A stretch of DNA of 63,408 nt, the filler included. It is 5 parts of 5 records of this genome, joined end to end, with 100 filler letters (N's around TTAATTAATTAA, not from the genome) between each part and the next. Parts side by side here need not be neighbours in the genome. Positions count along the whole stretch, not along the records: positions 1 to 26,648 come from SRR31156797_9401; 4 more parts are not named here. One strand, given 5' to 3'. Within the stretch, counting starts at the first letter, position 1. Every line of letters begins with the position of its first letter. Below, in pieces: positions 1 through 63,408 of the stretch. The notes below the pieces were generated by a model. That model did not search any database. It was not told where the DNA came from and saw only the letters and a list, made by a program, of their open reading frames with translations. The translations under genes were made by a program, and so were the position numbers.

Positions 1-1
1 A

Positions 2-28
2 CCCGGAGACCTCCAAAAGGCCCCCGGG
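2..28 (-). terminator. Hairpin downstream of trpB2 (probable terminator, cut by window edge)
   Basis: Minus strand CCCGGGGGCCT-TTTGG-AGGTCTCCGGG stem-loop 17 nt after the stop; U-tract not visible. Confidence 0.5.
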
Positions 29-45
29 AAAGATTGTTGGATTGA

Positions 46-1434
46 TTAAGCCGGTTTACTTTCAGTGTATTGTTTCGGTTTGGGCAGGCCTTCAAGGTCA
101 CCCAATGACCTTTGAAGCTCCTCTTCAGCAAGCGGATAATCCTCAAGTTGTCCGCTATTATAGGCCTGGTAGGCGGCTAAATCTATTAACCCGTGGCCGC
201 TCCAATTGAAAAGGATAACCTTTTCTTTTCCTTCCTCTTTTGCCTTCTTGGCCTCCCTGATGGCCATGGCCAGGGCATGATTGGTTTCGGGCGCCGTAAC
301 GAACCCTTCGCACCTGGAAAACAGAACGCCGGCCTCAAAAGTTTCAAGCTGCGAGATCGCCTCCGCACGTATGATGCCGTCCAATAGCAGTTGGCTGTTG
401 ATGGGGGCATTACCGTGGTATCTCAACCCCCCCGCATGAATGGCCGGCGGCATGAAAGCGTGCCCCGTCGTGTGCATGGGGAAAAGGGGCGTCATACAAG
501 CAGTATCCGCAAAATCGTATGCAAAAGGCCCCCGGGTCATGGTAGGACAGGATGTCGGTTCAACGCCGATAATATCGATCTCTTTGCCGTTGATCTTATC
601 TCTGGCAAAGGGGAGCGCGACCCCTCCGAAATTACTGCCGCCGCCCGAGCAACCGATCACCACATCGGGGTAATCCCCGGCAATGGCCATCTGCTTCTGG
701 CACTCAAGGCCGATTATGGTCTGGTGCATCAGGACATGGTTAAGGGCGCTACCGAGACAGTACTTGGCGTCAGGATCTGCGACCACACGCTCCACCCCTT
801 CGCTGATGGCGATGCCGAGGCTTCCCATGTTATCCGGATCTCTGGCAAGGATATCCCGGCCGACCTGCGTTTCGGTGGAGGGACTGGCGACGCACTCACC
901 ACCCCAAGTCTCCATCATGATACGCCTGTAGGGTTTCTGGTTAAAGCTGATCTTGACCATATAAACCTTGAGCGGAAGTCCGAATAAGGCACAGCAAAAA
1001 GAGAGGGCGCTTCCCCATTGACCGGCGCCTGTCTCCGTGTAAATCCGTTTTGTGCCAGCCATCTTGTTATAATAGGCCTGTGCGATGGCCGTATTCGGTT
1101 TATGGCTCCCGGCAGGACTCACGCCTTCATTCTTGAAGTAGATCTTGGCGGGGGTATCCAGATATTCCTCGAGGGCATAGGCCCGATAGAGGGGCGATGG
1201 CCTCCAGATCAAATATTTTTCCATGACCTCTTCCGGGATCGGGATCTCCCCCTCCCGGCTCACCTCCTGCTCTATTAGCGCCATGGGAAGAAGCGGTTCC
1301 AGGTCAGCCGGCCCAACGGGCTCACCGGTGCCCGGGTGAAGGGGTGCTTCCATGGGGGTCGGCATATCTGCCTGGATGTTGTACCAGTAGGTTGGCATTT
1401 CCGACTCGGGGAGAAAAATCTTCTTTGTCTTCAT
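46..1434 (-). CDS. trpB2: TrpB2-type tryptophan synthase beta-like PLP enzyme
   Basis: [13 protein letters not shown]-lysine motif, [27 protein letters not shown]; long N-terminus typical of TrpB2; no trpA adjacent; GGAGGAG RBS. Confidence 0.92.
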
Positions 1435-1564
1435 GACTCCTCCTTATTTTTCGTTGGTTGTCGCCCATGTCTGTGCGTTCAATTGCCACAGACCACCTCT
1501 TACCCATAAGTACTACTGAACCAGCACCTCGGCCCAGACAAAACCCAGAACATGCCTGTAAATT

Positions 1565-1600
1565 AATTTTTAATTTAATTCAATGCAATATGCTTGTCAA
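1565..1600 (-). promoter_or_regulatory. Sigma70 promoter of trpB2 with overlapping AT-rich operator-like site
   Basis: Minus strand TTGACA (1595-1600), 17 nt, TAAATT. Confidence 0.6.
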
Positions 1601-1985
1601 GAAAAAAGAGCATGCACCACAGCCCTCAAGATAAATCTCAAATATTTGATTTAATATTATAAAACCAAGCTGTAAAATGGCTACAGGCGTAATGCACCCA
1701 CCATATTTTTTTGACATGAAAAAGATAAAGGTCACCACAAATTAAAATAATACAAAATTTAATTTCATCTCCCCGTCATACGAAATGGCAACCTTCAATT
1801 GCTCTTCTTCCATCGGTCCAGGCAAACAGAAGACCCATATAAAATCAGGTTTCATGTTGTTGGTTTTCGGTTGAAAGAAGCGGGCTCAAGCCCGTTATCT
1901 TTGAAAAGGAACCTTTTACGGTTGGAAGGATGAGTCCGGAAAATGGTGATGGTTTCACCACGGACAAGGGGCCTATACTTTCCGT

Positions 1986-2858
1986 TTAGATTTTCGCCCT
2001 TAGCAGGCCTTCGGGTTTGAAGAATAACACCAACATAAGAATGGCAAACACCACCACATCCGTAAGATATGAAGCAATGATTCCTGCGCTCAAGGCTTCG
2101 GCCAGACCCATAATGAGTCCGCCTAATAAAGCGCCCCAAATATTTCCCAGCCCCCCGATAACAGCGCCTGCAATGCCTTTGATGGCCAGGGGAACACCTT
2201 TCTGGTATTGCATGAGGGCAATGGGAGAAATCAGAATCCCCCCTATGGCGCCTATCCCGGCCGACATGGCAAAACTGAGCATCCCCATCCTGTCCACATT
2301 AATACCCATGAGCATGGAAGCCTCGTGGCTCTCGGAGCAAGCGGTGCTCGCCTTGCCCCAGATGGTCTTATCAAAAAAGAATTTTAGAATGATCGTTATG
2401 ATGATTGCGGCGACAAATACCGGGATGACCTGGGAGTTGATTGAAGCGCCAAAGAGGTCAATTGACCCTGTTTTTACAAACGCCGGCAATGTGTAATCAT
2501 CAGTCCCCCAGATCAAATAGGCAACCCCTTGGAGAAACATGGATCCGGCAATCGTAATGAGAATCATCCTGACAGGTTCGGCTTTCCCAAGGACTTTTAT
2601 GGCGCCCAGATGAAACAACATGCCGGTAATCGTCACGGCCAAGACACCTACGATTAGTGCAATTCCAAGCGATGACCCGAACACGGAGGTCATTGAAATG
2701 GCGACCATTCCTCCAAGCATCAGGAACTCGCCCTGTGCAAAGTTGAGCACGGTGGTCACCCTGTAGATAAAGGAAAACCCGATGCCTACCATGGCGTATA
2801 TGGACCCCATGGTGAGACCCGATATTATAAACTGCGTATAGAGGGAAAGGGTATCCAA
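1986..2858 (-). CDS. livH: Branched-chain amino acid-type ABC permease (LivH family)
   Basis: GLTMGSIYAMVGIG...VLNFAQGEF, GGLGNIWGALLGG, KPEGL; TTG start. Confidence 0.88.
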   Translation of the reverse strand: MDTLSLYTQFIISGLTMGSIYAMVGIGFSFIYRVTTVLNFAQGEFLMLGGMVAISMTSVFGSSLGIALIVGVLAVTITGMLFHLGAIKVLGKAEPVRMILITIAGSMFLQGVAYLIWGTDDYTLPAFVKTGSIDLFGASINSQVIPVFVAAIIITIILKFFFDKTIWGKASTACSESHEASMLMGINVDRMGMLSFAMSAGIGAIGGILISPIALMQYQKGVPLAIKGIAGAVIGGLGNIWGALLGGLIMGLAEALSAGIIASYLTDVVVFAILMLVLFFKPEGLLRAKI

Positions 2859-2980
2859 ATCATGTCTCTCCTAAAATGTCTAATTTCTTATGGATTCAAG
2901 GTACCAAAAAGTAATATCCAACAAACCCTGTCTTTACAACATGGCCATTGAAAGCCTAATGCGAACCTGTCTATAATAAT

Positions 2981-3010
2981 TAAGGAAGACCCACGGAAGG
3001 GCCTTCCTTA
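2981..3010 (-). terminator. Intercistronic stem-loop after the substrate-binding protein gene
   Basis: TAAGGAAG...CTTCCTTA inverted repeat 8 nt after stop; typical mRNA stabiliser or partial terminator. Confidence 0.5.
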
Positions 3011-3018
3011 TTGAAGCA

Positions 3019-4194
3019 TCAGAACGCCGGAACCCATTCACCGTTCTCGATTTTCATGACTGAGGCCTGATCAACCCCAATACCCCTGTGATCGAGATCG
3101 CTGAAGGTATAATCGGCCTGTATTCCTTCGAGCTTGTGATTCTCAGCATAATCCCTTATCTTCTCGCCATCTGTTCCAACAGCCTTCATGGCATTGATAA
3201 ACATCAGAGCCGTATCGTAGCCACACGGTGCAAAAAACATGCTCCTTGGCTTTTTGCCGAATTTTGCCTCATATTTCTTGACAAAATCCTGGATCCGGCT
3301 TTTTTGTGGGTTGTTGTCCTTCAGGGATCCCACATAATTGGATATGGCGCCCACGGTATAGACATTAACGGTATTTTCCCCAAGAAGCTTTATGAACTTC
3401 TTGGAAAGGTTTGCATCTGAAGTCATCATCGGAACATCTTTCATACCCACCTGATCCCTGTTTTTAACAAGGATAGTCGCCGGGCCTCCTGACGCCATGG
3501 TCCCGATGCTGTCCGCACCCGCGGCCTTGATCTTGGACATCTGGGTCGTGAAATCGGTTCCTTTGTTGTCAAATTTCTCCTTAATGACGAGTTCCATGCC
3601 ATATTTCTTCGCCCATTTCTCATACATTGCCGCTGATAAATCTCCCATCTGGGAAAGAGGCTCAATGTTGCCAAGTTTCTTGTAACCTTTTTTCTTAAGC
3701 CATATGGTCTTCACCTCATCCTGTCTGGGAGTTCCAATACTCATGGCCCAAGTATAACATTTCTTACCCTTTTTTTTGTATTCCGGCAGAATCACGGCGT
3801 TAATCTGGATGCCCCCGGAAACGGCGGCGTAGGGAATTTTGTATTTTTCCGCCAGCGGCATTACCGTCTGGGTCGACTGGGTAATAACGGGCCCGCAGAT
3901 GGCCGCCACCTTGTCTTTCTTGATCAACTTTTCAAAGACGGTCCTCGCGGTATCCGGATTTGTCTTTGTATCGTAAACCACAAGTTCAATTTGTTTTCCG
4001 TTGATTCCCCCCTTTGCATTGGCTTCATCCACAGCCAATTTGGCGCCGTTGACGCAGTCTTCACCAATCCAACCGATCCGGCCCGTCATGCTGTAGGCAG
4101 CCCCCAGCTTGATGGTATCCGCGGCAAAAACAATGCCTCCGAAAAAAGTAAGGGCAGACAAGCACACAGCCATCGCGAAAAGTCTTTTCTTCAT
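3019..4194 (-). CDS. ABC substrate-binding protein, Leu/Ile/Val-binding (PBP type 1) family
   Basis: Signal peptide MKKRLF...VFA, IKLGAAYSMTG, NAKGGINGKQIELVVYD; ATG 4194 preceded by GGAGG. Confidence 0.88.
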   Translation of the reverse strand: MKKRLFAMAVCLSALTFFGGIVFAADTIKLGAAYSMTGRIGWIGEDCVNGAKLAVDEANAKGGINGKQIELVVYDTKTNPDTARTVFEKLIKKDKVAAICGPVITQSTQTVMPLAEKYKIPYAAVSGGIQINAVILPEYKKKGKKCYTWAMSIGTPRQDEVKTIWLKKKGYKKLGNIEPLSQMGDLSAAMYEKWAKKYGMELVIKEKFDNKGTDFTTQMSKIKAAGADSIGTMASGGPATILVKNRDQVGMKDVPMMTSDANLSKKFIKLLGENTVNVYTVGAISNYVGSLKDNNPQKSRIQDFVKKYEAKFGKKPRSMFFAPCGYDTALMFINAMKAVGTDGEKIRDYAENHKLEGIQADYTFSDLDHRGIGVDQASVMKIENGEWVPAF

Positions 4195-4281
4195 GATCCC
4201 CTCCAATTTTGTGATTTACGTTCCATCTAAACATTCCCCATGCACACCTAAGAAATCATATCACCTCCTTTGCCAAAAGAA

Positions 4282-4995
4282 TTAGGCTCCCATATAGGCT
4301 CTGACGACTTTTTCATCGTTCAAGAGTTCTTGGCTCTCCCCTTCCATGACGACCGATCCCGTCTCCAGAATATACCCTCTGTTGGAAATCTCCATGGCAG
4401 CCCTGACATTCTGTTCAACAAGCAGGATTGGGAGCCCTTCCCCATGAAGATTTTTAATAACGTCGAACATCGTGTTGACGATAATTGGGGCAAGGCCAAG
4501 GGATGGCTCATCAAGCATGAGCAATTTGGGTCTCCCCATGAGCCCCCTTCCGATGGCCAGCATCTGCTGCTCCCCTCCTGAAAGGGTTCCCGCTTTCTGC
4601 TTCTTCCTGTTTTTCAGTCGGGGAAAGAAATCGTAAACATTGCCCAATTCCCTTTTCAAATCCGCCTTCTTTGACTTGAAATAGTGGGAAAACGCGCCCA
4701 GAAGAAGGTTATCTTCAACCGAGAGTTCCTTTATGATCAATCGACCCTCAGGGATTTGTATAATTCCCTCACGGGTTATCTTCATGGATCCGAGCTTTGT
4801 AAGATCGATTCCCTGGAAAAGCTTGTTCCCTTTCCAAATGGGGATAATGCCGGAAATGGCCCGCATGAGGGTTGTTTTGCCGGCGCCATTGGCCCCCACA
4901 ACAGAGACAATTTCAGCCGTCTCAACTTTGATGGATACATCTTTAAGCACCCGTAATTTCCCATATCCGGTTGTAATATTGTTCAGCTCAAGCAA
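4282..4995 (-). CDS. livF: ABC ATP-binding protein (LivF family)
   Basis: GANGAGKTT, LSGGEQQMLAIGR, LDEPSLGLAP; likely TTG start at 4995 after GGAG. Confidence 0.9.
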   Translation of the reverse strand: MLELNNITTGYGKLRVLKDVSIKVETAEIVSVVGANGAGKTTLMRAISGIIPIWKGNKLFQGIDLTKLGSMKITREGIIQIPEGRLIIKELSVEDNLLLGAFSHYFKSKKADLKRELGNVYDFFPRLKNRKKQKAGTLSGGEQQMLAIGRGLMGRPKLLMLDEPSLGLAPIIVNTMFDVIKNLHGEGLPILLVEQNVRAAMEISNRGYILETGSVVMEGESQELLNDEKVVRAYMGA

Positions 4996-5764
4996 GGTCC
5001 TTCTCCTTCCCGAGATAGACCTCAATCACCTTTTCGTTATTCAGAATACTCTGAGGGTCGCCTTCAGCAATCTTGGTCCCGAAATTTAAAACCATTATCT
5101 GATCGGAAATGGTCATTATCAATTTCATGTTATGTTCGACAATTATTTGTGTAATCTTCTGTTCCTTGGTCTTGAAAATGATCTCCTGTAGGTTATCCAT
5201 TTCCCGATCATTGAGTCCTGCGCCGGGTTCGTCCAAAAGCAAAAGACTCGGTTTTGCGGCAAGCGCACGTGCAATTTCAAGAAGCTTTTGCTCGCCTAGA
5301 GCAAGCGATTCCACTTCATCATCGTCTTTACCTTCAAGCCCCACAAAGGCCAACATTTCTCTGGCAAACGCTTCGATGGTACGCTCTTCTCGTCTGCTCG
5401 CCTTAAAATTAAAGATGGCGCGTGCATATCTCGGTGAGACCCATCCATGACAGCCCACAGCGACGTTTTCGAGAACCGTCAGGTTATTGAACAGACGAAC
5501 ATTCTGGAATGTTCGGGCAACGCCTTTGACCGCAATGGCGTGGGGGAGATTATGGGTGATTGCTTCATTCTCAAAGACAATTTCTCCTTCATAATCCCTG
5601 TCAAATCCTGATATGAGGTTAAACAGCGTCGTCTTTCCGGCGCCGTTGGGCCCGATAATGGAAAAGATCACCCCACTTTCCACGTCGAAATCCACCCTGT
5701 GCAGGGCCTGAAGCCCCCCGAAGTACTTTGTAATTGAACGGCCGTTCAAAATGGAATCATTCAT
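4988..5764 (-). CDS. livG: ABC ATP-binding protein (LivG family)
   Basis: GPNGAGKTT, ARTFQNVRLF, LLDEPGAG, VIEVYLG. Confidence 0.9.
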   Translation of the reverse strand: MNDSILNGRSITKYFGGLQALHRVDFDVESGVIFSIIGPNGAGKTTLFNLISGFDRDYEGEIVFENEAITHNLPHAIAVKGVARTFQNVRLFNNLTVLENVAVGCHGWVSPRYARAIFNFKASRREERTIEAFAREMLAFVGLEGKDDDEVESLALGEQKLLEIARALAAKPSLLLLDEPGAGLNDREMDNLQEIIFKTKEQKITQIIVEHNMKLIMTISDQIMVLNFGTKIAEGDPQSILNNEKVIEVYLGKEKDLA

Positions 5765-5823
5765 TTTATCAATCCACAGCTAAGTTTTGTTCCCTATTAG
5801 CGTGCCCTTAGTCCCTTTATCGG

Positions 5824-6747
5824 TTACTTCAATCTCAGCAATTTATTCAAACCACCCACAAGACCACTGGGCAGAAATATAAGAATAAGCATAAATGCGA
5901 GGCCCTCCAGGAGCAGCTCCAGTCTCTCCAGATGGCCTAGGAACTCCGGCAGGGCAAATAAGATCAGTGCTCCGATAAGGCCCCCATAAATACTCCCTGC
6001 CCCTCCGAGGAAAAGCATGAGAAGAAGTTTTACTGAAAGCATGATATTGAAACTGTTGGGTGAAATAATGGCGCCGTAATGGGCGTAGAGGCTCCCTGCC
6101 AATGCCGCCAGGGCGGCGCTGAACACAAATGCCTGGATCTTGGTCCTGGGCACATTTATTCCCATACATGCAGCAGCTTCCTCATCGGTGTGAATCGCTT
6201 TCATACTTCTGCCAAGGGCTGTTTCGCCGATACGAAGGCAGACGATGACCAGGAGGAAAACGACGGTCCATACAAGGTAATAATAGCTGCGATCCGTATC
6301 GAAGCTGTAGCCCAGGATGCTCAATGGCGGTATGCCGGAGATACCGGAAGAACCCCCAAAATACTGTGTGCGAATGAGGGCCTCCACAATAAAACCGAAC
6401 CCCATGGTGGCTATGGCCAAATAATATCCTTTCAATCTTAAGGTGGGTATTCCAACTACAAAGGCGATCACGCAGGTGATGAAAATCCCCCCGGCAATGG
6501 CAAGCAGGGAAGGCCAGCCAAACCAGGTTGTTGCAATGGCCGTGGCATAAGCGCCAATGGCAAACAGCCCGTTGTGACCCAATGAAATCTGTCCGCAATA
6601 ACCCAACAACAGGTCGTACCCCACTACGATAAGGCCGTAAATGCCCGCATAAATCAGCACTGTGATCCAGTAGGAATCGGGGAATGCAAACGGAAAAAAA
6701 AATATACCGGCGATCAATATGGGCAATACAACAAAGTATGAACGCAA
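5824..6747 (-). CDS. livM: ABC permease (LivM family)
   Basis: GYCGQISLGH, LRLKGYYLAIATMGF, GRSMKAIHTDEEAA; TTG start. Confidence 0.88.
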   Translation of the reverse strand: MRSYFVVLPILIAGIFFFPFAFPDSYWITVLIYAGIYGLIVVGYDLLLGYCGQISLGHNGLFAIGAYATAIATTWFGWPSLLAIAGGIFITCVIAFVVGIPTLRLKGYYLAIATMGFGFIVEALIRTQYFGGSSGISGIPPLSILGYSFDTDRSYYYLVWTVVFLLVIVCLRIGETALGRSMKAIHTDEEAAACMGINVPRTKIQAFVFSAALAALAGSLYAHYGAIISPNSFNIMLSVKLLLMLFLGGAGSIYGGLIGALILFALPEFLGHLERLELLLEGLAFMLILIFLPSGLVGGLNKLLRLK

Positions 6748-6794
6748 TTTAACTTAACCCCCTTCTTTCTTCACAGCCTTCCCAGCAGATCCGT

Positions 6795-7400
6795 TTACGG
6801 AGATATCACATATAACGAAGGATCCGTTCCCAAATCCTTCTTGAGCTGGCGTGCGCCATCGGATTTAATGAGCCTTGAAACTTCGCTGTCAGGGTCATCA
6901 AGATCGCCAAAATATCTGGCCTTTCCCACGCAGCCTTGCACACAAACGGGCTGCTTTTTTTCTTTGAGCAGGTGAAAACAAAAAGTGCATTTCTCCACCG
7001 TCCCCAACTTGTGCTTCGCGTAGCCGATCTCTTCATTGGGCGTTAGGACGTCGCCGAAATAACCCCTTTTTTCATCATTATAATAGCGGGCCCCATAAGG
7101 GCAGGCCTCAATGCAATATTTGCACCCCACACATTTGTCGTAATCGACCAAGACGAATCCGTCTTCGCGCTTGTAGCTTGCGCCCGTGGGGCATACATCA
7201 ACACACGGGGGTTCGGCGCAGTGGGCGCACTGCACGGGCAAGAATATTCGGGAGACATTGGGATACTTTCCGAACTCCTGATCCTTCACAATATTCCAGA
7301 ATATGCCCGGCCGGGTGCCGTTTTCCACCTTGCACGCGATGGTGCAGGTCATGCAGCCGATGCATCTCTCAAGGTCTATCACCAATCCGTATCTCGCCAT
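6795..7400 (-). CDS. 4x[4Fe-4S] electron-transfer subunit (DmsB/PadC/NrfC family)
   Basis: CIGCMTCTIAC, CAHCAEPPCVDVCP, CVGCKYCIEACPY, KCTFC...PVCVQGC. Confidence 0.9.
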   Translation of the reverse strand: MARYGLVIDLERCIGCMTCTIACKVENGTRPGIFWNIVKDQEFGKYPNVSRIFLPVQCAHCAEPPCVDVCPTGASYKREDGFVLVDYDKCVGCKYCIEACPYGARYYNDEKRGYFGDVLTPNEEIGYAKHKLGTVEKCTFCFHLLKEKKQPVCVQGCVGKARYFGDLDDPDSEVSRLIKSDGARQLKKDLGTDPSLYVISP

Positions 7401-7417
7401 TTAACCTTATCTCCCTC

Positions 7418-10024
7418 CTATGCCCTGTAAACCTTAACCTTGATGGAAAACCCTTGCTGGTTGCCGGTCATGGGATCCGTCCAGGCAGGATCAATGGGCA
7501 ACAGCGTCGACAGGGTAACCCGTCCGGTATCTTTGGCGATTGGCATCCCCCACTGGCCGAATTGGCCGGCCATCAGAAGCGTGTCCGGACGTATCCCCTG
7601 GCGCAGGGTTACCCTCCCGTTTACCCTGGCCACCGGGGATTCAACCCATATGGCGTCGCCCTCTTTGATTCCTCGCGACTCCGCTGCATCGGAATTCATG
7701 ACGATATTTGTCTGATCAGGCAATTGCTCGGCCAGTTCGTTCATCCATGGGAGCCCCAGATTTGACCCGTAACTGAACATGATGGGCCTACAGGTGGTCA
7801 CAAAAAAATCGTACTCGGCAGGGACTTCATCCAGTTTTGAGGGAAAGTACGTGGGAAGCGCCGTATATTCATCCGTCGGCCACCAGTCAATCCCCTTTTC
7901 AGCCAAATTGCGGCCCAGCTCCTCACCCGTCCTTTTCACCTCCTCCATGTAGGGAACGGGGTATCGCAACCCTTGCGCCTTCATGCCCGGATGGATGTCG
8001 TACTGATCTTCCGCCTGGGCCGGACGGGTCATGGCGCCGTGCTTCTTGAACCACTCAAGATCATGGGTCCCATTGGTATAATGTTTGCAGCACCTGTCCG
8101 AAATTTCCTCCCATGTGTATCTTTTCCCCTTTTCCAACTTGTACTGTTCGGAAAGGCCGAGCTTTTGATTGAACACCCTATTCATCTCATCTGAAAAACC
8201 CGTTCGATGGGCCAGTTCCAGAAGGATATCGTTGATATTCATGGCATTTACGGGATTTACCACCGGCTGGGCCAGGGCCAGCATGAAGTACTTCTTGTGG
8301 CATGCGTTCCTGATGTTGAAATAGGGCATGTATCGCTCAAACTCAATCTGCTCCGGAATAACCATATCCGCATAATCGGACACTTCATCCATAACGTAAG
8401 AGATGCTCACCACAAAGGGTATCCGTTCCAAGACCTCTATGATCACTTCCGGGTTGCCCAGGGCCAACAGGGGATTGGTGCGGTATCTTATCCACACATC
8501 GGGGGGCTCTGGAACCGGCAAATTTTTGGGAGGCCGCGCCAGGTTTCGCCAGTTGAGATGATCCATCTGGAAATGAAATTCCCCCGGATCATCATATGGC
8601 GGCTTGGCATGGGCATAGTCGGACATGGGGCACAGGGTTTCGATGGCGCCATAGGATATGGGCGGCCAGATGAAAGGGTAGTGGTGCACGTCCCGCATCC
8701 CGTCTTTCCCGGGGATGATGCCCGCATCCAGGCCGTATTGTTTCCACAAAATGTCGCCTTTTCGTTTGCCTTTTGCGAATGTGCTGCCGCCCATGTGCCC
8801 GCCGGGGACCTCCATGGAACCCACCAAAGCTGCAAGAACGTGGTTGGCCAGTATGGTTTGGTAAGACCGCATGACCCCCGTGGGCCCCCTCCCGATCTTG
8901 GTGGCAACAGGCCTGTAGGGCAATGTTATGCCGTCCAGCTCAATGTTGCTGCCGATGCATGCGTTTTCCACCCATTCTCCGGCGATCCGTCTTATGGCAG
9001 CAGCTGAAATATCCGTGATTTCCGAAGCCCATTCAGGGGTATATCCCGCAACATGTTCTTTGAGTGCCTGAAAGGCCGGTCGGCATTCCGTCCCTTCCAC
9101 CTTGAAGGCGCCTTCCAGGCCCGGGTCCTTGATGGTCTCATCATCGTATGGCTTTGCTTTTTCTGCCGCCGAATCCCATATGAGGACCTTGCCTGTATCC
9201 TTGTCCCTTGCGAAATACCCATCCGGCCCCACAAGGTATGGCGAGTTGGTCATCTCCTTCAAATATGGCGCATCGTAAACCCCCAGCTCGTTCACAATGA
9301 CATGGATCATGGACAGCATGAAGGGTAGATCCGTGCAGGGTTTGATGGGAACCCATTCATCCGCTTTGGCGGCGGTCACGGAAAAAACCGGATCAATGAC
9401 CACCGTCTTCATCCCCCTCTTTCTTGCGTCGGAGAAGAGGACGCCTTCAGGCGTCCCCCCGGAAGCGGACGTATTGCTGCCGATGAGTAAGAGATATTTG
9501 CAGTGTTCCAAGTCGGGCTCGCATTGAAAAGCGCCGTGTATTCTGTTGGAAAAGGCGTGTTCGCTCTGGTCGCACCGCGTGGAGCGCCCGCCTATGAGCG
9601 ATTGCGTCGGACCAAAGGCTTGAAAAAAGGGTCGCCATCCGGCCTGACGCATGGCGCCGATTCCGCCGCCTTCCGCAAGCTTTCTCGTATCATCGGCCCT
9701 GACCTTTTTCAGTTTTTCCGCAATGGCGTCCAGGGCCTCGTCCCAGCTTATTTCAACCCACTTGGGGTCCACCCCACGACCTTTTTCGGGGTTCGTCCTT
9801 TTGAGAGGGCCTTTGATCCGGTTCGGGTTATAGATTTTTTGAATCACGCCGAACGATTTCGGACAGAGGCGGCCCTGGTTTTTAACCTGGCGCTCAAAAT
9901 CCTCCAGTTGGGTGTTGGGTTCAACACCTACAGCGACCCCGTCGACCCTGTGCACCCTCAGGAGGCAGGGTGCGTCCGCGCACTGCGACTCACATAATGT
10001 GGTGATCCACACATCTTCCTTCAT
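7418..10024 (-). CDS. Mo/W-bisPGD oxidoreductase catalytic subunit, PadB (phenylacetyl-CoA:acceptor oxidoreductase)-like, cytoplasmic
   Basis: N-terminal 4-Cys cluster motif, GPLKRTNPEKGRG-DP-WVEISWDEAL, ADEWVPIKP, C-terminal molybdopterin-dinucleotide domain with GQFGQW; no Tat signal. Confidence 0.8.
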   Translation of the reverse strand: MKEDVWITTLCESQCADAPCLLRVHRVDGVAVGVEPNTQLEDFERQVKNQGRLCPKSFGVIQKIYNPNRIKGPLKRTNPEKGRGVDPKWVEISWDEALDAIAEKLKKVRADDTRKLAEGGGIGAMRQAGWRPFFQAFGPTQSLIGGRSTRCDQSEHAFSNRIHGAFQCEPDLEHCKYLLLIGSNTSASGGTPEGVLFSDARKRGMKTVVIDPVFSVTAAKADEWVPIKPCTDLPFMLSMIHVIVNELGVYDAPYLKEMTNSPYLVGPDGYFARDKDTGKVLIWDSAAEKAKPYDDETIKDPGLEGAFKVEGTECRPAFQALKEHVAGYTPEWASEITDISAAAIRRIAGEWVENACIGSNIELDGITLPYRPVATKIGRGPTGVMRSYQTILANHVLAALVGSMEVPGGHMGGSTFAKGKRKGDILWKQYGLDAGIIPGKDGMRDVHHYPFIWPPISYGAIETLCPMSDYAHAKPPYDDPGEFHFQMDHLNWRNLARPPKNLPVPEPPDVWIRYRTNPLLALGNPEVIIEVLERIPFVVSISYVMDEVSDYADMVIPEQIEFERYMPYFNIRNACHKKYFMLALAQPVVNPVNAMNINDILLELAHRTGFSDEMNRVFNQKLGLSEQYKLEKGKRYTWEEISDRCCKHYTNGTHDLEWFKKHGAMTRPAQAEDQYDIHPGMKAQGLRYPVPYMEEVKRTGEELGRNLAEKGIDWWPTDEYTALPTYFPSKLDEVPAEYDFFVTTCRPIMFSYGSNLGLPWMNELAEQLPDQTNIVMNSDAAESRGIKEGDAIWVESPVARVNGRVTLRQGIRPDTLLMAGQFGQWGMPIAKDTGRVTLSTLLPIDPAWTDPMTGNQQGFSIKVKVYRA

Positions 10025-10061
10025 CTGAATCTTCCTCTTTTCCTACCTGGGACAGGGAAAT

Positions 10062-11075
10062 TTATATCCCGGTCGTTTTGTCTTTCCGGTTTTCGGGCCA
10101 TGGCGCCAACTCATAGAAATCGCTTGCCAGTTTTTTCTTTTTGCAACTGGAGCAAAAACCCCGAAAATCATCGGAAATCGTCTGTTCCACCTTGTCCAAC
10201 AGCGCTGTAGGCGCAAACAGGTTCCCGCATCCTTGACATGTTGAAAGCGCAACGGATTGAAGCACTTCCTTTCCAAATGGCCGGAAAAATGTTTTCAGAC
10301 CAAATTCATGTCTTAGTTCCGCAGCCTGCTCGGGACAGGCATTAATACAAGCCCCGCAACGGATACATTGAAACAGCGCGTACGAAAAATCCCGGATCTC
10401 CCCATCGTCTCTCGATTCAAGCGTTTCCGTGGGACAATGGGTTTCGCATGCAGCGCAACCGGTACATTTATTCTTGTTCAGCCGCGTCCTGCAAAAAAGG
10501 AAGACCGCTGCAATCAACATGATCTCGCCACAGAGCACGTGAATGAGCCGCATGTTATTTTCCATGAAGGGTATGACGTCCAGATTGCCGTGGGCCAACA
10601 AATATCCCGTCAGAAACGGCAAAGAGACGATAACGATTAACACATAGTCGGACGCTGAGGAGTTCATACGAACTTCTGAAAACGCGATTCGCCGAATCAA
10701 AAAACATGCGGCCAGTCCCAGCAAAAGGAGCGTCATCCAGTCCGCCCACACATCCGGGAGGGAAGCCCACGACCACTCCAATCTCGATTCTTCCCACAGG
10801 ACAATGTGGCCGCTTAACCAGATCGGCACCGCAATCAGGCATATATGAAATATATACCGAACCGCTGCATAGACCGGCATCTTGATAATCCCCTTGTGGA
10901 AAGGAAAGAGCAACCGTGGGAGGGTTGTTGAAGTGCTTCTTTCCCGGTCATTCTTCCTGTTCCCGCCCTTTGCAATTGCCAGTGAAAAGCATACCGCCCG
11001 GGCAATAAGCCCGGAAACGAACATGAGGAAAACAATCCACAATAAAGGTCCTTCCACAAAGGAATCAAAATCCAT
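10062..11075 (-). CDS. NarI/TmcC/HmcE-like membrane cytochrome b fused to 2x[4Fe-4S] ferredoxin domain
   Basis: Several hydrophobic helices with His pairs (IFHI...SGHI; AHG...LIHV); CTGCAACETHCP, CIRCGACINACP; extra CxxC...CxxC. Confidence 0.72.
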   Translation of the reverse strand: MDFDSFVEGPLLWIVFLMFVSGLIARAVCFSLAIAKGGNRKNDRERSTSTTLPRLLFPFHKGIIKMPVYAAVRYIFHICLIAVPIWLSGHIVLWEESRLEWSWASLPDVWADWMTLLLLGLAACFLIRRIAFSEVRMNSSASDYVLIVIVSLPFLTGYLLAHGNLDVIPFMENNMRLIHVLCGEIMLIAAVFLFCRTRLNKNKCTGCAACETHCPTETLESRDDGEIRDFSYALFQCIRCGACINACPEQAAELRHEFGLKTFFRPFGKEVLQSVALSTCQGCGNLFAPTALLDKVEQTISDDFRGFCSSCKKKKLASDFYELAPWPENRKDKTTGI

Positions 11076-11102
11076 CTTGCACCATTACTCCCTGAGTCAA
11101 AA

Positions 11103-11606
11103 TCAAACCATTTCCATTTTTAATGATTCGCGCGTATACCGCATCAGGCCACCTGCCCGAAGGATTTCCCGCAAGAAGGGGGGGTAGGGTTCAGCGGCAA
11201 AGCTTGTGCCTGTTGTTTCATCCACCACCTCTCCGGATCGTACATTCACCCTTATGCGATGCCCGTTGGGCAAATCATTTGCTTTAATCCCCCGGCAGAC
11301 AATCAGGGGGAATCCCCGCGCTATCCCGCCGCGAAAAAAAATTCTGCCGAAGGAGTTTGCCACCACGCCGCCCAGATTCAAATCCTGAAGGATTTCCACC
11401 GAGGGCCTGGAGCTGCCGCATCCGAAGTTCTCACCCGCTACAACAATGTCTCCAGGCTGCATTTTCGACACAAAATCGGGACAAATATTCTCAAAGCAGT
11501 GGGATGCCCTTTCCATGGGGTCCGCCACATTAATATACTGTGCGGGCAGGATCTGGTCCGTATCCATATGATTCCCGAAACGCCACACATTTCCGGAAAA
11601 AATCAT
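11103..11606 (-). CDS. Aconitase-family hydratase small subunit (LeuD/DmdB-like)
   Basis: MDTDQILP, GDIVVAGENFGCGSSR, SFGRIFFR, AGGL; overlaps large subunit stop. Confidence 0.88.
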   Translation of the reverse strand: MIFSGNVWRFGNHMDTDQILPAQYINVADPMERASHCFENICPDFVSKMQPGDIVVAGENFGCGSSRPSVEILQDLNLGGVVANSFGRIFFRGGIARGFPLIVCRGIKANDLPNGHRIRVNVRSGEVVDETTGTSFAAEPYPPFLREILRAGGLMRYTRESLKMEMV

Positions 11607-12877
11607 GCCGCAACCTCTCTGGGAAGTGTGATTTCACCAGCAACTGCGCTTGCCGCCACCACCGCCGGATTGGCCAGAAATGTCCTGCTCTCCGGATGTC
11701 CCATCCTGCCGCGAAAATTCCGGTTGGTTGTGGAAATTGCCGTATCCCCGGGACCCAGAACCCCCATATGGATCCCCGCGCAGGCCCCGCAGGTGGGCGG
11801 CGCCACGGTCACCCCCGCATCCAGAAATGTTTGGATATGGCCCCGGCGGACAGCCTCCCTGTAAACCCTCTGGGACCCCGGGGTCACCATCAGGTTAACG
11901 CCACGATTGACCTTTTTATTTTTGAGGATCTCAGCAGCCTGGGCGAGATCCGGCAGTCGTCCATTGACGCAGTAGCCTATGAATGCATGTGTAATGGGCA
12001 GACCCGCCACATCTTTTAAGTCAACAACCTTATCAGGGGAATAAGGGACCGCCACCTGGAGTTCAAGCCCATCCACATCTATCTCCAGGCTTTCTGCCAC
12101 CGCTGCGTCAGGATCTCCCATGGGATATTCTTTGGGGGCTGGGAGCCCCATCTCCTTATAAAATCTAAGGGTTTCCTCATCCACTTCCACCATTCCCGTT
12201 TTTGCCCCGGCTTCCATTGTCAGATTGCAAAGGGTAAACCTCCCATGCATGGGAATATATTCGAGACTTTCGCCTGTAAACTCCACTGCCCGGTAAACGG
12301 CGCCGTTGGCGCCGATCCGGCGCAACATGGCAAGGCCGATGTCCATTCCGGAAATATGGGGTCCGGGACGACCCTTCAATACGATCCTAAGGGTCTCGGG
12401 AACCCTGAACCACAGATGTCCGGTGGCCATGGCCACTGCCCGGTCTTCCGCACTGACCCCGGTGGCCAGCGCCCCAAGGGCCCCATCGGTACAGGCGTGT
12501 GAACCGTCCACCACGATCATGCCGGGGCAGATCAGGCCGTTTTCCGCCGGGACCAGGTGCTGAATGCCGCCCCAAGGCTGTTCAAAGAGGTTTCGGATTT
12601 CCTGGGATTGGGCGAATTCCTTTATGGACCGGAGAACTTGGGCCGTCTCCAGGTCCCTGGCCGGGACGTTGTGGTCAAAGACGATGGCTATTTTATCGGG
12701 GTCGTATACCTTTTTGGCCCCCAGTTCTTGAAAAGCCCGGATGGAGCGGAGCGCCACATCCGACAGCATGACCAGATCAACCTCGGCCTCAACATACTGA
12801 CCGGGTTCAACGCCCTTTCGGCCGGAATGGCGGGCGAGGATCTTTTCTATGAGGGTCATGGACTTCAAGAGGATCAC
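11603..12877 (-). CDS. Aconitase-family hydratase large subunit (LeuC/DmdA-like), divergent active site
   Basis: MTLIEKIL, FDHNVP, three cluster Cys (GYCVNGR; CGAC), STTNRNFRGRMG. Confidence 0.88.
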   Translation of the reverse strand: MILLKSMTLIEKILARHSGRKGVEPGQYVEAEVDLVMLSDVALRSIRAFQELGAKKVYDPDKIAIVFDHNVPARDLETAQVLRSIKEFAQSQEIRNLFEQPWGGIQHLVPAENGLICPGMIVVDGSHACTDGALGALATGVSAEDRAVAMATGHLWFRVPETLRIVLKGRPGPHISGMDIGLAMLRRIGANGAVYRAVEFTGESLEYIPMHGRFTLCNLTMEAGAKTGMVEVDEETLRFYKEMGLPAPKEYPMGDPDAAVAESLEIDVDGLELQVAVPYSPDKVVDLKDVAGLPITHAFIGYCVNGRLPDLAQAAEILKNKKVNRGVNLMVTPGSQRVYREAVRRGHIQTFLDAGVTVAPPTCGACAGIHMGVLGPGDTAISTTNRNFRGRMGHPESRTFLANPAVVAASAVAGEITLPREVAA

Positions 12878-14250
12878 CTCTCCCGGGAAACAGCTTTTCG
12901 TGGTATATAAGATCCCACGCCGGCGCTTCCAACGTACCGGCCCTCTTCCACCACAACACTGCCCCGGAGTACCGTATGGGTGGGCATATACCTGACGGTC
13001 ATCCCTTCAAAGGGGGTGTAGTCCGAATCAGACGCCAACATTTTGCTGGAAATAGTCGATTCCACTTCCGGGTCAATTACCGTAAGGTCCCCGTCGCCCC
13101 CTGGAAGCAGCGTTCCTTTGGCAGGGGCCAGCCCGAAAATCTCCGCCGGCGCAATTGAGATCTTTTGAACAAGTTGCGCCAGCGGAAGCCCGCGGCGAAC
13201 CCCTTCGGTCAGGAAGACCGGCAACAGGGTGGCTACGCCGGGAAATCCGGCCGACGCCTTCCAGATACCGCCGTTTTTGCTGTCCATCCGGCGAGGGACG
13301 TGGTCCGAACCGACCACATCGATGGTTCCATCCGCTATCCCGCCCCATAAGGCCTCCACATCGTCCGGATGCCGCAAGGGGGGATTGACTTTCCCGGCGG
13401 GAAAGGGCCCGTTTTCGCAGGTCAGGGTCAAATAGTGGGGGCAGGTCTCTGCAAAGACCTTGCCCGGTCGGCGGGCCTTGGCCCGTTTGATCACTTCCAA
13501 GGCCTCTCGGCAGGTCACGTGGACCACATAAAGGGGAGCGCCCGTCTTTTCCGCCAGATAGAGGGCGCGTTGCACCGCCTCTGCCTCGGCGAAATCCGGA
13601 CGGGATCTGTCCCAGTCTCCAAGGCCGCCATCCCCGTCCTGTTGAACCTCCGGCCGCAGAATCCAGATCAGTTCAATGTTTTCCGCATGGACGCAGGGGA
13701 TCACACCGGGGAGGGAGGCTGCTGTCCGGAAAAGATTGAAAAGAAAACCGTCGTCATTGCCCGGGATATTCAGATAGACCCCCTCCTCGCCCCTGAAGAT
13801 CATAAAGAATTTGAAAGAAGGGATGCCGAAATGTTTTACGGTGTGCCCCAGGGCCTGGATCTGTTCATGGGTCACAACCGCCGGGTGCAGCCCGAAATCG
13901 CCGCACGCCCCCTTCTCGCCCGCCTCAATTTCCCTTTTCACCGATTTTGCAGGGTCCTCGGCATCGAGCAGGTAAGATAGGGTCGTGGTTATGCCGCCCA
14001 CCGCAGCGCTCCGCGTTTCGGTCTCATAACCCATTTCTCCGGGCCCCATGGTCAAATGCGTATGCGCATCCACCCCTCCCGGAAGCACCAGCTTATCTTT
14101 AGCGTCCAGCAGGCGATCCGCCTCAATGCCCTGGCCCGGACTCAAGAGCGCCGCAATCTTCCCCTTGCGGATCGCCACATCCATCCTGTAAACGCCCTGG
14201 CCGGGCATAACAACCCGACCATTTTTTACCAACAGATCCGCATGCATCAT
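12874..14250 (-). CDS. Cyclic amidohydrolase (dihydropyrimidinase/hydantoinase/allantoinase family)
   Basis: DAHTH, carbamylated-Lys motif SFKFF, VHAEN, VVHVT, ETCPHYL, KVNPPLR, GSDH. Confidence 0.88.
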   Translation of the reverse strand: MMHADLLVKNGRVVMPGQGVYRMDVAIRKGKIAALLSPGQGIEADRLLDAKDKLVLPGGVDAHTHLTMGPGEMGYETETRSAAVGGITTTLSYLLDAEDPAKSVKREIEAGEKGACGDFGLHPAVVTHEQIQALGHTVKHFGIPSFKFFMIFRGEEGVYLNIPGNDDGFLFNLFRTAASLPGVIPCVHAENIELIWILRPEVQQDGDGGLGDWDRSRPDFAEAEAVQRALYLAEKTGAPLYVVHVTCREALEVIKRAKARRPGKVFAETCPHYLTLTCENGPFPAGKVNPPLRHPDDVEALWGGIADGTIDVVGSDHVPRRMDSKNGGIWKASAGFPGVATLLPVFLTEGVRRGLPLAQLVQKISIAPAEIFGLAPAKGTLLPGGDGDLTVIDPEVESTISSKMLASDSDYTPFEGMTVRYMPTHTVLRGSVVVEEGRYVGSAGVGSYIPRKAVSRER

Positions 14251-14957
14251 TGATCTCCCTTTTTAAGGGGAAGTGTTTCAATGTATTGGATAACGTCTTC
14301 CGAAGGCATGACATCCGCCCACTTCTGGTCCATGTCAAAAAGATTAATGGCATGGCTGACCTCTCCACGGTCAAATACACCGTCTTCCACCACAACCACG
14401 TTGAACCCGTAGGAAAAGGCGTCGGCAACCGTCGCCCTGACGCACCCGCTGGTGGTGGCGCCCGTCACGATGACGGTATCTCTGTCCAGGTCGTTCAGAT
14501 AGGTCATGAGAGGCGTCCCGAAAAACGCTGAAGCGTATCGCTTACTGACGATGACATCCCCCTGTTCCGGGGCAATGGACTCAATGATCTGGGTTCCACG
14601 GTTCCCGATGTAGCTTGTCTTATCGGCGATGGCCGGGATCTTGTCTTTCCATCTGCCGGTATCAAACCGGTTCTTTCGCTCCACAACGGGATAGAGGATG
14701 GGAACGCCCCGGGGTCGGGCGGCCGCCAGTAACGCTTCAATGACACGTACCGATTTCCAGCCGGTCTCGCCGCAACTGGTCTTGTACTCTTCAATGGCTT
14801 CCAGAATCGGTTTGGGTTCTTCACCACAGGTCCGATATTGGACGTCAATGATCAAAATCGCAGGTCTCGTTCCAAAACCTGCTCTGTGACCAAAACCTGC
14901 TGCTTCATAAACCTGGCCGTCAAGCTTTGTGAGATATTTATCCCATATACGACTCAT
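14247..14957 (-). CDS. Isochorismatase-family cysteine hydrolase (maleamate amidohydrolase / N-carbamoylsarcosine amidase-like)
   Basis: Asp (IIDVQ), Lys (SKRYASAFFGT), Cys (GATTSGCVRAT) triad. Confidence 0.85.
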   Translation of the reverse strand: MSRIWDKYLTKLDGQVYEAAGFGHRAGFGTRPAILIIDVQYRTCGEEPKPILEAIEEYKTSCGETGWKSVRVIEALLAAARPRGVPILYPVVERKNRFDTGRWKDKIPAIADKTSYIGNRGTQIIESIAPEQGDVIVSKRYASAFFGTPLMTYLNDLDRDTVIVTGATTSGCVRATVADAFSYGFNVVVVEDGVFDRGEVSHAINLFDMDQKWADVMPSEDVIQYIETLPLKKGDQ

Positions 14958-14997
14958 ATCCGCCTCCTTTGAGTTTCCGAGGGCAAAGAGAAACGCC

Positions 14998-15885
14998 CTA
15001 TTCTCCAGTGTTGTTTAAGAATTGCCTCTCGAATTCATAGAAATCATCCAATCCCAGAAGTTGACTCCTCTCCTCAAGACCGACCATGTCGTCCAAATAC
15101 AACCTGATGTCGCCGGTCTCATGAAAATCCGACAGGAATTTTTGAATGGCCTTGATGGCAATTTTCTGAGAAGATCCGGAAAATGAAGCGATCTTAAAGC
15201 CCATTTCCTTCAGCTCTCTTATGGTCACCAATGGGGTCTTCCCACCTTCAACAAGATTAACCATCTGAGGCGCCGCTATGGAGGAGGCAATTTTTTTCAA
15301 TTCTTCCATGGACCGGGGCGCTTCAACAAAAATCATGTCAGCGCCCGCCTCTACATAATCTCTTGCCCTTGAAATGGCTTCGTCCAATCCGAAAACCGCC
15401 AATGCGTCGGTTCGGGAGATAATAACCAGGTCGGGATCTCTCCTTGTTTCCACGGCAGCTCTGATCTTCGTGATCATTTCTTCTCTTGAAACAATTTTTT
15501 TCCCCTCAAAATGGCCGCACCTTTTCGGAAAAATCTGGTCTTCCATCCAGAAACCGGCCACACCGGCTTCCTCAAACTCCCTCACGGTTCTCATGACGTT
15601 AACGGGGCCGCCATAACCATTGTCGCAATCACAAATAACGGGAAGGGTTGTTGCATTCACAATGTTTTTGGTTTGATTTAACACCTCAGTCATGGTCATC
15701 AGCCCCACATCCGGGACCCCGAGAACAGCGGCGCAAACCCCCGCCCCAGTCACGCCAACTACCTTGTAACCGGTTTTTTCAATCAACTTGGCCGTCAAAG
15801 AATCATAGCTGCACGGCATGGCAATAGTGCCCGGTTCCGCCAACAACTGTCGTAGTCGAGTGGTTTTACGCATTTCTTCCGTCAT
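14998..15885 (-). CDS. Isocitrate lyase/PEP mutase family C-C lyase (PrpB / 2,3-dimethylmalate lyase-like)
   Basis: DCDNGYG, EDQIFPKRCGH catalytic loop, ISRTDA, GADMIFVEA, NLVEGGKTP. Confidence 0.88.
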   Translation of the reverse strand: MTEEMRKTTRLRQLLAEPGTIAMPCSYDSLTAKLIEKTGYKVVGVTGAGVCAAVLGVPDVGLMTMTEVLNQTKNIVNATTLPVICDCDNGYGGPVNVMRTVREFEEAGVAGFWMEDQIFPKRCGHFEGKKIVSREEMITKIRAAVETRRDPDLVIISRTDALAVFGLDEAISRARDYVEAGADMIFVEAPRSMEELKKIASSIAAPQMVNLVEGGKTPLVTIRELKEMGFKIASFSGSSQKIAIKAIQKFLSDFHETGDIRLYLDDMVGLEERSQLLGLDDFYEFERQFLNNTGE

Positions 15886-15904
15886 GATTACCTTGCCAAC
15901 CTCC

Positions 15905-17110
15905 TTAAGAGAGGGGGATAGTGACGCCCCATGGTTTAGCCGGTTTATCCAATGCCGTTCTCAGCACCCTGTTGCGCCAGAGAATTTCTTCCCGGTTGGG
16001 ATGAATCATTTGTATTCCCACCAGCCGTCCATCCAGAAAAACCTGGTGAAAAAAACGTTTACCCTGTCCCATGTCTTTCGTTTCAGGTGAAAGGCCTCGC
16101 CCACGCAATTCGGCCTCCGTAAAACCCACAAAGGCCAACGGCGTATCAAAAAGTTGGGCGGTCCCCATTTGAAGCGTCGGCGGGAACTCAGACGGCAGCC
16201 CCGCGGCGTTCATGCCGGCAACGCGCCCCTGGCCGACGCCGAAATACCAAAAGAGGTTAAGCCGGTCCTCGGAAAAAAGGGGATCCGGATATTCGGCCAC
16301 GTCGCCCACTGCGTAAATACCCTGAGCCGAGGTTTGCATGGACGCATCCACCAGGATGCCGTGATTCGCCCCAAGGGTGATGCCGGCATCCTCAGCTAAG
16401 GTTGATTCGGGTTTCATGCCGGTTGCCCAGACCACAAGATCCGTTTTCAATCTCCGTTTATCAGTTTTAACCGCCGCCGCCTTATCCGCGCCGTGGACTT
16501 CCATCACCCATTCCTCAAGCCCCACATCAATCCCTTGCGCTTCCAGGGTTTGCTGCGCCCTTTCCGCCATAACGGGGTCAAGAATCCGGGGACCGATTCG
16601 ATCCATTGCCTCAATGAGGGTCACCTCTTTGCCCAGCTTCCTAAGCGCAATGGCTGCCTCAATCCCGATCAAGCCGGATCCGATGACCACTGCGCTCCCA
16701 AAAGACCATTGGCGGATGTGTGTGGCATCGTCCAAGGTCTTTAAGGTGAAGTTGCCCGGGAGATTTGCGCCCTGAACCGGCGGGATAAGTGATACGCTCC
16801 CCGTGGCAAGAATCAGTCGATCGAAGGAAATAGATGACCCTTCCGCAAAGAGGACCTCTTTCTTTAAGGGGTCAATAGACGATACGCGGTTTCCGCGGCG
16901 GCGTTCAAATCGCGTGGACGTTTGGCCGGGGTCTTCAAGGACAACCCTTTCCCGAGGGATGTCCCCTGATACATAGTCGGGCAAAACGCAGGCAGAGTAA
17001 TAAGGGGTCGTATCTCCATCAATCAGGGTGACCCTGGCATCTGGATTCCGAAGTGCCCCATTGGCGGCTGAATTGCCGGCCACCCCATTTCCGATTACGA
17101 CGATATGCAT
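15905..17110 (-). CDS. FAD/NAD(P)-dependent oxidoreductase (AorC-like, pyridine nucleotide-disulfide family)
   Basis: VIGNGVAG, LILATGS, VIGSGLIGIEAA, IYAVGD. Confidence 0.85.
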   Translation of the reverse strand: MHIVVIGNGVAGNSAANGALRNPDARVTLIDGDTTPYYSACVLPDYVSGDIPRERVVLEDPGQTSTRFERRRGNRVSSIDPLKKEVLFAEGSSISFDRLILATGSVSLIPPVQGANLPGNFTLKTLDDATHIRQWSFGSAVVIGSGLIGIEAAIALRKLGKEVTLIEAMDRIGPRILDPVMAERAQQTLEAQGIDVGLEEWVMEVHGADKAAAVKTDKRRLKTDLVVWATGMKPESTLAEDAGITLGANHGILVDASMQTSAQGIYAVGDVAEYPDPLFSEDRLNLFWYFGVGQGRVAGMNAAGLPSEFPPTLQMGTAQLFDTPLAFVGFTEAELRGRGLSPETKDMGQGKRFFHQVFLDGRLVGIQMIHPNREEILWRNRVLRTALDKPAKPWGVTIPLS

Positions 17111-17140
17111 GGTCTGTTAACCCTAAACAAAAGACTTATT

Positions 17141-17605
17141 CTACAAGTCGGGAAAGAATTTTTTTGCAGCATGACGCATCTTGGTGGTGGCAAGCTGCGT
17201 CGGGGGGAGGTACTGAATGGCCTTCTTCTCGCAAAGTTTCACACATTCAGGTTCGCCTCCACACAGATCACATCTAAGGACTTCGCCTTCCGGGGACACA
17301 AGGGTTGCTCCGAAAGGACACGCCAGGGCGCACATATGACACTGTATGCAGAGTTCTTTCCGCGTTTCCATGGCGCCTGTTTCCGGGTTGCGACCGATGG
17401 CATGGGTCGGACAGGAATCCTCACATGGCGCTTCTTGGCATTGAAGGCAGGTAACCGGAATGTCAACCCCCTGGATCTCCCACCGCATAACCCGGATCCT
17501 CGCTCGGGCCGGGTTGCATTCCCCAAAGTGCACCAAAGAGCAAACAGTCTCACATGCCCGGCAACCTGTACAAACTTCAGGGTTGGTCACAATCATCTTT
17601 GTCAT
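17141..17605 (-). CDS. 4Fe-4S polyferredoxin subunit (AorA/HydN/CooF-like)
   Basis: CTGCRACETVC, CLQCQEAPCEDSCP, CIQCHMCALACP, CDLCGGEPECVKLC. Confidence 0.88.
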   Translation of the reverse strand: MTKMIVTNPEVCTGCRACETVCSLVHFGECNPARARIRVMRWEIQGVDIPVTCLQCQEAPCEDSCPTHAIGRNPETGAMETRKELCIQCHMCALACPFGATLVSPEGEVLRCDLCGGEPECVKLCEKKAIQYLPPTQLATTKMRHAAKKFFPDL

Positions 17606-17611
17606 CGCTAA

Positions 17612-17851
17612 CTAGCCTCCGTGAAGCATTGGCATGATCTTGATTTCATCTTTATCCTCGAGCAGAACGTCATCGGTAATGAGCTTTTTGTTGATGGTCA
17701 CAACACAGCCGTCTCCGATGTATTCCGTCTCCTTTTCCTTGGCCAAGGATTTCAGGAAAGCGCGTAGGGTCCTGGAGTCCTCTTCGACGCTTACGCGCCT
17801 GAACTCCCGATTGCTCCCTCCAAAAAAACTGACACTTACCTCAATGCTCAT
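17612..17851 (-). CDS. MoaD/ThiS-family sulfur carrier
   Basis: 79 aa, beta-grasp size, C-terminal LEDKDEIKIMPMLHGG. Confidence 0.85.
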   Translation of the reverse strand: MSIEVSVSFFGGSNREFRRVSVEEDSRTLRAFLKSLAKEKETEYIGDGCVVTINKKLITDDVLLEDKDEIKIMPMLHGG

Positions 17852-17864
17852 GGCCTCTTCTCAT

Positions 17865-19781
17865 TTACGCGGCAGGCTTTTCCGTTTTGCCGAGTTCAAC
17901 CAACTCATCCGCCACATCGGGCATACCCAGTCTGTTCAAGGCCTCATAGGTGGGGATTCCCGTCTCCGGATTTGCCCCAACCCGTTTATAATATGCTTTG
18001 AGCATATCTCTGAAAGGTCCTGGTTCCAGGACATCGCCCTTGTACTTGCCCACTGAAAGCGGCTCCTTTTGCAATCTCTCGCAGGGAATATCGTCTTCAA
18101 TGGTCATCCCTTCCCTTGCGTTGATGGACATCTCAAGGAGCCAGGTCCTGTCAGCGGCGCTAACGAAATCTTCCACGCTGTAATCGGCGCCGGTGGCCGC
18201 GTTGAACATCTCATTAATCTGCTCAATGTAAGTGGGATATCCGCACCAGAACGTATTGAAAAGGCAAATCCCCGTGCTGTCGCATATGGTGGCAAGCCGT
18301 TGATAATATTGAACGCCTTTGGGTTTCCCTTCGGTTTCGTAGAGTTTTGGGTTCATAACATCCGTTGTGCCGAAGAGCTCCATCACCTGTTCTTTTGTGG
18401 CCTGCATACCCTCGGCTTTTAGAAGCCCCCTGCAATGGTGCCCCCCTACCGTTGAGGTGGCATATGAAAGAGCCCATGCCTTCATGTTGCGTGTTTCAAC
18501 GGCTGTGGGGCACATCTTTTTGAAATGAACCACGCGGGAAGGCGCATTCCCCCCGATCTTTTGGGCCATGAGATAGGGCCCTTCCGCCAGAAGGTCTCCA
18601 AATCCATCCCTGTGGGCGATCTTATGGATGCATTGAACCATTGAATCCCTGTTTCCCCAGGTCAAATCGATCTGATCCGTATCTTTCAACGTAAGGATAT
18701 CGCGTTCGAATAAATCCATGGCCAGGGCAATACTGCCGCCTGTGGATACCACATCCAGCCCATACTGGTTTGCGAGATTTGCACACTCAAAGACCGTCTC
18801 CATATCATTGAAGTTGCCGCTTCTCAGACCAAAGGCATTCATGGTCTCGTACTCCACGCCGAGCCCCTCCTGTTTGCCGGTTCTGAAATAGTGGTCGCAA
18901 TGGAAAAAGCACCCGTGACAGGCCCTGTTCTTGGTGGCAAACTTCTTCAGAAAGGTTTCTCCCGACATTGCATCCACATCATCAAGCGTATTAATGCTCC
19001 AGTTCTTAACGGGGACGGTTTCCAGCATATTCTTATGTTCCGTGAGCATGGGCGTTCCGTATTTGGGATACCAGTCGTACATGGGCGTGCCGACGCTGTC
19101 CTTGTACATCCTTTTAATCAGGTGAAGAAATTCTTTTGGCTTGGCAATTTTGACGCCTCTGGTTCCCCTCGTGGCCACACATTTTACTCTTTTCGATCCC
19201 AGAACGGCGCCGACCCCTGTCCTGCCGTTTGCCCTGGCAAAAGAATTCATTACGGCGGCATATTTCACCAGGTTTTCGCCTGCCTGACCGATCCCGATGA
19301 CCTGAACCGAAGGATCGTTTTCGGTCCGCCTGATCTGTTCCGTGGTTTCCCAGAAATTCTTCCCCCATAAATCAGACGCGTCTCTTATTTCGACCGTTTC
19401 ATCATCAACCCAAATATAGACCGGTTTGTCGGACCGGCCGGTGAATACAATGGTGTCATAACCCGCGAACTTGAACTCAGCCCCCCAGTGTCCCCCTGCA
19501 TTGGCGTCCCCCAGGATACCGGTGAGCGGGGAAAGCGCCGACGCGTCGCAACGCCCGCCAACCAACGTTCCGGTCAAAACCCCCGTACCGAGGACAGCAA
19601 CATTTTCCGGCGACAGCGGATCCGTGCCTGCCTCAACATTGTCAAAGAGGATCTTGACATTCATCCCCCTGCCGCCGAGGAAAAGCTTCTTCCATTCGCT
19701 GGGGATGCGCTCTTTTGTTATTTTTTTTTCGTTTAGATCGACCCAAAGAATCTTTCCGGCCCATCCGTAATCCTGACCCAT
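17865..19781 (-). CDS. aor: Tungsten aldehyde:ferredoxin oxidoreductase family protein
   Basis: LGGRG, SPLTG...NAGG-WG-EFKFAGYD, GRTGVGAVLGSK, CHGCFFHC, EYET, GICLF. Confidence 0.9.
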   Translation of the reverse strand: MGQDYGWAGKILWVDLNEKKITKERIPSEWKKLFLGGRGMNVKILFDNVEAGTDPLSPENVAVLGTGVLTGTLVGGRCDASALSPLTGILGDANAGGHWGAEFKFAGYDTIVFTGRSDKPVYIWVDDETVEIRDASDLWGKNFWETTEQIRRTENDPSVQVIGIGQAGENLVKYAAVMNSFARANGRTGVGAVLGSKRVKCVATRGTRGVKIAKPKEFLHLIKRMYKDSVGTPMYDWYPKYGTPMLTEHKNMLETVPVKNWSINTLDDVDAMSGETFLKKFATKNRACHGCFFHCDHYFRTGKQEGLGVEYETMNAFGLRSGNFNDMETVFECANLANQYGLDVVSTGGSIALAMDLFERDILTLKDTDQIDLTWGNRDSMVQCIHKIAHRDGFGDLLAEGPYLMAQKIGGNAPSRVVHFKKMCPTAVETRNMKAWALSYATSTVGGHHCRGLLKAEGMQATKEQVMELFGTTDVMNPKLYETEGKPKGVQYYQRLATICDSTGICLFNTFWCGYPTYIEQINEMFNAATGADYSVEDFVSAADRTWLLEMSINAREGMTIEDDIPCERLQKEPLSVGKYKGDVLEPGPFRDMLKAYYKRVGANPETGIPTYEALNRLGMPDVADELVELGKTEKPAA

Positions 19782-19812
19782 GGCTCACCCTCCTCAAAAT
19801 GGTATTTTGTCC

Positions 19813-20448
19813 CTATAATATATTGGTTAACGTATTGAATGCGTTTTTCAAATGATTCTGCATGGCGGCATAACTCAGGTCCTCATCTCTTTGTCTCAGA
19901 GCGCGCACGATTTTGAGGTGTTCCTCGATCGCTTCCTTTCGCCTGAAGCTGTAACTGAATAACCGGATGATATCTAATTTTGTGTAAATATTGTCGAGGA
20001 TATCCTTGAGAACTTTGTTGCCTGAACTTTCGATGATGAAAAAATGGAATTTTCTGCCCAGATCCACAAAATCACCTTTCCTTTTTCCCTGCCTGAAGGC
20101 CTCAAACAGTTCTTCAAACTCCTCGAGACGACCCATGTCGACCTCCTTTGCCGCAAGCTTTGCGGCAGCAGCCTCAAGAAACATCCGAACTTCAAAGATA
20201 TCCCTAATGTCTTTCAGGGTGGGGATATTAACAAAAGATCCCCTTGTCCCATAGGTTATGATAATCCCTTCGCTTTCGAGCCTCCTCAATGCCTCGCGGA
20301 TGGGGGTTCTGCTCATACCCAATAGAGAAGCCAGCTTGACCTCGGACAACGGTTCTGAAGGGTCGGTTTTAAACTCCAGGATATGATTTCTGATTTCGAT
20401 GTAAGCCTTTTCAGATTTCGCCTTGTCGGTGTTCTTCATCCTATTCAT
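19813..20448 (-). CDS. GntR family regulator with FCD domain
   Basis: LSEVKLASLLGMSRTPIREALRRLESEG HTH; FH...SGN...EEHLKI...H FCD motif. Confidence 0.9.
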   Translation of the reverse strand: MNRMKNTDKAKSEKAYIEIRNHILEFKTDPSEPLSEVKLASLLGMSRTPIREALRRLESEGIIITYGTRGSFVNIPTLKDIRDIFEVRMFLEAAAAKLAAKEVDMGRLEEFEELFEAFRQGKRKGDFVDLGRKFHFFIIESSGNKVLKDILDNIYTKLDIIRLFSYSFRRKEAIEEHLKIVRALRQRDEDLSYAAMQNHLKNAFNTLTNIL

Positions 20449-20551
20449 CCCATAAACATCTGCGGCGGACGGATAAATCCCGGGCGACCGCCAAACAGAC
20501 CTTGAAAATTAAAAAACCGGTAAGAAAGTCATCTCGCCTCAGCATGCATGC

Positions 20552-20593
20552 CACTTGCATACAAGTGTTATACAAATAATAACAGCCTGTCAA
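20552..20593 (-). promoter_or_regulatory. Promoter and GntR/FCD-type operator upstream of the cluster
   Basis: Near-perfect palindrome CACTTGCATACAAGTG (20552-20567), extra TTATACAA half-site, minus-strand TTGACA at 20588-20593. Confidence 0.6.
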
Positions 20594-20697
20594 GTATTTT
20601 TTTTCGGCTGTGTTTATGGCACATCATCTTTCCAAATCGGCAACACGGGGCGAAGAAGAACATCTCGCATTGTGAAAAGAACACGATGCAGTCACAA

Positions 20698-21093
20698 TCA
20701 TTTTTTCTGCACCAATTCCACCAAGACCCCAAAAGTGCTTTTCGGATGAAGAAACGCCACCGGGTGCCCATGGGCATTGAGGTACGGTTTTTCATTGATG
20801 AGCCTGACGCCCTTTCCTTTCAGCCGGTTCAATTCGGCCTGGATATCATCGACCTCAAAGGCAATATGATGAATTCCCTGCCCCCTTTTTTTGATGAACC
20901 TGGCGATCTGCCCCTCGGGCGTGGTGGACTGGAGGAGTTCGATATGGGCGCCTTCAAAGGGGATAAAGGAGAAAAACAATTCGCCGAAGCTTTCCCGTTC
21001 CGAAACAGACAGGGCAAAGTTTTCCTTGAAAAAGGCTCTCGCCTCTTCGATCTCATCAACGGCTAAACCAATATGGCTGATCTTTTTTATCAT
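20698..21093 (-). CDS. mce: Methylmalonyl-CoA epimerase / VOC family
   Basis: ISHIGLAV, IELLQS, GIHHIAFEVDDI, FLHPKSTFGVLVEL; start uncertain (21093 or 21135). Confidence 0.85.
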   Translation of the reverse strand: MIKKISHIGLAVDEIEEARAFFKENFALSVSERESFGELFFSFIPFEGAHIELLQSTTPEGQIARFIKKRGQGIHHIAFEVDDIQAELNRLKGKGVRLINEKPYLNAHGHPVAFLHPKSTFGVLVELVQKK

Positions 21094-21178
21094 TGTCGAG
21101 TTACCATTTTTTTTCTCCGAGGACGTATCCCGCATTCTCCTTGATTGAATAACCTTCAACAATCCGTTGCGCTGAATG

Positions 21179-21217
21179 AATTAAATATTTAATTACATTT
21201 TCAATATAAGATGTCAA
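21179..21217 (-). promoter_or_regulatory. mce promoter with perfect 16-bp palindrome
   Basis: AATTAAATATTTAATT at 21179-21194; minus-strand TTGACA at 21212-21217. Confidence 0.55.
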
Positions 21218-21329
21218 GGAAAAACCTCTACACCGGACATTCTTTTATTAAAATCGAGCTAGAAATATTTTTTTACTACATATCAGTTCTTTACATCCCA
21301 TAACGAACCCCGCGAGTGCATGTTTTCCC

Positions 21330-21365
21330 TTGACATGCATTATTTATTGAATTAAATATTGGGTT
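21330..21365 (+). promoter_or_regulatory. caiB promoter with related operator-like site
   Basis: TTGACA 21330-21335, then ATTGAATTAAATATT. Confidence 0.55.
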
Positions 21366-21477
21366 ATATCTTAAAAGGAACTGACGTTCAGAAACATGAA
21401 ATCGAGGATTTTCCGTAAAGTGCCATGAAAAATGCGTCAACCATTATCTTATCAACTATTTCGCCCGGAGGTGTCCC

Positions 21478-22665
21478 ATGAAAGTGTTTAAAGATTTAAC
21501 CGTATTGTCCCTGGAACAGGCAACCGTTCTGCCCTATCTGACCTACAGGTTGGCCCACGATGGGATAAAGGTCATCAGGCTGGAGCACCCCGTTTACGGG
21601 GACCCGAACCGTTTTGTCGGCCACAATGTGGTTGGCGAAGAGAGGATGAACGCCTATTATCTCTGCATCAACGCATGCAAGAAAGCCCTGACCCTGAATC
21701 TCGCCGTTCCGGAGGGCCGGGAGATGTTGCGATCACTCATTAGGGAACTGAACGTCGATGTTTTCGCGACCAATCAGTTGCCTAGGAATTACAAAAAATT
21801 AGGGATCGACTACGATACGCTCAAAGCCGTAAAACCCGATATCATATGGTTTGGCGCCACCGGCTTCGGCCCCGACAGCAATGAGCCTGCCTACGATCCC
21901 ATTCTTCAGGCAAGATCGGGCCTCATGGAGGTGACCGGCGAGAAGGAGAGAGATCCCATGGTATTGGGGATCCCGCTTCCCGATATGGGCACCAGCGAAC
22001 ATGGTTACGGCCTTCTGATGAAGGCCCTTTACAAGCGTGCGGTTACCGGTGAAGGCGCCTGCATCAATCTGTCCATGTTTGAATCCTCCCTGTCGTGGAT
22101 GACGGTTCCTTTCACGCTCACCAGCCTGGGAAGGCCCATCTCCCGAAGGGGAAATACCCACGAATTTTTCGCACCACTCTCCGTGTATAAAACCAGTGAC
22201 GGATACGTGTATCTGGCTGTGGGAAATGACCGCCAGTGGAAAGCAATGGTCTCCCAGGAGATGTTTACATCTCTGGATAAACCGCTGTATGAAACAAACA
22301 AAGGCCGTATAGAAGACGTACAAAACCTGAATGAAGGCATTGGTGAAATCACAAAGGACCACACTTCAGATGAGCTGATCGGCCTTTTCAATTCGATCAC
22401 CGTACCCATCAGTAAAATCAGCACTGTTCCCGAAGTAATGGCGGATCCCCTGGTAGAGAAAGTAACGCTCTCTTCGGAAGATCCGGTCTCCGGAGTAAAA
22501 ATCACCATGCCCCCATCGCCCCACATGACGCCGTTTTTGGAGGAAATGGACCGTAAACTCCCATTCCCCCCACGCTTCGGGGAACACAACCGCCATATAT
22601 ACGGTAAAGTGCTGGGCTATTCCGATGAAGACATGGATCGCCTGAAGGAAACGAAAATTATTTAG
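21478..22665 (+). CDS. CaiB/BaiF family III CoA-transferase
   Basis: NACKKALTLNL, TGFG, PAYDPILQARSGLM, catalytic Asp in PLPDMG, PPRFGEH; GGAGG RBS. Confidence 0.85.
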   Translation: MKVFKDLTVLSLEQATVLPYLTYRLAHDGIKVIRLEHPVYGDPNRFVGHNVVGEERMNAYYLCINACKKALTLNLAVPEGREMLRSLIRELNVDVFATNQLPRNYKKLGIDYDTLKAVKPDIIWFGATGFGPDSNEPAYDPILQARSGLMEVTGEKERDPMVLGIPLPDMGTSEHGYGLLMKALYKRAVTGEGACINLSMFESSLSWMTVPFTLTSLGRPISRRGNTHEFFAPLSVYKTSDGYVYLAVGNDRQWKAMVSQEMFTSLDKPLYETNKGRIEDVQNLNEGIGEITKDHTSDELIGLFNSITVPISKISTVPEVMADPLVEKVTLSSEDPVSGVKITMPPSPHMTPFLEEMDRKLPFPPRFGEHNRHIYGKVLGYSDEDMDRLKETKII

Positions 22666-22689
22666 GGCCGAAAGGGTTTTACAAACTGA

Positions 22690-22730
22690 AAATGCGGAAG
22701 GCCTCCCGGTTATGGAGGCGTTCCGCATTT
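22690..22730. terminator. Probable bidirectional terminator between convergent caiB and Mo-subunit genes
   Basis: AAATGCGGAAGGCCTCC...GGAGGCGTTCCGCATTT stem-loop with T/A flanks. Confidence 0.7.
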
Positions 22731-22758
22731 CTTTTGGACTCTGTAATTTGAAAAGGCC

Positions 22759-25152
22759 CTACTTCTCTGCCTTCTCCTTCAAGGCCGCCAGAACCTTTTC
22801 CGGAGTGATCGGAAGACTCTTGATCCTGACGCCGATGGCATCGTACACGGCGTTCCCGATGGCCGGCGCCGTGGGAACAAGCCCGGGCTCGCCCACGCCC
22901 TTGGCACCGAAAGGCCCCTCCTTGTCGTTTGTTTCAATAAGTTCAACGTGAATGGGAAAATCCAGATCCGCGGCCGAAAATATTTTATAATCCAGATAAT
23001 TTGGATTCATGCTTTTGCCCTGTTCCGTTTTGCACGCTTCAGACAGCGCGTAGCCGAAGCCCATGACCGAGGCGCCGTAGAACTGCCCCATTAAGGTCTG
23101 CTTGTTAATGGTTCTCCCCACATCATTGGCTGAAACAAAATTGACGATCTTCACTTCTCCCGTTTCCAGGTCAACTTCCACTTCAACGCCCTGCGTCCCC
23201 CAGGTATATGCGGCGGAGAGGTTCCCCTTGCCGGTTTTCGGGTCCAGCATGTCATTGTTGCAATCATAGAAGGCCTCGCTCACAACCATGGCGCCCTGCT
23301 TCTTGAAATGAGCGGCTCTCAGCAATTCCCCCAAGGAAATGCGAAGCAAGGGGTTTTCAGGCTCTTCTTTGAGGAAGAGGCTATTTTCCCTTAAATCAAA
23401 TTCCGCGGGATCAAGGGGGGAATCAAAATCCAAATCGGGAATTTCGAAATCAGGATCCTTTTTTTTGCGCTTTTTCAGGTTTGTCTTTACTCTCGGCATG
23501 AAGTGATCCGCCGCCAGCTCGAAAATCTGTTTCCTCGCCTTGTCCGCCGCCACGATGGCGGCATTGCAGGAAGTAAAGGCGCCGCGGCTGGCGTGGGTGC
23601 CCACGTCCCAGGGGCAGGTCGCCGTATCGCCGAAGACAACAGAGACCTTGTCCGGGGTCACCCCCAAGGCTTCCGCGGTGGTCACCGCAAGGGCTGAATT
23701 GAATCCCTGACCGATCTCGATGCCGCCCGTGGCCACGGAGACATTTCCGAAATCGTCCAGCTTCATGATGATGCCCGTGCCGTCCGACCGGTATATCCGC
23801 GTGCCCCCTCCGGGATGGAACAGGGAAGCCATTCCAACGCCCCGGGCTTTATCTCTCTGTTTTCCCCGTTTCCTTTTCCAGTCCAGCTTGTGGGCCGCCG
23901 CATCCAGACACTCTTTAAGCCCGCAGGAGGTGATTTTAAACCCGAAGGACTCCGTATCGGGCTTATTGCTGTTTATGACCCTGAAATCATAGGGATCAAT
24001 GCCGGCAGCCTCGGCCAGTTGATCCATGCTGTTTTCCACGAAAAAAGTGGCTTGCGGATTGCCGTAGCCCCTCATGGCCTGGCAGTAAGTGTTATTGGTG
24101 TATACGATCTTGGCTTCATAGAAAAGATTGGGAACCACATAGAGGCTGGACATGGGCATGAGCATCACCGTGGGGGTAGTGGCGCCCCAGGAGATATATG
24201 CCCCGTTGTCCAAGAGCATATTGACCTCTCTGAAAGTGAGTTTCCCCTCCCTGTCGCACCCCTGGGCAATGTGCGCCTTGCTCGGTTGACGGGGTGAGGT
24301 GTAAGAAAACTCCTCCACGCGGTTCAGCAGAATTTTGACGGGCCTGCCGCTCTTGTAGGCCAGCAGTATGGCGATGTATTCATACCCATGGGTATCGAGA
24401 CCTGAACCAAAAGCGCCGCCCACATAGGGAACGATGACCCTTGAATTCTTCCCTTTCAGACCCATGGCCGCCAGGGCCTGGTTAAAATCGCTCTGCGCCA
24501 GATATGGGATCTGGGTCTTTGCATGGATGATCAGGTTGCTCTGAAGATCGAATTCGGCAATACAGCCGGCCGTCCCCATACACGACTGCTGCACAGCCAC
24601 GGTTTCGAAATCATCTTCAACAACAAAGGCCGATTCCGTTTTGGCCTTTTCCACATCCCCCTCCGACCATTTCCATGGGAGTTGTATCAGATTGCTCTTT
24701 CTGGGTTTGCCCCTCGGTTCCACTTCGTGAACCAGGGGCGCGCCCTCTTTAAGGGCGTCTTCCGGGGTAAACACGCCGGGAAGCGCCTCATATTCCACCT
24801 CGATAAGATCCACCGCCTCCTGAGCTATTTCAGGGTCTATGGCCGCAACCGCCGCCACTTCATCGCGAAACTGCCGAACCTTATCCTTTTTCAAGGCAAA
24901 ATTGTCCTTCATGAAACCGAACCGGACCTCCGGTGTATTGTACCCCGTGACCACGGCCCGGACGCCTTGAAGTCTCTCGGCCTTGGAAGTGTCTATATGT
25001 TTTATCCTGGCGTGTGCGTGTTCGCTGTATTTGATTTTTCCATAAAGCATCCCCGGCCTGGTCAGGTCGTGAATAAAATGGGCTTTTCCCGCCGCCTTAT
25101 CGGGAGCGTCAGGCCTTGGAATCTCCCTCCCGACGAAATTATAATCTGTCAT
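22759..25152 (-). CDS. Xanthine dehydrogenase family molybdopterin-binding subunit
   Basis: VGGAFG, AMRGYGNPQ, THASR, GAKGVGEPG, GVRIKSLPITPEKVL. Confidence 0.9.
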   Translation of the reverse strand: MTDYNFVGREIPRPDAPDKAAGKAHFIHDLTRPGMLYGKIKYSEHAHARIKHIDTSKAERLQGVRAVVTGYNTPEVRFGFMKDNFALKKDKVRQFRDEVAAVAAIDPEIAQEAVDLIEVEYEALPGVFTPEDALKEGAPLVHEVEPRGKPRKSNLIQLPWKWSEGDVEKAKTESAFVVEDDFETVAVQQSCMGTAGCIAEFDLQSNLIIHAKTQIPYLAQSDFNQALAAMGLKGKNSRVIVPYVGGAFGSGLDTHGYEYIAILLAYKSGRPVKILLNRVEEFSYTSPRQPSKAHIAQGCDREGKLTFREVNMLLDNGAYISWGATTPTVMLMPMSSLYVVPNLFYEAKIVYTNNTYCQAMRGYGNPQATFFVENSMDQLAEAAGIDPYDFRVINSNKPDTESFGFKITSCGLKECLDAAAHKLDWKRKRGKQRDKARGVGMASLFHPGGGTRIYRSDGTGIIMKLDDFGNVSVATGGIEIGQGFNSALAVTTAEALGVTPDKVSVVFGDTATCPWDVGTHASRGAFTSCNAAIVAADKARKQIFELAADHFMPRVKTNLKKRKKKDPDFEIPDLDFDSPLDPAEFDLRENSLFLKEEPENPLLRISLGELLRAAHFKKQGAMVVSEAFYDCNNDMLDPKTGKGNLSAAYTWGTQGVEVEVDLETGEVKIVNFVSANDVGRTINKQTLMGQFYGASVMGFGYALSEACKTEQGKSMNPNYLDYKIFSAADLDFPIHVELIETNDKEGPFGAKGVGEPGLVPTAPAIGNAVYDAIGVRIKSLPITPEKVLAALKEKAEK

Positions 25153-25237
25153 CTGATCCCCCTTGGAAACATTTTAATGGTCGTCCATCTTCTCTTGTTC
25201 AACCGGTTTTCCGGACCTTTTCTTACCCTGTTGCGCG

Positions 25238-25723
25238 TCATTGTCGGCCTTGATTTGACAACCCTGCGGCAGCGTCTTTTATGGAATCAATGATTTGCAC
25301 ATATCCGGTGCAGCGGCACAGGTTTCCCGAAATGCCCCGCTTTATCTCTTTATCACCGGGATTCGGATTCTCGTCCAAGAGCGCTTTGGCCGACATAATC
25401 ATCCCGGGAGAGCAAAAGCCGCACTGTATTCCTCCTTTTTCCACAAAGGCCTCTTGAATCGGATGGAGTTTGCCCCCTTCTCCAACAAGCCCCTCGATGG
25501 TTGTTACGGATTTTCCCTCAACCTCAAAAACCGGATACAGGCAGGAGTTTACGCCAATGCCGTCGATCAGCACCGTACATGCCCCGCATTCCCCCTGACC
25601 GCATGCCTCCTTCGTTCCGGTCATCTCGAAGGCATCCCTAAGTACCTCCAGCAGCATTTTGTGGGATTCCACCTCGGCAGAAACCGCGTTGCCGTTTAAG
25701 GTAAACTGGATAACCTTTTTCAT
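25238..25723 (-). CDS. Xanthine dehydrogenase family 2x[2Fe-2S] subunit
   Basis: CGQGECGACTV...SC; QCGFCSPG; NLCRCTGY. Confidence 0.92.
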   Translation of the reverse strand: MKKVIQFTLNGNAVSAEVESHKMLLEVLRDAFEMTGTKEACGQGECGACTVLIDGIGVNSCLYPVFEVEGKSVTTIEGLVGEGGKLHPIQEAFVEKGGIQCGFCSPGMIMSAKALLDENPNPGDKEIKRGISGNLCRCTGYVQIIDSIKDAAAGLSNQGRQ

Positions 25724-25805
25724 TCCATTCTCCTCCTTTGTCGCACGCTTTCGTCTTCACATATCCGGCATCTGCGTAGCACCGGATTCACAGGGCATTT
25801 TCCAC

Positions 25806-26648
25806 TCACCATGGGCAAACGTCTTCATGAACCGCTTTGACGGCCCGTTTAATGAGCACCCCCGACATGACCCTTCTGTATTCTTCTGTTGAGCGCACAT
25901 CCGTTATGGGACTCACGGCATGCTCAACCATCGCTCCTAGGCGATCGAGAAGTTCCGGGGTTATCTCCTGACCTTCAACCATGGCTTCCATATCCGTCAG
26001 TCTCAGGGGAACCGGCGCCACAGACCCCACGGCCAAACGACATTTACGGCACACTTTCCCTTCCATAACCAGGAGGGCCGCGGCATTGACGATGGCGATA
26101 TCCTGTGAAACACGCCCTTTTTTCAAGAAAACCGTACCGGACCCGGGCGCCGGTTTAGGGACTCTGATCCGGGTTAAGACTTCTGTCCCGTCCATACAAG
26201 TCCGGCCCGGCCCTGTAAAGAAATCGGCAATGGACACCTCTCTCTTTCCACCGGGCCCCTCAAGGGTCAAAATTGCTTCCAGAACCATCAATGGGGGTGC
26301 GCAATCGGCCGAAGGTGCCCCATTTGAGAGGTTGCCGCCCACTGTTGCCACATTTCTGACCTGGGGGTTGGCAAGAATCGATACGGCCTGCATCAGAGAA
26401 GGATAATCCCTTGAAATGGCGGAATTCCGCTCAATATCCCTGAAGAGGGCCATGCTTCCCAGGGTTAGATCTCCATTCAGGGCAATGCCCTCCAATGATT
26501 CTATCCTCCTGAGGGATATGAGGGCATCTGCCTGCTCAACACCCTGTTTGATACGCCAGATGATATCCGTTCCGCCGGCAATATACCTGGCGTTCCCTTT
26601 TTGTTTCTCCATCAACCCATACGCTTCTTCAAGGGTTTCCGGTTGATA
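25806..26648 (-). CDS. Xanthine dehydrogenase family FAD subunit (5' truncated by contig end)
   Basis: PETLEEA, IAGGTD, QVRNVATVGGNL, PITDVRSTEEYR; no HcrB-type 4Fe-4S insert. Confidence 0.88.
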   Translation of the reverse strand, partial: YQPETLEEAYGLMEKQKGNARYIAGGTDIIWRIKQGVEQADALISLRRIESLEGIALNGDLTLGSMALFRDIERNSAISRDYPSLMQAVSILANPQVRNVATVGGNLSNGAPSADCAPPLMVLEAILTLEGPGGKREVSIADFFTGPGRTCMDGTEVLTRIRVPKPAPGSGTVFLKKGRVSQDIAIVNAAALLVMEGKVCRKCRLAVGSVAPVPLRLTDMEAMVEGQEITPELLDRLGAMVEHAVSPITDVRSTEEYRRVMSGVLIKRAVKAVHEDVCPW

Positions 26649-26748
26649 NNNNNNNNNNNNNNNNNNNNNNNNNNNNNNNNNNNNNNNNNNNNTTAATTAA
26701 TTAANNNNNNNNNNNNNNNNNNNNNNNNNNNNNNNNNNNNNNNNNNNN
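26649..26748. other. Artificial contig linker
   Basis: N44-TTAATTAATTAA-N44, stops in all six frames; base composition changes across it. Confidence 0.98.
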
Positions 26749-28107
26749 TGTCATTTGAAAACCACCATCGCCAATTACTGCAACAACTGTGCGATCTTTC
26801 GCTCCCAGTTGAGCACCCATACTTGCCGGCAGTCCAAATCCCATGGTTCCCAAACCGCCTGATGTAACCACACTTTTCGAGTGTTTAAATTTGAAATATC
26901 GGTTGGCAATCATTTGGTGCTGACCAACATCGGTAACCAAAACGGCTTCGTGGTTTGTTTTTTCCGAAGTAATACGAATTACTTCGCCCATTGTAAGGCC
27001 TGGTTTCTCGGGATATAAATCTTTATGAATAATTTTTTCGTTTTCAATTGTATCACATTTTTTAAAACGTTTCAACCATTCTTCATGGCTGTTTTTCTTC
27101 ACGTTTTCAGTAAGCATTTTTAGCGATTTCTTAGAATTCCCCAAAACGGCAACATCGGCATGAACAATTTTATTTATTTCTGCGGGATCGATTTCGAGGT
27201 GAACTATTTTTGCATTGTTTGCATATTCACTCACTTTCCCTGTCACACGGTCGTCGAAACGCATTCCAACTGCAATAATAACGTCGGCTTCATTGGTTAA
27301 CAAGTTTGGTCCGTAATTTCCGTGCATACCTAACATTCCCACATTCAATTCGTGTTCTGAAGGAAGCGCTGAAAGTCCGAGTAAAGTCCAGGCTGCCGGA
27401 ATTCCGGTTTTTTCAATAAATGCTTTTAATTCTTCTTCGGCATTACCAATAATAACCCCTTGTCCACAAAGTAGCATTGGGCGTTTAGCATTATCAATAA
27501 CTTCGGCAGCTTCTTTTATTTTGAATGGATCAACAGGCATTTCCGGAACATAACTTCTGATTTTAGAACATTTTTTATAGTCGAAGTCAAGTTCGCCAAA
27601 CTGTGCATCCTTTGTAACATCAATAAGAACGGGTCCGGGGCGCCCGGTTTGTGCTATATAAAAAGCCTGTGCAATGGCTTCGGGGATTTCTTCCGGAGAA
27701 GTTACCTGGTAGTTCCATTTTGTTACAGGCATTGAAATGCCAACTACATCCGATTCCTGAAAAGCATCGGTTCCCAACAATGGTGAAGCTACCTGCCCTG
27801 TAATACATACCAGTGGAGTAGAATCTATCATTGCATCGGCAATTCCGGTAATGAGGTTTGTAGCTCCCGGGCCGGAAGTTGCAAAACAAACGCCGGCTTT
27901 TCCAGTGACGCGTGCGTATCCTTCGGCAGCGTGGACAGCTCCCTGCTCATGACGGGTTAGAATATGCTTAACTTCTTTGTCGTAATCATACAACGCATCA
28001 TAGATGGGCATTATCGCTCCACCCGGATAACCAAAAATGGTATCCACTCCTTCCTCCAATAACGAAAGAATTACTGCCTGCGAACCGGTAACTTTTTTTG
28101 TTGTCAT
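26749..28107 (-). CDS. ilvB: Acetolactate synthase large subunit (3' truncated)
   Basis: FGYPGGAIMP, RHEQGAVHAAEGYAR, TSGPGATN, GMHG, DVGQHQM, GDGGFQM. Confidence 0.95.
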
Positions 28108-28195
28108 TTCCTTTGTTTTTGTTGTGAGCTGCGAAACAATAGCTTCGAGCTTATTTTATTGTCTGTTAATTATTCTTTTATAATCTGTTCTCAAA

Positions 28196-30025
28196 TTAGT
28201 CGATTAAACGAACTGCACCTTTGTCGGCCGATGAAACCAGGCTTGCATAAGCTTTTAGTGCTTTTGAAATATTCCTGTTTCTGCCTTGTGGCTGGAATGC
28301 ATTTTTCCCTTTTGCTTCTTCCATTTTTCTGCGTTGTGCCAATTCTTCTTTCGAGATAACAAGGTTAATTGAACGTTTAGTAATATCGATTTCAATTTTA
28401 TCGTTATTCTGAATTAGTCCGATTGCGCCGCCCGCTGCTGCTTCCGGCGAAACATGCCCGATTGAAAGTCCGGATGTACCACCAGAAAATCTTCCGTCGG
28501 TAATTAATGCACAATATTTATCGAGTTGCATCGATTTCAGATAAGAGGTAGGATATAGCATTTCCTGCATTCCGGGACCTCCTTTTGGTCCTTCATAACG
28601 AATAACAATAACATCGTTTTTCTGGACGGTGTCACCTAGAATGCCATTTACAGCATCATCCTGTGAATCGAAAACTTTAGCTGTTCCATTAAATTTGAAT
28701 ATAGTAGGATCAACACCAGCGGTTTTTACAATACAACCGTTTTCGGCAATGTTTCCGTAAAGTATTGCCAGACCGCCATCTGTGCTGTATGCATGTTCAA
28801 GGTCACGGATGCAACCTTTTTCACGGTCATTGTCTAATTCTTTATAATAGCTGTCTTGTGAGCCCATTACAAGATTTCTGCCGCCACCAGGAGCCGATTT
28901 GAATTTTTTTATGGCTTCATCGGTTACCGAAGGATTCATAATATCAAATTCAGAAAGTGCTTCTTTTAACGTCTTCCCATCAATACGGTTTACCGAAGTT
29001 TCCATTAATCCGGCACGGTCGAGTTCGGCCAGAATTGAAAGTATTCCACCTGCCCGGTTCACATCCTGCACGTGATAATGTGAGCTTGGAGCCACTTTAC
29101 ACAGGTTGGGCGTAATTCTCGAAAGTTTGTCAATATCTTCCATAGTGAAATCAACACCAGCTTCGTGCGCAATTGCCAGTAAATGAAGTACTGTATTTGT
29201 TGAACCACCCATTGCAATATCCAGTTTCATAGCATTTAAAAATGCATCGCGGGAAGCAATACTTCTTGGAAGAACTTTTTCATTTCCTTCGAAATAGTAC
29301 GCTTTTGTTGCAGTAACTATTTTTTCAACCGCTTCTTCAAAAAGTTTTGTCCGGTTGGCGTGAGTAGCTACAATGGTTCCGTTTCCGGGTAATGCTATTC
29401 CAATTGCTTCTGCTAAACAATTCATCGAATTTGCTGTAAACATACCAGAACATGAGCCACATGTGGGACAAGCATTTTGTTCGATAACAGAAAGTTGCTC
29501 GTCGGAAACAGAAGTGTCGGCGGCCATTACCATGGCATCTACTAAATCGTAATATTTATTGTCTATTTCGCCGGCTTCCATAGGGCCACCTGAAACAAAA
29601 ACAGCCGGAATATTTAATCGGATGGCAGCCATCATCATTCCGGGAGTAATTTTGTCGCAGTTCGAAATACAAACCATCGCATCAACTTTATGCCCGTTAC
29701 ACATATATTCTACGCTATCGGCAATTACATCGCGCGACGGGAGTGAATATAACATTCCGTCGTGTCCCATGGCAATTCCATCGTCGATAGCAATGGTATT
29801 AAACTCGGCAGCAAAAAAGCCGTGTTCTTCAATTAATCCTTTAATATATTGTCCGATTTTATGTAAATGTGCATGTCCGGGAACAAATTGAGTGAATGAA
29901 TTAACAACGGCAATAACCGGTTTTCCAAAATGTTCTTCTTTCATTCCGTTTGCTCTCCAAAGGCTTCTGGCCCCAGCCATTCTTCGTCCTTGTGTTGTTG
30001 TGTTACTTCGTAATGGTATCTGCAT
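28196..30025 (-). CDS. ilvD: Dihydroxy-acid dehydratase
   Basis: [62 protein letters not shown] 30025 preferred over TTG 30034. Confidence 0.96.
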
Positions 30026-30054
30026 TTTTTTCAACTTTTGTTATCTGTATTTCA

Positions 30055-30090
30055 TTAAAAAAGCCTTTCTCTGTTTCGAGAAAGGCTTAA
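30055..30090 (-). terminator. Attenuator terminator of ilvD leader
   Basis: Minus strand AAGCCTTTCTC-GAAACA-GAGAAAGGCTT followed by T-run. Confidence 0.85.
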
Positions 30091-30117
30091 TTTATATCTT
30101 TAATTCTATATAATATG

Positions 30118-30186
30118 CTAGCCTTTCTCAGTGAATCCAAGAATGACAACTAAAACGACTAGAATATATGTAGAGAATAATTTCAT
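30118..30186 (-). CDS. ilv leader peptide MKLFSTYILVVLVVILGFTEKG
   Basis: 22 codons with nine consecutive Ile/Leu/Val; its 3' end GAGAAAGGCT can pair with the terminator 5' arm. Confidence 0.85.
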   Translation of the reverse strand: MKLFSTYILVVLVVILGFTEKG

Positions 30187-30204
30187 TTTTTGTACTTGAT
30201 GAGG

Positions 30205-30212
30205 CAAATGTA
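30205..30212 (-). promoter_or_regulatory. Bacteroidota -7 promoter element (TAnnTTTG)
   Basis: TACATTTG 18 nt upstream of the leader ATG, with TTTG further upstream. Confidence 0.7.
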
Positions 30213-30421
30213 AAAAAACTATTCAAAAACAAAAACGATTTGAAACTAAAATGTTTGATTTTCTGCTAAAATTAAAGTTAAACCAATGGTTTTGTTGGAA
30301 TTAATTAAAATCCAATGACATTATAATTCTATTATTTCTTAATTAAACAGGTTAAAAAATAGTTTGTTTAAATCTTAAATAAAAGAATTGATATGAATTT
30401 AAATTCCTTTATTTAATGGGT

Positions 30422-30976
30422 TTATAACCCGATTGTTACATCAATTTCTTTCATAGCATTTAACGATAATTCGGCAAACTCATTTAACGGAATTCCAATT
30501 TTTTCACATTCAAGAATATTTTCCCTTTTTACCGAGGCGGCAAAAGCTTTTTGTTTCATTCTTTTGGTAATTGATTTTGTTTTTACACCGGCAATTTTTT
30601 TATCGGGGTAAACCAATGTAGTAGCTATTATTAGGCCAGTAATAGTTTCTCCGGCAGCCAGTGCATGCTGAAATTCGGTGGTTCTTTCTTTGCCGGTAGC
30701 AACTTCATTATGCATTACAATGGCATCCAGCATTTCATCGGTAATTTTTCCTTTTAATAATTTTTCGGCAAATGGGCCATGAGTTTTTGGATCGGCATTG
30801 GTTATTTCTACGTCAATATCGTGAAGTAATCCGGCAATTCCCCATTCTTCAGTATTTCTGTTTAATCGGTTTGCAATTGCTTTTAAAACTGCTTCAGAGG
30901 CAAAACAATGTTTACGCATATTTTCTGCCTTAATATTTTCTTCGAGCAATTGAACAGCTTCTTCTCTTGAAATCAT
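30422..30976 (-). CDS. HDIG/HD-domain metal-dependent phosphohydrolase
   Basis: KHC...GLLHDID...HG...HN; FAASVKRENI. Confidence 0.85.
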   Translation of the reverse strand: MISREEAVQLLEENIKAENMRKHCFASEAVLKAIANRLNRNTEEWGIAGLLHDIDVEITNADPKTHGPFAEKLLKGKITDEMLDAIVMHNEVATGKERTTEFQHALAAGETITGLIIATTLVYPDKKIAGVKTKSITKRMKQKAFAASVKRENILECEKIGIPLNEFAELSLNAMKEIDVTIGL

Positions 30977-31059
30977 AGTTTATTAATTTCTGGTTAGCAC
31001 TATGTTTTTTTTATTTTTTGGTGCAAATAGTTTATCCTTAATAAAGCTAATTTTCTGTA

Positions 31060-32991
31060 TTATTTTTTATCTCTTAATTCAGGGTTTAACCGATATGCTT
31101 TTTCGAGATCTTTTAATCCCTGTTCCTCCATATTATTCTTTAAACGTGCATTTCCTACATGGAAGAGAACAGTGGCATCATCGCCATAATTTTCCAAATA
31201 GATTTCTCCGGTTTCAATGGTTTTTGGAAAATTACCAGATAAATAATAAACCACGCAACTTCCGAACAAAATTTTCTGATTTGTTGGCTCGAGATTTAAT
31301 CCTTTTTGCAAATAAAAAAGTGCCTGATTTAAATTCCGGTGTTTTTCGGCAAAAATGGTGTAACCGGCATTAAAATAAAATTCGGTCATTAAAGTTCTGT
31401 CTGTTCTTCGTGCCAGCCAATCTGAAAATTCGTCGACGTAAGCCACATGCCTGACATTTAAAATTTCCTCAAATACGTTCAGAAGTGCTGCCGCATTTTT
31501 ATCTATTTTATAGTCTTCAGCAGCCAGCCCGGCTTTCATTCTTAGAGCATCGGCGTATTCAGGATAAATATTCAGCGACTTTTCAATATGTTTTCGTGCT
31601 TCGGTAATTTGCTGAATTTTAGTTTCTCTGTTTTCTTCAGCCAAAATTTGATTATATAGACTAACACCATAAAAACAATTGGCGCGTGCACTGTTTTCCG
31701 AAACCTTAACTGCTGCATAATTTAATGTTTTTTCATTCTCCCAGTCGGGAATTCGTGCTGAAGATTTATAAATAAAACCGGTGAAAAGTAAAAAAACAGC
31801 AACCGATAGAATCGTTAAATATTTTTTGTTTTGATTTAATTTTTCGAATCCAAACAATACAAAGAGTGCAAATGCAAACGAGGGTATAAAAAGAAACCGT
31901 TCGTTCATAAATGCACCTACATTTACCAACACATTCGAAACAATTGAGATGGTAATAAAAAAGAAGAAAAGAAGATATGAAAGTTTATTCCTGTTTTTAA
32001 TTCCTCTAATCGCAATTCCAATTAGAAATATTAAAACGAGCAATGCTAAAATTGAAAGCGGATGATAGAAATCAATTAATTTTATGTGGTACGGATAATA
32101 ATCGTGGGTTAAAGGATGGGGAAAAAATAACAGTTTTAAATATAACAAAAGTGTAAAAATTATTGTGCCGAATTTTTGTGTGGCTGAAGCGTCGATATAA
32201 GGATTATTCATTATTCCGGTCACTTTTACATCGTTATTCAGAATAAAACCCATGGCGTTGTACCTGATAATAAAATACACTGCAGTTGGAATCAGAAAAA
32301 GAAGAAAAAGTTGAAATACCTTTTTTAAAGAAGCATTTCTAAAAAAATAAAAAGAAACGGGAATTGCCAAAAGTAAGGGCAGTGCACTTTCTTTCGCCAG
32401 CAAGCTTAAAATAAAAGCTACCAAACCACCGGACAAATACATAATATTCGATTTGTCGAAGTAATAAATAGTGAATAGAAAAGCCAGTGTTCCAAACAAA
32501 AAAGCCAGAATTTCGTCGAGCCCTTTTATGTTTGCTACGGCTTCGGTGTGTATTGGATGTGCTGCAAAAAGTAAAACGGCAGCAACTACATAAAGTTTTA
32601 AATGAGGTAATTTGTCTTTTACCGGTTTATAAAGTTGAATAAGAGTAACGTACAAAACAAATGCACTTAATATGTAAAACAAAATATTAAGCCAGTGAAA
32701 GTATTTTGCATTCAATCCGAATAAATCATAACCAACAGCAAAAACAGCTAAACTCAACGGGCGGTATCTTCCGCCAGCTAGTAGATTGGGCTGTTTTCCA
32801 AGGTAGCCTGTCATCGAATCGTTTCCAAATATTTCACCAATTCCTGATGTTCCTTTTTGTACAAAATCGTTTTCAACAATAACCATGGTATCGTCGAGTA
32901 CAAAATCGAAATCGGATGTTGGAAAGTATAACCCCGAAATGGCTAAAATGATAATAAAAAAGTGTAGAATTGTTTTGTTCAAAAATTTCAT
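31060..32991 (-). CDS. TMTC-like GT-C membrane glycosyltransferase with C-terminal TPRs
   Basis: FVLDD, YRPL, HPIHTEAVANI, AKES, PHPLTHDY, ERFLFIPS, then TPR-like helices. Confidence 0.75.
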   Translation of the reverse strand: MKFLNKTILHFFIIILAISGLYFPTSDFDFVLDDTMVIVENDFVQKGTSGIGEIFGNDSMTGYLGKQPNLLAGGRYRPLSLAVFAVGYDLFGLNAKYFHWLNILFYILSAFVLYVTLIQLYKPVKDKLPHLKLYVVAAVLLFAAHPIHTEAVANIKGLDEILAFLFGTLAFLFTIYYFDKSNIMYLSGGLVAFILSLLAKESALPLLLAIPVSFYFFRNASLKKVFQLFLLFLIPTAVYFIIRYNAMGFILNNDVKVTGIMNNPYIDASATQKFGTIIFTLLLYLKLLFFPHPLTHDYYPYHIKLIDFYHPLSILALLVLIFLIGIAIRGIKNRNKLSYLLFFFFITISIVSNVLVNVGAFMNERFLFIPSFAFALFVLFGFEKLNQNKKYLTILSVAVFLLFTGFIYKSSARIPDWENEKTLNYAAVKVSENSARANCFYGVSLYNQILAEENRETKIQQITEARKHIEKSLNIYPEYADALRMKAGLAAEDYKIDKNAAALLNVFEEILNVRHVAYVDEFSDWLARRTDRTLMTEFYFNAGYTIFAEKHRNLNQALFYLQKGLNLEPTNQKILFGSCVVYYLSGNFPKTIETGEIYLENYGDDATVLFHVGNARLKNNMEEQGLKDLEKAYRLNPELRDKK

Positions 32992-33007
32992 TTCTGTAAA
33001 ACCATGC

Positions 33008-33015
33008 TAATTTTG
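33008..33015 (+). promoter_or_regulatory. Bacteroidota -7 element for CYTH gene
   Basis: TAATTTTG 18 nt before ATG. Confidence 0.55.
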
Positions 33016-33033
33016 CCACTAAAATAAGGAATA

Positions 33034-33492
33034 ATGATTGAGATTGAACGAAAATTTTTAGTTGATATAAAAAAATGGCAACCAACCGGAAATGGCGTTA
33101 AAATAAAACAGGGTTATTTATCTGTCGATCCGGAACGGACTGTTCGGGTGAGATTGGCCGGGAATAACGCATTTTTAACCATTAAAGGAAAAACAGAAGG
33201 AATTTCGCGCACCGAGCTTGAATATGAGATTCCGGTAAATGAGGCTGAAATATTGATTTCTTTGTGTTTGGATTTTCCTGTTGAGAAAACCCGGTATCTC
33301 AAAATTATCGATGGATTAACATGGGAAATTGATGTTTTTGAAGGTCGGAATAAAGGATTGGTTATGGCAGAACTGGAACTTAAAAGCGAAGACCAACAGT
33401 TTTCTGTTCCCGATTGGATACTCGAAGAAGTTTCAGAAGATCATCGCTATTTTAATGCTGCCCTTTCAAAAAAGCCCTTTTTACAGTGGTAG
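33034..33492 (+). CDS. CYTH domain protein (triphosphate tunnel metalloenzyme)
   Basis: EIERKFLV, QGYL, VRVR, LTIKG, EYEI, KTRY, WEIDVF, AELEL. Confidence 0.92.
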   Translation: MIEIERKFLVDIKKWQPTGNGVKIKQGYLSVDPERTVRVRLAGNNAFLTIKGKTEGISRTELEYEIPVNEAEILISLCLDFPVEKTRYLKIIDGLTWEIDVFEGRNKGLVMAELELKSEDQQFSVPDWILEEVSEDHRYFNAALSKKPFLQW

Positions 33493-33543
33493 AAATTTTT
33501 TTAACCATTTCAAATTTTAGTATCGCGCAAATAACATAAATAT

Positions 33544-33551
33544 TAAATTTG
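33544..33551 (+). promoter_or_regulatory. Bacteroidota -7 element
   Basis: TAAATTTG upstream of 33583 ATG. Confidence 0.5.
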
Positions 33552-33582
33552 CGTTCTGAAAAAAAGCTTTTAAACAATTTTT

Positions 33583-34904
33583 ATGCGTTCAGAAAAATCT
33601 AAATCAATTTTAATTCTTTGTATTGTTATTTTTTTGCTGCCTGTTTCAGTATTTGCACAAAATGCCGAAGAGGAAAAAAATGAAGCTTCTTTGGAAAAAG
33701 CAATCTCAGTTCTTCGGAAATATATATTGGAAAATGATAACTGGCATTTATCTGATACTGAATTGCGTAAACAAGTGCAGGGATTAATTCATTTTATTGA
33801 AGATGAACCCATCGATTCTACGTTAAACAAACTGGAGAATTATACGCTGGATACCTCGTTGCAACTGGTTTTCAGGCTGCCTGAAAATGTACCCGACAGT
33901 TTATTGGTACCCGGTTTTTATGCAAATGAAAGATTAAAATCTGATATCGAACAACTGGGAATACAACTTCAGGAAAAATTTCAAAACGAGGAATTAGCGA
34001 TTCCCGTGAGTTTATTGACCGATATTGATAAAAAAGTAGATGTTGTTTTGCCGGGAAAAGGAATTCAGTTATTTGCCGACTCGGTTTACACATTTCCGGA
34101 AGAACTTATTATTCCTGAAATTATTCCCGATTCTTTATTGGGAGATCCTGAAGAATTTAAAGCTCTTCTTAAAACCGATAGCCTCAGAACGGTATATATA
34201 GAGCAGAAAAGACTTGAATACAACGATTCGTTAATTGTTGCCTATCGCGATTCGGTAATAAACCGGTTTCGCCAGGAAAAATTTGAAAGTGAATATAATC
34301 TCAGGAAACGAAATTTAATCGATTCGGTTAAAATTAATAATTACAATTTATTGAAGAAATTTAATGAAGCCGAAATGAATGCAGTAAATGATTCCATTTT
34401 TTCGGTGATTCATATTTTGGCTGAATATGCCGATTATATAGATACTTTGGGTATTGAAGTTCAAAACCTTCGAAATGAACCTTTTGATATAAAGTTAAGC
34501 AACCAGAATAATTATTTTAACCATATTTGGTTAAAGAACGAGCAAAACGATTCGTTACGAATTTTGGTAAAAAACCTCGATAAAAAGACGGTTCAGATGT
34601 TAATCGACGATGGAGTAACTTTTAGTCGTTTTAAACCAAAAGAAACCAAAGAATTTGATTTCTCTTCTTTGAATAATTCAGTTTCTGATTTGAATAATGT
34701 AGGGAAACAATACGAAATTGAAACTCCCTGGAAACTGGGTGGCGATGGCACGTTGGGATTTACTCAGACTTATCTGGAAAACTGGAAAAAAGGGGGGCAA
34801 AGTGCATTGTCGTTATTAATGGTTTTAAAAGGTACGGCAAATTATTCGCGTGCCGACGGAAAAGTAAAATGGGAAAATACGGCTGAAATAAGAAACGGAT
34901 GGAT
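33583..34904 (+). CDS. Exported protein entering a DUF3078-like outer-membrane domain (3' truncated)
   Basis: Signal peptide ..VFA/Q; near end WKLGGDGTLGFTQTYLENWKKGG...NY...WEN typical of DUF3078 start. Confidence 0.7.
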
Positions 34905-35004
34905 NNNNNNNNNNNNNNNNNNNNNNNNNNNNNNNNNNNNNNNNNNNNTTAATTAATTAANNNNNNNNNNNNNNNNNNNNNNNNNNNNNNNNNNNNNNNN
35001 NNNN
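34905..35004. other. Artificial contig linker
   Basis: N44-TTAATTAATTAA-N44. Confidence 0.98.
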
Positions 35005-35228
35005 TCTATATATTTTTTAATTCAAAAAAGATTCGATTTTGAACTGTACTAAAAAATATTCTAATATTGATTAAAATGTTCTGTATAGAATCACTTACAA
35101 GACGATTATATAGCCATTTCAACAAAAAGTCAAATTTTTGTTGAAATAAATAAACAAAGTGTTGAAATATATATAATTGATCGTTATTATATATATTATA
35201 TAGTTTAAAAAGAAGTAAAAAGGAAAAA

Positions 35229-35257
35229 TAAAAAAAGCCCTTAAAAGCTAAGGGCTT
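35229..35257 (-). terminator. Rho-independent terminator after nadC
   Basis: AAGCCCTTA-N5-TAAGGGCTT with T-run on minus strand. Confidence 0.75.
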
Positions 35258-35284
35258 AAAAATTTCTATATGAATAAAGAAAAA

Positions 35285-36121
35285 TTAGAATATTTCCAAA
35301 TTTTTCATACTAATATCAAGTGCTTTAACTGAGTGAGTAAGTGCTCCACTTGAGAAATAATCAATATCAAGATCTTTTAATTTTGCTACTTTTTCAGCAT
35401 CAATATTTCCGGATACTTCGATAAATGCTTGTTTATTAATAATAGAGATTGCTTCTTTCATTGTATCATAATCCATATTATCAAGCATAATAATATCAGT
35501 TTTAATTGCAACAGCCTCTCTTACTTCTTCTAGAGATTCACACTCAACTTCAACTTTTTTAACAAATGGATAATTTTCTCTGACTAATTTAACAGCGTCA
35601 GTGATCGTACCACAAGCTTTAATATGATTATCTTTTATCATTGCCATATCACTTAGGTTGTATCTATGATTTGATCCTCCACCCTGTTTTACAGAGTATT
35701 TCTCAAGATATCTTAGATTAGGAGTTGTTTTTCTAGTATCAAGTATTTTGATGCTAGTTCCCTCAAGTAGATTAACTATTTTTCTAGTCATAGTTGCTAT
35801 TCCTGACATTCTTTGCAGAAGATTAAGAGCAACCCTTTCACCTGATAATACTGTTCTTGCATTTCCCTTTATTTGACCAATGATATCGCCTTTTGCTACT
35901 TGATCTCCATCAGAGTACTTATATGATACTTCAACTTCTCCTAAAATATCATAGACCCTTTTGAAAATATCAAGACCACATATAACTCCATTTTCTTTAG
36001 CTATTAAATCAACAGTAGCTTTTTTTTCAAGTGCTACAACACTAAGAGTTGTAACATCTTCAAATGCACCATCTTCAATAAGAGCTTCTTTAATTATTTT
36101 ATCAACTATTAAGAAGTTCAT
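35285..36121 (-). CDS. nadC: Nicotinate-nucleotide pyrophosphorylase (quinolinate phosphoribosyltransferase)
   Basis: ERVALN, DTRKTTP, HRYNLSD, IKDNH, EVE, IMLDNM, SGALTHS. Confidence 0.95.
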   Translation of the reverse strand: MNFLIVDKIIKEALIEDGAFEDVTTLSVVALEKKATVDLIAKENGVICGLDIFKRVYDILGEVEVSYKYSDGDQVAKGDIIGQIKGNARTVLSGERVALNLLQRMSGIATMTRKIVNLLEGTSIKILDTRKTTPNLRYLEKYSVKQGGGSNHRYNLSDMAMIKDNHIKACGTITDAVKLVRENYPFVKKVEVECESLEEVREAVAIKTDIIMLDNMDYDTMKEAISIINKQAFIEVSGNIDAEKVAKLKDLDIDYFSSGALTHSVKALDISMKNLEIF

Positions 36122-37397
36122 TTCTTAAGTCCTCCCTATATTTAGCTATTTCAGTTACTACTAACTCTTTATTCTCTTTCATGATTTTTTCTAAATCATT
36201 TTCAGGATAATTAGTAATATTTAGCTCTTTTTTATCAATAATTTCATTAATTCTTTTTGCTGTTCTTGTAGAAAATACAAGTGCTTCAAGTAGTGAATTA
36301 CTCGCTAGTCTATTTTTCCCGTGAAGTCCTGTACAGCTGACTTCACCACAAGCGAATAAATCTTTAACAGAAGTTTCTGTCTCCAGATTTACTTCTATAC
36401 CACCCATAAAATAATGCTGACTTGGAGATATTGGAACTTTTTCGTTGCTCATATCAATACCATTTTCCAGGCAGTAATTATATATTTTCGGAAATCTTTT
36501 TTCAAGATATTCTTTTCCGAGATGTCTTGCATCTAAATAAACATAATCAAGTTCATGATCACTTTTTTCCTTAATGATCTCTTTGGTAACAATATCTCTA
36601 GGTAATAGTTCATCAACGAATCTTTGATCCTCATCGTTTTTTATGTGAGCTCCCTCACCTCTTAATGATTCAGAAAGTAAAAATTTTCTTTTGTCATCTT
36701 CTGAGTGAAATGCCGTTGGATGAAGTTGAATGTAGTTAATATCTTTTAGTTTAATATCATGCCTAAGGGCCATAGCGATACCGATACCCTTAATGTTTCT
36801 ATAGTTGGTAGAACTTCTAAAGATTCCACCAATTCCACCTGTTGCAAGAACAGTAGTTTTACTATCTATTTCGACTTTTTTCATCTCATGTTCAGCAATT
36901 ACTCCGCTGACCTGATTATTTTCAATTTTCAAATCAACTAAATTCGTTTTTTCAATCATAACGATATTTTTTCTTTTTTCGACTTCTTGGGCCAAAGTTT
37001 TCCATATCTGTTTACCACTTGAATCGTCACAATATAAGATTCTATTTGAGCTGTGAGCAGCTTCTCTAGTATATTTTAGGTTTCCGTTTTCATCTTTGGT
37101 AAACGGAACTCCCCAATTAATTAGCTTTTTAATATTTTCATCAGCTTCTTCAGCAACAAGCTTAACAGCTTCCAAATTATTTTTGTAATGACCTGCTTTA
37201 AGAGTATCTTTAATAAATAGCTCTTTGTCACCTTCATCAAGAATAGTTGTTATTCCACCTTGAGCTAAATAGGTATTACATCTCTTAAGAGATGCATTAC
37301 TTAATACGATAATATCTAGATTTTCATCAAGTGTTAATGCTGTGTTTAATCCTGCAAGTCCTGACCCGACTATTAGGACATCACATTGCAATCTCAT
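36102..37397 (-). CDS. nadB: L-aspartate oxidase
   Basis: IVGSGLAG, LAQGGI, REAAHS, QLHPT, LLSESLRGEG, HYFMGG, GLHGKNRLASNSLLE. Confidence 0.95.
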   Translation of the reverse strand: MRLQCDVLIVGSGLAGLNTALTLDENLDIIVLSNASLKRCNTYLAQGGITTILDEGDKELFIKDTLKAGHYKNNLEAVKLVAEEADENIKKLINWGVPFTKDENGNLKYTREAAHSSNRILYCDDSSGKQIWKTLAQEVEKRKNIVMIEKTNLVDLKIENNQVSGVIAEHEMKKVEIDSKTTVLATGGIGGIFRSSTNYRNIKGIGIAMALRHDIKLKDINYIQLHPTAFHSEDDKRKFLLSESLRGEGAHIKNDEDQRFVDELLPRDIVTKEIIKEKSDHELDYVYLDARHLGKEYLEKRFPKIYNYCLENGIDMSNEKVPISPSQHYFMGGIEVNLETETSVKDLFACGEVSCTGLHGKNRLASNSLLEALVFSTRTAKRINEIIDKKELNITNYPENDLEKIMKENKELVVTEIAKYREDLRNELLNS

Positions 37398-37399
37398 TT

Positions 37400-38335
37400 T
37401 TACTCACCTTTTTCAGCGTAAAAGTGCATGTTTTCAAGAGCTTTTTTTGCTCCCTTGATGATTTCTTCATCAACGTTTACTTCATATTTTTCGAAGTTAT
37501 TTAATGATTCATGTAAAGTTTCTAAGAAGATTTTTTTCATTGGATTACAGATCATATTTAAATAGACAAACTCTTTATCAGGATTTTCTTTATCAATCTC
37601 ATATGCGATTCCCTTTTCAGTAACAACTAAGAATTTTTTCTTATCAGAGTTTTTAATATGCTTTAAGATTCCAGATGTACTCCCTACGAAATCAGCCATA
37701 TCTCTAACTTCTTTTACACACTCAGGATGAGCAACTACTTCAAGTTCACCGTTTTTTTCCAGAGCGTCTGTAATGTGTTGAGGTTTAACTTTATCATGGA
37801 TATTACAACATCCGTCAAATAGTATAATCTCTTTATTAGGTACTTTTTCTTGCACATAAGAACCTAAGTTTTTATCAGGTACAAATATAATTTTTTCTGC
37901 TTCAATATTTTTAACTATTTTTTCTGCACTTGCAGATGTACAACACGCGTCACTTACTGCTTTAACTGCACTTGAAGAGTTGATATAGCAAACCACTTTT
38001 GCATCAGGATGCTGCTCTTTAAGAGCATTAACTTTTGCAGGTGTTGCCATATACTCCATACAACAAGGTGCATCTGTATATGCAGGAAACAGAACTGTTT
38101 TCTCCGGAGAAAGTATCTTTGCACTTTCAGCCATAAATTGCACTCCACAATATATAATAACATCAGCATCAGCATCTCTACCAACTTCACTTAGATAATA
38201 CGAGTCACCAACATAGTCAGCAATCTCCTGTATTTCTGGATTTTGGTAATAATGTGCTAAAATAACAGCATTTTTTTCTTTTTTTAATTGAGCAATCTCA
38301 CTTTTTAATTGTTCAATTTTCTCATTTAAACTCAT
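37400..38335 (-). CDS. nadA: Quinolinate synthase
   Basis: ILAHYYQ, GDSY, CGVQFMAE, YINSS, CTS, PDKNLG, C-IH, HPEC, GSTSG, CNPMK. Confidence 0.95.
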   Translation of the reverse strand: MSLNEKIEQLKSEIAQLKKEKNAVILAHYYQNPEIQEIADYVGDSYYLSEVGRDADADVIIYCGVQFMAESAKILSPEKTVLFPAYTDAPCCMEYMATPAKVNALKEQHPDAKVVCYINSSSAVKAVSDACCTSASAEKIVKNIEAEKIIFVPDKNLGSYVQEKVPNKEIILFDGCCNIHDKVKPQHITDALEKNGELEVVAHPECVKEVRDMADFVGSTSGILKHIKNSDKKKFLVVTEKGIAYEIDKENPDKEFVYLNMICNPMKKIFLETLHESLNNFEKYEVNVDEEIIKGAKKALENMHFYAEKGE

Positions 38336-38346
38336 ACGTCACACCC

Positions 38347-38472
38347 CAATTATTTTTTTAAGTCAGAATGATTCAATCTGACTTTGTTTTAAAAAATATT
38401 ACTATTTTCTACAATTATTTTTTTAAGTCAGATTAAATCATTCTGACTTTGTTTTAAAAAATAATATTACTA
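38347..38472. repeat. Tandem ~60-nt hairpin repeat (period 65 nt) directly upstream of nadA
   Basis: Copies at 38347-38404 and 38412-38472, each CAATTATTTTTTT-AAGTCAGA-N9-TCTGACTT-TGTTTTAAAAAATA; the N9 loops are reverse complements. Confidence 0.9.
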
Positions 38473-38858
38473 AATTAAAAAATAATATTATTTATAATTT
38501 ATTAGTTCAAAATTATTACTAAATTTAAACTTAACTTCAAGACCGAAATACAGTCCAGAATAATGTTTTCAACATATATCTTAGCATTTGTTATGCTTTT
38601 TTACAATAATTATTTAAGTATGCAACTCAATTTCACTAAGTTTAAGATTTTTTTCACTTTTAAAAAAATGGAATTTTTTTACTTAATTTTGACAGAACAA
38701 ATAAAAGTAAAAATTAAAATAGAGCATAATTGTGATTTGCAGTATAGATTTGTTTTAAAAATATTTTAAGGCTTAAAAGAAGTGAGGAAAAACAACAAAT
38801 TATGATAAAAAAATAACTTAATTTTCTAATTGAAATATGTTTTTTTCAGAAATAGAGC

Positions 38859-38891
38859 AAAAAAGCGACTCATTAATATTGAGTCGCTTTT
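38859..38891 (-). terminator. Terminator after topB
   Basis: AAAAGCGACTCA-TTAATAT-TGAGTCGCTTTT. Confidence 0.85.
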
Positions 38892-38901
38892 CAAGAAAAA
38901 T

Positions 38902-40920
38902 TTATTTCATAAAATTTTTAAGTAAATCTCCTAGATTAGTTCCAACGTCTTCTTTATTATCAGCATACTGATTAATCATTTTTTTATTCATTACCCGGTC
39001 ACGTTTTGAAACAGAGAGACCTGTTTCTCCTTTTCGTCTGACGTTTTCTCTGTGGCCGCATTCTCTATCTTGACAAACTAACATCTGTCGGTTTTTCTTT
39101 CCTTTAACTTTTAGCATATTTTTACCACACATTGGACATTTTTCAGATGAGACATTATCAAGTTTAAATTTAACTTCAGAAAGTTTTATTTGCTCTACAA
39201 GTTCTCCGGCTTTGATTTTTATATTGCTCATAAATTTGCCTGAACTTGCTTTTCCTTTTGATATAGCTTCCAGCCATTTCTCCCATTCAGCAGTTAATTC
39301 AGATGATTTCATCATTTCCGGAACTAAATCAATAAGTTGCTTTCCTTTTGAAGTAGAAGAGAGTCTATTTCCATTTCTTTCAATATAAAAAGATGAAAGA
39401 AGTTTTTCGATAATTTCAGCTCTGGTAGCAGGTGTACCTAAATTATTTTTCTCCATTTGTCCTAATAAAGTAGCTTCGTTATAAAGAATAGGTGCTTTTG
39501 TATGCCCTTTATTCAACTTTACAGATATAATTTTTTTAGTATCTCCTTTGTTAACAGGTTTTAAATTTTGCTCAGGTAATACTTCATTGTTGCTAATTTC
39601 ATCTGCCTGACTATTAGAAGTGATCTCTTTCCATCCCTTTGATATAACTTCTTTTCCTTTGGAATAAAAGTTTTCACCCTCTACCTCTGTACAGATTTTA
39701 ATCTCTTTATATTTATATGCAGGATAAAGTACAGCCAAAAATCTTCTAACAACTAAATCATAGATTTTTCTCTCGTCACTTGATAACTCTTTAAAATCAA
39801 CTTTTTCTTCAGTTGGAATTATAGCATGATGATCACTAACTTTATTATTATCAACAAATCGTTTTGTAGTTTTAATTCCGCTTTTTAGAATATTATTTGC
39901 AAATGATTCGTATGATGTTCCCTTCAGAGAATGAAGTCTGTCTTTAAGGGTAGCAACCATATCAGTAGTAATATATCGTGAATCAGTTCTAGGGTAAGTT
40001 AAAACTTTATGTCTTTCATATAAAGTTTGAATTAAAGATAGGGTCTTTTTCGCTGAAAAACCATATCGTTTGTTCCCGTCTCTTTGAAGCTCGGTTAGAT
40101 CATAAGCTAATGGATGTGCTTCGGATTTAACTTTTGATTCAACACTGCTTACTTTTCCATTTTTATTAATAAATTTTTCTTTTAGTTTATCAGCAAATTC
40201 TTGATTAAAAACCCGACCACTATTATTATTTTTACTTCGCCAATGACCATAATATCCATCAAATTCAAGCTTTAGTTCCCAGAAAGGTTTTGGTTTGAAA
40301 TTTTTAATCTCCTTTTCTCTATTAACAATCATAGCGAGAGTTGGAGTTTGCACACGACCGGAACTTAGCTGGGTATTATAGTGACATGTCAAAGCTCTTG
40401 ATAGATTTAGTCCAATTAACCAATCAGCCTCTGCACGGCATACAGCTGCATAATAAAGCCTGTCATAATCTTTTCCTGGTTTAAGATTTGCAAATCCATC
40501 TTTGATTGCTTTATCTGTTTGAGAAGATATCCACAGTCTTTTAAAAGGTTTATTAAATTTTGCCAGTTTCATTGTCCAACGAGCAACCAATTCACCTTCT
40601 CGTCCTGCATCAGTGGCGATTATTAAATCTTTAACATCTTTTCTTCTCATTAAAAACTCAACTGTTTTATATTGTTTTGTAGTTTGTTTTAATCTTTTTA
40701 ATCTCATTTTTTCCGGAATAATAGGTAGAACTTCCATACTCCAGTTTTTATACGAAGGGTTGTAATCTCCCGGCTCAGCAAGTGTAGCTAAATGTCCAAG
40801 AGCCCAAGTTACTATATAGTTTTTTCCTTCAAAATATCCTTTTTGTTTATTGTTACAGTTTAGTACTCTGGCGATTTCTTTTCCAACGCTGGGTTTCTCT
40901 GCAAATACAAGTGATTTCAT
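38902..40920 (-). CDS. topB: DNA topoisomerase III
   Basis: AEKPSV, ATDAGREGE, SGRVQTPTL, LTYPRTDS catalytic Tyr, DHHAIIPT, GTPATRA, C-terminal Zn ribbon. Confidence 0.93.
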   Translation of the reverse strand: MKSLVFAEKPSVGKEIARVLNCNNKQKGYFEGKNYIVTWALGHLATLAEPGDYNPSYKNWSMEVLPIIPEKMRLKRLKQTTKQYKTVEFLMRRKDVKDLIIATDAGREGELVARWTMKLAKFNKPFKRLWISSQTDKAIKDGFANLKPGKDYDRLYYAAVCRAEADWLIGLNLSRALTCHYNTQLSSGRVQTPTLAMIVNREKEIKNFKPKPFWELKLEFDGYYGHWRSKNNNSGRVFNQEFADKLKEKFINKNGKVSSVESKVKSEAHPLAYDLTELQRDGNKRYGFSAKKTLSLIQTLYERHKVLTYPRTDSRYITTDMVATLKDRLHSLKGTSYESFANNILKSGIKTTKRFVDNNKVSDHHAIIPTEEKVDFKELSSDERKIYDLVVRRFLAVLYPAYKYKEIKICTEVEGENFYSKGKEVISKGWKEITSNSQADEISNNEVLPEQNLKPVNKGDTKKIISVKLNKGHTKAPILYNEATLLGQMEKNNLGTPATRAEIIEKLLSSFYIERNGNRLSSTSKGKQLIDLVPEMMKSSELTAEWEKWLEAISKGKASSGKFMSNIKIKAGELVEQIKLSEVKFKLDNVSSEKCPMCGKNMLKVKGKKNRQMLVCQDRECGHRENVRRKGETGLSVSKRDRVMNKKMINQYADNKEDVGTNLGDLLKNFMK

Positions 40921-41094
40921 TTTGTCTCCTTAATTTTTTCTAAATAATTTTATGCATATTCTTATTTTTATTATATCATAAGGATAACACAGTATTTCTT
41001 CGCTTCAAAGAGTTATTGAAAATAAAATTGTGTTTTTTCTAAACTTGGATTATGATAGATATAGAAAATAAAATAAATTTCATTTGGGAGTGAT

Positions 41095-42027
41095 ATGTAT
41101 ATGAGAGTTAATATTAAAAATATAAAAAAGAAAACTTTAAAATATTTCGAGGAAAATTGTAGAGCACTTGAAGTAGAACTCCTAAAATATTTTTATGCTA
41201 AAGGCAGTGCAGAAAAAGTTGTTGCAGAACTAAGTAAATTTCAAAATATTGATGGTGGATTTGGGAATGCGCTGGAAAGTGATTTCAGAATGCCGGAATC
41301 TTCTCCTTTAGCTACAACAATAGCATTACAGATCATAGAGAGATTGGGTGCTGATTTCACCAATGATGAGATGTTAGAAAAAATATTGAACTATCTAGAA
41401 GAAACTTATAATTCAGACAAGCAACGTTGGTTTGCAGCTTCAAAAGAAATAAATGTATACCCAAGAGCAATCTGGTGGAATTTTGATGAAAAAACCGGAG
41501 GAGTATCTATTGATAAAAATTGGGGGAACCCAACAGTTGAAATTACAGGGTATATTTTTAAATATCGAAAATTTATAAAAAAATTAGATATAGAGTTATT
41601 AATAAATAGAGTTATTGAGTATATTAATAATAAAGAATTAGAAGAAGCAGAGGAACATGAGATATATTGTTTTTTAAGGTTTTATGAATTAATTAATGAA
41701 GAAAATAAAAAGAGAATAGAAGAAAAATTGAAAGAATTAGTCAAAGCAAAAATGAGTATTAGCAGCAGAGAGTGGAATACTTATGTTCCTCAGCCTATTA
41801 ACTTTATTAAAAGTAAAAATTCGTTTTTATATGAAGAATACAAAGATGTCTTATATGAAAACTTAAATTTTTTAATGACTCATATGCAATATGAACAAGT
41901 TTGGGAACCAACATGGGAGTGGCATCAGTTCAATAAAGAGTGGGAAATAGCTGAACAAGACTGGATTGGTGTTTTGACAATTGAGTATTTACAAATTTTA
42001 GATAATTTTGGATTAATTCTTAAATAA
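41095..42027 (+). CDS. Hypothetical protein with prenyltransferase/squalene-cyclase-like repeat
   Basis: FQNIDGGFGNALESD, PRAIWW, NPT motifs. Confidence 0.6.
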   Translation: MYMRVNIKNIKKKTLKYFEENCRALEVELLKYFYAKGSAEKVVAELSKFQNIDGGFGNALESDFRMPESSPLATTIALQIIERLGADFTNDEMLEKILNYLEETYNSDKQRWFAASKEINVYPRAIWWNFDEKTGGVSIDKNWGNPTVEITGYIFKYRKFIKKLDIELLINRVIEYINNKELEEAEEHEIYCFLRFYELINEENKKRIEEKLKELVKAKMSISSREWNTYVPQPINFIKSKNSFLYEEYKDVLYENLNFLMTHMQYEQVWEPTWEWHQFNKEWEIAEQDWIGVLTIEYLQILDNFGLILK

Positions 42028-42033
42028 TAATTT

Positions 42034-42073
42034 ATAAAAAGTTCTCTTGATAAATTTTAAGAGAACTTTTTAT
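42034..42073 (+). terminator. Terminator
   Basis: ATAAAAAGTTCTCTT...AAGAGAACTTTTTAT. Confidence 0.75.
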
Positions 42074-42170
42074 ATGCAAAAAATTATATGTTAATTTTTC
42101 GGTTGTTTAAAGAAAAAATAAGTGTTATTCTTTGTTATATAAGAAAAATAGTTAAATAAAGGAGTTTGAG

Positions 42171-42842
42171 ATGAATTACTTATTTTCGCCCGGCTGTGCA
42201 TTGTTTTTGTACAAACAAGATTTAATTGATAAAACATTAAAATTTTTAAAAGAAGAATTAAGTGATGTTAAACTTTTGACAACCTGCTGTCTTGATCTTC
42301 CTGAAATACCAACAGGAAATAAAGTCATAGTTGCTTGCTCAGGTTGCTTTAAAAGATACAATAACTATAAGCCGCCAATAGCAATATCACTTTGGGATAT
42401 ATTTGCTGAGTCAAAAAACTTTAAATTTCCTGATTATTCAAAAGAAAAAATAAGCATTATTGACACTTGTCCAACAAGGTCAGAGGATAAAATTCATAAA
42501 AGTGTGAGAAGTTTGGCAGAGAAAATGAATTTAGAAATAATTGAACCTGAAAAAACGAAAAGAAAAGGAACATGTTGTGGAGATTCATTTTATAACAAAA
42601 TTCCAACAGAAAAAGTGGTAGAAAAAATGAAAGAAAAAGCAGCTAGTATGCCATTGGATAATATATTAGTTTATTGTATTTCTTGTAGTAAGTCGATGTT
42701 TGTAGGCGATAAAAATCCGAGATATTTATTAGATTTACTTTTTAAAGAAGAAACAATAGCGAAAACTTTTGCCCCTGACAGCTGGCATAATGAATTAAAC
42801 AGATTTATTGTGAAGCATAAAACAATTGAAATATTAGACTAA
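42171..42842 (+). CDS. Stand-alone CCG-domain (Fe-S)-binding protein
   Basis: PGC, CC, CSGC, DTCP, CCG, CISC; GGAG RBS. Confidence 0.75.
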   Translation: MNYLFSPGCALFLYKQDLIDKTLKFLKEELSDVKLLTTCCLDLPEIPTGNKVIVACSGCFKRYNNYKPPIAISLWDIFAESKNFKFPDYSKEKISIIDTCPTRSEDKIHKSVRSLAEKMNLEIIEPEKTKRKGTCCGDSFYNKIPTEKVVEKMKEKAASMPLDNILVYCISCSKSMFVGDKNPRYLLDLLFKEETIAKTFAPDSWHNELNRFIVKHKTIEILD

Positions 42843-42864
42843 TATAAAGATTAGGGTGATTAAT

Positions 42865-43926
42865 ATGAAAGTAGACAATAAAGAGTTAGTAGATAAATAT
42901 TATAAAGCTTTAATTGAAAAAGATAAGCAATTCGAAGGAATATTTTACGCCGCAATAAAAACAACCGGAATATTTTGTATATCAACTTGTACAGCTAGAA
43001 AACCTAAAAAAGAAAATACAGAGTTTTATACAGAAGTAAAAGAAGCTTTGCAGGAGGGCTATAGACCGTGTAAAATTTGTAAACCAACTGAGCAAAGAGG
43101 GGAAATACCTGATTTTGTACAAAACTCTATCGAATTAATTAAAGAAAATCCAATGGAAAAAGTAAAGGATTATATGTTAAGAGAGAATGGTATTCAACCT
43201 GAAAAATTAAGAAGATGGTTTAAAGCAAACTATGGAATAACCTTTCATACATATCAGAGAATGTTACGGGTTAATTCTGCATTTCAGGAATTAAAAGAAA
43301 AAAATGAAAAAGTGGGAAATATAGCATTCGATAGTGGGTATGAGTCGTTAAGTGGCTTTGGATATACATTTAAAAAAGTAATGGGAAATTCTCCAAAAAA
43401 TAATTTAGATAAAAAAGTAGTTAATATAGAAAGAATCAAAACACCTTTAGGGGCAATGTTTGCTTGTGCTACAGAAAAAGGTATATGTTTATTAGAGTTT
43501 ACAGACAGAAGAATGTTGGAGACAGAATTTACTGATATTCAAAAGAGGTTAAATGCTATTATTTTAGTTGGACAAAATAAACATATTGAAAAGTTAAAAA
43601 TTGAAATAAATGAATATTTTATAGGAAAGCGACAAGAATTTACTGTAAATTTAGATCCCATTGGAACTGAATTTCAAAAAAGTGTTTGGAATGTTTTGCA
43701 GGAAATTCCATACGGAGAAACTAGGTCATACCAAGAACAAGCTGAAGCAATAGGAAATATAAAAGCTGTTCGTGCAGTAGCGAATGCAAATGGAGCAAAT
43801 AAAATAGCGATAATAATTCCGTGCCATAGAGTTATAGGAAAAGATGGTAGTCTGACAGGTTACGGCGGAGGATTAGAGCGAAAAAAATGGTTGTTAGAAC
43901 ATGAAACGAAAAACAAGCTGAACTAA
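42865..43926 (+). CDS. ada: Bifunctional Ada regulator / O6-methylguanine-DNA methyltransferase
   Basis: Zn site GIFCISTC..RPCKIC, AraC HTH (SGYESLSGF), IIPCHRVIG active site. Confidence 0.93.
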   Translation: MKVDNKELVDKYYKALIEKDKQFEGIFYAAIKTTGIFCISTCTARKPKKENTEFYTEVKEALQEGYRPCKICKPTEQRGEIPDFVQNSIELIKENPMEKVKDYMLRENGIQPEKLRRWFKANYGITFHTYQRMLRVNSAFQELKEKNEKVGNIAFDSGYESLSGFGYTFKKVMGNSPKNNLDKKVVNIERIKTPLGAMFACATEKGICLLEFTDRRMLETEFTDIQKRLNAIILVGQNKHIEKLKIEINEYFIGKRQEFTVNLDPIGTEFQKSVWNVLQEIPYGETRSYQEQAEAIGNIKAVRAVANANGANKIAIIIPCHRVIGKDGSLTGYGGGLERKKWLLEHETKNKLN

Positions 43927-43946
43927 AATGTAGTTCAGCTTGTTTT
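43910..43946. terminator. Bidirectional terminator overlapping ada stop
   Basis: AAAACAAGCTGAACTA-AAATG-TAGTTCAGCTTGTTTT. Confidence 0.85.
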
Positions 43947-43967
43947 ATTTCAAAGAATATAAAATTA

Positions 43968-44039
43968 TTATGCTTTTACAATGAAAGCCTCAACATCGTA
44001 GTAAGGGCCTTCTTCATCTTCACCATATTCAAAATCAAA
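43968..44039 (-). CDS. 3' end of an unidentified convergent gene cut by contig end
   Basis: Open frame FDFEYGEDEEGPYYDVEAFIVKA* ending just before the shared terminator. Confidence 0.55.
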   Translation of the reverse strand, partial: FDFEYGEDEEGPYYDVEAFIVKA

Positions 44040-44139
44040 NNNNNNNNNNNNNNNNNNNNNNNNNNNNNNNNNNNNNNNNNNNNTTAATTAATTAANNNNN
44101 NNNNNNNNNNNNNNNNNNNNNNNNNNNNNNNNNNNNNNN
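44040..44139. other. Artificial contig linker
   Basis: N44-TTAATTAATTAA-N44. Confidence 0.98.
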
Positions 44140-44187
44140 CCCCCCCCCCCCCCCCCCCCCCCACGCCCCATATGAAGTTCGAACCAA

Positions 44188-44222
44188 TGTCATTTCGATG
44201 GAGCGATGCGACTGAGAAATCT
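44188..44222 (+). repeat. REP-like element fragment
   Basis: TGTCATTTCGA..GGAGCG..GCGACTGAGAAATCT resembles the GTCATTTCGA...GAGAAATCT extragenic repeat class; only one copy in window. Confidence 0.45.
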
Positions 44223-44352
44223 ATTTTAAGTTACTCAATTACAAAAACTATAAAACCAAGTTTTTAATATTTAAAAATGGTACGCAAAAACGGATTTCAA
44301 ATTTTACAACCCACCTGTCAGGTTTCGTTACCAAAACTTATATATTGCCTAC

Positions 44353-44646
44353 CTAGCGGGAAGAAAAGTAGAGGGAGGCAAAAATGATGAATAACAGTAA
44401 GCCAAACCCGATGCCAATCCATGACCATTTCTTTTGTCTTGCTTTTTCTTCAGGGGTTGGCTCAATGGGATTTTTATTCAGCCTTTTTTCCAAAAATGCG
44501 CCGATGGCAATCCCAAATGGCAACCCCATGGCCGGACCCAACGCAATATTGCCAAGGGCTATCCCGATGGGAATTCCAAGTGGCAAACCAATTGCGACTC
44601 CAATTCCAATGAAATGGCCTTTCCGGTAACGTTTTTCTGTTTTCAT
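44353..44646 (-). CDS. Small glycine-zipper membrane protein
   Basis: ATG 44646 just after the LytTR stop; GIGVAIGLPLGIPIGIALG...GxxxG repeats plus C-terminal TM helix. Confidence 0.7.
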   Translation of the reverse strand: MKTEKRYRKGHFIGIGVAIGLPLGIPIGIALGNIALGPAMGLPFGIAIGAFLEKRLNKNPIEPTPEEKARQKKWSWIGIGFGLLLFIIFASLYFSSR

Positions 44647-44656
44647 AACCAATGTT

Positions 44657-45415
44657 TTAACTTGATAATCTGTGCATCTGTGCCAGGAACAAATCACGTT
44701 TACCACGTGCAACAGGCACTTCCGAGCCATCACTCAACTGGATGCTACCCCCGTCCTGCCGAATGTATTTTGTAACATATTCCAAATTAATGAGGTGAGA
44801 ATTATGGGGACGGAAAAAATTTCGGTCGGACAACAACTCGTGATACTCCTTTAAATTTCGCGACACCAGAATTTTGCGGCCATCTGCCAGGAAAAACCAG
44901 GAATAGCTCCTGTCGGCTTCAATGCGGATGATGTCTTTGGTATTGAGATATTCCATGCCCTCGGATGTTGGTATCGCCAATTTTGCCGGCATGGCCGACT
45001 TCAGGTTTTCGAAAAGTAAGTCATAATTCTGCGCATGGTAATCGGTGTTCATTTTCTTCTCAATCACTTTCTCCACCGAATCAATAAATGATTTGATGTT
45101 GATGGGTTTTAAAATATAATCCACAGCGCTGAATTTAATCGCCTGGATGGCATAATGATTAAAGGCAGTAACAAAGACCACATCAAAAGTCTTTTCGGGA
45201 AACTGTTCAAGCAGGGTAAAGCCGTTGCCATGTGGCATTTCAACATCCAAAAACACAATCTCCGGTTGTTTTTTGAGGATGGCCGAAATGCCTTCCTTTG
45301 CAGAATTTGCAGTTCCAACCACCTCCAGCGCCGGAATATATTCGCTTATGATGGACTGGATAAAGTTCACTGCATCCTGCTCGTCGTCAACAATTACCGT
45401 TTTAAATTTTGTCAT
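44657..45415 (-). CDS. LytTR family response regulator
   Basis: VDDE, FLDVEMP, TAF, YILKP receiver; FFRPHNSHLIN LytTR domain. Confidence 0.93.
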   Translation of the reverse strand: MTKFKTVIVDDEQDAVNFIQSIISEYIPALEVVGTANSAKEGISAILKKQPEIVFLDVEMPHGNGFTLLEQFPEKTFDVVFVTAFNHYAIQAIKFSAVDYILKPINIKSFIDSVEKVIEKKMNTDYHAQNYDLLFENLKSAMPAKLAIPTSEGMEYLNTKDIIRIEADRSYSWFFLADGRKILVSRNLKEYHELLSDRNFFRPHNSHLINLEYVTKYIRQDGGSIQLSDGSEVPVARGKRDLFLAQMHRLSS

Positions 45416-47346
45416 GTGATTATGGGTATGTGGATGATTACCCTGGTTCCGGCGGGTGTGCCATCCGGGTTCTTCAAATCAAAATAATCGATTTTCATGG
45501 TTTTGCCATACAACGAATTCACGATTTTAAGGCGGGATTCCGTAATGGCCGTTCCCAGCGAATGATGCTTTTTGTTGTTGTTTTTTTTAATTTGATTGGC
45601 TGCATCCCGTCCAATGCCATTATCTTCAACCGTACATGCAATGGTATTTTCCTCCAGTTCCAGCCCAACGCGTATCAAACCATCCGATCCATCCCTGTGC
45701 ATAATCCCATGACAGATCGAATTTTCCACATAAGGCTGTATAAGCATGGTAGGAATTTTATGAAGCATCTGATCTATATCATCATCCACAGAAATTTCAT
45801 AGGTAAATTTCTGCTTGAAACGCAACGCCTCCAACTCCAGGTATAAACTTAACGCCTCCAACTCATCCTTCACCGGAATGGATGTGTGTGTTGAATTTTC
45901 AAGGGTTTTTCGCATCAGTCCGGAGAATTTCGACATATAATCGTTTGTCGCGATTTTATCATGCTGGTACATGTAATATTGTATTGAATTCAGGGTATTG
46001 AAGATAAAATGCGGATTCATCTGTTGCCGCAGGTTTTTCTGGGTAAGTTCCGACAAGCGATGATTCATTTCGGAAATGCGGCGTTTGGATGATATCCTGG
46101 TTTGCCGGATGATCAGCAAGGCGATTAATATCAGCAGTAAAACCAGACCCGTTAATCCGTAAACAAAAACCTGGTTTTGCTTCAGCTTAACTGAAATCAT
46201 TTCCAGTTCCTGTTGTTTTTTCTCAGTCTCGAATAGCATCCTTGCCCTCTGCAAACCATATTGATATCTTTCCTGATCCAGGGAATCGCTAAACCTTTTA
46301 TGCAACTTATAATATTCAAAAGCCTCTTCAACTTTGCCTGCGTCGGCATACATATCGCTCATATCCTTATAAACCCACGAAAGGTTAAAATAGTCCCTGA
46401 TTTTTTCAGATACAGCTATACTCTTTTTGTAGTATGATGCCGCTTTTTCAAACTTACCGATGTCTCGGTATATCGTTCCAAGGTTACCCAAAGCGTTGGT
46501 TACGCTGGTTTTTCTCCCACCGCTTTTGGCCAGTTCGAGTGCTTCCTCAAATTGGTTTATGCTAAGGTTGTAATTCTTATCCAGATAGTTTGACCATGCA
46601 ATGCGCAAAAGGTCATAAGCCATGGCTGCTGTATCCTTCATTACATTTCGCAGGGCATAGGATCTTTTAAAATAATCGATGGCCGGTTTAAAAACCGAAT
46701 CAGTTAAATAAACATCACCTAACCTGAAAAACCCACGAGCCATATTTGCAGTGTCCTTTTCAACTGAAACAAAATCGATAAACTGCTCAAGTGTGGAAAT
46801 TTCTAAATTTCGATCCCCAATTGCATTGTAAGTATTGGACAGAAGATAAAGGGCCTCAGCATATTGTTTGGGTAATCTTGCCGAGTCAGCATAATTTGCA
46901 TTGAATTTAAACTGCGTGATGGCATCCATAAATTTACCTGACCTGAGTAAATAATTGGCCTTAAAATTAAATGCCTCTGCCCTGGTTTTTATATCCGATT
47001 CAGGAATCTTTTTTAAAGCTTTCTCTATCTCACCGTAGGCATCCCAGGGCGACATCAGTTCACTAAAAATCCTGGAACGAACAAAGTGAAGTTTTACAGG
47101 AACCTTCAGGTTATTGGTGGCGCAAATATCATTGGCATCCCAGGCATAATTCCTGGCCTGGTCTAAATCTTTATTCTGGTCAAGATACTGGTTGGCTAAT
47201 TCAATCATCAGGTCAACCCGCTGTTTATTATCAGTGCTTTTCTCCAAAACCATTTCAAGGCTGTCAATTCCTGTTTGCCCTGACAGTTGAAGAAAAGCCA
47301 GCAAAACCACCACAAAACAAAAAAGTTGCAAAATTGACCTGTTCAT
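45412..47346 (-). CDS. TPR-containing LytS/YehU-type sensor histidine kinase
   Basis: Signal peptide, TPRs, TM helix, QMNPHFIFNTLNSI, QPYVENSICHG, EDNGIG. Confidence 0.92.
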   Translation of the reverse strand: MNRSILQLFCFVVVLLAFLQLSGQTGIDSLEMVLEKSTDNKQRVDLMIELANQYLDQNKDLDQARNYAWDANDICATNNLKVPVKLHFVRSRIFSELMSPWDAYGEIEKALKKIPESDIKTRAEAFNFKANYLLRSGKFMDAITQFKFNANYADSARLPKQYAEALYLLSNTYNAIGDRNLEISTLEQFIDFVSVEKDTANMARGFFRLGDVYLTDSVFKPAIDYFKRSYALRNVMKDTAAMAYDLLRIAWSNYLDKNYNLSINQFEEALELAKSGGRKTSVTNALGNLGTIYRDIGKFEKAASYYKKSIAVSEKIRDYFNLSWVYKDMSDMYADAGKVEEAFEYYKLHKRFSDSLDQERYQYGLQRARMLFETEKKQQELEMISVKLKQNQVFVYGLTGLVLLLILIALLIIRQTRISSKRRISEMNHRLSELTQKNLRQQMNPHFIFNTLNSIQYYMYQHDKIATNDYMSKFSGLMRKTLENSTHTSIPVKDELEALSLYLELEALRFKQKFTYEISVDDDIDQMLHKIPTMLIQPYVENSICHGIMHRDGSDGLIRVGLELEENTIACTVEDNGIGRDAANQIKKNNNKKHHSLGTAITESRLKIVNSLYGKTMKIDYFDLKNPDGTPAGTRVIIHIPIIT

Positions 47347-47363
47347 CTTACTTGATTAAAAGG

Positions 47364-47371
47364 CAAATGTA
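47364..47371 (-). promoter_or_regulatory. Bacteroidota -7 element for kinase operon
   Basis: TACATTTG 17 nt upstream of ATG. Confidence 0.6.
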
Positions 47372-47572
47372 AGCACAATTGGAGCAATATAATCAGCGAA
47401 GTTATCCAAAGGTAAGGTATGGTTTATGAAATGCAATTTCTATCCAACTCGCGAAATGTTAAACATGCAATCTTATTTACGAGACATTTGAAAAGTATTT
47501 GGGTTTGGGGGAAATATGGAGTGAAAAAACAAGTTAGTTACCTGAATTATTCATAAACCTAAACGTAATATT

Positions 47573-48106
47573 ATGCCTATCATTAACACCGTAAAACCCG
47601 AAGAGGCCACCGGCCAGCTAGCAGAAATTTATAAGCATTTCATGGATGTGATGGGATTTATTCCTAATGCATTTACATTACGTTCGGCCAGTCCTGAGTT
47701 GGTATTGCAACAATCAACGTTCCTGAAATATTATTGGAACCACAATACTCTAAACCACAAATTACTGGCTTTCATACGCCTTATGGTATCTGAAATCGAG
47801 GATTGCGAATATTGTGTAACCACCAACACAGGAATTCTAATGCAAAATGGAGTGAGCATCGAGGAAATTCAGGCTGCCAAGGCTGACGTGGAGAAAATCC
47901 CCCTGGAAAAGAAAGAGATTGAGTTGATTAAATTTGTTCTGAAAGTTATAAAAAACTCGAAATCAATCACCGCTAAAGATATGGATCATCTGCGCTCACT
48001 CGGCTGGACTGATAAAGACATCCTGGACGCTACCCAACATGGCACCTCACAGGTTTCATCGGATATGATCCTGAATGCTTTCAAAGTAGAACAGGACAAT
48101 TTCTAA
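47573..48106 (+). CDS. AhpD/carboxymuconolactone decarboxylase-like protein
   Basis: PEEATG-LAEIY, IPNAF, CEYC, LRSLGWTDKDILD. Confidence 0.8.
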   Translation: MPIINTVKPEEATGQLAEIYKHFMDVMGFIPNAFTLRSASPELVLQQSTFLKYYWNHNTLNHKLLAFIRLMVSEIEDCEYCVTTNTGILMQNGVSIEEIQAAKADVEKIPLEKKEIELIKFVLKVIKNSKSITAKDMDHLRSLGWTDKDILDATQHGTSQVSSDMILNAFKVEQDNF

Positions 48107-48294
48107 GATCGCTATAATTAAGCAGCAGGCGGCCCATCGGCTGATCAATTCTTTGGCTTTAACTTATTTGGACCGCCAACTGCTTACTTTTTTACACAAA
48201 CTTTATCACCAGCATTTGATAACTTTTTCGGTTCATCTGCTTTGATTCTTTGATAATTTTTCGCATATTCGCCCCACATTAATCAAACCGATAA

Positions 48295-49488
48295 ATGGGG
48301 GCACATATTTACAACTTAAAAGCTGGTGACATTGGCGTGGCGTCATTTTACCAAAACTTATCGGAAACCACTTCCGAATTACTCGAATTACTGCTTAACG
48401 ATCCCTCCATAGTACATGTATCAGAATTCAGGGATTTTGTTGATCAACAGAAAATTGAAGCAACCAGGAGCATGGAGGAATACCTCATCGAATATATCAT
48501 GATCGGGCTTTACTGGCAAAAATATGCAGGATTCGCTTCCGGTTTATCTAAAACGGTGAAAAAGGTTTCGGATATATTATACAGCGCCAGGCAGTCATCA
48601 AAATCCCTTAAGGAACCCATCGACAAACTCAGAGGCATGCTTGCTCACAAGCATTTAACAAAAAAGGACAACAGTTACGAACTGGTCCCGATTGTTGAAA
48701 ACTTCCAACGGCTTATCAATTGGCTTGATGCAACCAAAGATTTTCGCGAAGAGGTTAAAAGGCTTAATAACTGGCATCTTTTTTTACAAAGCAAATCGCC
48801 CATTTATATTTCGAGATTTCTTAATACCAATAAGGAAACAACTGACAGATTCCTCTCAATCGCCCGCAATAATCTAAGCCCTTTTACAAAAGGTGTAAAA
48901 CCGTTTATAGAAAATCTGCAAAAAAAACATAAAGACAGGGACGACATCATTTTCTGCAGCCGCACTGAGGATGAATATTTATTCATCATGATTGCAACTG
49001 ACATCCTTAACCGGATTCAAAAACCTGAATTTAAAAATTCTGCGAGAAAAATTGTGTTACTTCCCGATTGTATGTCGATGCCCACATCCGGATGTTGTCA
49101 TTCATCCAAATCCGAATCGATGGAATTGGAATGTAAAGCCTGCAATGCCCAGTGCCGGATCAACATCATCAAAAAGAAACTGGAAAAGCATGGCATGGAA
49201 GTGAGGCTTACAAATCAGAAAACCAGTTTTTCGAAACTCATAAACAAATATGCGGAAACACCCGGTGTGGGGATCGTTGGCGTTGCCTGTGTATTAAATA
49301 TACTTGCAGGCGGTTATAAGTTAATATCCATGGGAATTCCGGTGCAGTTGGTGTTTCTCGATTTTTGCAGTTGTATGAAACACTGGCCCGGCATCAATCT
49401 GCCCACAGAGGTTAGCCAGGAGGAATTATTCAAAAAACTCGATATTTCAACCTCCAGAATCTCAAACCTGGAAATGATCCTCAATTAA
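48295..49488 (+). CDS. DUF116-like Cys-rich protein
   Basis: LLPDCM...C..CKAC-AQC-I...GIVGVACVLN...GIPVQLV-L..C. Confidence 0.7.
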   Translation: MGAHIYNLKAGDIGVASFYQNLSETTSELLELLLNDPSIVHVSEFRDFVDQQKIEATRSMEEYLIEYIMIGLYWQKYAGFASGLSKTVKKVSDILYSARQSSKSLKEPIDKLRGMLAHKHLTKKDNSYELVPIVENFQRLINWLDATKDFREEVKRLNNWHLFLQSKSPIYISRFLNTNKETTDRFLSIARNNLSPFTKGVKPFIENLQKKHKDRDDIIFCSRTEDEYLFIMIATDILNRIQKPEFKNSARKIVLLPDCMSMPTSGCCHSSKSESMELECKACNAQCRINIIKKKLEKHGMEVRLTNQKTSFSKLINKYAETPGVGIVGVACVLNILAGGYKLISMGIPVQLVFLDFCSCMKHWPGINLPTEVSQEELFKKLDISTSRISNLEMILN

Positions 49489-50720
49489 AGGAATGCCTTC
49501 ATTTGTTTTTCCCTGATTGCCTTGTAACCCTGCCAGTCAAATTTCCTGAGGAATTTTGAGGCAGCCCTCGCACCCCGTACAAACAAATCTATTTTATCTT
49601 CATCAGGCATGGCAAAGTTGAGCCAGTCGTGATCACCTATGTCAATTTTTTCGAGGAGCTGCTTATACTCCGGGTTTTTGAGGATGAAATCATAATCATG
49701 CAAATGCCTGATGGAGTTGAACATGGCGCCAAACAATTTTCCGGGCCCGGTGATATTATTAGCACTATCCCTGTCAACACCCAACCTTACACCAAACGTG
49801 GGAAGACGAGGAACTACATTGCGCTTATGGAAAATATCAACAGGGAAGTTGGACATCAAACCACCATCCACAAAATAAACCTTCCCCGGAACGCGACCAT
49901 TAAACCCGGCTAAATCCTTCCAGTTCTTTTGAGCATCAGCACCTTGTGGAATGTTTTTAATAATCAGCGGTTCGAAGAAATAGGGCACCGACATGGAAGC
50001 ACGTACGAAAAGCCCGGGATTTACATCCTTTTCATTGTCCCAGTAAAGTTTTGCCATCCTGGGAAGTTCAACCTTGGTTTCGGTGGTGAGGTCGGCTCCA
50101 ATCACTGCGAATCGTGGTTCCAGACCTTCAATGGTTTTATCCACGTTGTCCCTGATTTTTAACCCCGCCGGAACGTTGCCAAACTCCCTTTCCAGGTCGG
50201 CAACTGTTTTGATTCCATTTTGATTAAGTATAGCTGATATCCATTGCAAAAAATCCTTTCCCGGGTTCAACCCGATATCATTCCTGATATTATCAACTAT
50301 CTGAACTCCTTTCCAGGCCATTTTCAAAATTCCGGCACCTTTTACGAGGGCTTTTACAAAGTCCTGGGCGTCACTATCACCATCCACAAATTCCATCAGG
50401 TCTTTGTTTGCCAGAACGCCAACCAGCTTTTCAGCTTTTGGTTTGGATACATCACCCATGCCTGCAAGCAGCAAGGCATTGATTGATCCGGCTGAGGTGC
50501 CGGCCAGGCTAAAAAAGCGCAAGCCCATCTGTTCCAGCACATAGTTATAACCAATCAGTGCTACGCCCAGTACGCCGCCACCCTCCATTACCAGTTCAAC
50601 ATATTGATTATCTTCTTCATCGATTACATCTGAAAATTGTTTATTGGAAATGTTCTCATTTTTGAGATCAGCCAGCAGGTTTTTTACATCAGGCTGTTGT
50701 GTGAAATCCGTGATATTCAT
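49485..50720 (-). CDS. Patatin-like phospholipase
   Basis: EGGGVLG, GTSAG nucleophile elbow, ASMSVPYFF, DGG. Confidence 0.9.
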   Translation of the reverse strand: MNITDFTQQPDVKNLLADLKNENISNKQFSDVIDEEDNQYVELVMEGGGVLGVALIGYNYVLEQMGLRFFSLAGTSAGSINALLLAGMGDVSKPKAEKLVGVLANKDLMEFVDGDSDAQDFVKALVKGAGILKMAWKGVQIVDNIRNDIGLNPGKDFLQWISAILNQNGIKTVADLEREFGNVPAGLKIRDNVDKTIEGLEPRFAVIGADLTTETKVELPRMAKLYWDNEKDVNPGLFVRASMSVPYFFEPLIIKNIPQGADAQKNWKDLAGFNGRVPGKVYFVDGGLMSNFPVDIFHKRNVVPRLPTFGVRLGVDRDSANNITGPGKLFGAMFNSIRHLHDYDFILKNPEYKQLLEKIDIGDHDWLNFAMPDEDKIDLFVRGARAASKFLRKFDWQGYKAIREKQMKAFL

Positions 50721-51854
50721 AAGGCTGTAGTTTTAAAGTGTGCTATTAAACACCAACAACACTCAATTTGTTTGAATAATATCGATGATGTGAATTCATA
50801 AATGTTTAAAAATTGGGCAAAAACAACCATTCGTGTCCATTTTTCTGTTAACCCGTATCATAAATAAAATCATAATTTGCTCATTTGGAATATCATTATT
50901 TTATTATTTCACACATTTCGAACCAACGCTAATATTGATTTGAAAACTTTTTCTTAACAATCTTATCCTTCACATACTTTGTACAATTCTTCGTATTCAA
51001 TAATACCAATAACATAAGAGCAGTCAAATATAATTATCATCCATATGCCTAAATATAGCTAGCTATAATGATTAGTTATCTCTAATCCATTTGCGATTTT
51101 ACCCAAAATATATGCTGAAATAAAGCTATGAAAATTCTAGTCCATCAACTGATTTAGAATCCCATTTATGGAAATATAATCCTCATTATGAGAATTTAAC
51201 ACAAGACTATAGACAACATCTATGCATATAACATATGATTAATAATTTTTAACACATCATATTATTAACATATATATCATAGTTGTTAATTCCTGTATAT
51301 CTGATGTAACCACAGATACCTAAGGATGATAAATATTCAGTAATGTACCCACTCAGATCCTAAATGCTCAACAACAGCAAGAACACTGATTTCCAGATAA
51401 TTTGGCACGAAATTGATTAATAAAAAAGGCTTTAATTACGATTTGTCCTTTGTAGTACAAACCCGGCAAACCAATGATAGGCAAAAGCTTAAACCCTGGC
51501 ATAATGGGAGAAAATGTAATAACACCCCTCGAAAGGCAATGTGCGATATTCCGCACCCGATCAGCCGTTAACAAAATTTCCAATCACTTTATAAAACCCA
51601 ATGGTTATCTCTGCTCAGTATCCGGAGGAGCAATTGAAACATCTCCATTTTCAATGGTTCCCGCCAGAAAAACAATCATTTCTGAAAGCTACGCAAATGA
51701 TTTTGCAGGAGGACATATTTTGAATGAAGGCATTCTTCGATTGGGATTAAGTACAATCGAATCCCTCACAAAGTTCAGGTCGTGTAAGGAATCATAATCT
51801 CAGTTGTAATCGCTAAAACATGAACAATACTTAAACAAATAAAAACCAATTAAA

Positions 51855-53852
51855 ATGAAAAATGAAATTTACTTAGCCAGACTTGGAAAAGGTTTATCAA
51901 TGTTTGTAAACAATTCCATCATTACCAGAGCATCAACAAAACTCCTATCCATAAAATTAGCAGTAATATTCGTGCTTTTGGCAAGTGGGACGGTCAGCGC
52001 CCAGGATTGTTCATATTTCAACAATATTGATGTAGAACTGACAACCGGCCCATATTTACCTTATGATTCAAACAAACCTGATGACCCGGAAAGTCCAACC
52101 TGTGGTTACATTGGATTTAGGATCACAAATAATTCAGGAGCCACAATTCCGGGATTGAATGCAACTTTGAATAATTTCGTTTACAACCCTCCGGCGAACT
52201 CAGCAGGACGCTGGGCACTTGCAGGGGATCAACCTGCTCTACAATATGTTGGGACCCTGGATGACGGAGAAAGTGATGTTGTTTACTGGTACGTGACCTA
52301 CCCATACAAAACCAAACAGGTAGCCCCAATTCCTTTAACAGTGGATGTTACTGTAAGTGATATTGCTGATGGTAGCTGTTGGTTTACCTATACTGAGAAC
52401 CCAACTGCTGATCCGGATATTTTATCAACTAAACCCATGCTCAGCTCCGATGGCGGGGGCTCTGTCATTAGCCTTTCAACTACTGGTGGAGTTGGTTTGG
52501 GATCGACCCTTGAAGCCACCATTGTCTATAATTACCAGTCTGTTGACCTTGGAGCTGACATCATGTTTCAGCCTTCCGGATTTCCTTCATTCAATGCAGG
52601 CTGCGCACAACTCTATAACATTCAGGTTGTTTCAGTAGACCCGGTTTTTGAATATAATCCTTCCAATGGCTATGGGGTGAATGTTAATGGTGTTGATAAC
52701 TGGGATTTGATGTACTTCCAATCACCCACTCAGGATGGTGGAAATACACATCAAATTACAGTGAAATTTTATTACAGGATTGATTGTATTGAAACTTCAA
52801 CAAGTGCCTATCCATGGGCAGCAAATACAAGTGGACAACAGGATAAATACCGCCTGGACATTGGTTATCAAATTGACATTGACGAAGTTGAGAATAATAT
52901 ATTGATCAGTAAATCTGTTGAACCAACAGTAGTTACTGGTGGCGAAACGGTAAAGTACACCATTGCAGTTACCAATAACAGCACTGATTTTGTATCCCTT
53001 GATCGTGTGGTAGACATGCTTCCCGACTATATATCATTTGTTTCGATGGACCCTTCAAGTGATGTGAACGTTAGCAATTCAAATGAGCTGCCCATCAATG
53101 GCCAAACCGGAACAATCTCATTTATCGGAGGGGTGCCAACTGCAACGCCTCCCTATCTTGAGTATTACCTGGATGGTGGAGAAACGATCAATGTGGTATT
53201 TAATGCGCTCGTGTCAACATCCGCTCCAACAGATACATATACCAATCAGGCATATTACAAGGTGGGTATTACAGATTCTGAAATTACAACAACAGATCTG
53301 GATGTTTGTGCCTTAATAACATTGAGTGCCCAAACAACCAATATGACAAACTGTTCTTCACCTGATGGCTCCATTACAATTTCTACAACTGGCCCGGGCT
53401 CCTCATTCGATTATAGCCTCGACGGTTCGAACTGGCAAACATCTAATACATTTAGTGGCCTCAACTCCGGAACATATAATGTTTATGTAAGGGAACACGA
53501 CAATAACCAGTGTACCAATAACATTGAGGTGGTTGTTGATTCAGATATTGAACTGCCCGATCCGCCTGTTAGCGGAGACGATGAAGAAATTTGTGAGGGC
53601 AATTCAAATCCGCAATTGTCTGTAACGGTGGGCGCTGGTGAAACAGCTGATTGGTATACCGTAACCAGTGGAGGAACACCATTTTTAAATAATTCATTAA
53701 CCTATACACCAGCTGTTACCATACCGGGAACTTATACATATTATGTATCAGCCAGAAATACTACAACTACCTGTGAGAGTAGTTCAAGGACTCCTGTTAC
53801 TTTAGTCATAACAGAACGTCATGATGCAGGTAGCAACGGCTCACTGGAAGTG
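51855..53852 (+). CDS. Large secreted adhesin-like protein with DUF11, SprB-like and Ig-like repeats (3' truncated)
   Basis: Signal region ..VSA/Q; ISKSV..GETVKYTIAVTN (DUF11); DGSITI..DYSLDG..FSGLNSGTY (SprB); ADWY..GG..TYYV..CES.RT.VT (Ig-like). Confidence 0.75.
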
Positions 53853-53952
53853 NNNNNNNNNNNNNNNNNNNNNNNNNNNNNNNNNNNNNNNNNNNNTTAA
53901 TTAATTAANNNNNNNNNNNNNNNNNNNNNNNNNNNNNNNNNNNNNNNNNNNN
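53853..53952. other. Artificial contig linker
   Basis: N44-TTAATTAATTAA-N44. Confidence 0.98.
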
Positions 53953-53954
53953 CT

Positions 53955-55598
53955 GTCCAGGTGCTTTTACGAAGAAAAAAGAACAATCCAATTCATGTTG
54001 GAGAGCCCGGTGTCGGAAAAACTGCAATAACAGAAGGTCTTGCTCAGATGATAGTGGACGGAAACGTTCCTAAACCACTTCTTGATCATACTATACTTCG
54101 ACTTGATATCAGCAATATTCTTGCAGGAACCAAGTACCGCGGGGACTTTGAAAAAAGGATGAAAAAGATCATCGAAGCACTTGAAAAGATCGACAATCTA
54201 ATACTTTTTATTGATGAGATCCACTCAATGGTCGGTGCAGGAAGCGCAGGAAACTCCAACATTGATATTGCAAGTCTTTTAAAACCTGTTCTGACTGAAG
54301 GAAAGATAAAATGCATCGGTGCAACAACTTATGAAGAGTACCGCAAACATTTCATTAAGGACTCAGCTCTTTCAAGACGTTTTCAAAAAATTGATATCCC
54401 TGAAACTTCACCCGAACAGACTTTGGAAATACTAAAAGGTATCGCCCATCGTTACGAAGATTTTCATAAGGTGAAATATACTGATGAAGCTCTTGAAACT
54501 GCAGTGGAACTTTCTTCAAGATATATGTCAGATAGATTCCTTCCGGATAAGGCGATAGACCTCATTGATGAGGCTGGTGCTTATAAACAGATGAAAGCAG
54601 GAAGAAAGAAGAAGATAGATACAGCTCAGATCGAAAAAGTGGTTGCTTTCTCAACTGGCAGAAAGGAAAGGTCGGTCAGTCGTGACAGATTAAAAATGCT
54701 TAAAAACCTTGAAAAAGAGATAAAAACTGACATTTTCGGCCAAAACAAAGCTGTAGACTCAGTTGTCAGAGCTGTTAAAAGAAGTTTTGCAGGATTCAGT
54801 GCCAATGAAAAACCTGTTGCATCATTCCTCTTTGCCGGACCTACCGGAGTTGGAAAAACAGAGCTTGCAAAAGTTCTTGCCGACAGACTTTCTCTGCCTC
54901 TTCACCGCTTTGATATGAGTGAATATCAGGAAAAACATTCGGTTTCAAAACTCTTTGGATCCCCTCCAGGATACGTTGGTTATGAAGAAGGCGGACTACT
55001 TACCGAAGCTGTGAGAAAACAGCCTTCCTGCGTTCTTCTTCTTGATGAGATCGAAAAGGCGCATGCAGATATTTTCAACTCGCTTCTTCAGATCCTCGAT
55101 TATGCTACTTTAACTGACAACACAGGAAGAAAAGCTGATTTTAAGAACGCAATTATCATCATGACATCTAATGCCGGAGCACGCGTTATAGGAAAGTCAA
55201 AGACAGGATTTGGAGAAAGAAGATTTGATGATGGTTCTCTTAATGAAGCTGTAAAAAAGACCTTTTCACCGGAATTTAGAAATAGACTTAGCGATATTGT
55301 TTATTTTAATGCTCTGGATCTGAAAGTTGTTGAAGATATTGTCATAAAGAGTCTGCGTGAACTTAACGAAAGAATGGAAAAGAAAGATGTTGTTATTGAA
55401 CTAACTGATGCAGCTCTTAAACATCTTACAAAAGTTGGATTCTCAAAGGAATTCGGTGCGCGTGAAACGGCTAGAGTCGTTGAGAAAAACCTTGAGCGTG
55501 TTCTTTTAGATGACATTCTTTTTAAGAAGCTCAAAAAAGGCGGAAAAGCTCTTGTTGATATTGAAAATGATGAGCTTTATCTCAAAAAGGTTAGTTAA
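53955..55598 (+). CDS. clpA: ATP-dependent Clp protease ATPase ClpA (5' truncated)
   Basis: RRKKNNP, GEPGVGKT, FIDEIH, GPTGVGKT, RFDMSEY, GSPPGYVG; no ClpB/C middle domain; followed by aat. Confidence 0.9.
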   Translation, partial: VQVLLRRKKNNPIHVGEPGVGKTAITEGLAQMIVDGNVPKPLLDHTILRLDISNILAGTKYRGDFEKRMKKIIEALEKIDNLILFIDEIHSMVGAGSAGNSNIDIASLLKPVLTEGKIKCIGATTYEEYRKHFIKDSALSRRFQKIDIPETSPEQTLEILKGIAHRYEDFHKVKYTDEALETAVELSSRYMSDRFLPDKAIDLIDEAGAYKQMKAGRKKKIDTAQIEKVVAFSTGRKERSVSRDRLKMLKNLEKEIKTDIFGQNKAVDSVVRAVKRSFAGFSANEKPVASFLFAGPTGVGKTELAKVLADRLSLPLHRFDMSEYQEKHSVSKLFGSPPGYVGYEEGGLLTEAVRKQPSCVLLLDEIEKAHADIFNSLLQILDYATLTDNTGRKADFKNAIIIMTSNAGARVIGKSKTGFGERRFDDGSLNEAVKKTFSPEFRNRLSDIVYFNALDLKVVEDIVIKSLRELNERMEKKDVVIELTDAALKHLTKVGFSKEFGARETARVVEKNLERVLLDDILFKKLKKGGKALVDIENDELYLKKVS

Positions 55599-56302
55599 TG
55601 ATCTGTCTTCTTGATCCTGAAACTATTGAATTTCCACCAGTTGAACAGGCAGATGAGGATGGACTTCTGGCAATTGGCGGTGATCTCAGTCCTGAAAGAC
55701 TTTTAAATGCTTATCGTAACGGAATTTTTCCATGGTACTCCGAAGACAGTCAGTTCAGCTATCTAGGAAATAAGATCCTCTGGTGGTCTCCCGATCCAAG
55801 ATTTGTACTTTTTCCAGACAAAGTTCACATTTCAAAAAGCATGAAGAAGGTTCTAAAAAGCGAACAATTCAGGATCACAATAAACAAAGCATTTCCTCAA
55901 GTTATCAGCAGATGCAGACAGGAAGTAAGAGCTCAGCAGGAAGGAACGTGGATAACTTCACTCATGGAAAAAGCTTACATCGAACTTAACAAACTTGGAT
56001 ATGCGATCAGTGTTGAAGCCTGGGTTAATGGAACGAACACTCTTGCCGGTGGACTTTATGGAGTTATGATCGGAAAAGCATTTTTTGGTGAAAGCATGTT
56101 TTCCACGGTAGATAACGCTTCAAAAACAGCCTTTATCACATTTTCACAAACTCTTATAAAAGCTGGATGCCCCATCATTGACTGTCAGGTCGAGACCACT
56201 CATTTAAAAAGTCTCGGAGCGCAGTATATTCCAAGAGATGAGTTCATGGAAGCAGTTGGCAAAGCTATTAAAAAAAGACCCGTGGATTTTGATAAACTGT
56301 AA
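55598..56302 (+). CDS. aat: Leucyl/phenylalanyl-tRNA--protein transferase
   Basis: GGDLSPERLLNAY..GIFPW, WWSPDPR, TWI, GGLYG, FFGESMFS, DCQ. Confidence 0.95.
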   Translation: MICLLDPETIEFPPVEQADEDGLLAIGGDLSPERLLNAYRNGIFPWYSEDSQFSYLGNKILWWSPDPRFVLFPDKVHISKSMKKVLKSEQFRITINKAFPQVISRCRQEVRAQQEGTWITSLMEKAYIELNKLGYAISVEAWVNGTNTLAGGLYGVMIGKAFFGESMFSTVDNASKTAFITFSQTLIKAGCPIIDCQVETTHLKSLGAQYIPRDEFMEAVGKAIKKRPVDFDKL

Positions 56303-56327
56303 AATTTTTTAATAATGAAATAAGATT

Positions 56328-56525
56328 TTGTCGACACTGCTGGCAGAATTATTAGCCGTTCAATATACAAAAACAGGGATCGCGACCACTTTAATGGCGA
56401 CAACACCTATGATACTTCTTCCAACAAGAATATTGTTTAAGCAAAAGATTGGTTTTAGAGAAGTTCTTGGTGCTGTTACAGCTTTTGCGGGAGTTGCTTT
56501 GATCTTTTTGAATCAGGTGGGTTAG
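56328..56525 (+). pseudogene. 3' remnant of an EamA/DMT transporter
   Basis: LAVQYTKTGIATTLMATTP...KQKIGFREVLGAVTAFAGVALIF matches only the last helices of a DMT; TTG start without evident RBS. Confidence 0.65.
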
Positions 56526-56545
56526 GATTACTTAAGGGAAAGTTC

Positions 56546-58123
56546 TTATTCTCCTGGTTTCCAGTCCCAGCTCCATGGATCTTTAGGATTTTCCGGGTTC
56601 GGAGTATAATCAATAAGCGGACATTTTGATGGATAAATGTCACAGTAACATTCAAGGTCTCTCACAACTATTTCTTCAATGCTTTGAAAGACATAAAAAT
56701 GCTCGAAAAGATATCCTGAATCCTTTCTAAATTTAAGGTCAAACGGTTCATCCATACAGATTGTTTTTCCGTCTTCAAATCTATAGAGGCAGGTATCTTT
56801 TACATCCTCTGATCCTCCGTTCGAGTACTTTCTCATCATCAGGATATGCTTATCATCAAGGTCTCCGGCCTGAATTGAATTAAGCTCCGACCATTCATAA
56901 ATAGTGGAATATTTTATATTTTCCTTATCTGTTATATCGGCCATTACAAGTTTGAATTCTTTATCTCCGGCTTTTGACTGTGACGTATATATCACAGTAT
57001 TCTTATCCTTAAAAAGAGGATATCTTCCGTATTCATCATCTTTTGAAATTTTTAAACAGCCACCATCACCTTTTTCAAGATCACAAAACTGAACTACAAT
57101 GTTATAATCAAAATAAACAACGTAGCTGTCAATCATTGAAGGATAACCAGCTCTTCTCTGAATCCCGAAAAGAGTATCTTTCTGATATGTCAACTCTTTC
57201 CACTTATCCCATTCACCTACCTTCGTGTAAAGAATTCTCATGTCTGTAGCATCTCTTTTAAAATGAACACTCATAAAAAGATAATTCTTACTTGCTCTAA
57301 CATCAACAATTTCAGTAGGAACTTCTGCAAATTTAAGTGCATATCCATATTTATTTTCATCTTTATCATAGTAGAAGAAGTGCCTGTTCTTTGGCCCATA
57401 ATAAGGGCTATCCTCATGATCTGAATCAACTCGATAATCAAATGTGGAAACAAAGTAATATTTGCTGTTCTGCCATCCATCCATGTATCCACGTCCAATT
57501 CTTTGAACTTTTCGGGTTTTTATATCATATGTGAAAGCCCCCCCCCCCTGCCAGGAAGTCGTTGTATTCTCAAGTAGATATGACACCTTCCCATTATGCT
57601 CATTTAACTGCACACTGTTAAATAAATCACTGGTAGCCCACTCTCCCGTGGATAAAAGAGCATCACATTGAAACTTTCCTGCTTCTGAATCTTTTTTATA
57701 ATAATATTCCCCCGTTCCATTCACCATTATAGGTTCAAAAGGATAGTTTTCTGAGCATTTATCATATGGGGCTGGTTTGCATTCATAACAATTATCTCCG
57801 CCACAGCTTTTTGACCAAAGGTCTCTTATGTTTTCAGGATCTGATGCTTTAACAGGTTCATCACCATAATAATAGTATGCCACATTTTTATCTGAGTCTG
57901 AATATGCCTCCCAGTATGGATTTCCGCTGTAATCGGGACTTTCTGAATCATCATCAGATGTATTTTCATCAAGGTCCAGATCTGAAAAAACATCATCTTC
58001 GACAGCCGTATCAGTCACATCAGAATCATGAATAGAATCCGTATCCTTTTCAGGGTTGTTTTCATTGCAGGATGTGCATGACCAGAACATTAATAAAAGG
58101 AATATTATTAAAACAGTTCGCAT
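56546..58123 (-). CDS. Uncharacterised lipoprotein, acidic linker, probable beta-propeller
   Basis: Hydrophobic leader with WSC/TSC lipobox-like Cys, Asp-rich tether, aromatic beta-strand repeats, Cys-rich ends; GGAGG RBS. Confidence 0.7.
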   Translation of the reverse strand: MRTVLIIFLLLMFWSCTSCNENNPEKDTDSIHDSDVTDTAVEDDVFSDLDLDENTSDDDSESPDYSGNPYWEAYSDSDKNVAYYYYGDEPVKASDPENIRDLWSKSCGGDNCYECKPAPYDKCSENYPFEPIMVNGTGEYYYKKDSEAGKFQCDALLSTGEWATSDLFNSVQLNEHNGKVSYLLENTTTSWQGGGAFTYDIKTRKVQRIGRGYMDGWQNSKYYFVSTFDYRVDSDHEDSPYYGPKNRHFFYYDKDENKYGYALKFAEVPTEIVDVRASKNYLFMSVHFKRDATDMRILYTKVGEWDKWKELTYQKDTLFGIQRRAGYPSMIDSYVVYFDYNIVVQFCDLEKGDGGCLKISKDDEYGRYPLFKDKNTVIYTSQSKAGDKEFKLVMADITDKENIKYSTIYEWSELNSIQAGDLDDKHILMMRKYSNGGSEDVKDTCLYRFEDGKTICMDEPFDLKFRKDSGYLFEHFYVFQSIEEIVVRDLECYCDIYPSKCPLIDYTPNPENPKDPWSWDWKPGE

Positions 58124-58141
58124 TCTAAAACCTCCAAATAA

Positions 58142-58176
58142 CTCACCCTGTCCCTCTCTTTCAAAAAGAGAGGGTG
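58142..58176. repeat. REP-like/intercistronic hairpin
   Basis: CTCACCCTGT-CCCTCTCTTT-CAA-AAAGAGAGGG-TG. Confidence 0.5.
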
Positions 58177-58202
58177 GCTGAAAAGCCGGGAAAGTTCAGT
58201 TT

Positions 58203-61200
58203 CTACCATCCGTCATCTTCTTCACAGTTGTTTTCATTGTATCCGTCACATGTTGAATTGCAAGTTGCGGTTCCTCCGGTGTAGTCACCGTTTAATGAAG
58301 TACAGGCAACTGAATTTCCGTCACATGTTTCACCTGATTCAACAACTCCGTTTCCACATGCCGGAGCCGGGACAGGTTCCATTGAACTGACTCTAAGTGT
58401 TGTTCCGTCCGGGAAGTATGTTTCATCAAGATATGTATAGCTGTCCCTCAGCTCTACAAAATCTCCGACAAACTGTGTTTCAATTATATTTTCACCATTG
58501 AAATCCAGCCTCACGACATTTCCATTTTTGTTGATATAGAGCCTGTTTTCAGAAACAACCATTTCCGGCCCGTCAAAATAAAAACCTGATGTAGGAATTA
58601 TTTCAAGTGTTTCAGCATTATACCTCTTCAGCCCTGCCCATTCAAGAACATAAAGAGTGTCACCAATAATTTCAATATCTTTTACATCCCCTGATGTGTT
58701 TACCTGGTGAACTATATCCAGCGTATCCGGATTAACAATCTTAATTCCCTGGCCGTCACCGACATAAAGATTGTTCTTATACTCTTTTACAGCGCCTGTT
58801 GTTCCATAAGTAGCTTTATGAGAATAACTGAAAGTATCAAGGTCAACTGCATCTATTCCGTTCTCAACAGCTGCAAACAGCTTGTTGTCAATGATTTCTA
58901 AATCTTTTACAGGGCCGTAAACATTCTTTTCATAAAGAAGAGCCATACTTTCAGGATTCTCATTGTTATAGATCTTTATTTTACTGTAAGTCGCAACAAC
59001 AAGAAGATCGCCTTTTCCCTCAACAGCCTTTACTGTTTCTCCAAAATAGATATCTCTTTTTATTTTCTGTTCAAAAGATCGGCACTCACCTCTTATCATT
59101 CTTCCGCCACTAGCATTATTTCCTTCAATTTTCAAACATGGTCCGTCACTTCCAAATGATTTAGAGATACCGATAAAAGTCTCCTCAAAACCGCTTTCTG
59201 TCAGATACCATGATTTTACTCCGGTGCCTGAAATGTCCTTAAGATCTGCGAGTACGATCTGTCCTTCATAAATGAACGGTTTTACGGAAGGATCATAGTT
59301 AATCGAAAGAGAAGAAACTTCCTGGATTCCATTTTCTTTGTCCCAGGAATTAAGAACATTCTGATTGTTTACGCCGGGTGCTGTGAAATAAAGAGTATTT
59401 CCTTCAACAAACATATTGTTGAGTGAAAATTTAGTCTGATAATTAAATGAGGTTGCAACTACCCAGCTCTGACCACTCTCGTTATATTCAAGAATTTCTC
59501 CTACACCATTGAGATCCATAATGAATGAATATATTTTCCCGCCAATTTCAAAGAGAGAGATATAACGCGGAGACGACGGAAGCGGCTCCAGCACTGTCAT
59601 CTGTGCACCATTGGCAGTAAAACTAATTTTTACAAAAACTGTGTTTCTTTCAGGTGTTGTTTCAAGAGAGTTCTGGGTTATGACTTCAAGGCTTGTGAAT
59701 GGATTTGAACTCACTACACTTGATGCCATGAATATTTCATTTCCTTTGACTGCAACTGCAGGGGATCTTAATGCAACTCCGTTAAAAACCACCTGGCTTT
59801 CTTTAAAAACACCACTTATATCTGAGAATGCAAGCCTTTGTTCATTGTTTTTACTGAAATATACGGCATTTTTTCCATTGAAATCAAATATCTGGTTATA
59901 ATCGCCTCCGAAATGAACAGGGCGAATCACCACATCTTCACCATCAAACTTTACTTTTGAAAAATCAGCAGGTCTCATTAAAGTTTCATAAAGATTGTTT
60001 TTTATTGGCTCTTCTACCCCAGCTTCCCAGGGCATTGGTCCATCCCAAGGTCTACGCCCAATATAATCGCTCATCATCTGCCAGTACCAGTCTGGAAAAC
60101 CTGGAATCCATTGTGCTCTCACCCATGGAGATTTAACAATTATAAGATCAACCTTATCTTCATTTACCTCCTTTATATTAAGCATCTTGTCTGCGAGCTT
60201 TAAACCGGAGTTATATTCAGGCCTTATATGACCCTGATGATTGTTACTGAAATAGTTCCTATTAACTATTTTTACTGCTTCAGGAACATAGGTCTGTCCA
60301 ATTTGGGATGCAGCCTGAGAAAGTTTAATCATAGGATAAACTTTAATTTCATTTATTAATTCATCTCTTTCTTCCTCACTTTCAACTTTTGGAACCGTCG
60401 ACTCGCCATTTCCATCATGAAGGTCAGAGTACAGATAAGGATTGTTCTGGTATTCCCAAGAATATCCAAATTTTATCTCCTTTATTTTCTCACCATATTT
60501 ACAGGAAAGCTCGTTCTCAATTGTAAGCCAGTCAACCGGATTGGCAGGAGTAGAATCTTTTACTGGCAGCCATGTGGGACGACCATTTTGTGTGTCCCAA
60601 GGCTCTAAAGGCTCTGCATGACTTGGGCCACAACCTCCATCATCATCACACTTTCCATGCAGAAAATCTGTTTTTCCGCAATAACAAAAATAGGAAACAC
60701 TTTTTGATTCCTCTTCATAATCCTGACGACAGAAATAACCAGCATTGTGAGAAACATAAAGTGTTTCACCCATATACTGATCTCCCACACAGAATTCTGT
60801 AAATGTGGAAGTGTTACAGTTCACTATATTTACATCAGTTCCACCTTCTTTTTCCCACCAACCTCTTGAATAAAAAAGATAGTTATCAATCTCATAATTT
60901 TCATTGTTTTCAAAATCCCATCTTCCATCATTATCAATATCACAAACCTTTCTCGCCTCCAAGCATTCATCACTGTTTGATCCGCGACAGTTGAAATTCT
61001 TTAAAGATGAAGAAACTTCATTCCTAGCATCTGGACAGGCATCTTTATCATCTTTCCACCCATCTCCATCCCAATCATCACAGGCATCTCCTTTTCTGTC
61101 ACCATTCCAGTTCTCCTGTCCTGGATTATAAACCCCTGGACAGTTATCTTTTTCAATAAGAATTCCATCGCCATCAGGGTCAATAGGATAAAGATAAACT

Positions 61201-63245
61201 TTTGTTCCAGGCTTTAAAGCATCTTCTTTTCCACCTCCAACTAATCGACCTTCCTTTCCGCCATAAAAACATCTATAAGTCGGCATTTTAAAGAATTTTG
61301 CAGCATCATTATTACTGAACGACTGAACCCCATCGGCTTCATAATGGAAACATGCTCTAAATCCTCTCGGAATAAAAACCGCTGCTGCACTTCTGTTGTT
61401 TTCAGGAAGAAGATTACTTATCGCTCTATCAATAGGCACTAACTTTTCACCAATATAACCACCAATTCCAGAATATTTTTCATATTTATAAAATTGTTCT
61501 AACTCTCCCCCTTTTAAATCAACAGTAGTTCTATCGTTTCCATCAACCCATGACCACATAACGGTCAAATTACTTCTCTGGAATTTCATAATTTTCGATT
61601 CAGAATCATATGTTATATTACTATTAGAGTTATATTTGGGGTGACTTTCTAAATTCTCAACAGTTTCATAAACAAATCTATCACTATTAGAGCTTACATC
61701 ATATCTTCTATTTTGGAAAACCCATGGGAGAAAAAGAGCATCAAAATTCTCAGCATCATCTGTTCCTGATTCACTCCATAAATCAACATTGTAAAAATTC
61801 TCCCAATTTGCCGAGGTTATTATTTCTGAATAAGCCGTATCATATTCATCAGTTAACTCCCTGTATTGATTTGGCTGAAAAATATCTGTTCCATCTGTAA
61901 ACCAACGGTCAAGATAATCTTCAATTAAAATATATATCTTGTTTTCAACTGTCACTTCGTTTCCTTCTTCATCAGTAATAGTTATAAATTTTACGGTAGC
62001 TCCCTCATTATTATTAATATCGTATACTCCATCAAAGTCAGATGCTTTAATAATACTCACAGCTTTTCCAAGTCTCCATAAGAATTCAGCAACGGCATGA
62101 GATGCCATAGTTGAAGCATAAGAACTACTTATAAAGTTTCTACCATAATTAAGACCGAAGTCATACACTTCAAAGTAATAGTCGCTAATATTTTCAAAAT
62201 CAACTGGAATTTCAACAATATTTTCAATATCGCTCCAGTTTGCAGTATCATCCACCTCCTCGCAGTTCCAATCCTTTGGTCCAAAATCGTCACCGTGACC
62301 AAATTTATTATAATTAGACGTTTCCATATTTAGGACTGCACCTATATTGATAACTTTGATTTCATTTCCATCTTTACCCAGAATAAGGTCCCCGCCTTCA
62401 TCCCTTAAATAACCTAAATATCTTAAATTATGCGCAAAACTGTCTTCGATTATGTGAAAAAGCTCTCCCATCAATATTTTTCTATAACTTATTGATTTTA
62501 TAAACTCATTAGCATTTCCCGAATCATGTTGATCAACATCAGTATAGCTTACAAATTTATTTTCGGGTTCATCATCACCGCTTGAGAAAGAAAGAAACAA
62601 AAGTTCATAAAAATACCTCTTAACATAATTTCTGAGAACTTCTATCTGATAATGCGGATTACTCCCGAAATTTCTATTATTAAGTTGTGCGTGCATAAGA
62701 GGGTACTGGGCTTCATTTGACAAGTCAATTTCATCACTTATCTGCATCTCTTCATTATTTGTAAGCCCAGCAAGAGTTACGCAAAGAGCAATTCCTGTAA
62801 CAGCATCAATTTCAGGTGTTGGACAAGGTAACCCTGTCGCCCAAACAGGAGCACAAATTACACATGCCCCGGTTGCATGACCATAAATTATAGCCAGATC
62901 ATGATTATTCATAGCTGAAAACCCATCAACTTCGGGGACATCATTATAACGCACTCCTCTTTTGACAGAAAAAAGAGAATCATCGTTAATATCACCACAA
63001 CTATTCACTGTTGTAACATCAAGAAACTCTCTCAAATAACTATCAATAAAATCGGCTCCCACTCCTTCACTCTGACATAAAAACTTAAAAGCATTCTCTG
63101 TGATCTCTTCATGCCTAGGATCTGTAGTTCTAACAGGACCTAAATCAGGAATATGAGAACCTTTCACGGTGTAATTCATCTCAAACCCTGACATTAACAA
63201 CGAATAAAATAAAACGAGAAAAACAAAAACTAACCTTTTCATCAC
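58203..63245 (-). CDS. 1680-aa secreted multidomain protein: Zn-PLC/Het-C-like N-terminus, TSP3 repeats, beta-propellers, C-terminal Myxococcus-type Cys-rich repeat
   Basis: Signal peptide; HEEIT..A, RYND, GELFHIIEDSFAH; DGDG..DNCP..NPGQ..GDACD; LVIVD-like strands; CGNGVVESGETCD; GGAGG RBS. Confidence 0.75.
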   Translation of the reverse strand: MMKRLVFVFLVLFYSLLMSGFEMNYTVKGSHIPDLGPVRTTDPRHEEITENAFKFLCQSEGVGADFIDSYLREFLDVTTVNSCGDINDDSLFSVKRGVRYNDVPEVDGFSAMNNHDLAIIYGHATGACVICAPVWATGLPCPTPEIDAVTGIALCVTLAGLTNNEEMQISDEIDLSNEAQYPLMHAQLNNRNFGSNPHYQIEVLRNYVKRYFYELLFLSFSSGDDEPENKFVSYTDVDQHDSGNANEFIKSISYRKILMGELFHIIEDSFAHNLRYLGYLRDEGGDLILGKDGNEIKVINIGAVLNMETSNYNKFGHGDDFGPKDWNCEEVDDTANWSDIENIVEIPVDFENISDYYFEVYDFGLNYGRNFISSSYASTMASHAVAEFLWRLGKAVSIIKASDFDGVYDINNNEGATVKFITITDEEGNEVTVENKIYILIEDYLDRWFTDGTDIFQPNQYRELTDEYDTAYSEIITSANWENFYNVDLWSESGTDDAENFDALFLPWVFQNRRYDVSSNSDRFVYETVENLESHPKYNSNSNITYDSESKIMKFQRSNLTVMWSWVDGNDRTTVDLKGGELEQFYKYEKYSGIGGYIGEKLVPIDRAISNLLPENNRSAAAVFIPRGFRACFHYEADGVQSFSNNDAAKFFKMPTYRCFYGGKEGRLVGGGKEDALKPGTKVYLYPIDPDGDGILIEKDNCPGVYNPGQENWNGDRKGDACDDWDGDGWKDDKDACPDARNEVSSSLKNFNCRGSNSDECLEARKVCDIDNDGRWDFENNENYEIDNYLFYSRGWWEKEGGTDVNIVNCNTSTFTEFCVGDQYMGETLYVSHNAGYFCRQDYEEESKSVSYFCYCGKTDFLHGKCDDDGGCGPSHAEPLEPWDTQNGRPTWLPVKDSTPANPVDWLTIENELSCKYGEKIKEIKFGYSWEYQNNPYLYSDLHDGNGESTVPKVESEEERDELINEIKVYPMIKLSQAASQIGQTYVPEAVKIVNRNYFSNNHQGHIRPEYNSGLKLADKMLNIKEVNEDKVDLIIVKSPWVRAQWIPGFPDWYWQMMSDYIGRRPWDGPMPWEAGVEEPIKNNLYETLMRPADFSKVKFDGEDVVIRPVHFGGDYNQIFDFNGKNAVYFSKNNEQRLAFSDISGVFKESQVVFNGVALRSPAVAVKGNEIFMASSVVSSNPFTSLEVITQNSLETTPERNTVFVKISFTANGAQMTVLEPLPSSPRYISLFEIGGKIYSFIMDLNGVGEILEYNESGQSWVVATSFNYQTKFSLNNMFVEGNTLYFTAPGVNNQNVLNSWDKENGIQEVSSLSINYDPSVKPFIYEGQIVLADLKDISGTGVKSWYLTESGFEETFIGISKSFGSDGPCLKIEGNNASGGRMIRGECRSFEQKIKRDIYFGETVKAVEGKGDLLVVATYSKIKIYNNENPESMALLYEKNVYGPVKDLEIIDNKLFAAVENGIDAVDLDTFSYSHKATYGTTGAVKEYKNNLYVGDGQGIKIVNPDTLDIVHQVNTSGDVKDIEIIGDTLYVLEWAGLKRYNAETLEIIPTSGFYFDGPEMVVSENRLYINKNGNVVRLDFNGENIIETQFVGDFVELRDSYTYLDETYFPDGTTLRVSSMEPVPAPACGNGVVESGETCDGNSVACTSLNGDYTGGTATCNSTCDGYNENNCEEDDGW

Positions 63246-63408
63246 ACGCCTCCCTTTAAAAAATTTTTATTACGAAAATATGTTGAAACATTTTAAACAA
63301 ATATGAAAGAACCAGGAAAATCGCTCTTAAAAAAGCATCTCTTTATAAAAAGAAAAGCTAAAATTGCACAAATTGATATTCATATATTTTTTTGTAAAGT
63401 TCTACTCA

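Follow-up and report, generated by a model that had tools for sequence, protein, structure and literature searches.

A conserved, operon-like gene cluster that may serve the anaerobic catabolism of an N-heterocyclic compound

The question raised by the locus described here is which compound would be degraded with the aid of a tightly packed, conserved cluster of about 24 genes that combines tungsten- and molybdenum-type redox enzymes with a cyclic amidohydrolase, an amidase, a hydro-lyase and a C–C lyase. The window, i.e. the whole stretch of 63,408 nucleotides that was analysed, consists of five contigs concatenated by artificial N44-TTAATTAATTAA-N44 spacers. The cluster lies on the contig at 1–26648 (GC 0.517; spacer from 26649), and the GC of the remaining four is 0.30–0.41. 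The 18 minus-strand genes that the initial annotation had placed at 1986–20448 were all recovered as ORFs at these positions, and their family names were each borne out by Pfam and NCBIfam profile searches. Its description of a complete, GntR-led, 18-gene unit was too narrow: the unit runs upstream to an epimerase gene (absent from that annotation, and the same-strand gene directly upstream of gntR), a CoA-transferase and an XDH-family enzyme. Since the contig end at 26648 cuts the cluster inside the XDH-family FAD gene, genes may be missing. With the epimerase included, 19 genes are co-oriented. The gaps between them range from −38 to +160 nt, three junctions (isochorismatase/hyd, hyd/leuC and leuC/leuD) have 4-nt stop/start overlaps and livG and livF overlap by 38 nt, a packing that is operon-like.

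Hydrolytic genes are located, at distances of 19–40 nt, between an AOR block and a Mo block, all on the minus strand. The binuclear-metal cyclic amidohydrolase (hyd, 12874–14250) has all metal ligands aligned (HxH, Lys, His, His, Asp) and scores 295.8 bits with the D-hydantoinase model, under the cut-off of 393. Among proteins of known structure it comes closest to L- and D-hydantoinases (L-hydantoinase 1gkr, 4e-68), and by sequence it is placed in a separate subfamily within the hydantoinase/dihydropyrimidinase/allantoinase family. The adjacent cysteine-hydrolase amidase (14247–14957; Isochorismatase 1.4e-31), with an aligned and intact Asp-Lys-Cys triad, belongs to the N-carbamoylsarcosine amidase/maleamate amidase clade. 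The PDB matches were 26st (8e-37), 1nba (7e-31), 4l07 (3e-30) and 3ot4 (8e-25); N-carbamoylsarcosine amidase (8e-37) is slightly closer than the maleamate amidases (3e-30), two of which are among the nearest solved relatives, and RutB and BiuH were also matched in the profile and PDB searches. The C–C lyase of the ICL/PEP-mutase family (14998–15885) resembles PrpB and petal death protein (prpB model 300.6 bits, under the cut-off of 354; 1zlp, 2e-71), with weaker matches to MICLs (1e-55 to 1e-59) and 2,3-dimethylmalate lyase (1e-51), and has an intact KRCGH catalytic loop. On the other side of hyd lie the large subunit of a LeuC/HacA-type hydro-lyase (11603–12877; PRK00402 subfamily 506 bits, cut-off 385), which is under the cut-off of the LEU2 equivalog and retains Cys303, Cys363 and Cys366, and a LeuD/DmdB-type small subunit (11103–11606; TIGR02087 'LeuD/DmdB family' 148.9 bits, cut-off 109).

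Redox enzymes lie on either side. Upstream, an AorB-like, tungsten-type aldehyde oxidoreductase (17865–19781; AFOR_N and AFOR_C) matches AORs of known structure (9mqx 6e-115, 1aor 1e-113, 8c0z 4e-99) better than BamB (2e-71) and keeps the CxxCxxxC cluster motif (Cys288/291/295). It is accompanied by a MoaD/ThiS-like small protein with a GG C-terminus (17612–17851; ThiS 1.6e-08; moaD model 1.3e-06, under cut-off), an AorA-like poly-[4Fe-4S] electron-transfer subunit (poly-ferredoxin; 17141–17605; Fer4 families), which matches the N-terminal part of the PadI model (5.7e-25), and an AorC-like FAD/NAD(P) oxidoreductase (15905–17110; Pyr_redox_2 4.8e-65, PadH model 3.8e-56). Downstream, a membrane anchor (10062–11075) in which a TmcC/HmcE (NarI-like) cytochrome b domain (TmcC model 1.5e-38 over residues 4–192) is fused to a 2x[4Fe-4S] domain (Fer4 families over residues 198–285) precedes a cytoplasmic Mo/W-bisPGD catalytic subunit (7418–10024; Molybdopterin and Molydop_binding) and a four-cluster FeS subunit of the DsrO/ArrB/PsrB type (6795–7400; Fer4_11 3e-25). 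The catalytic subunit matches PsrA/ArrA in the PDB at about 1e-32, has the N-terminal Cys motif and lacks a twin-arginine leader; its homologues (53–81% identity) are labelled phenylacetyl-CoA:acceptor oxidoreductase by JGI. The FeS subunit has no signal peptide, and the DsrO model is matched from profile position 42 on.

Further upstream on the minus strand, the epimerase (20698–21093; TIGR03081 134.8 bits, cut-off 114.95), a methylmalonyl-CoA epimerase, is the only enzyme that reaches the cut-off of a named equivalog among the curated models; LeuC and LeuD pass generic subfamily models only. A plus-strand ORF at 20548–21066 was rejected as a gene, being an antisense shadow of the epimerase gene. 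A family III CoA-transferase is transcribed divergently (21478–22665, plus strand; CoA_transf_3 1.4e-72), and every NCBIfam match of this protein (succinate-glutarate, oxalate, mesaconate and formyl-CoA types) is far under cut-off. The XDH-family trio, again on the minus strand, comprises a molybdopterin subunit (22759–25152; Ald_Xan_dh_C and MoCoBD_1/2), a [2Fe-2S] subunit (25238–25723; Fer2_2 and Fer2; 175–190 bits with the XdhC, PucE and 4-HBCR gamma models) and a FAD subunit truncated at its 5' end (25806–26648; FAD_binding_5 and CO_deh_flav_C; XdhB model 220 bits, the match beginning at profile position 21). The top PDB match of the molybdopterin subunit is 1rm6_A (4-hydroxybenzoyl-CoA reductase alpha, 1.7e-103), followed by nicotinate dehydrogenase 3hrd (9e-65), so that its nearest counterpart dehydroxylates a CoA ester reductively and is not a ring hydroxylase, a point against the route envisaged below. 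At the other end of the cluster, five minus-strand genes (1986–6747; Pfam and NCBIfam) encode a Liv/HAAT-type ABC importer: livM (5824–6747), livG (4988–5764), livF (4282–5025), a substrate-binding protein with a signal peptide (3019–4206; best solved relatives no better than 5e-29) and livH (1986–2858). A 12-bp hairpin follows the binding-protein gene (3010–2981) and a terminator-like hairpin follows livH (1894–1881), in a scan that overall was not above chance.

The arrangement is not confined to the window. A near-identical cluster is present on a 60-kb metagenome contig (L081), where 20 of 26 queried proteins were matched in the same order at 83–96% amino acid identity (MoaD 70%), the remaining six lying beyond the stretch of L081 that was fetched. 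The upstream genes are all kept there, as shown by the epimerase (80%, its gene being inside a conserved block of coding type in the alignment of window and L081), the CoA-transferase (87%) and the XDH-family molybdopterin subunit (89%). A second contig (L082) carries gntR-aorB-moaD-aorA-aorC-lyase-amidase-hyd in order (51–83%) up to its end. Because both keep gene order, chance does not account for the arrangement. The regulator, a GntR-family protein with an FCD effector domain (19813–20448, minus strand; GntR 1.3e-15, FCD 5.9e-28), is 84% identical in L081 and 65% in L082. The palindrome CTTGTATGCAAG at 20554–20565, about 105 nt upstream of gntR, is a candidate GntR operator; a perfect CTTGTATACAAG occurs at the equivalent position of L081, immediately downstream of a conserved TTGACA, and an equivalent looked for in L082 was not found.

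More distant loci preserve parts of the cluster. Of 166 fetched loci with a hyd relative, 9 combine the hydrolase with both the amidase and the ICL-family lyase (L049, L081, L082, L085, L086, L167, L171, L172 and L174); the sample is biased, since retrieval of the loci relied on matches to hyd or the amidase. Co-occurrence of the genes elsewhere, on which the initial annotation had made its proposal depend, is thus evident from L081 and L082, and for the core from many lineages. AOR-family genes are found near hyd relatives in L006, L012, L089, L097, L098 and L140, and XDH trios in L019, L021, L023, L043, L046, L053, L139 and L155. In the loci examined at the DNA level, L081 is the only one in which the Mo enzyme adjoins a hyd relative, and both this enzyme and the AOR may have been added independently. 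Equal lengths of the longest contig circumstantially tie relatives of hyd to those of the Mo subunit (38688, 117365, 20241, 29803) and of the AOR (41074, 12821, 45983).

Plasmids of cultured aerobes also carry related cores, together with GntR and a (de)hydratase of the aconitase, PrpD or LeuCD type. The amidase alone matched 313 plasmid records and hyd matched 22 (E ≤ 1e-60). Ten of the latter, at 38–44% identity, all have an amidase match within 10 kb, and the other 12 (34–38%) are mostly annotated as dihydropyrimidinase. In annotated contexts, AcnA lies beside the core in Antarctobacter, Shinella and Pararhodobacter, two PrpD-family proteins and a fumarate-reductase/TcuA-like flavoprotein in Methylobacterium and Variovorax, and a gene annotated prpB in Hydrogenophaga. 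From the AcnA and PrpD partners, tricarboxylates resembling aconitate or methylcitrate are indicated no less strongly than simple alkyl-maleates. Since the relatives do not share one hydratase partner (AcnA, PrpD or LeuCD) and their lyases vary in the pocket motif (EGGKTP or VGGQTP, with an insertion in L049), they may have different substrates and are little informative in this respect.

We consider it possible, with a probability of about 0.45, that the cluster is catabolic and serves an anaerobe in the use of an N-heterocyclic, probably carboxylated compound. With the same tentativeness, a route can be envisaged in which anaerobic oxidation of such an acid yields a cyclic imide or lactam, this is opened and deamidated to a substituted maleate or aconitate-type acid, and hydration and C–C cleavage are followed by the CoA-transferase and epimerase. 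The compound would be taken up by the Liv-type ABC system, and the GntR/FCD repressor would sense either it or an acid intermediate. Water-dependent Mo/W enzymes would stand in for oxygenases: the XDH-family hydroxylase could place a carbonyl beside the ring nitrogen, yielding a lactam; the PadB-like Mo enzyme, facing the cytoplasm and linked to menaquinone via the NarI/TmcC-like cytochrome b, could oxidize an activated CH2 to C=O, giving a cyclic imide from the lactam, or act on a side chain; and the AorABC-type tungsten enzyme could convert an aldehyde group, either one present as a formyl substituent or one exposed when a hydroxy-lactam is in its open form, to a carboxylate. The order and chemistry of these Mo/W steps are conjectural throughout, and we infer the substrates, the step order and what each of the three redox enzymes does. 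Thereafter, the hydantoinase-like amidohydrolase would open the ring to a half-amide, from which the amidase would remove ammonia to leave the maleate or aconitate-type acid. The LeuCD-type FeS hydro-lyase would hydrate or isomerize this to a substituted malate, which the PrpB/petal-death-protein-like lyase would split to a 2-oxoacid (or glyoxylate) and propionate or succinate, and the CoA-transferase and epimerase would direct the acid product to the methylmalonyl-CoA route. An N-free acid after the two hydrolytic steps is favoured because the core has no conserved deaminase or aminotransferase. Ring opening, deamidation, hydration and C–C cleavage, as already proposed from the gene families, are still the series of reactions with which the conserved core agrees best.

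A ureide route fits hyd and the amidase equally well, as their nearest relatives are hydantoinases (4e-68) and N-carbamoylsarcosine amidases (8e-37, 7e-31), besides the RutB and BiuH matches. Hyd would then be a true hydantoinase/dihydropyrimidinase or a hydrolytic Rut-like enzyme, and the amidase an N-carbamoyl or ureidoacrylate amidohydrolase like CSHase or RutB. From a thymine-like substrate, the aminoacrylate product would collapse to methylmalonate semialdehyde, which the AOR would oxidize to methylmalonate; further conversion to succinyl-CoA would fall to the CoA-transferase and epimerase, so that these three enzymes gain a direct role. XDH trios commonly adjoin hyd relatives, and in Actinoplanes relatives the hyd–amidase pair stands beside genes for a luciferase-like monooxygenase and a deaminase of the TRZ/ATZ family, a context that looks pyrimidine-like. 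This route is nevertheless unlikely: it gives no role to LeuCD or to the lyase, which accompanies hyd and the amidase more constantly than any other gene, and leaves the AcnA/PrpD partners of relatives unexplained. Moreover, hyd shares only 34–35% identity with annotated dihydropyrimidinases and groups apart from them with the clustered relatives (38–44%), and profile searches of the cluster contig found no dihydropyrimidine dehydrogenase.

It is rather improbable that unrelated modules merely share one operon, one being of the arylacetaldehyde/arylacetate type (AorABC-like AOR, CoA-transferase, PadBCD-like alpha-oxidase, 4-hydroxybenzoyl-CoA-reductase-like enzyme) and the other converting an imide or amide to an organic acid (hyd, amidase, LeuCD, lyase). 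These four redox and CoA functions are best known from anaerobic degradation of phenylalanine, phenylacetate and 4-hydroxyphenylacetate (the role of PadBCD is stated in a passage of PMC5109826), in line with the PadB-like naming of Mo subunit homologues and the 4-HBCR alpha match. The hydrolytic core also occurs without these enzymes in aerobic relatives, and seemingly, from the contig-length matches, with the Mo enzyme in some relatives and the AOR in others. Against this stand the position of the hydrolytic genes between the AOR and Mo blocks at 19–40 nt, the single regulator and transporter, and the preservation of the interleaved order in L081 and, as far as that contig reaches, in L082. 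AOR- and XDH-family genes recur beside hyd relatives in unrelated lineages, and PadEFG (the phenylglyoxylate oxidoreductase core), benzoyl-CoA reductase and ring beta-oxidation genes were not found on the 26.6-kb contig. A variant of the nicotinate fermentation of Eubacterium barkeri is disfavoured and very improbable. Nicotinate dehydrogenase, enamidase, dimethylmaleate hydratase and 2,3-dimethylmalate lyase would correspond to the XDH-family enzyme, the amidohydrolase, LeuCD and the lyase, consistent with matches to both nicotinate dehydrogenase Mo chains (9e-65, 2e-48), to the 'LeuD/DmdB family' model and to 2,3-dimethylmalate lyase (1e-51), and with propionate as a product that fits the epimerase. 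However, of the enzymes of which that pathway is reportedly composed, 6-hydroxynicotinate reductase, 2-(hydroxymethyl)glutarate dehydrogenase/dehydratase, B12-dependent 2-methyleneglutarate mutase and methylitaconate isomerase were not found in profile searches of the contig, the amidohydrolase is hydantoinase-like, and the amidase, AOR and PadB-like enzyme get no role.

The combination had not been recognized as a known route in the initial annotation, and indeed no described pathway matches the cluster. None of its genes is a close orthologue from such a pathway, the closest solved relatives being petal death protein (2e-71), L-hydantoinase (4e-68) and N-carbamoylsarcosine amidase (8e-37), and a literature search for the cluster or pathway found no description. 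With regard to the proposed degradation of an N-heterocyclic compound, the cultured aerobes have aldehyde dehydrogenase and flavin enzymes in place of the tungsten AOR and Mo enzymes of this cluster. The Shinella operon that holds the core also encodes an NAD aldehyde dehydrogenase and a flavin monooxygenase of class A, which are the aerobic counterparts to be expected for the AOR and the Mo hydroxylases. The presence of the core in cultured aerobes makes the proposed pathway testable.

What is new in the cluster at positions 1-26648 of the window is that a tungsten-type aldehyde oxidoreductase (AOR), a PadB-like molybdenum enzyme and an XDH-family trio surround a conserved hydrolytic and lyase core, and that this core is itself widespread and, as far as searched, undescribed, although all parts of the cluster, judged by sequence, belong to known families. 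The 18 minus-strand open reading frames that the initial annotation had listed as one GntR-led operon were all found, and Pfam and NCBIfam profile searches confirmed the family proposed for each. The run opens with a GntR/FCD regulator, an aldehyde:ferredoxin-oxidoreductase-family protein, a MoaD/ThiS-like protein, a poly-ferredoxin, a Pyr_redox_2 flavoprotein and an ICL/PEP-mutase-family protein (the lyase). It continues with an isochorismatase-family cysteine hydrolase (the amidase), a hydantoinase-like cyclic amidohydrolase (Hyd), LeuC-like and LeuD-like proteins and a TmcC/HmcE-like membrane protein, which is a fusion with two [4Fe-4S] motifs, and closes with a Mo-bisPGD subunit, a four-cluster FeS subunit, livM, livG, livF, the SBP gene and livH. 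Intergenic gaps range from -38 to +160 nt, and three junctions (amidase/hyd, hyd/leuC and leuC/leuD) have 4-nt overlaps.

The unit is larger than the run starting at gntR that had been claimed, with an epimerase, a CoA-transferase and an XDH-family enzyme located upstream. Alignment of the 1-kb stretch upstream of gntR to L081, a closely related metagenome locus, revealed a 400-nt block with minus-strand coding-type conservation. A 131-residue methylmalonyl-CoA epimerase is encoded on the minus strand at 20698-21093 (TIGR03081, 134.8 bits against an equivalog cut-off of 114.95, matching the full profile from 1 to 129), and it is also present in L081 at 80% identity. The longest open reading frame of this region, a plus-strand frame of 172 codons at 20548-21066, was rejected as a gene since it belongs to no family, is only 49% identical in L081 and has the epimerase encoded on the opposite strand, of which it is an antisense shadow. 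Further upstream, profile searches identified a family III CoA-transferase on the plus strand and the three subunits of the XDH-family enzyme, the Mo subunit of which is closest to the alpha subunit of 4-hydroxybenzoyl-CoA reductase (1.7e-103), followed by nicotinate dehydrogenase. Its FAD subunit (25806-26648, minus strand) lacks about 20 N-terminal residues due to truncation by the contig end at 26648, beyond which the cluster may contain further genes.

Artificial spacers of the form N44-TTAATTAATTAA-N44 at 26649-26748, 34905-35004, 44040-44139 and 53853-53952 split the window into five contigs. Across the first spacer lies an acetolactate synthase large subunit gene (26749-28107), truncated by the contig end, with the C-terminal quarter missing. 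The GC content of the cluster contig (0.517) differs so sharply from that of the other four (0.30-0.41) that it may have been mis-binned with them. On one of the low-GC contigs nadC, nadB and nadA lie together at 35285-38335 (minus strand); these encode quinolinate phosphoribosyltransferase, L-aspartate oxidase and quinolinate synthase and represent ordinary NAD biosynthesis, unrelated to the cluster. At the other end of the cluster, a TrpB-like (TrpB2-type) PLP enzyme gene (46-1434, minus strand; 698 bits, above the cut-off) is located on the strand of livH, 551 nt further downstream, and was left out of the unit.

A palindrome, CTTGTAT(G/A)CAAG, is present about 105-110 nt upstream of gntR both in the window (20554-20565) and in L081 (3700-3711), in each case with a conserved TTGACA just upstream of it, and is a candidate operator for the GntR/FCD regulator; no convincing copy was found in L082, a more diverged related locus. 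The scan of the window for promoter-like and terminator-like sites gave 18 and 27 against 17.7 and 24.8 expected, which is near chance, and is uninformative apart from two minus-strand hairpins. One of these, with 12 bp and GC-rich (3010-2981), directly follows the SBP gene, where hairpins usually serve to stabilize the SBP transcript; the other is terminator-like and lies at 1894-1881, about 90 nt after livH.

Regarding the redox enzymes, the AOR has AFOR_N and AFOR_C domains and a [4Fe-4S] motif formed by C288, C291 and C295, and it matches aldehyde oxidoreductases at 6e-115 to 4e-99, as compared to 4e-81 for FOR and 2e-71 for BamB, by which it groups with the true aldehyde oxidoreductases and not with BamB or FOR. 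AorABC is described as a three-subunit enzyme (10.1101/2023.01.23.525143). The AOR, the poly-ferredoxin (17141-17605) and the FAD/NAD subunit (15905-17110), the latter two assigned to their families by profile searches, match this layout, and use of tungsten and linkage to NAD are predicted. The MoaD-like gene (17612-17851, on the minus strand like the others) adjoins these subunits, and such a gene is presumably also present in the Aor operon of Aromatoleum. In the case of the molybdenum enzyme, the genes for the Mo-bisPGD subunit, the FeS subunit and the membrane anchor are adjacent, as in PadBCD. Since both the Mo subunit and its FeS partner lack a Tat leader and the TmcC/HmcE-like anchor is of the NarI/TmcC-like type, the enzyme is predicted to face the cytoplasm and should exchange electrons with menaquinone. 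Homologues of the Mo subunit with 53-81% identity carry the automatic JGI name phenylacetyl-CoA:acceptor oxidoreductase, and no PadB model in NCBIfam matched the subunit. The enzyme of that name, PadBCD, is described as catalyzing alpha-oxidation of phenylacetyl-CoA to phenylglyoxylate (PMC5109826). For the SBP, the best match among solved structures (5e-29) gives no clue to the ligand.

The hydrolytic enzymes have intact active sites but escape precise naming. All ligands of the binuclear metal site of Hyd (HxH, carboxylated Lys, His, His and Asp) are aligned with those of 1gkr and 1nfg, whereas its score against the NCBIfam hydantoinase/dihydropyrimidinase equivalog (295.8 bits) does not reach the cut-off of 393.25, and it also stays below the cut-offs of the allantoinase, dihydroorotase and ErtD models and of every other curated equivalog. 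Identity to annotated dihydropyrimidinases (hydA genes) is only 34-35%, and an ESM Atlas look-up gave solely clusters named 'dihydroorotase family protein'. In the amidase, the Asp-Lys-Cys triad is aligned in all five structures compared, the Cys coinciding with the position of the Cys-to-Ala variant in 4l08_B. Its nearest solved relatives are N-carbamoylsarcosine amidases (8e-37 and 7e-31), followed by 4l07 (3e-30) and 3ot4 (8e-25), which we take to be the maleamate amidases Ami and NicF; judged from sequence, E-values of 8e-37 and 3e-30 do not discriminate between an N-carbamoyl and a half-amide substrate.

The LeuC-like protein, in which three cysteines are candidate cluster ligands, scores above the cut-off of the generic LeuC/HacA subfamily model, and the LeuD-like protein passes the 'LeuD/DmdB' model. 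The lyase contains PKRCGH at residues 120-125, which is the catalytic K-R-C-G-H loop of PrpB, and misses both prpB equivalog models (300.6 bits against a cut-off of 354.4, and 254.7 against 353). Its closest solved relative is the petal death protein 1zlp (2e-71), followed by methylisocitrate lyases (about 1e-56 to 1e-59) and 2,3-dimethylmalate lyase (1e-51). With the petal death protein it shares the EGGKTP segment (NLVEGGKTPL aligned with NMIEGGKTPL) and a serine matching Ser257 (FS aligned with HS), and an arginine in LEERSQ is aligned with the PrpB arginine that is missing in the petal death protein.

Conservation of the cluster was explored through relatives of Hyd. Among one-genome-per-species contigs, 600 stretches had the peptide pattern and 530 were confirmed as relatives, with a maximum identity of 43% among the best 80 that were kept; metagenome contigs gave 596 matches, of which 523 were confirmed and again the best 80 kept. 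The closest loci of the latter set are L081, from a 60-kb contig, with 20 of the 26 query proteins in the same order at 83-96% identity (70% for MoaD), the other six lying beyond the fetched stretch, and L082, in which gntR-aorB-moaD-aorA-aorC-lyase-amidase-hyd is kept at 51-83% identity up to the contig end. A large protein collection contained 43 Hyd clusters with at least 61% identity. Relatives of Hyd and of the Mo subunit came from the same source with equal longest contigs of 38688, 117365, 20241 and 29803 bases, and relatives of Hyd and AOR likewise with 41074, 12821 and 45983 bases, which suggests that in more distant lineages the members of each pair lie on one contig. Thus, in agreement with the operon reading of the initial annotation, the cluster genes occur together elsewhere, as seen in the gene sets of L081 and L082 and indicated by the size-matched contig pairs. 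In 401 sampled Chloroflexota genomes, only four matched the Mo subunit at E<=1e-100 (33-40% identity), usually beside an FeS subunit and in none of the four beside Hyd.

The core of Hyd, amidase and lyase is widespread. It is complete in nine of the 166 fetched loci with a Hyd relative (L049, L081, L082, L085, L086, L167, L171, L172 and L174), a sample that is biased by the way in which loci were fetched. Plasmid records contained 313 matches to the amidase, at about 45-50% identity, and 22 matches to Hyd at E<=1e-60; all ten records with Hyd at 38-44% identity have an amidase match within 10 kb, and the twelve at 34-38% are mostly annotated dihydropyrimidinases. On pSMS3-3 of Antarctobacter heliothermus, an ICL-family gene and a GntR gene point away from the genes for AcnA, an NTF2-like protein, Hyd and the amidase. 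The same layout is found on a plasmid of Shinella sp. WSC3-e (L171), with additional genes for an aldehyde dehydrogenase, a class A flavin monooxygenase, an Asp/Glu-racemase-family protein, an ABC importer and a HemL-like class III aminotransferase, and a Pararhodobacter bin shows a comparable context. Methylobacterium nodulans pMNOD02 and Variovorax sp. PBL-E5 have in common most of a set comprising the amidase, a Liv-type ABC system, Hyd and PrpD/TcuA-like genes, in which a fumarate-reductase/TcuA-like flavoprotein is encoded between two PrpD-family proteins; GntR and the ICL-family lyase are present in M. nodulans, and the fetched Variovorax stretch begins downstream of their expected place. 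Hydrogenophaga sp. BPS33 combines hyd and amidase with a gene annotated prpB and TctC-type binding proteins, and tblastn detected the trio on pSA1 of Novosphingobium resinovorum. From these annotated contexts in cultured aerobes, the core is a conserved module that always ends in enzymes for di- or tricarboxylic hydroxy-acids, and the aerobic versions have NAD- or flavin-dependent oxidation enzymes in place of the tungsten and molybdenum enzymes of the window.

Three of these loci show further peculiarities. In L171 (16057-18337) a plasmid-borne hemC comes after the HemL-like gene, the product of which scores 334 bits, below the cut-off, against the glutamate-1-semialdehyde aminomutase subfamily model; this is an odd neighbourhood. 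Plasmid 3 of Variovorax sp. PBL-E5 (L173, 1-13400) encodes a second Hyd paralogue (41% identity) beside a carbon-nitrogen hydrolase, a luciferase-like monooxygenase, RidA, an F420 reductase and full cofCDEGH, and looks like a different, F420-linked heterocycle pathway. In L085 (2667-15816) NuoE/NuoF-like genes and a NuoG-like Mo-domain protein enclose a diverged core, with identities of 52% for the amidase, 39% for the lyase and 43% for Hyd. The locus also encodes an enoyl-CoA hydratase and, in duplicate, a family III CoA-transferase, and suggests an NAD-linked variant of the oxidative module.

The general mechanism that we favour is anaerobic oxidation of an N-heterocycle followed by ring opening, deamidation, hydration and C-C cleavage, to which we assign a probability of about 0.45. 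We infer each step of this route, import being indicated at the level of family membership. The substrate would be imported by the ABC system and converted to a lactam by the XDH-family enzyme, independent of oxygen. The PadB-like enzyme could then oxidize an activated CH2 to C=O, for example of a lactam to an imide, and the AOR may oxidize either a formyl group or a hydroxy-lactam in its open-chain aldehyde form. Hyd would open the ring, the amidase would release ammonia, and the LeuCD-type enzyme would hydrate or isomerize the resulting acid. Retro-aldol-type cleavage by the lyase could yield a 2-oxoacid or glyoxylate together with propionate or succinate, after which CoA activation and the epimerase would lead into the methylmalonyl-CoA route.

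A ureide route, of the hydantoin or Rut-like type, would also accommodate the two hydrolases, the AOR, the CoA-transferase and the epimerase, but we consider it unlikely since it leaves the lyase and the hydratase, which are the most constant partners, idle. An imide and half-amide are favoured over a ureide because these constant downstream partners use nitrogen-free acids and because the constant core lacks a deaminase or aminotransferase. That the cluster is a mosaic in which a redox module of the arylacetate type is combined with an unrelated module of hydrolytic enzymes, as the best-known homologues of the redox enzymes might suggest, is quite improbable in view of the interleaved and conserved gene order and the presence of a single regulator and a single transporter. 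In AorABC and PadBCD, which serve anaerobic phenylalanine/phenylacetate degradation in Aromatoleum/Thauera, the W subunit, poly-ferredoxin, FAD subunit and MoaD-like gene, and the Mo subunit, FeS subunit and membrane anchor, respectively, correspond to those of the window, a likeness in layout and names, with PDB 8c0z (4e-99) as the one direct sequence comparison. The gene order in the window is different, however, PadJ ligase and PadEFG are absent, and phenylacetate is not expected to be the substrate.

Nicotinate fermentation in Eubacterium barkeri starts with an XDH-family nicotinate dehydrogenase and ends with the dimethylmaleate hydratase DmdAB and the 2,3-dimethylmalate lyase Dml; between hydroxylation and dimethylmaleate it uses a reductase, an enamidase type enzyme, a dehydrogenase, a dehydratase, a B12 mutase and an isomerase. 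The window resembles it in having a LeuCD-type hydratase followed by an ICL-family lyase and an XDH-family Mo enzyme, and propionate is a plausible product given the epimerase. However, it lacks all steps between hydroxylation and dimethylmaleate and adds the hydantoinase-like hydrolase, the cysteine-hydrolase amidase, the W-AOR and the PadB-like enzyme. A fermentation of this type is highly improbable, because five or six defining enzymes are missing on the cluster contig; among its approximately 24 genes up to the end at 26648, no B12-dependent 2-methyleneglutarate mutase, methylitaconate isomerase or 6-hydroxynicotinate reductase was found.

The chemical logic of the favoured ring-opening and deamidation steps is that of known cyclic-imide metabolism, which also occurs in bacteria. 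In nicotinate catabolism by Aspergillus nidulans, HxnM, described as a PuuE/polysaccharide-deacetylase-type imidase, and HxnN, an amidase-signature enzyme, convert a cyclic imide via the half-amide to an acid and ammonia (PMC9304392). The window instead would use a binuclear amidohydrolase and an isochorismatase-family cysteine hydrolase, and the known route is aerobic. The amidase falls in the same cysteine-hydrolase clade as NicF/Ami and N-carbamoylsarcosine amidase, with which it has the Asp-Lys-Cys triad and the TGATTSGCVRAT motif in common, as separate matches of 8e-37 to 8e-25. NicF/Ami act in aerobic nicotinate and nicotine pathways and N-carbamoylsarcosine amidase in creatinine degradation, and, unlike the window amidase, these enzymes have as partners dioxygenases and deformylases, or else an ATP-dependent hydantoinase. 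As in the methylcitrate cycle (PrpD, Acn, PrpB) and tricarballylate utilisation (TcuA), the lyase is accompanied in relatives of the core either by AcnA or by PrpD-family proteins and a TcuA/fumarate-reductase-like flavoprotein. Unlike the methylcitrate cycle, a PrpC-type synthase is absent, the lyase scores under the prpB cut-off and is closer to the petal death protein, and the acid would originate from hydrolysis of a nitrogen compound instead of from propionyl-CoA and oxaloacetate.

Nicotinate, picolinate, quinolinate, isonicotinate/citrazinate, pyridoxal, thymine/uracil, imidazole acids and porphobilinogen/hematinic acid were weighed on paper as substrates, and any single one of them has at best a slim chance of being correct. 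By this paper chemistry, the cis (maleate-type) acids used by LeuCD-type enzymes would arise from five-membered rings of the maleimide type, six-membered 2,6-dioxo rings such as that of citrazinate/isonicotinate would give the trans isomer (trans-aconitate), and nicotinate-type skeletons give no maleate unit. Substituted maleimides and hematinic acid are reported from leaves and lake sediments (PMC7318184), and a speculative extension is that the cluster provides an oxygen-independent route for tetrapyrrole-derived monopyrroles, for which the odds are low. Candidate substrates would be methyl-substituted maleimides, hematinic acid among them, the pyrrolinone or formyl precursors of these, or an aminomethyl-pyrrole of the porphobilinogen type; the idea of a pyrrole such as porphobilinogen stems from the HemL-like aminotransferase in the Shinella cluster and the adjoining hemC. 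The Mo and W enzymes would convert the pyrrole ring to an imide, from which the two hydrolases would produce ammonia and a carboxyalkyl-methyl-maleate, and the LeuCD-type enzyme and lyase would form 2-oxoglutarate and propionate (succinate for porphobilinogen). The evidence is compatible with this idea, yet does not single it out.

The gene combination had not been recognized as a described pathway in the initial annotation, and searches of the open-access literature indeed found no description of it or of the aerobic core, even though subscription journals may contain one. They also yielded no paper combining an isochorismatase, a hydantoinase and a methylisocitrate lyase, nothing relevant on tungsten AOR with N-heterocycles, on dimethylmaleate with imidase or on anaerobic cyclic-imide degradation, and no bacterial catabolic cluster for citrazinate/isonicotinate or hematinic acid/maleimide.

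To our knowledge, anaerobic breakdown has been worked out for only a few natural N-heterocycles, namely nicotinate, purines and indoleacetate. Since the core is located on plasmids of cultured aerobes (A. heliothermus, Shinella, M. nodulans, Variovorax, Hydrogenophaga and N. resinovorum), its substrate can be found there by growth tests and knock-outs, and could then be carried over to the anaerobic version. This offers a natural pairing in which the same pathway would use an aldehyde dehydrogenase and a flavin monooxygenase under aerobic conditions, and a W-AOR and Mo hydroxylases under anaerobic conditions. If monopyrroles indeed are the substrates, the cluster would explain the mineralisation of heme- and chlorophyll-derived pyrrole units in anoxic sediments, with the plasmid clusters of cultured aerobes as its aerobic counterpart. 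The cluster may also provide a first physiological role for the large PadB-like family in metagenome bins of Chloroflexota and Thermodesulfobacteriota.
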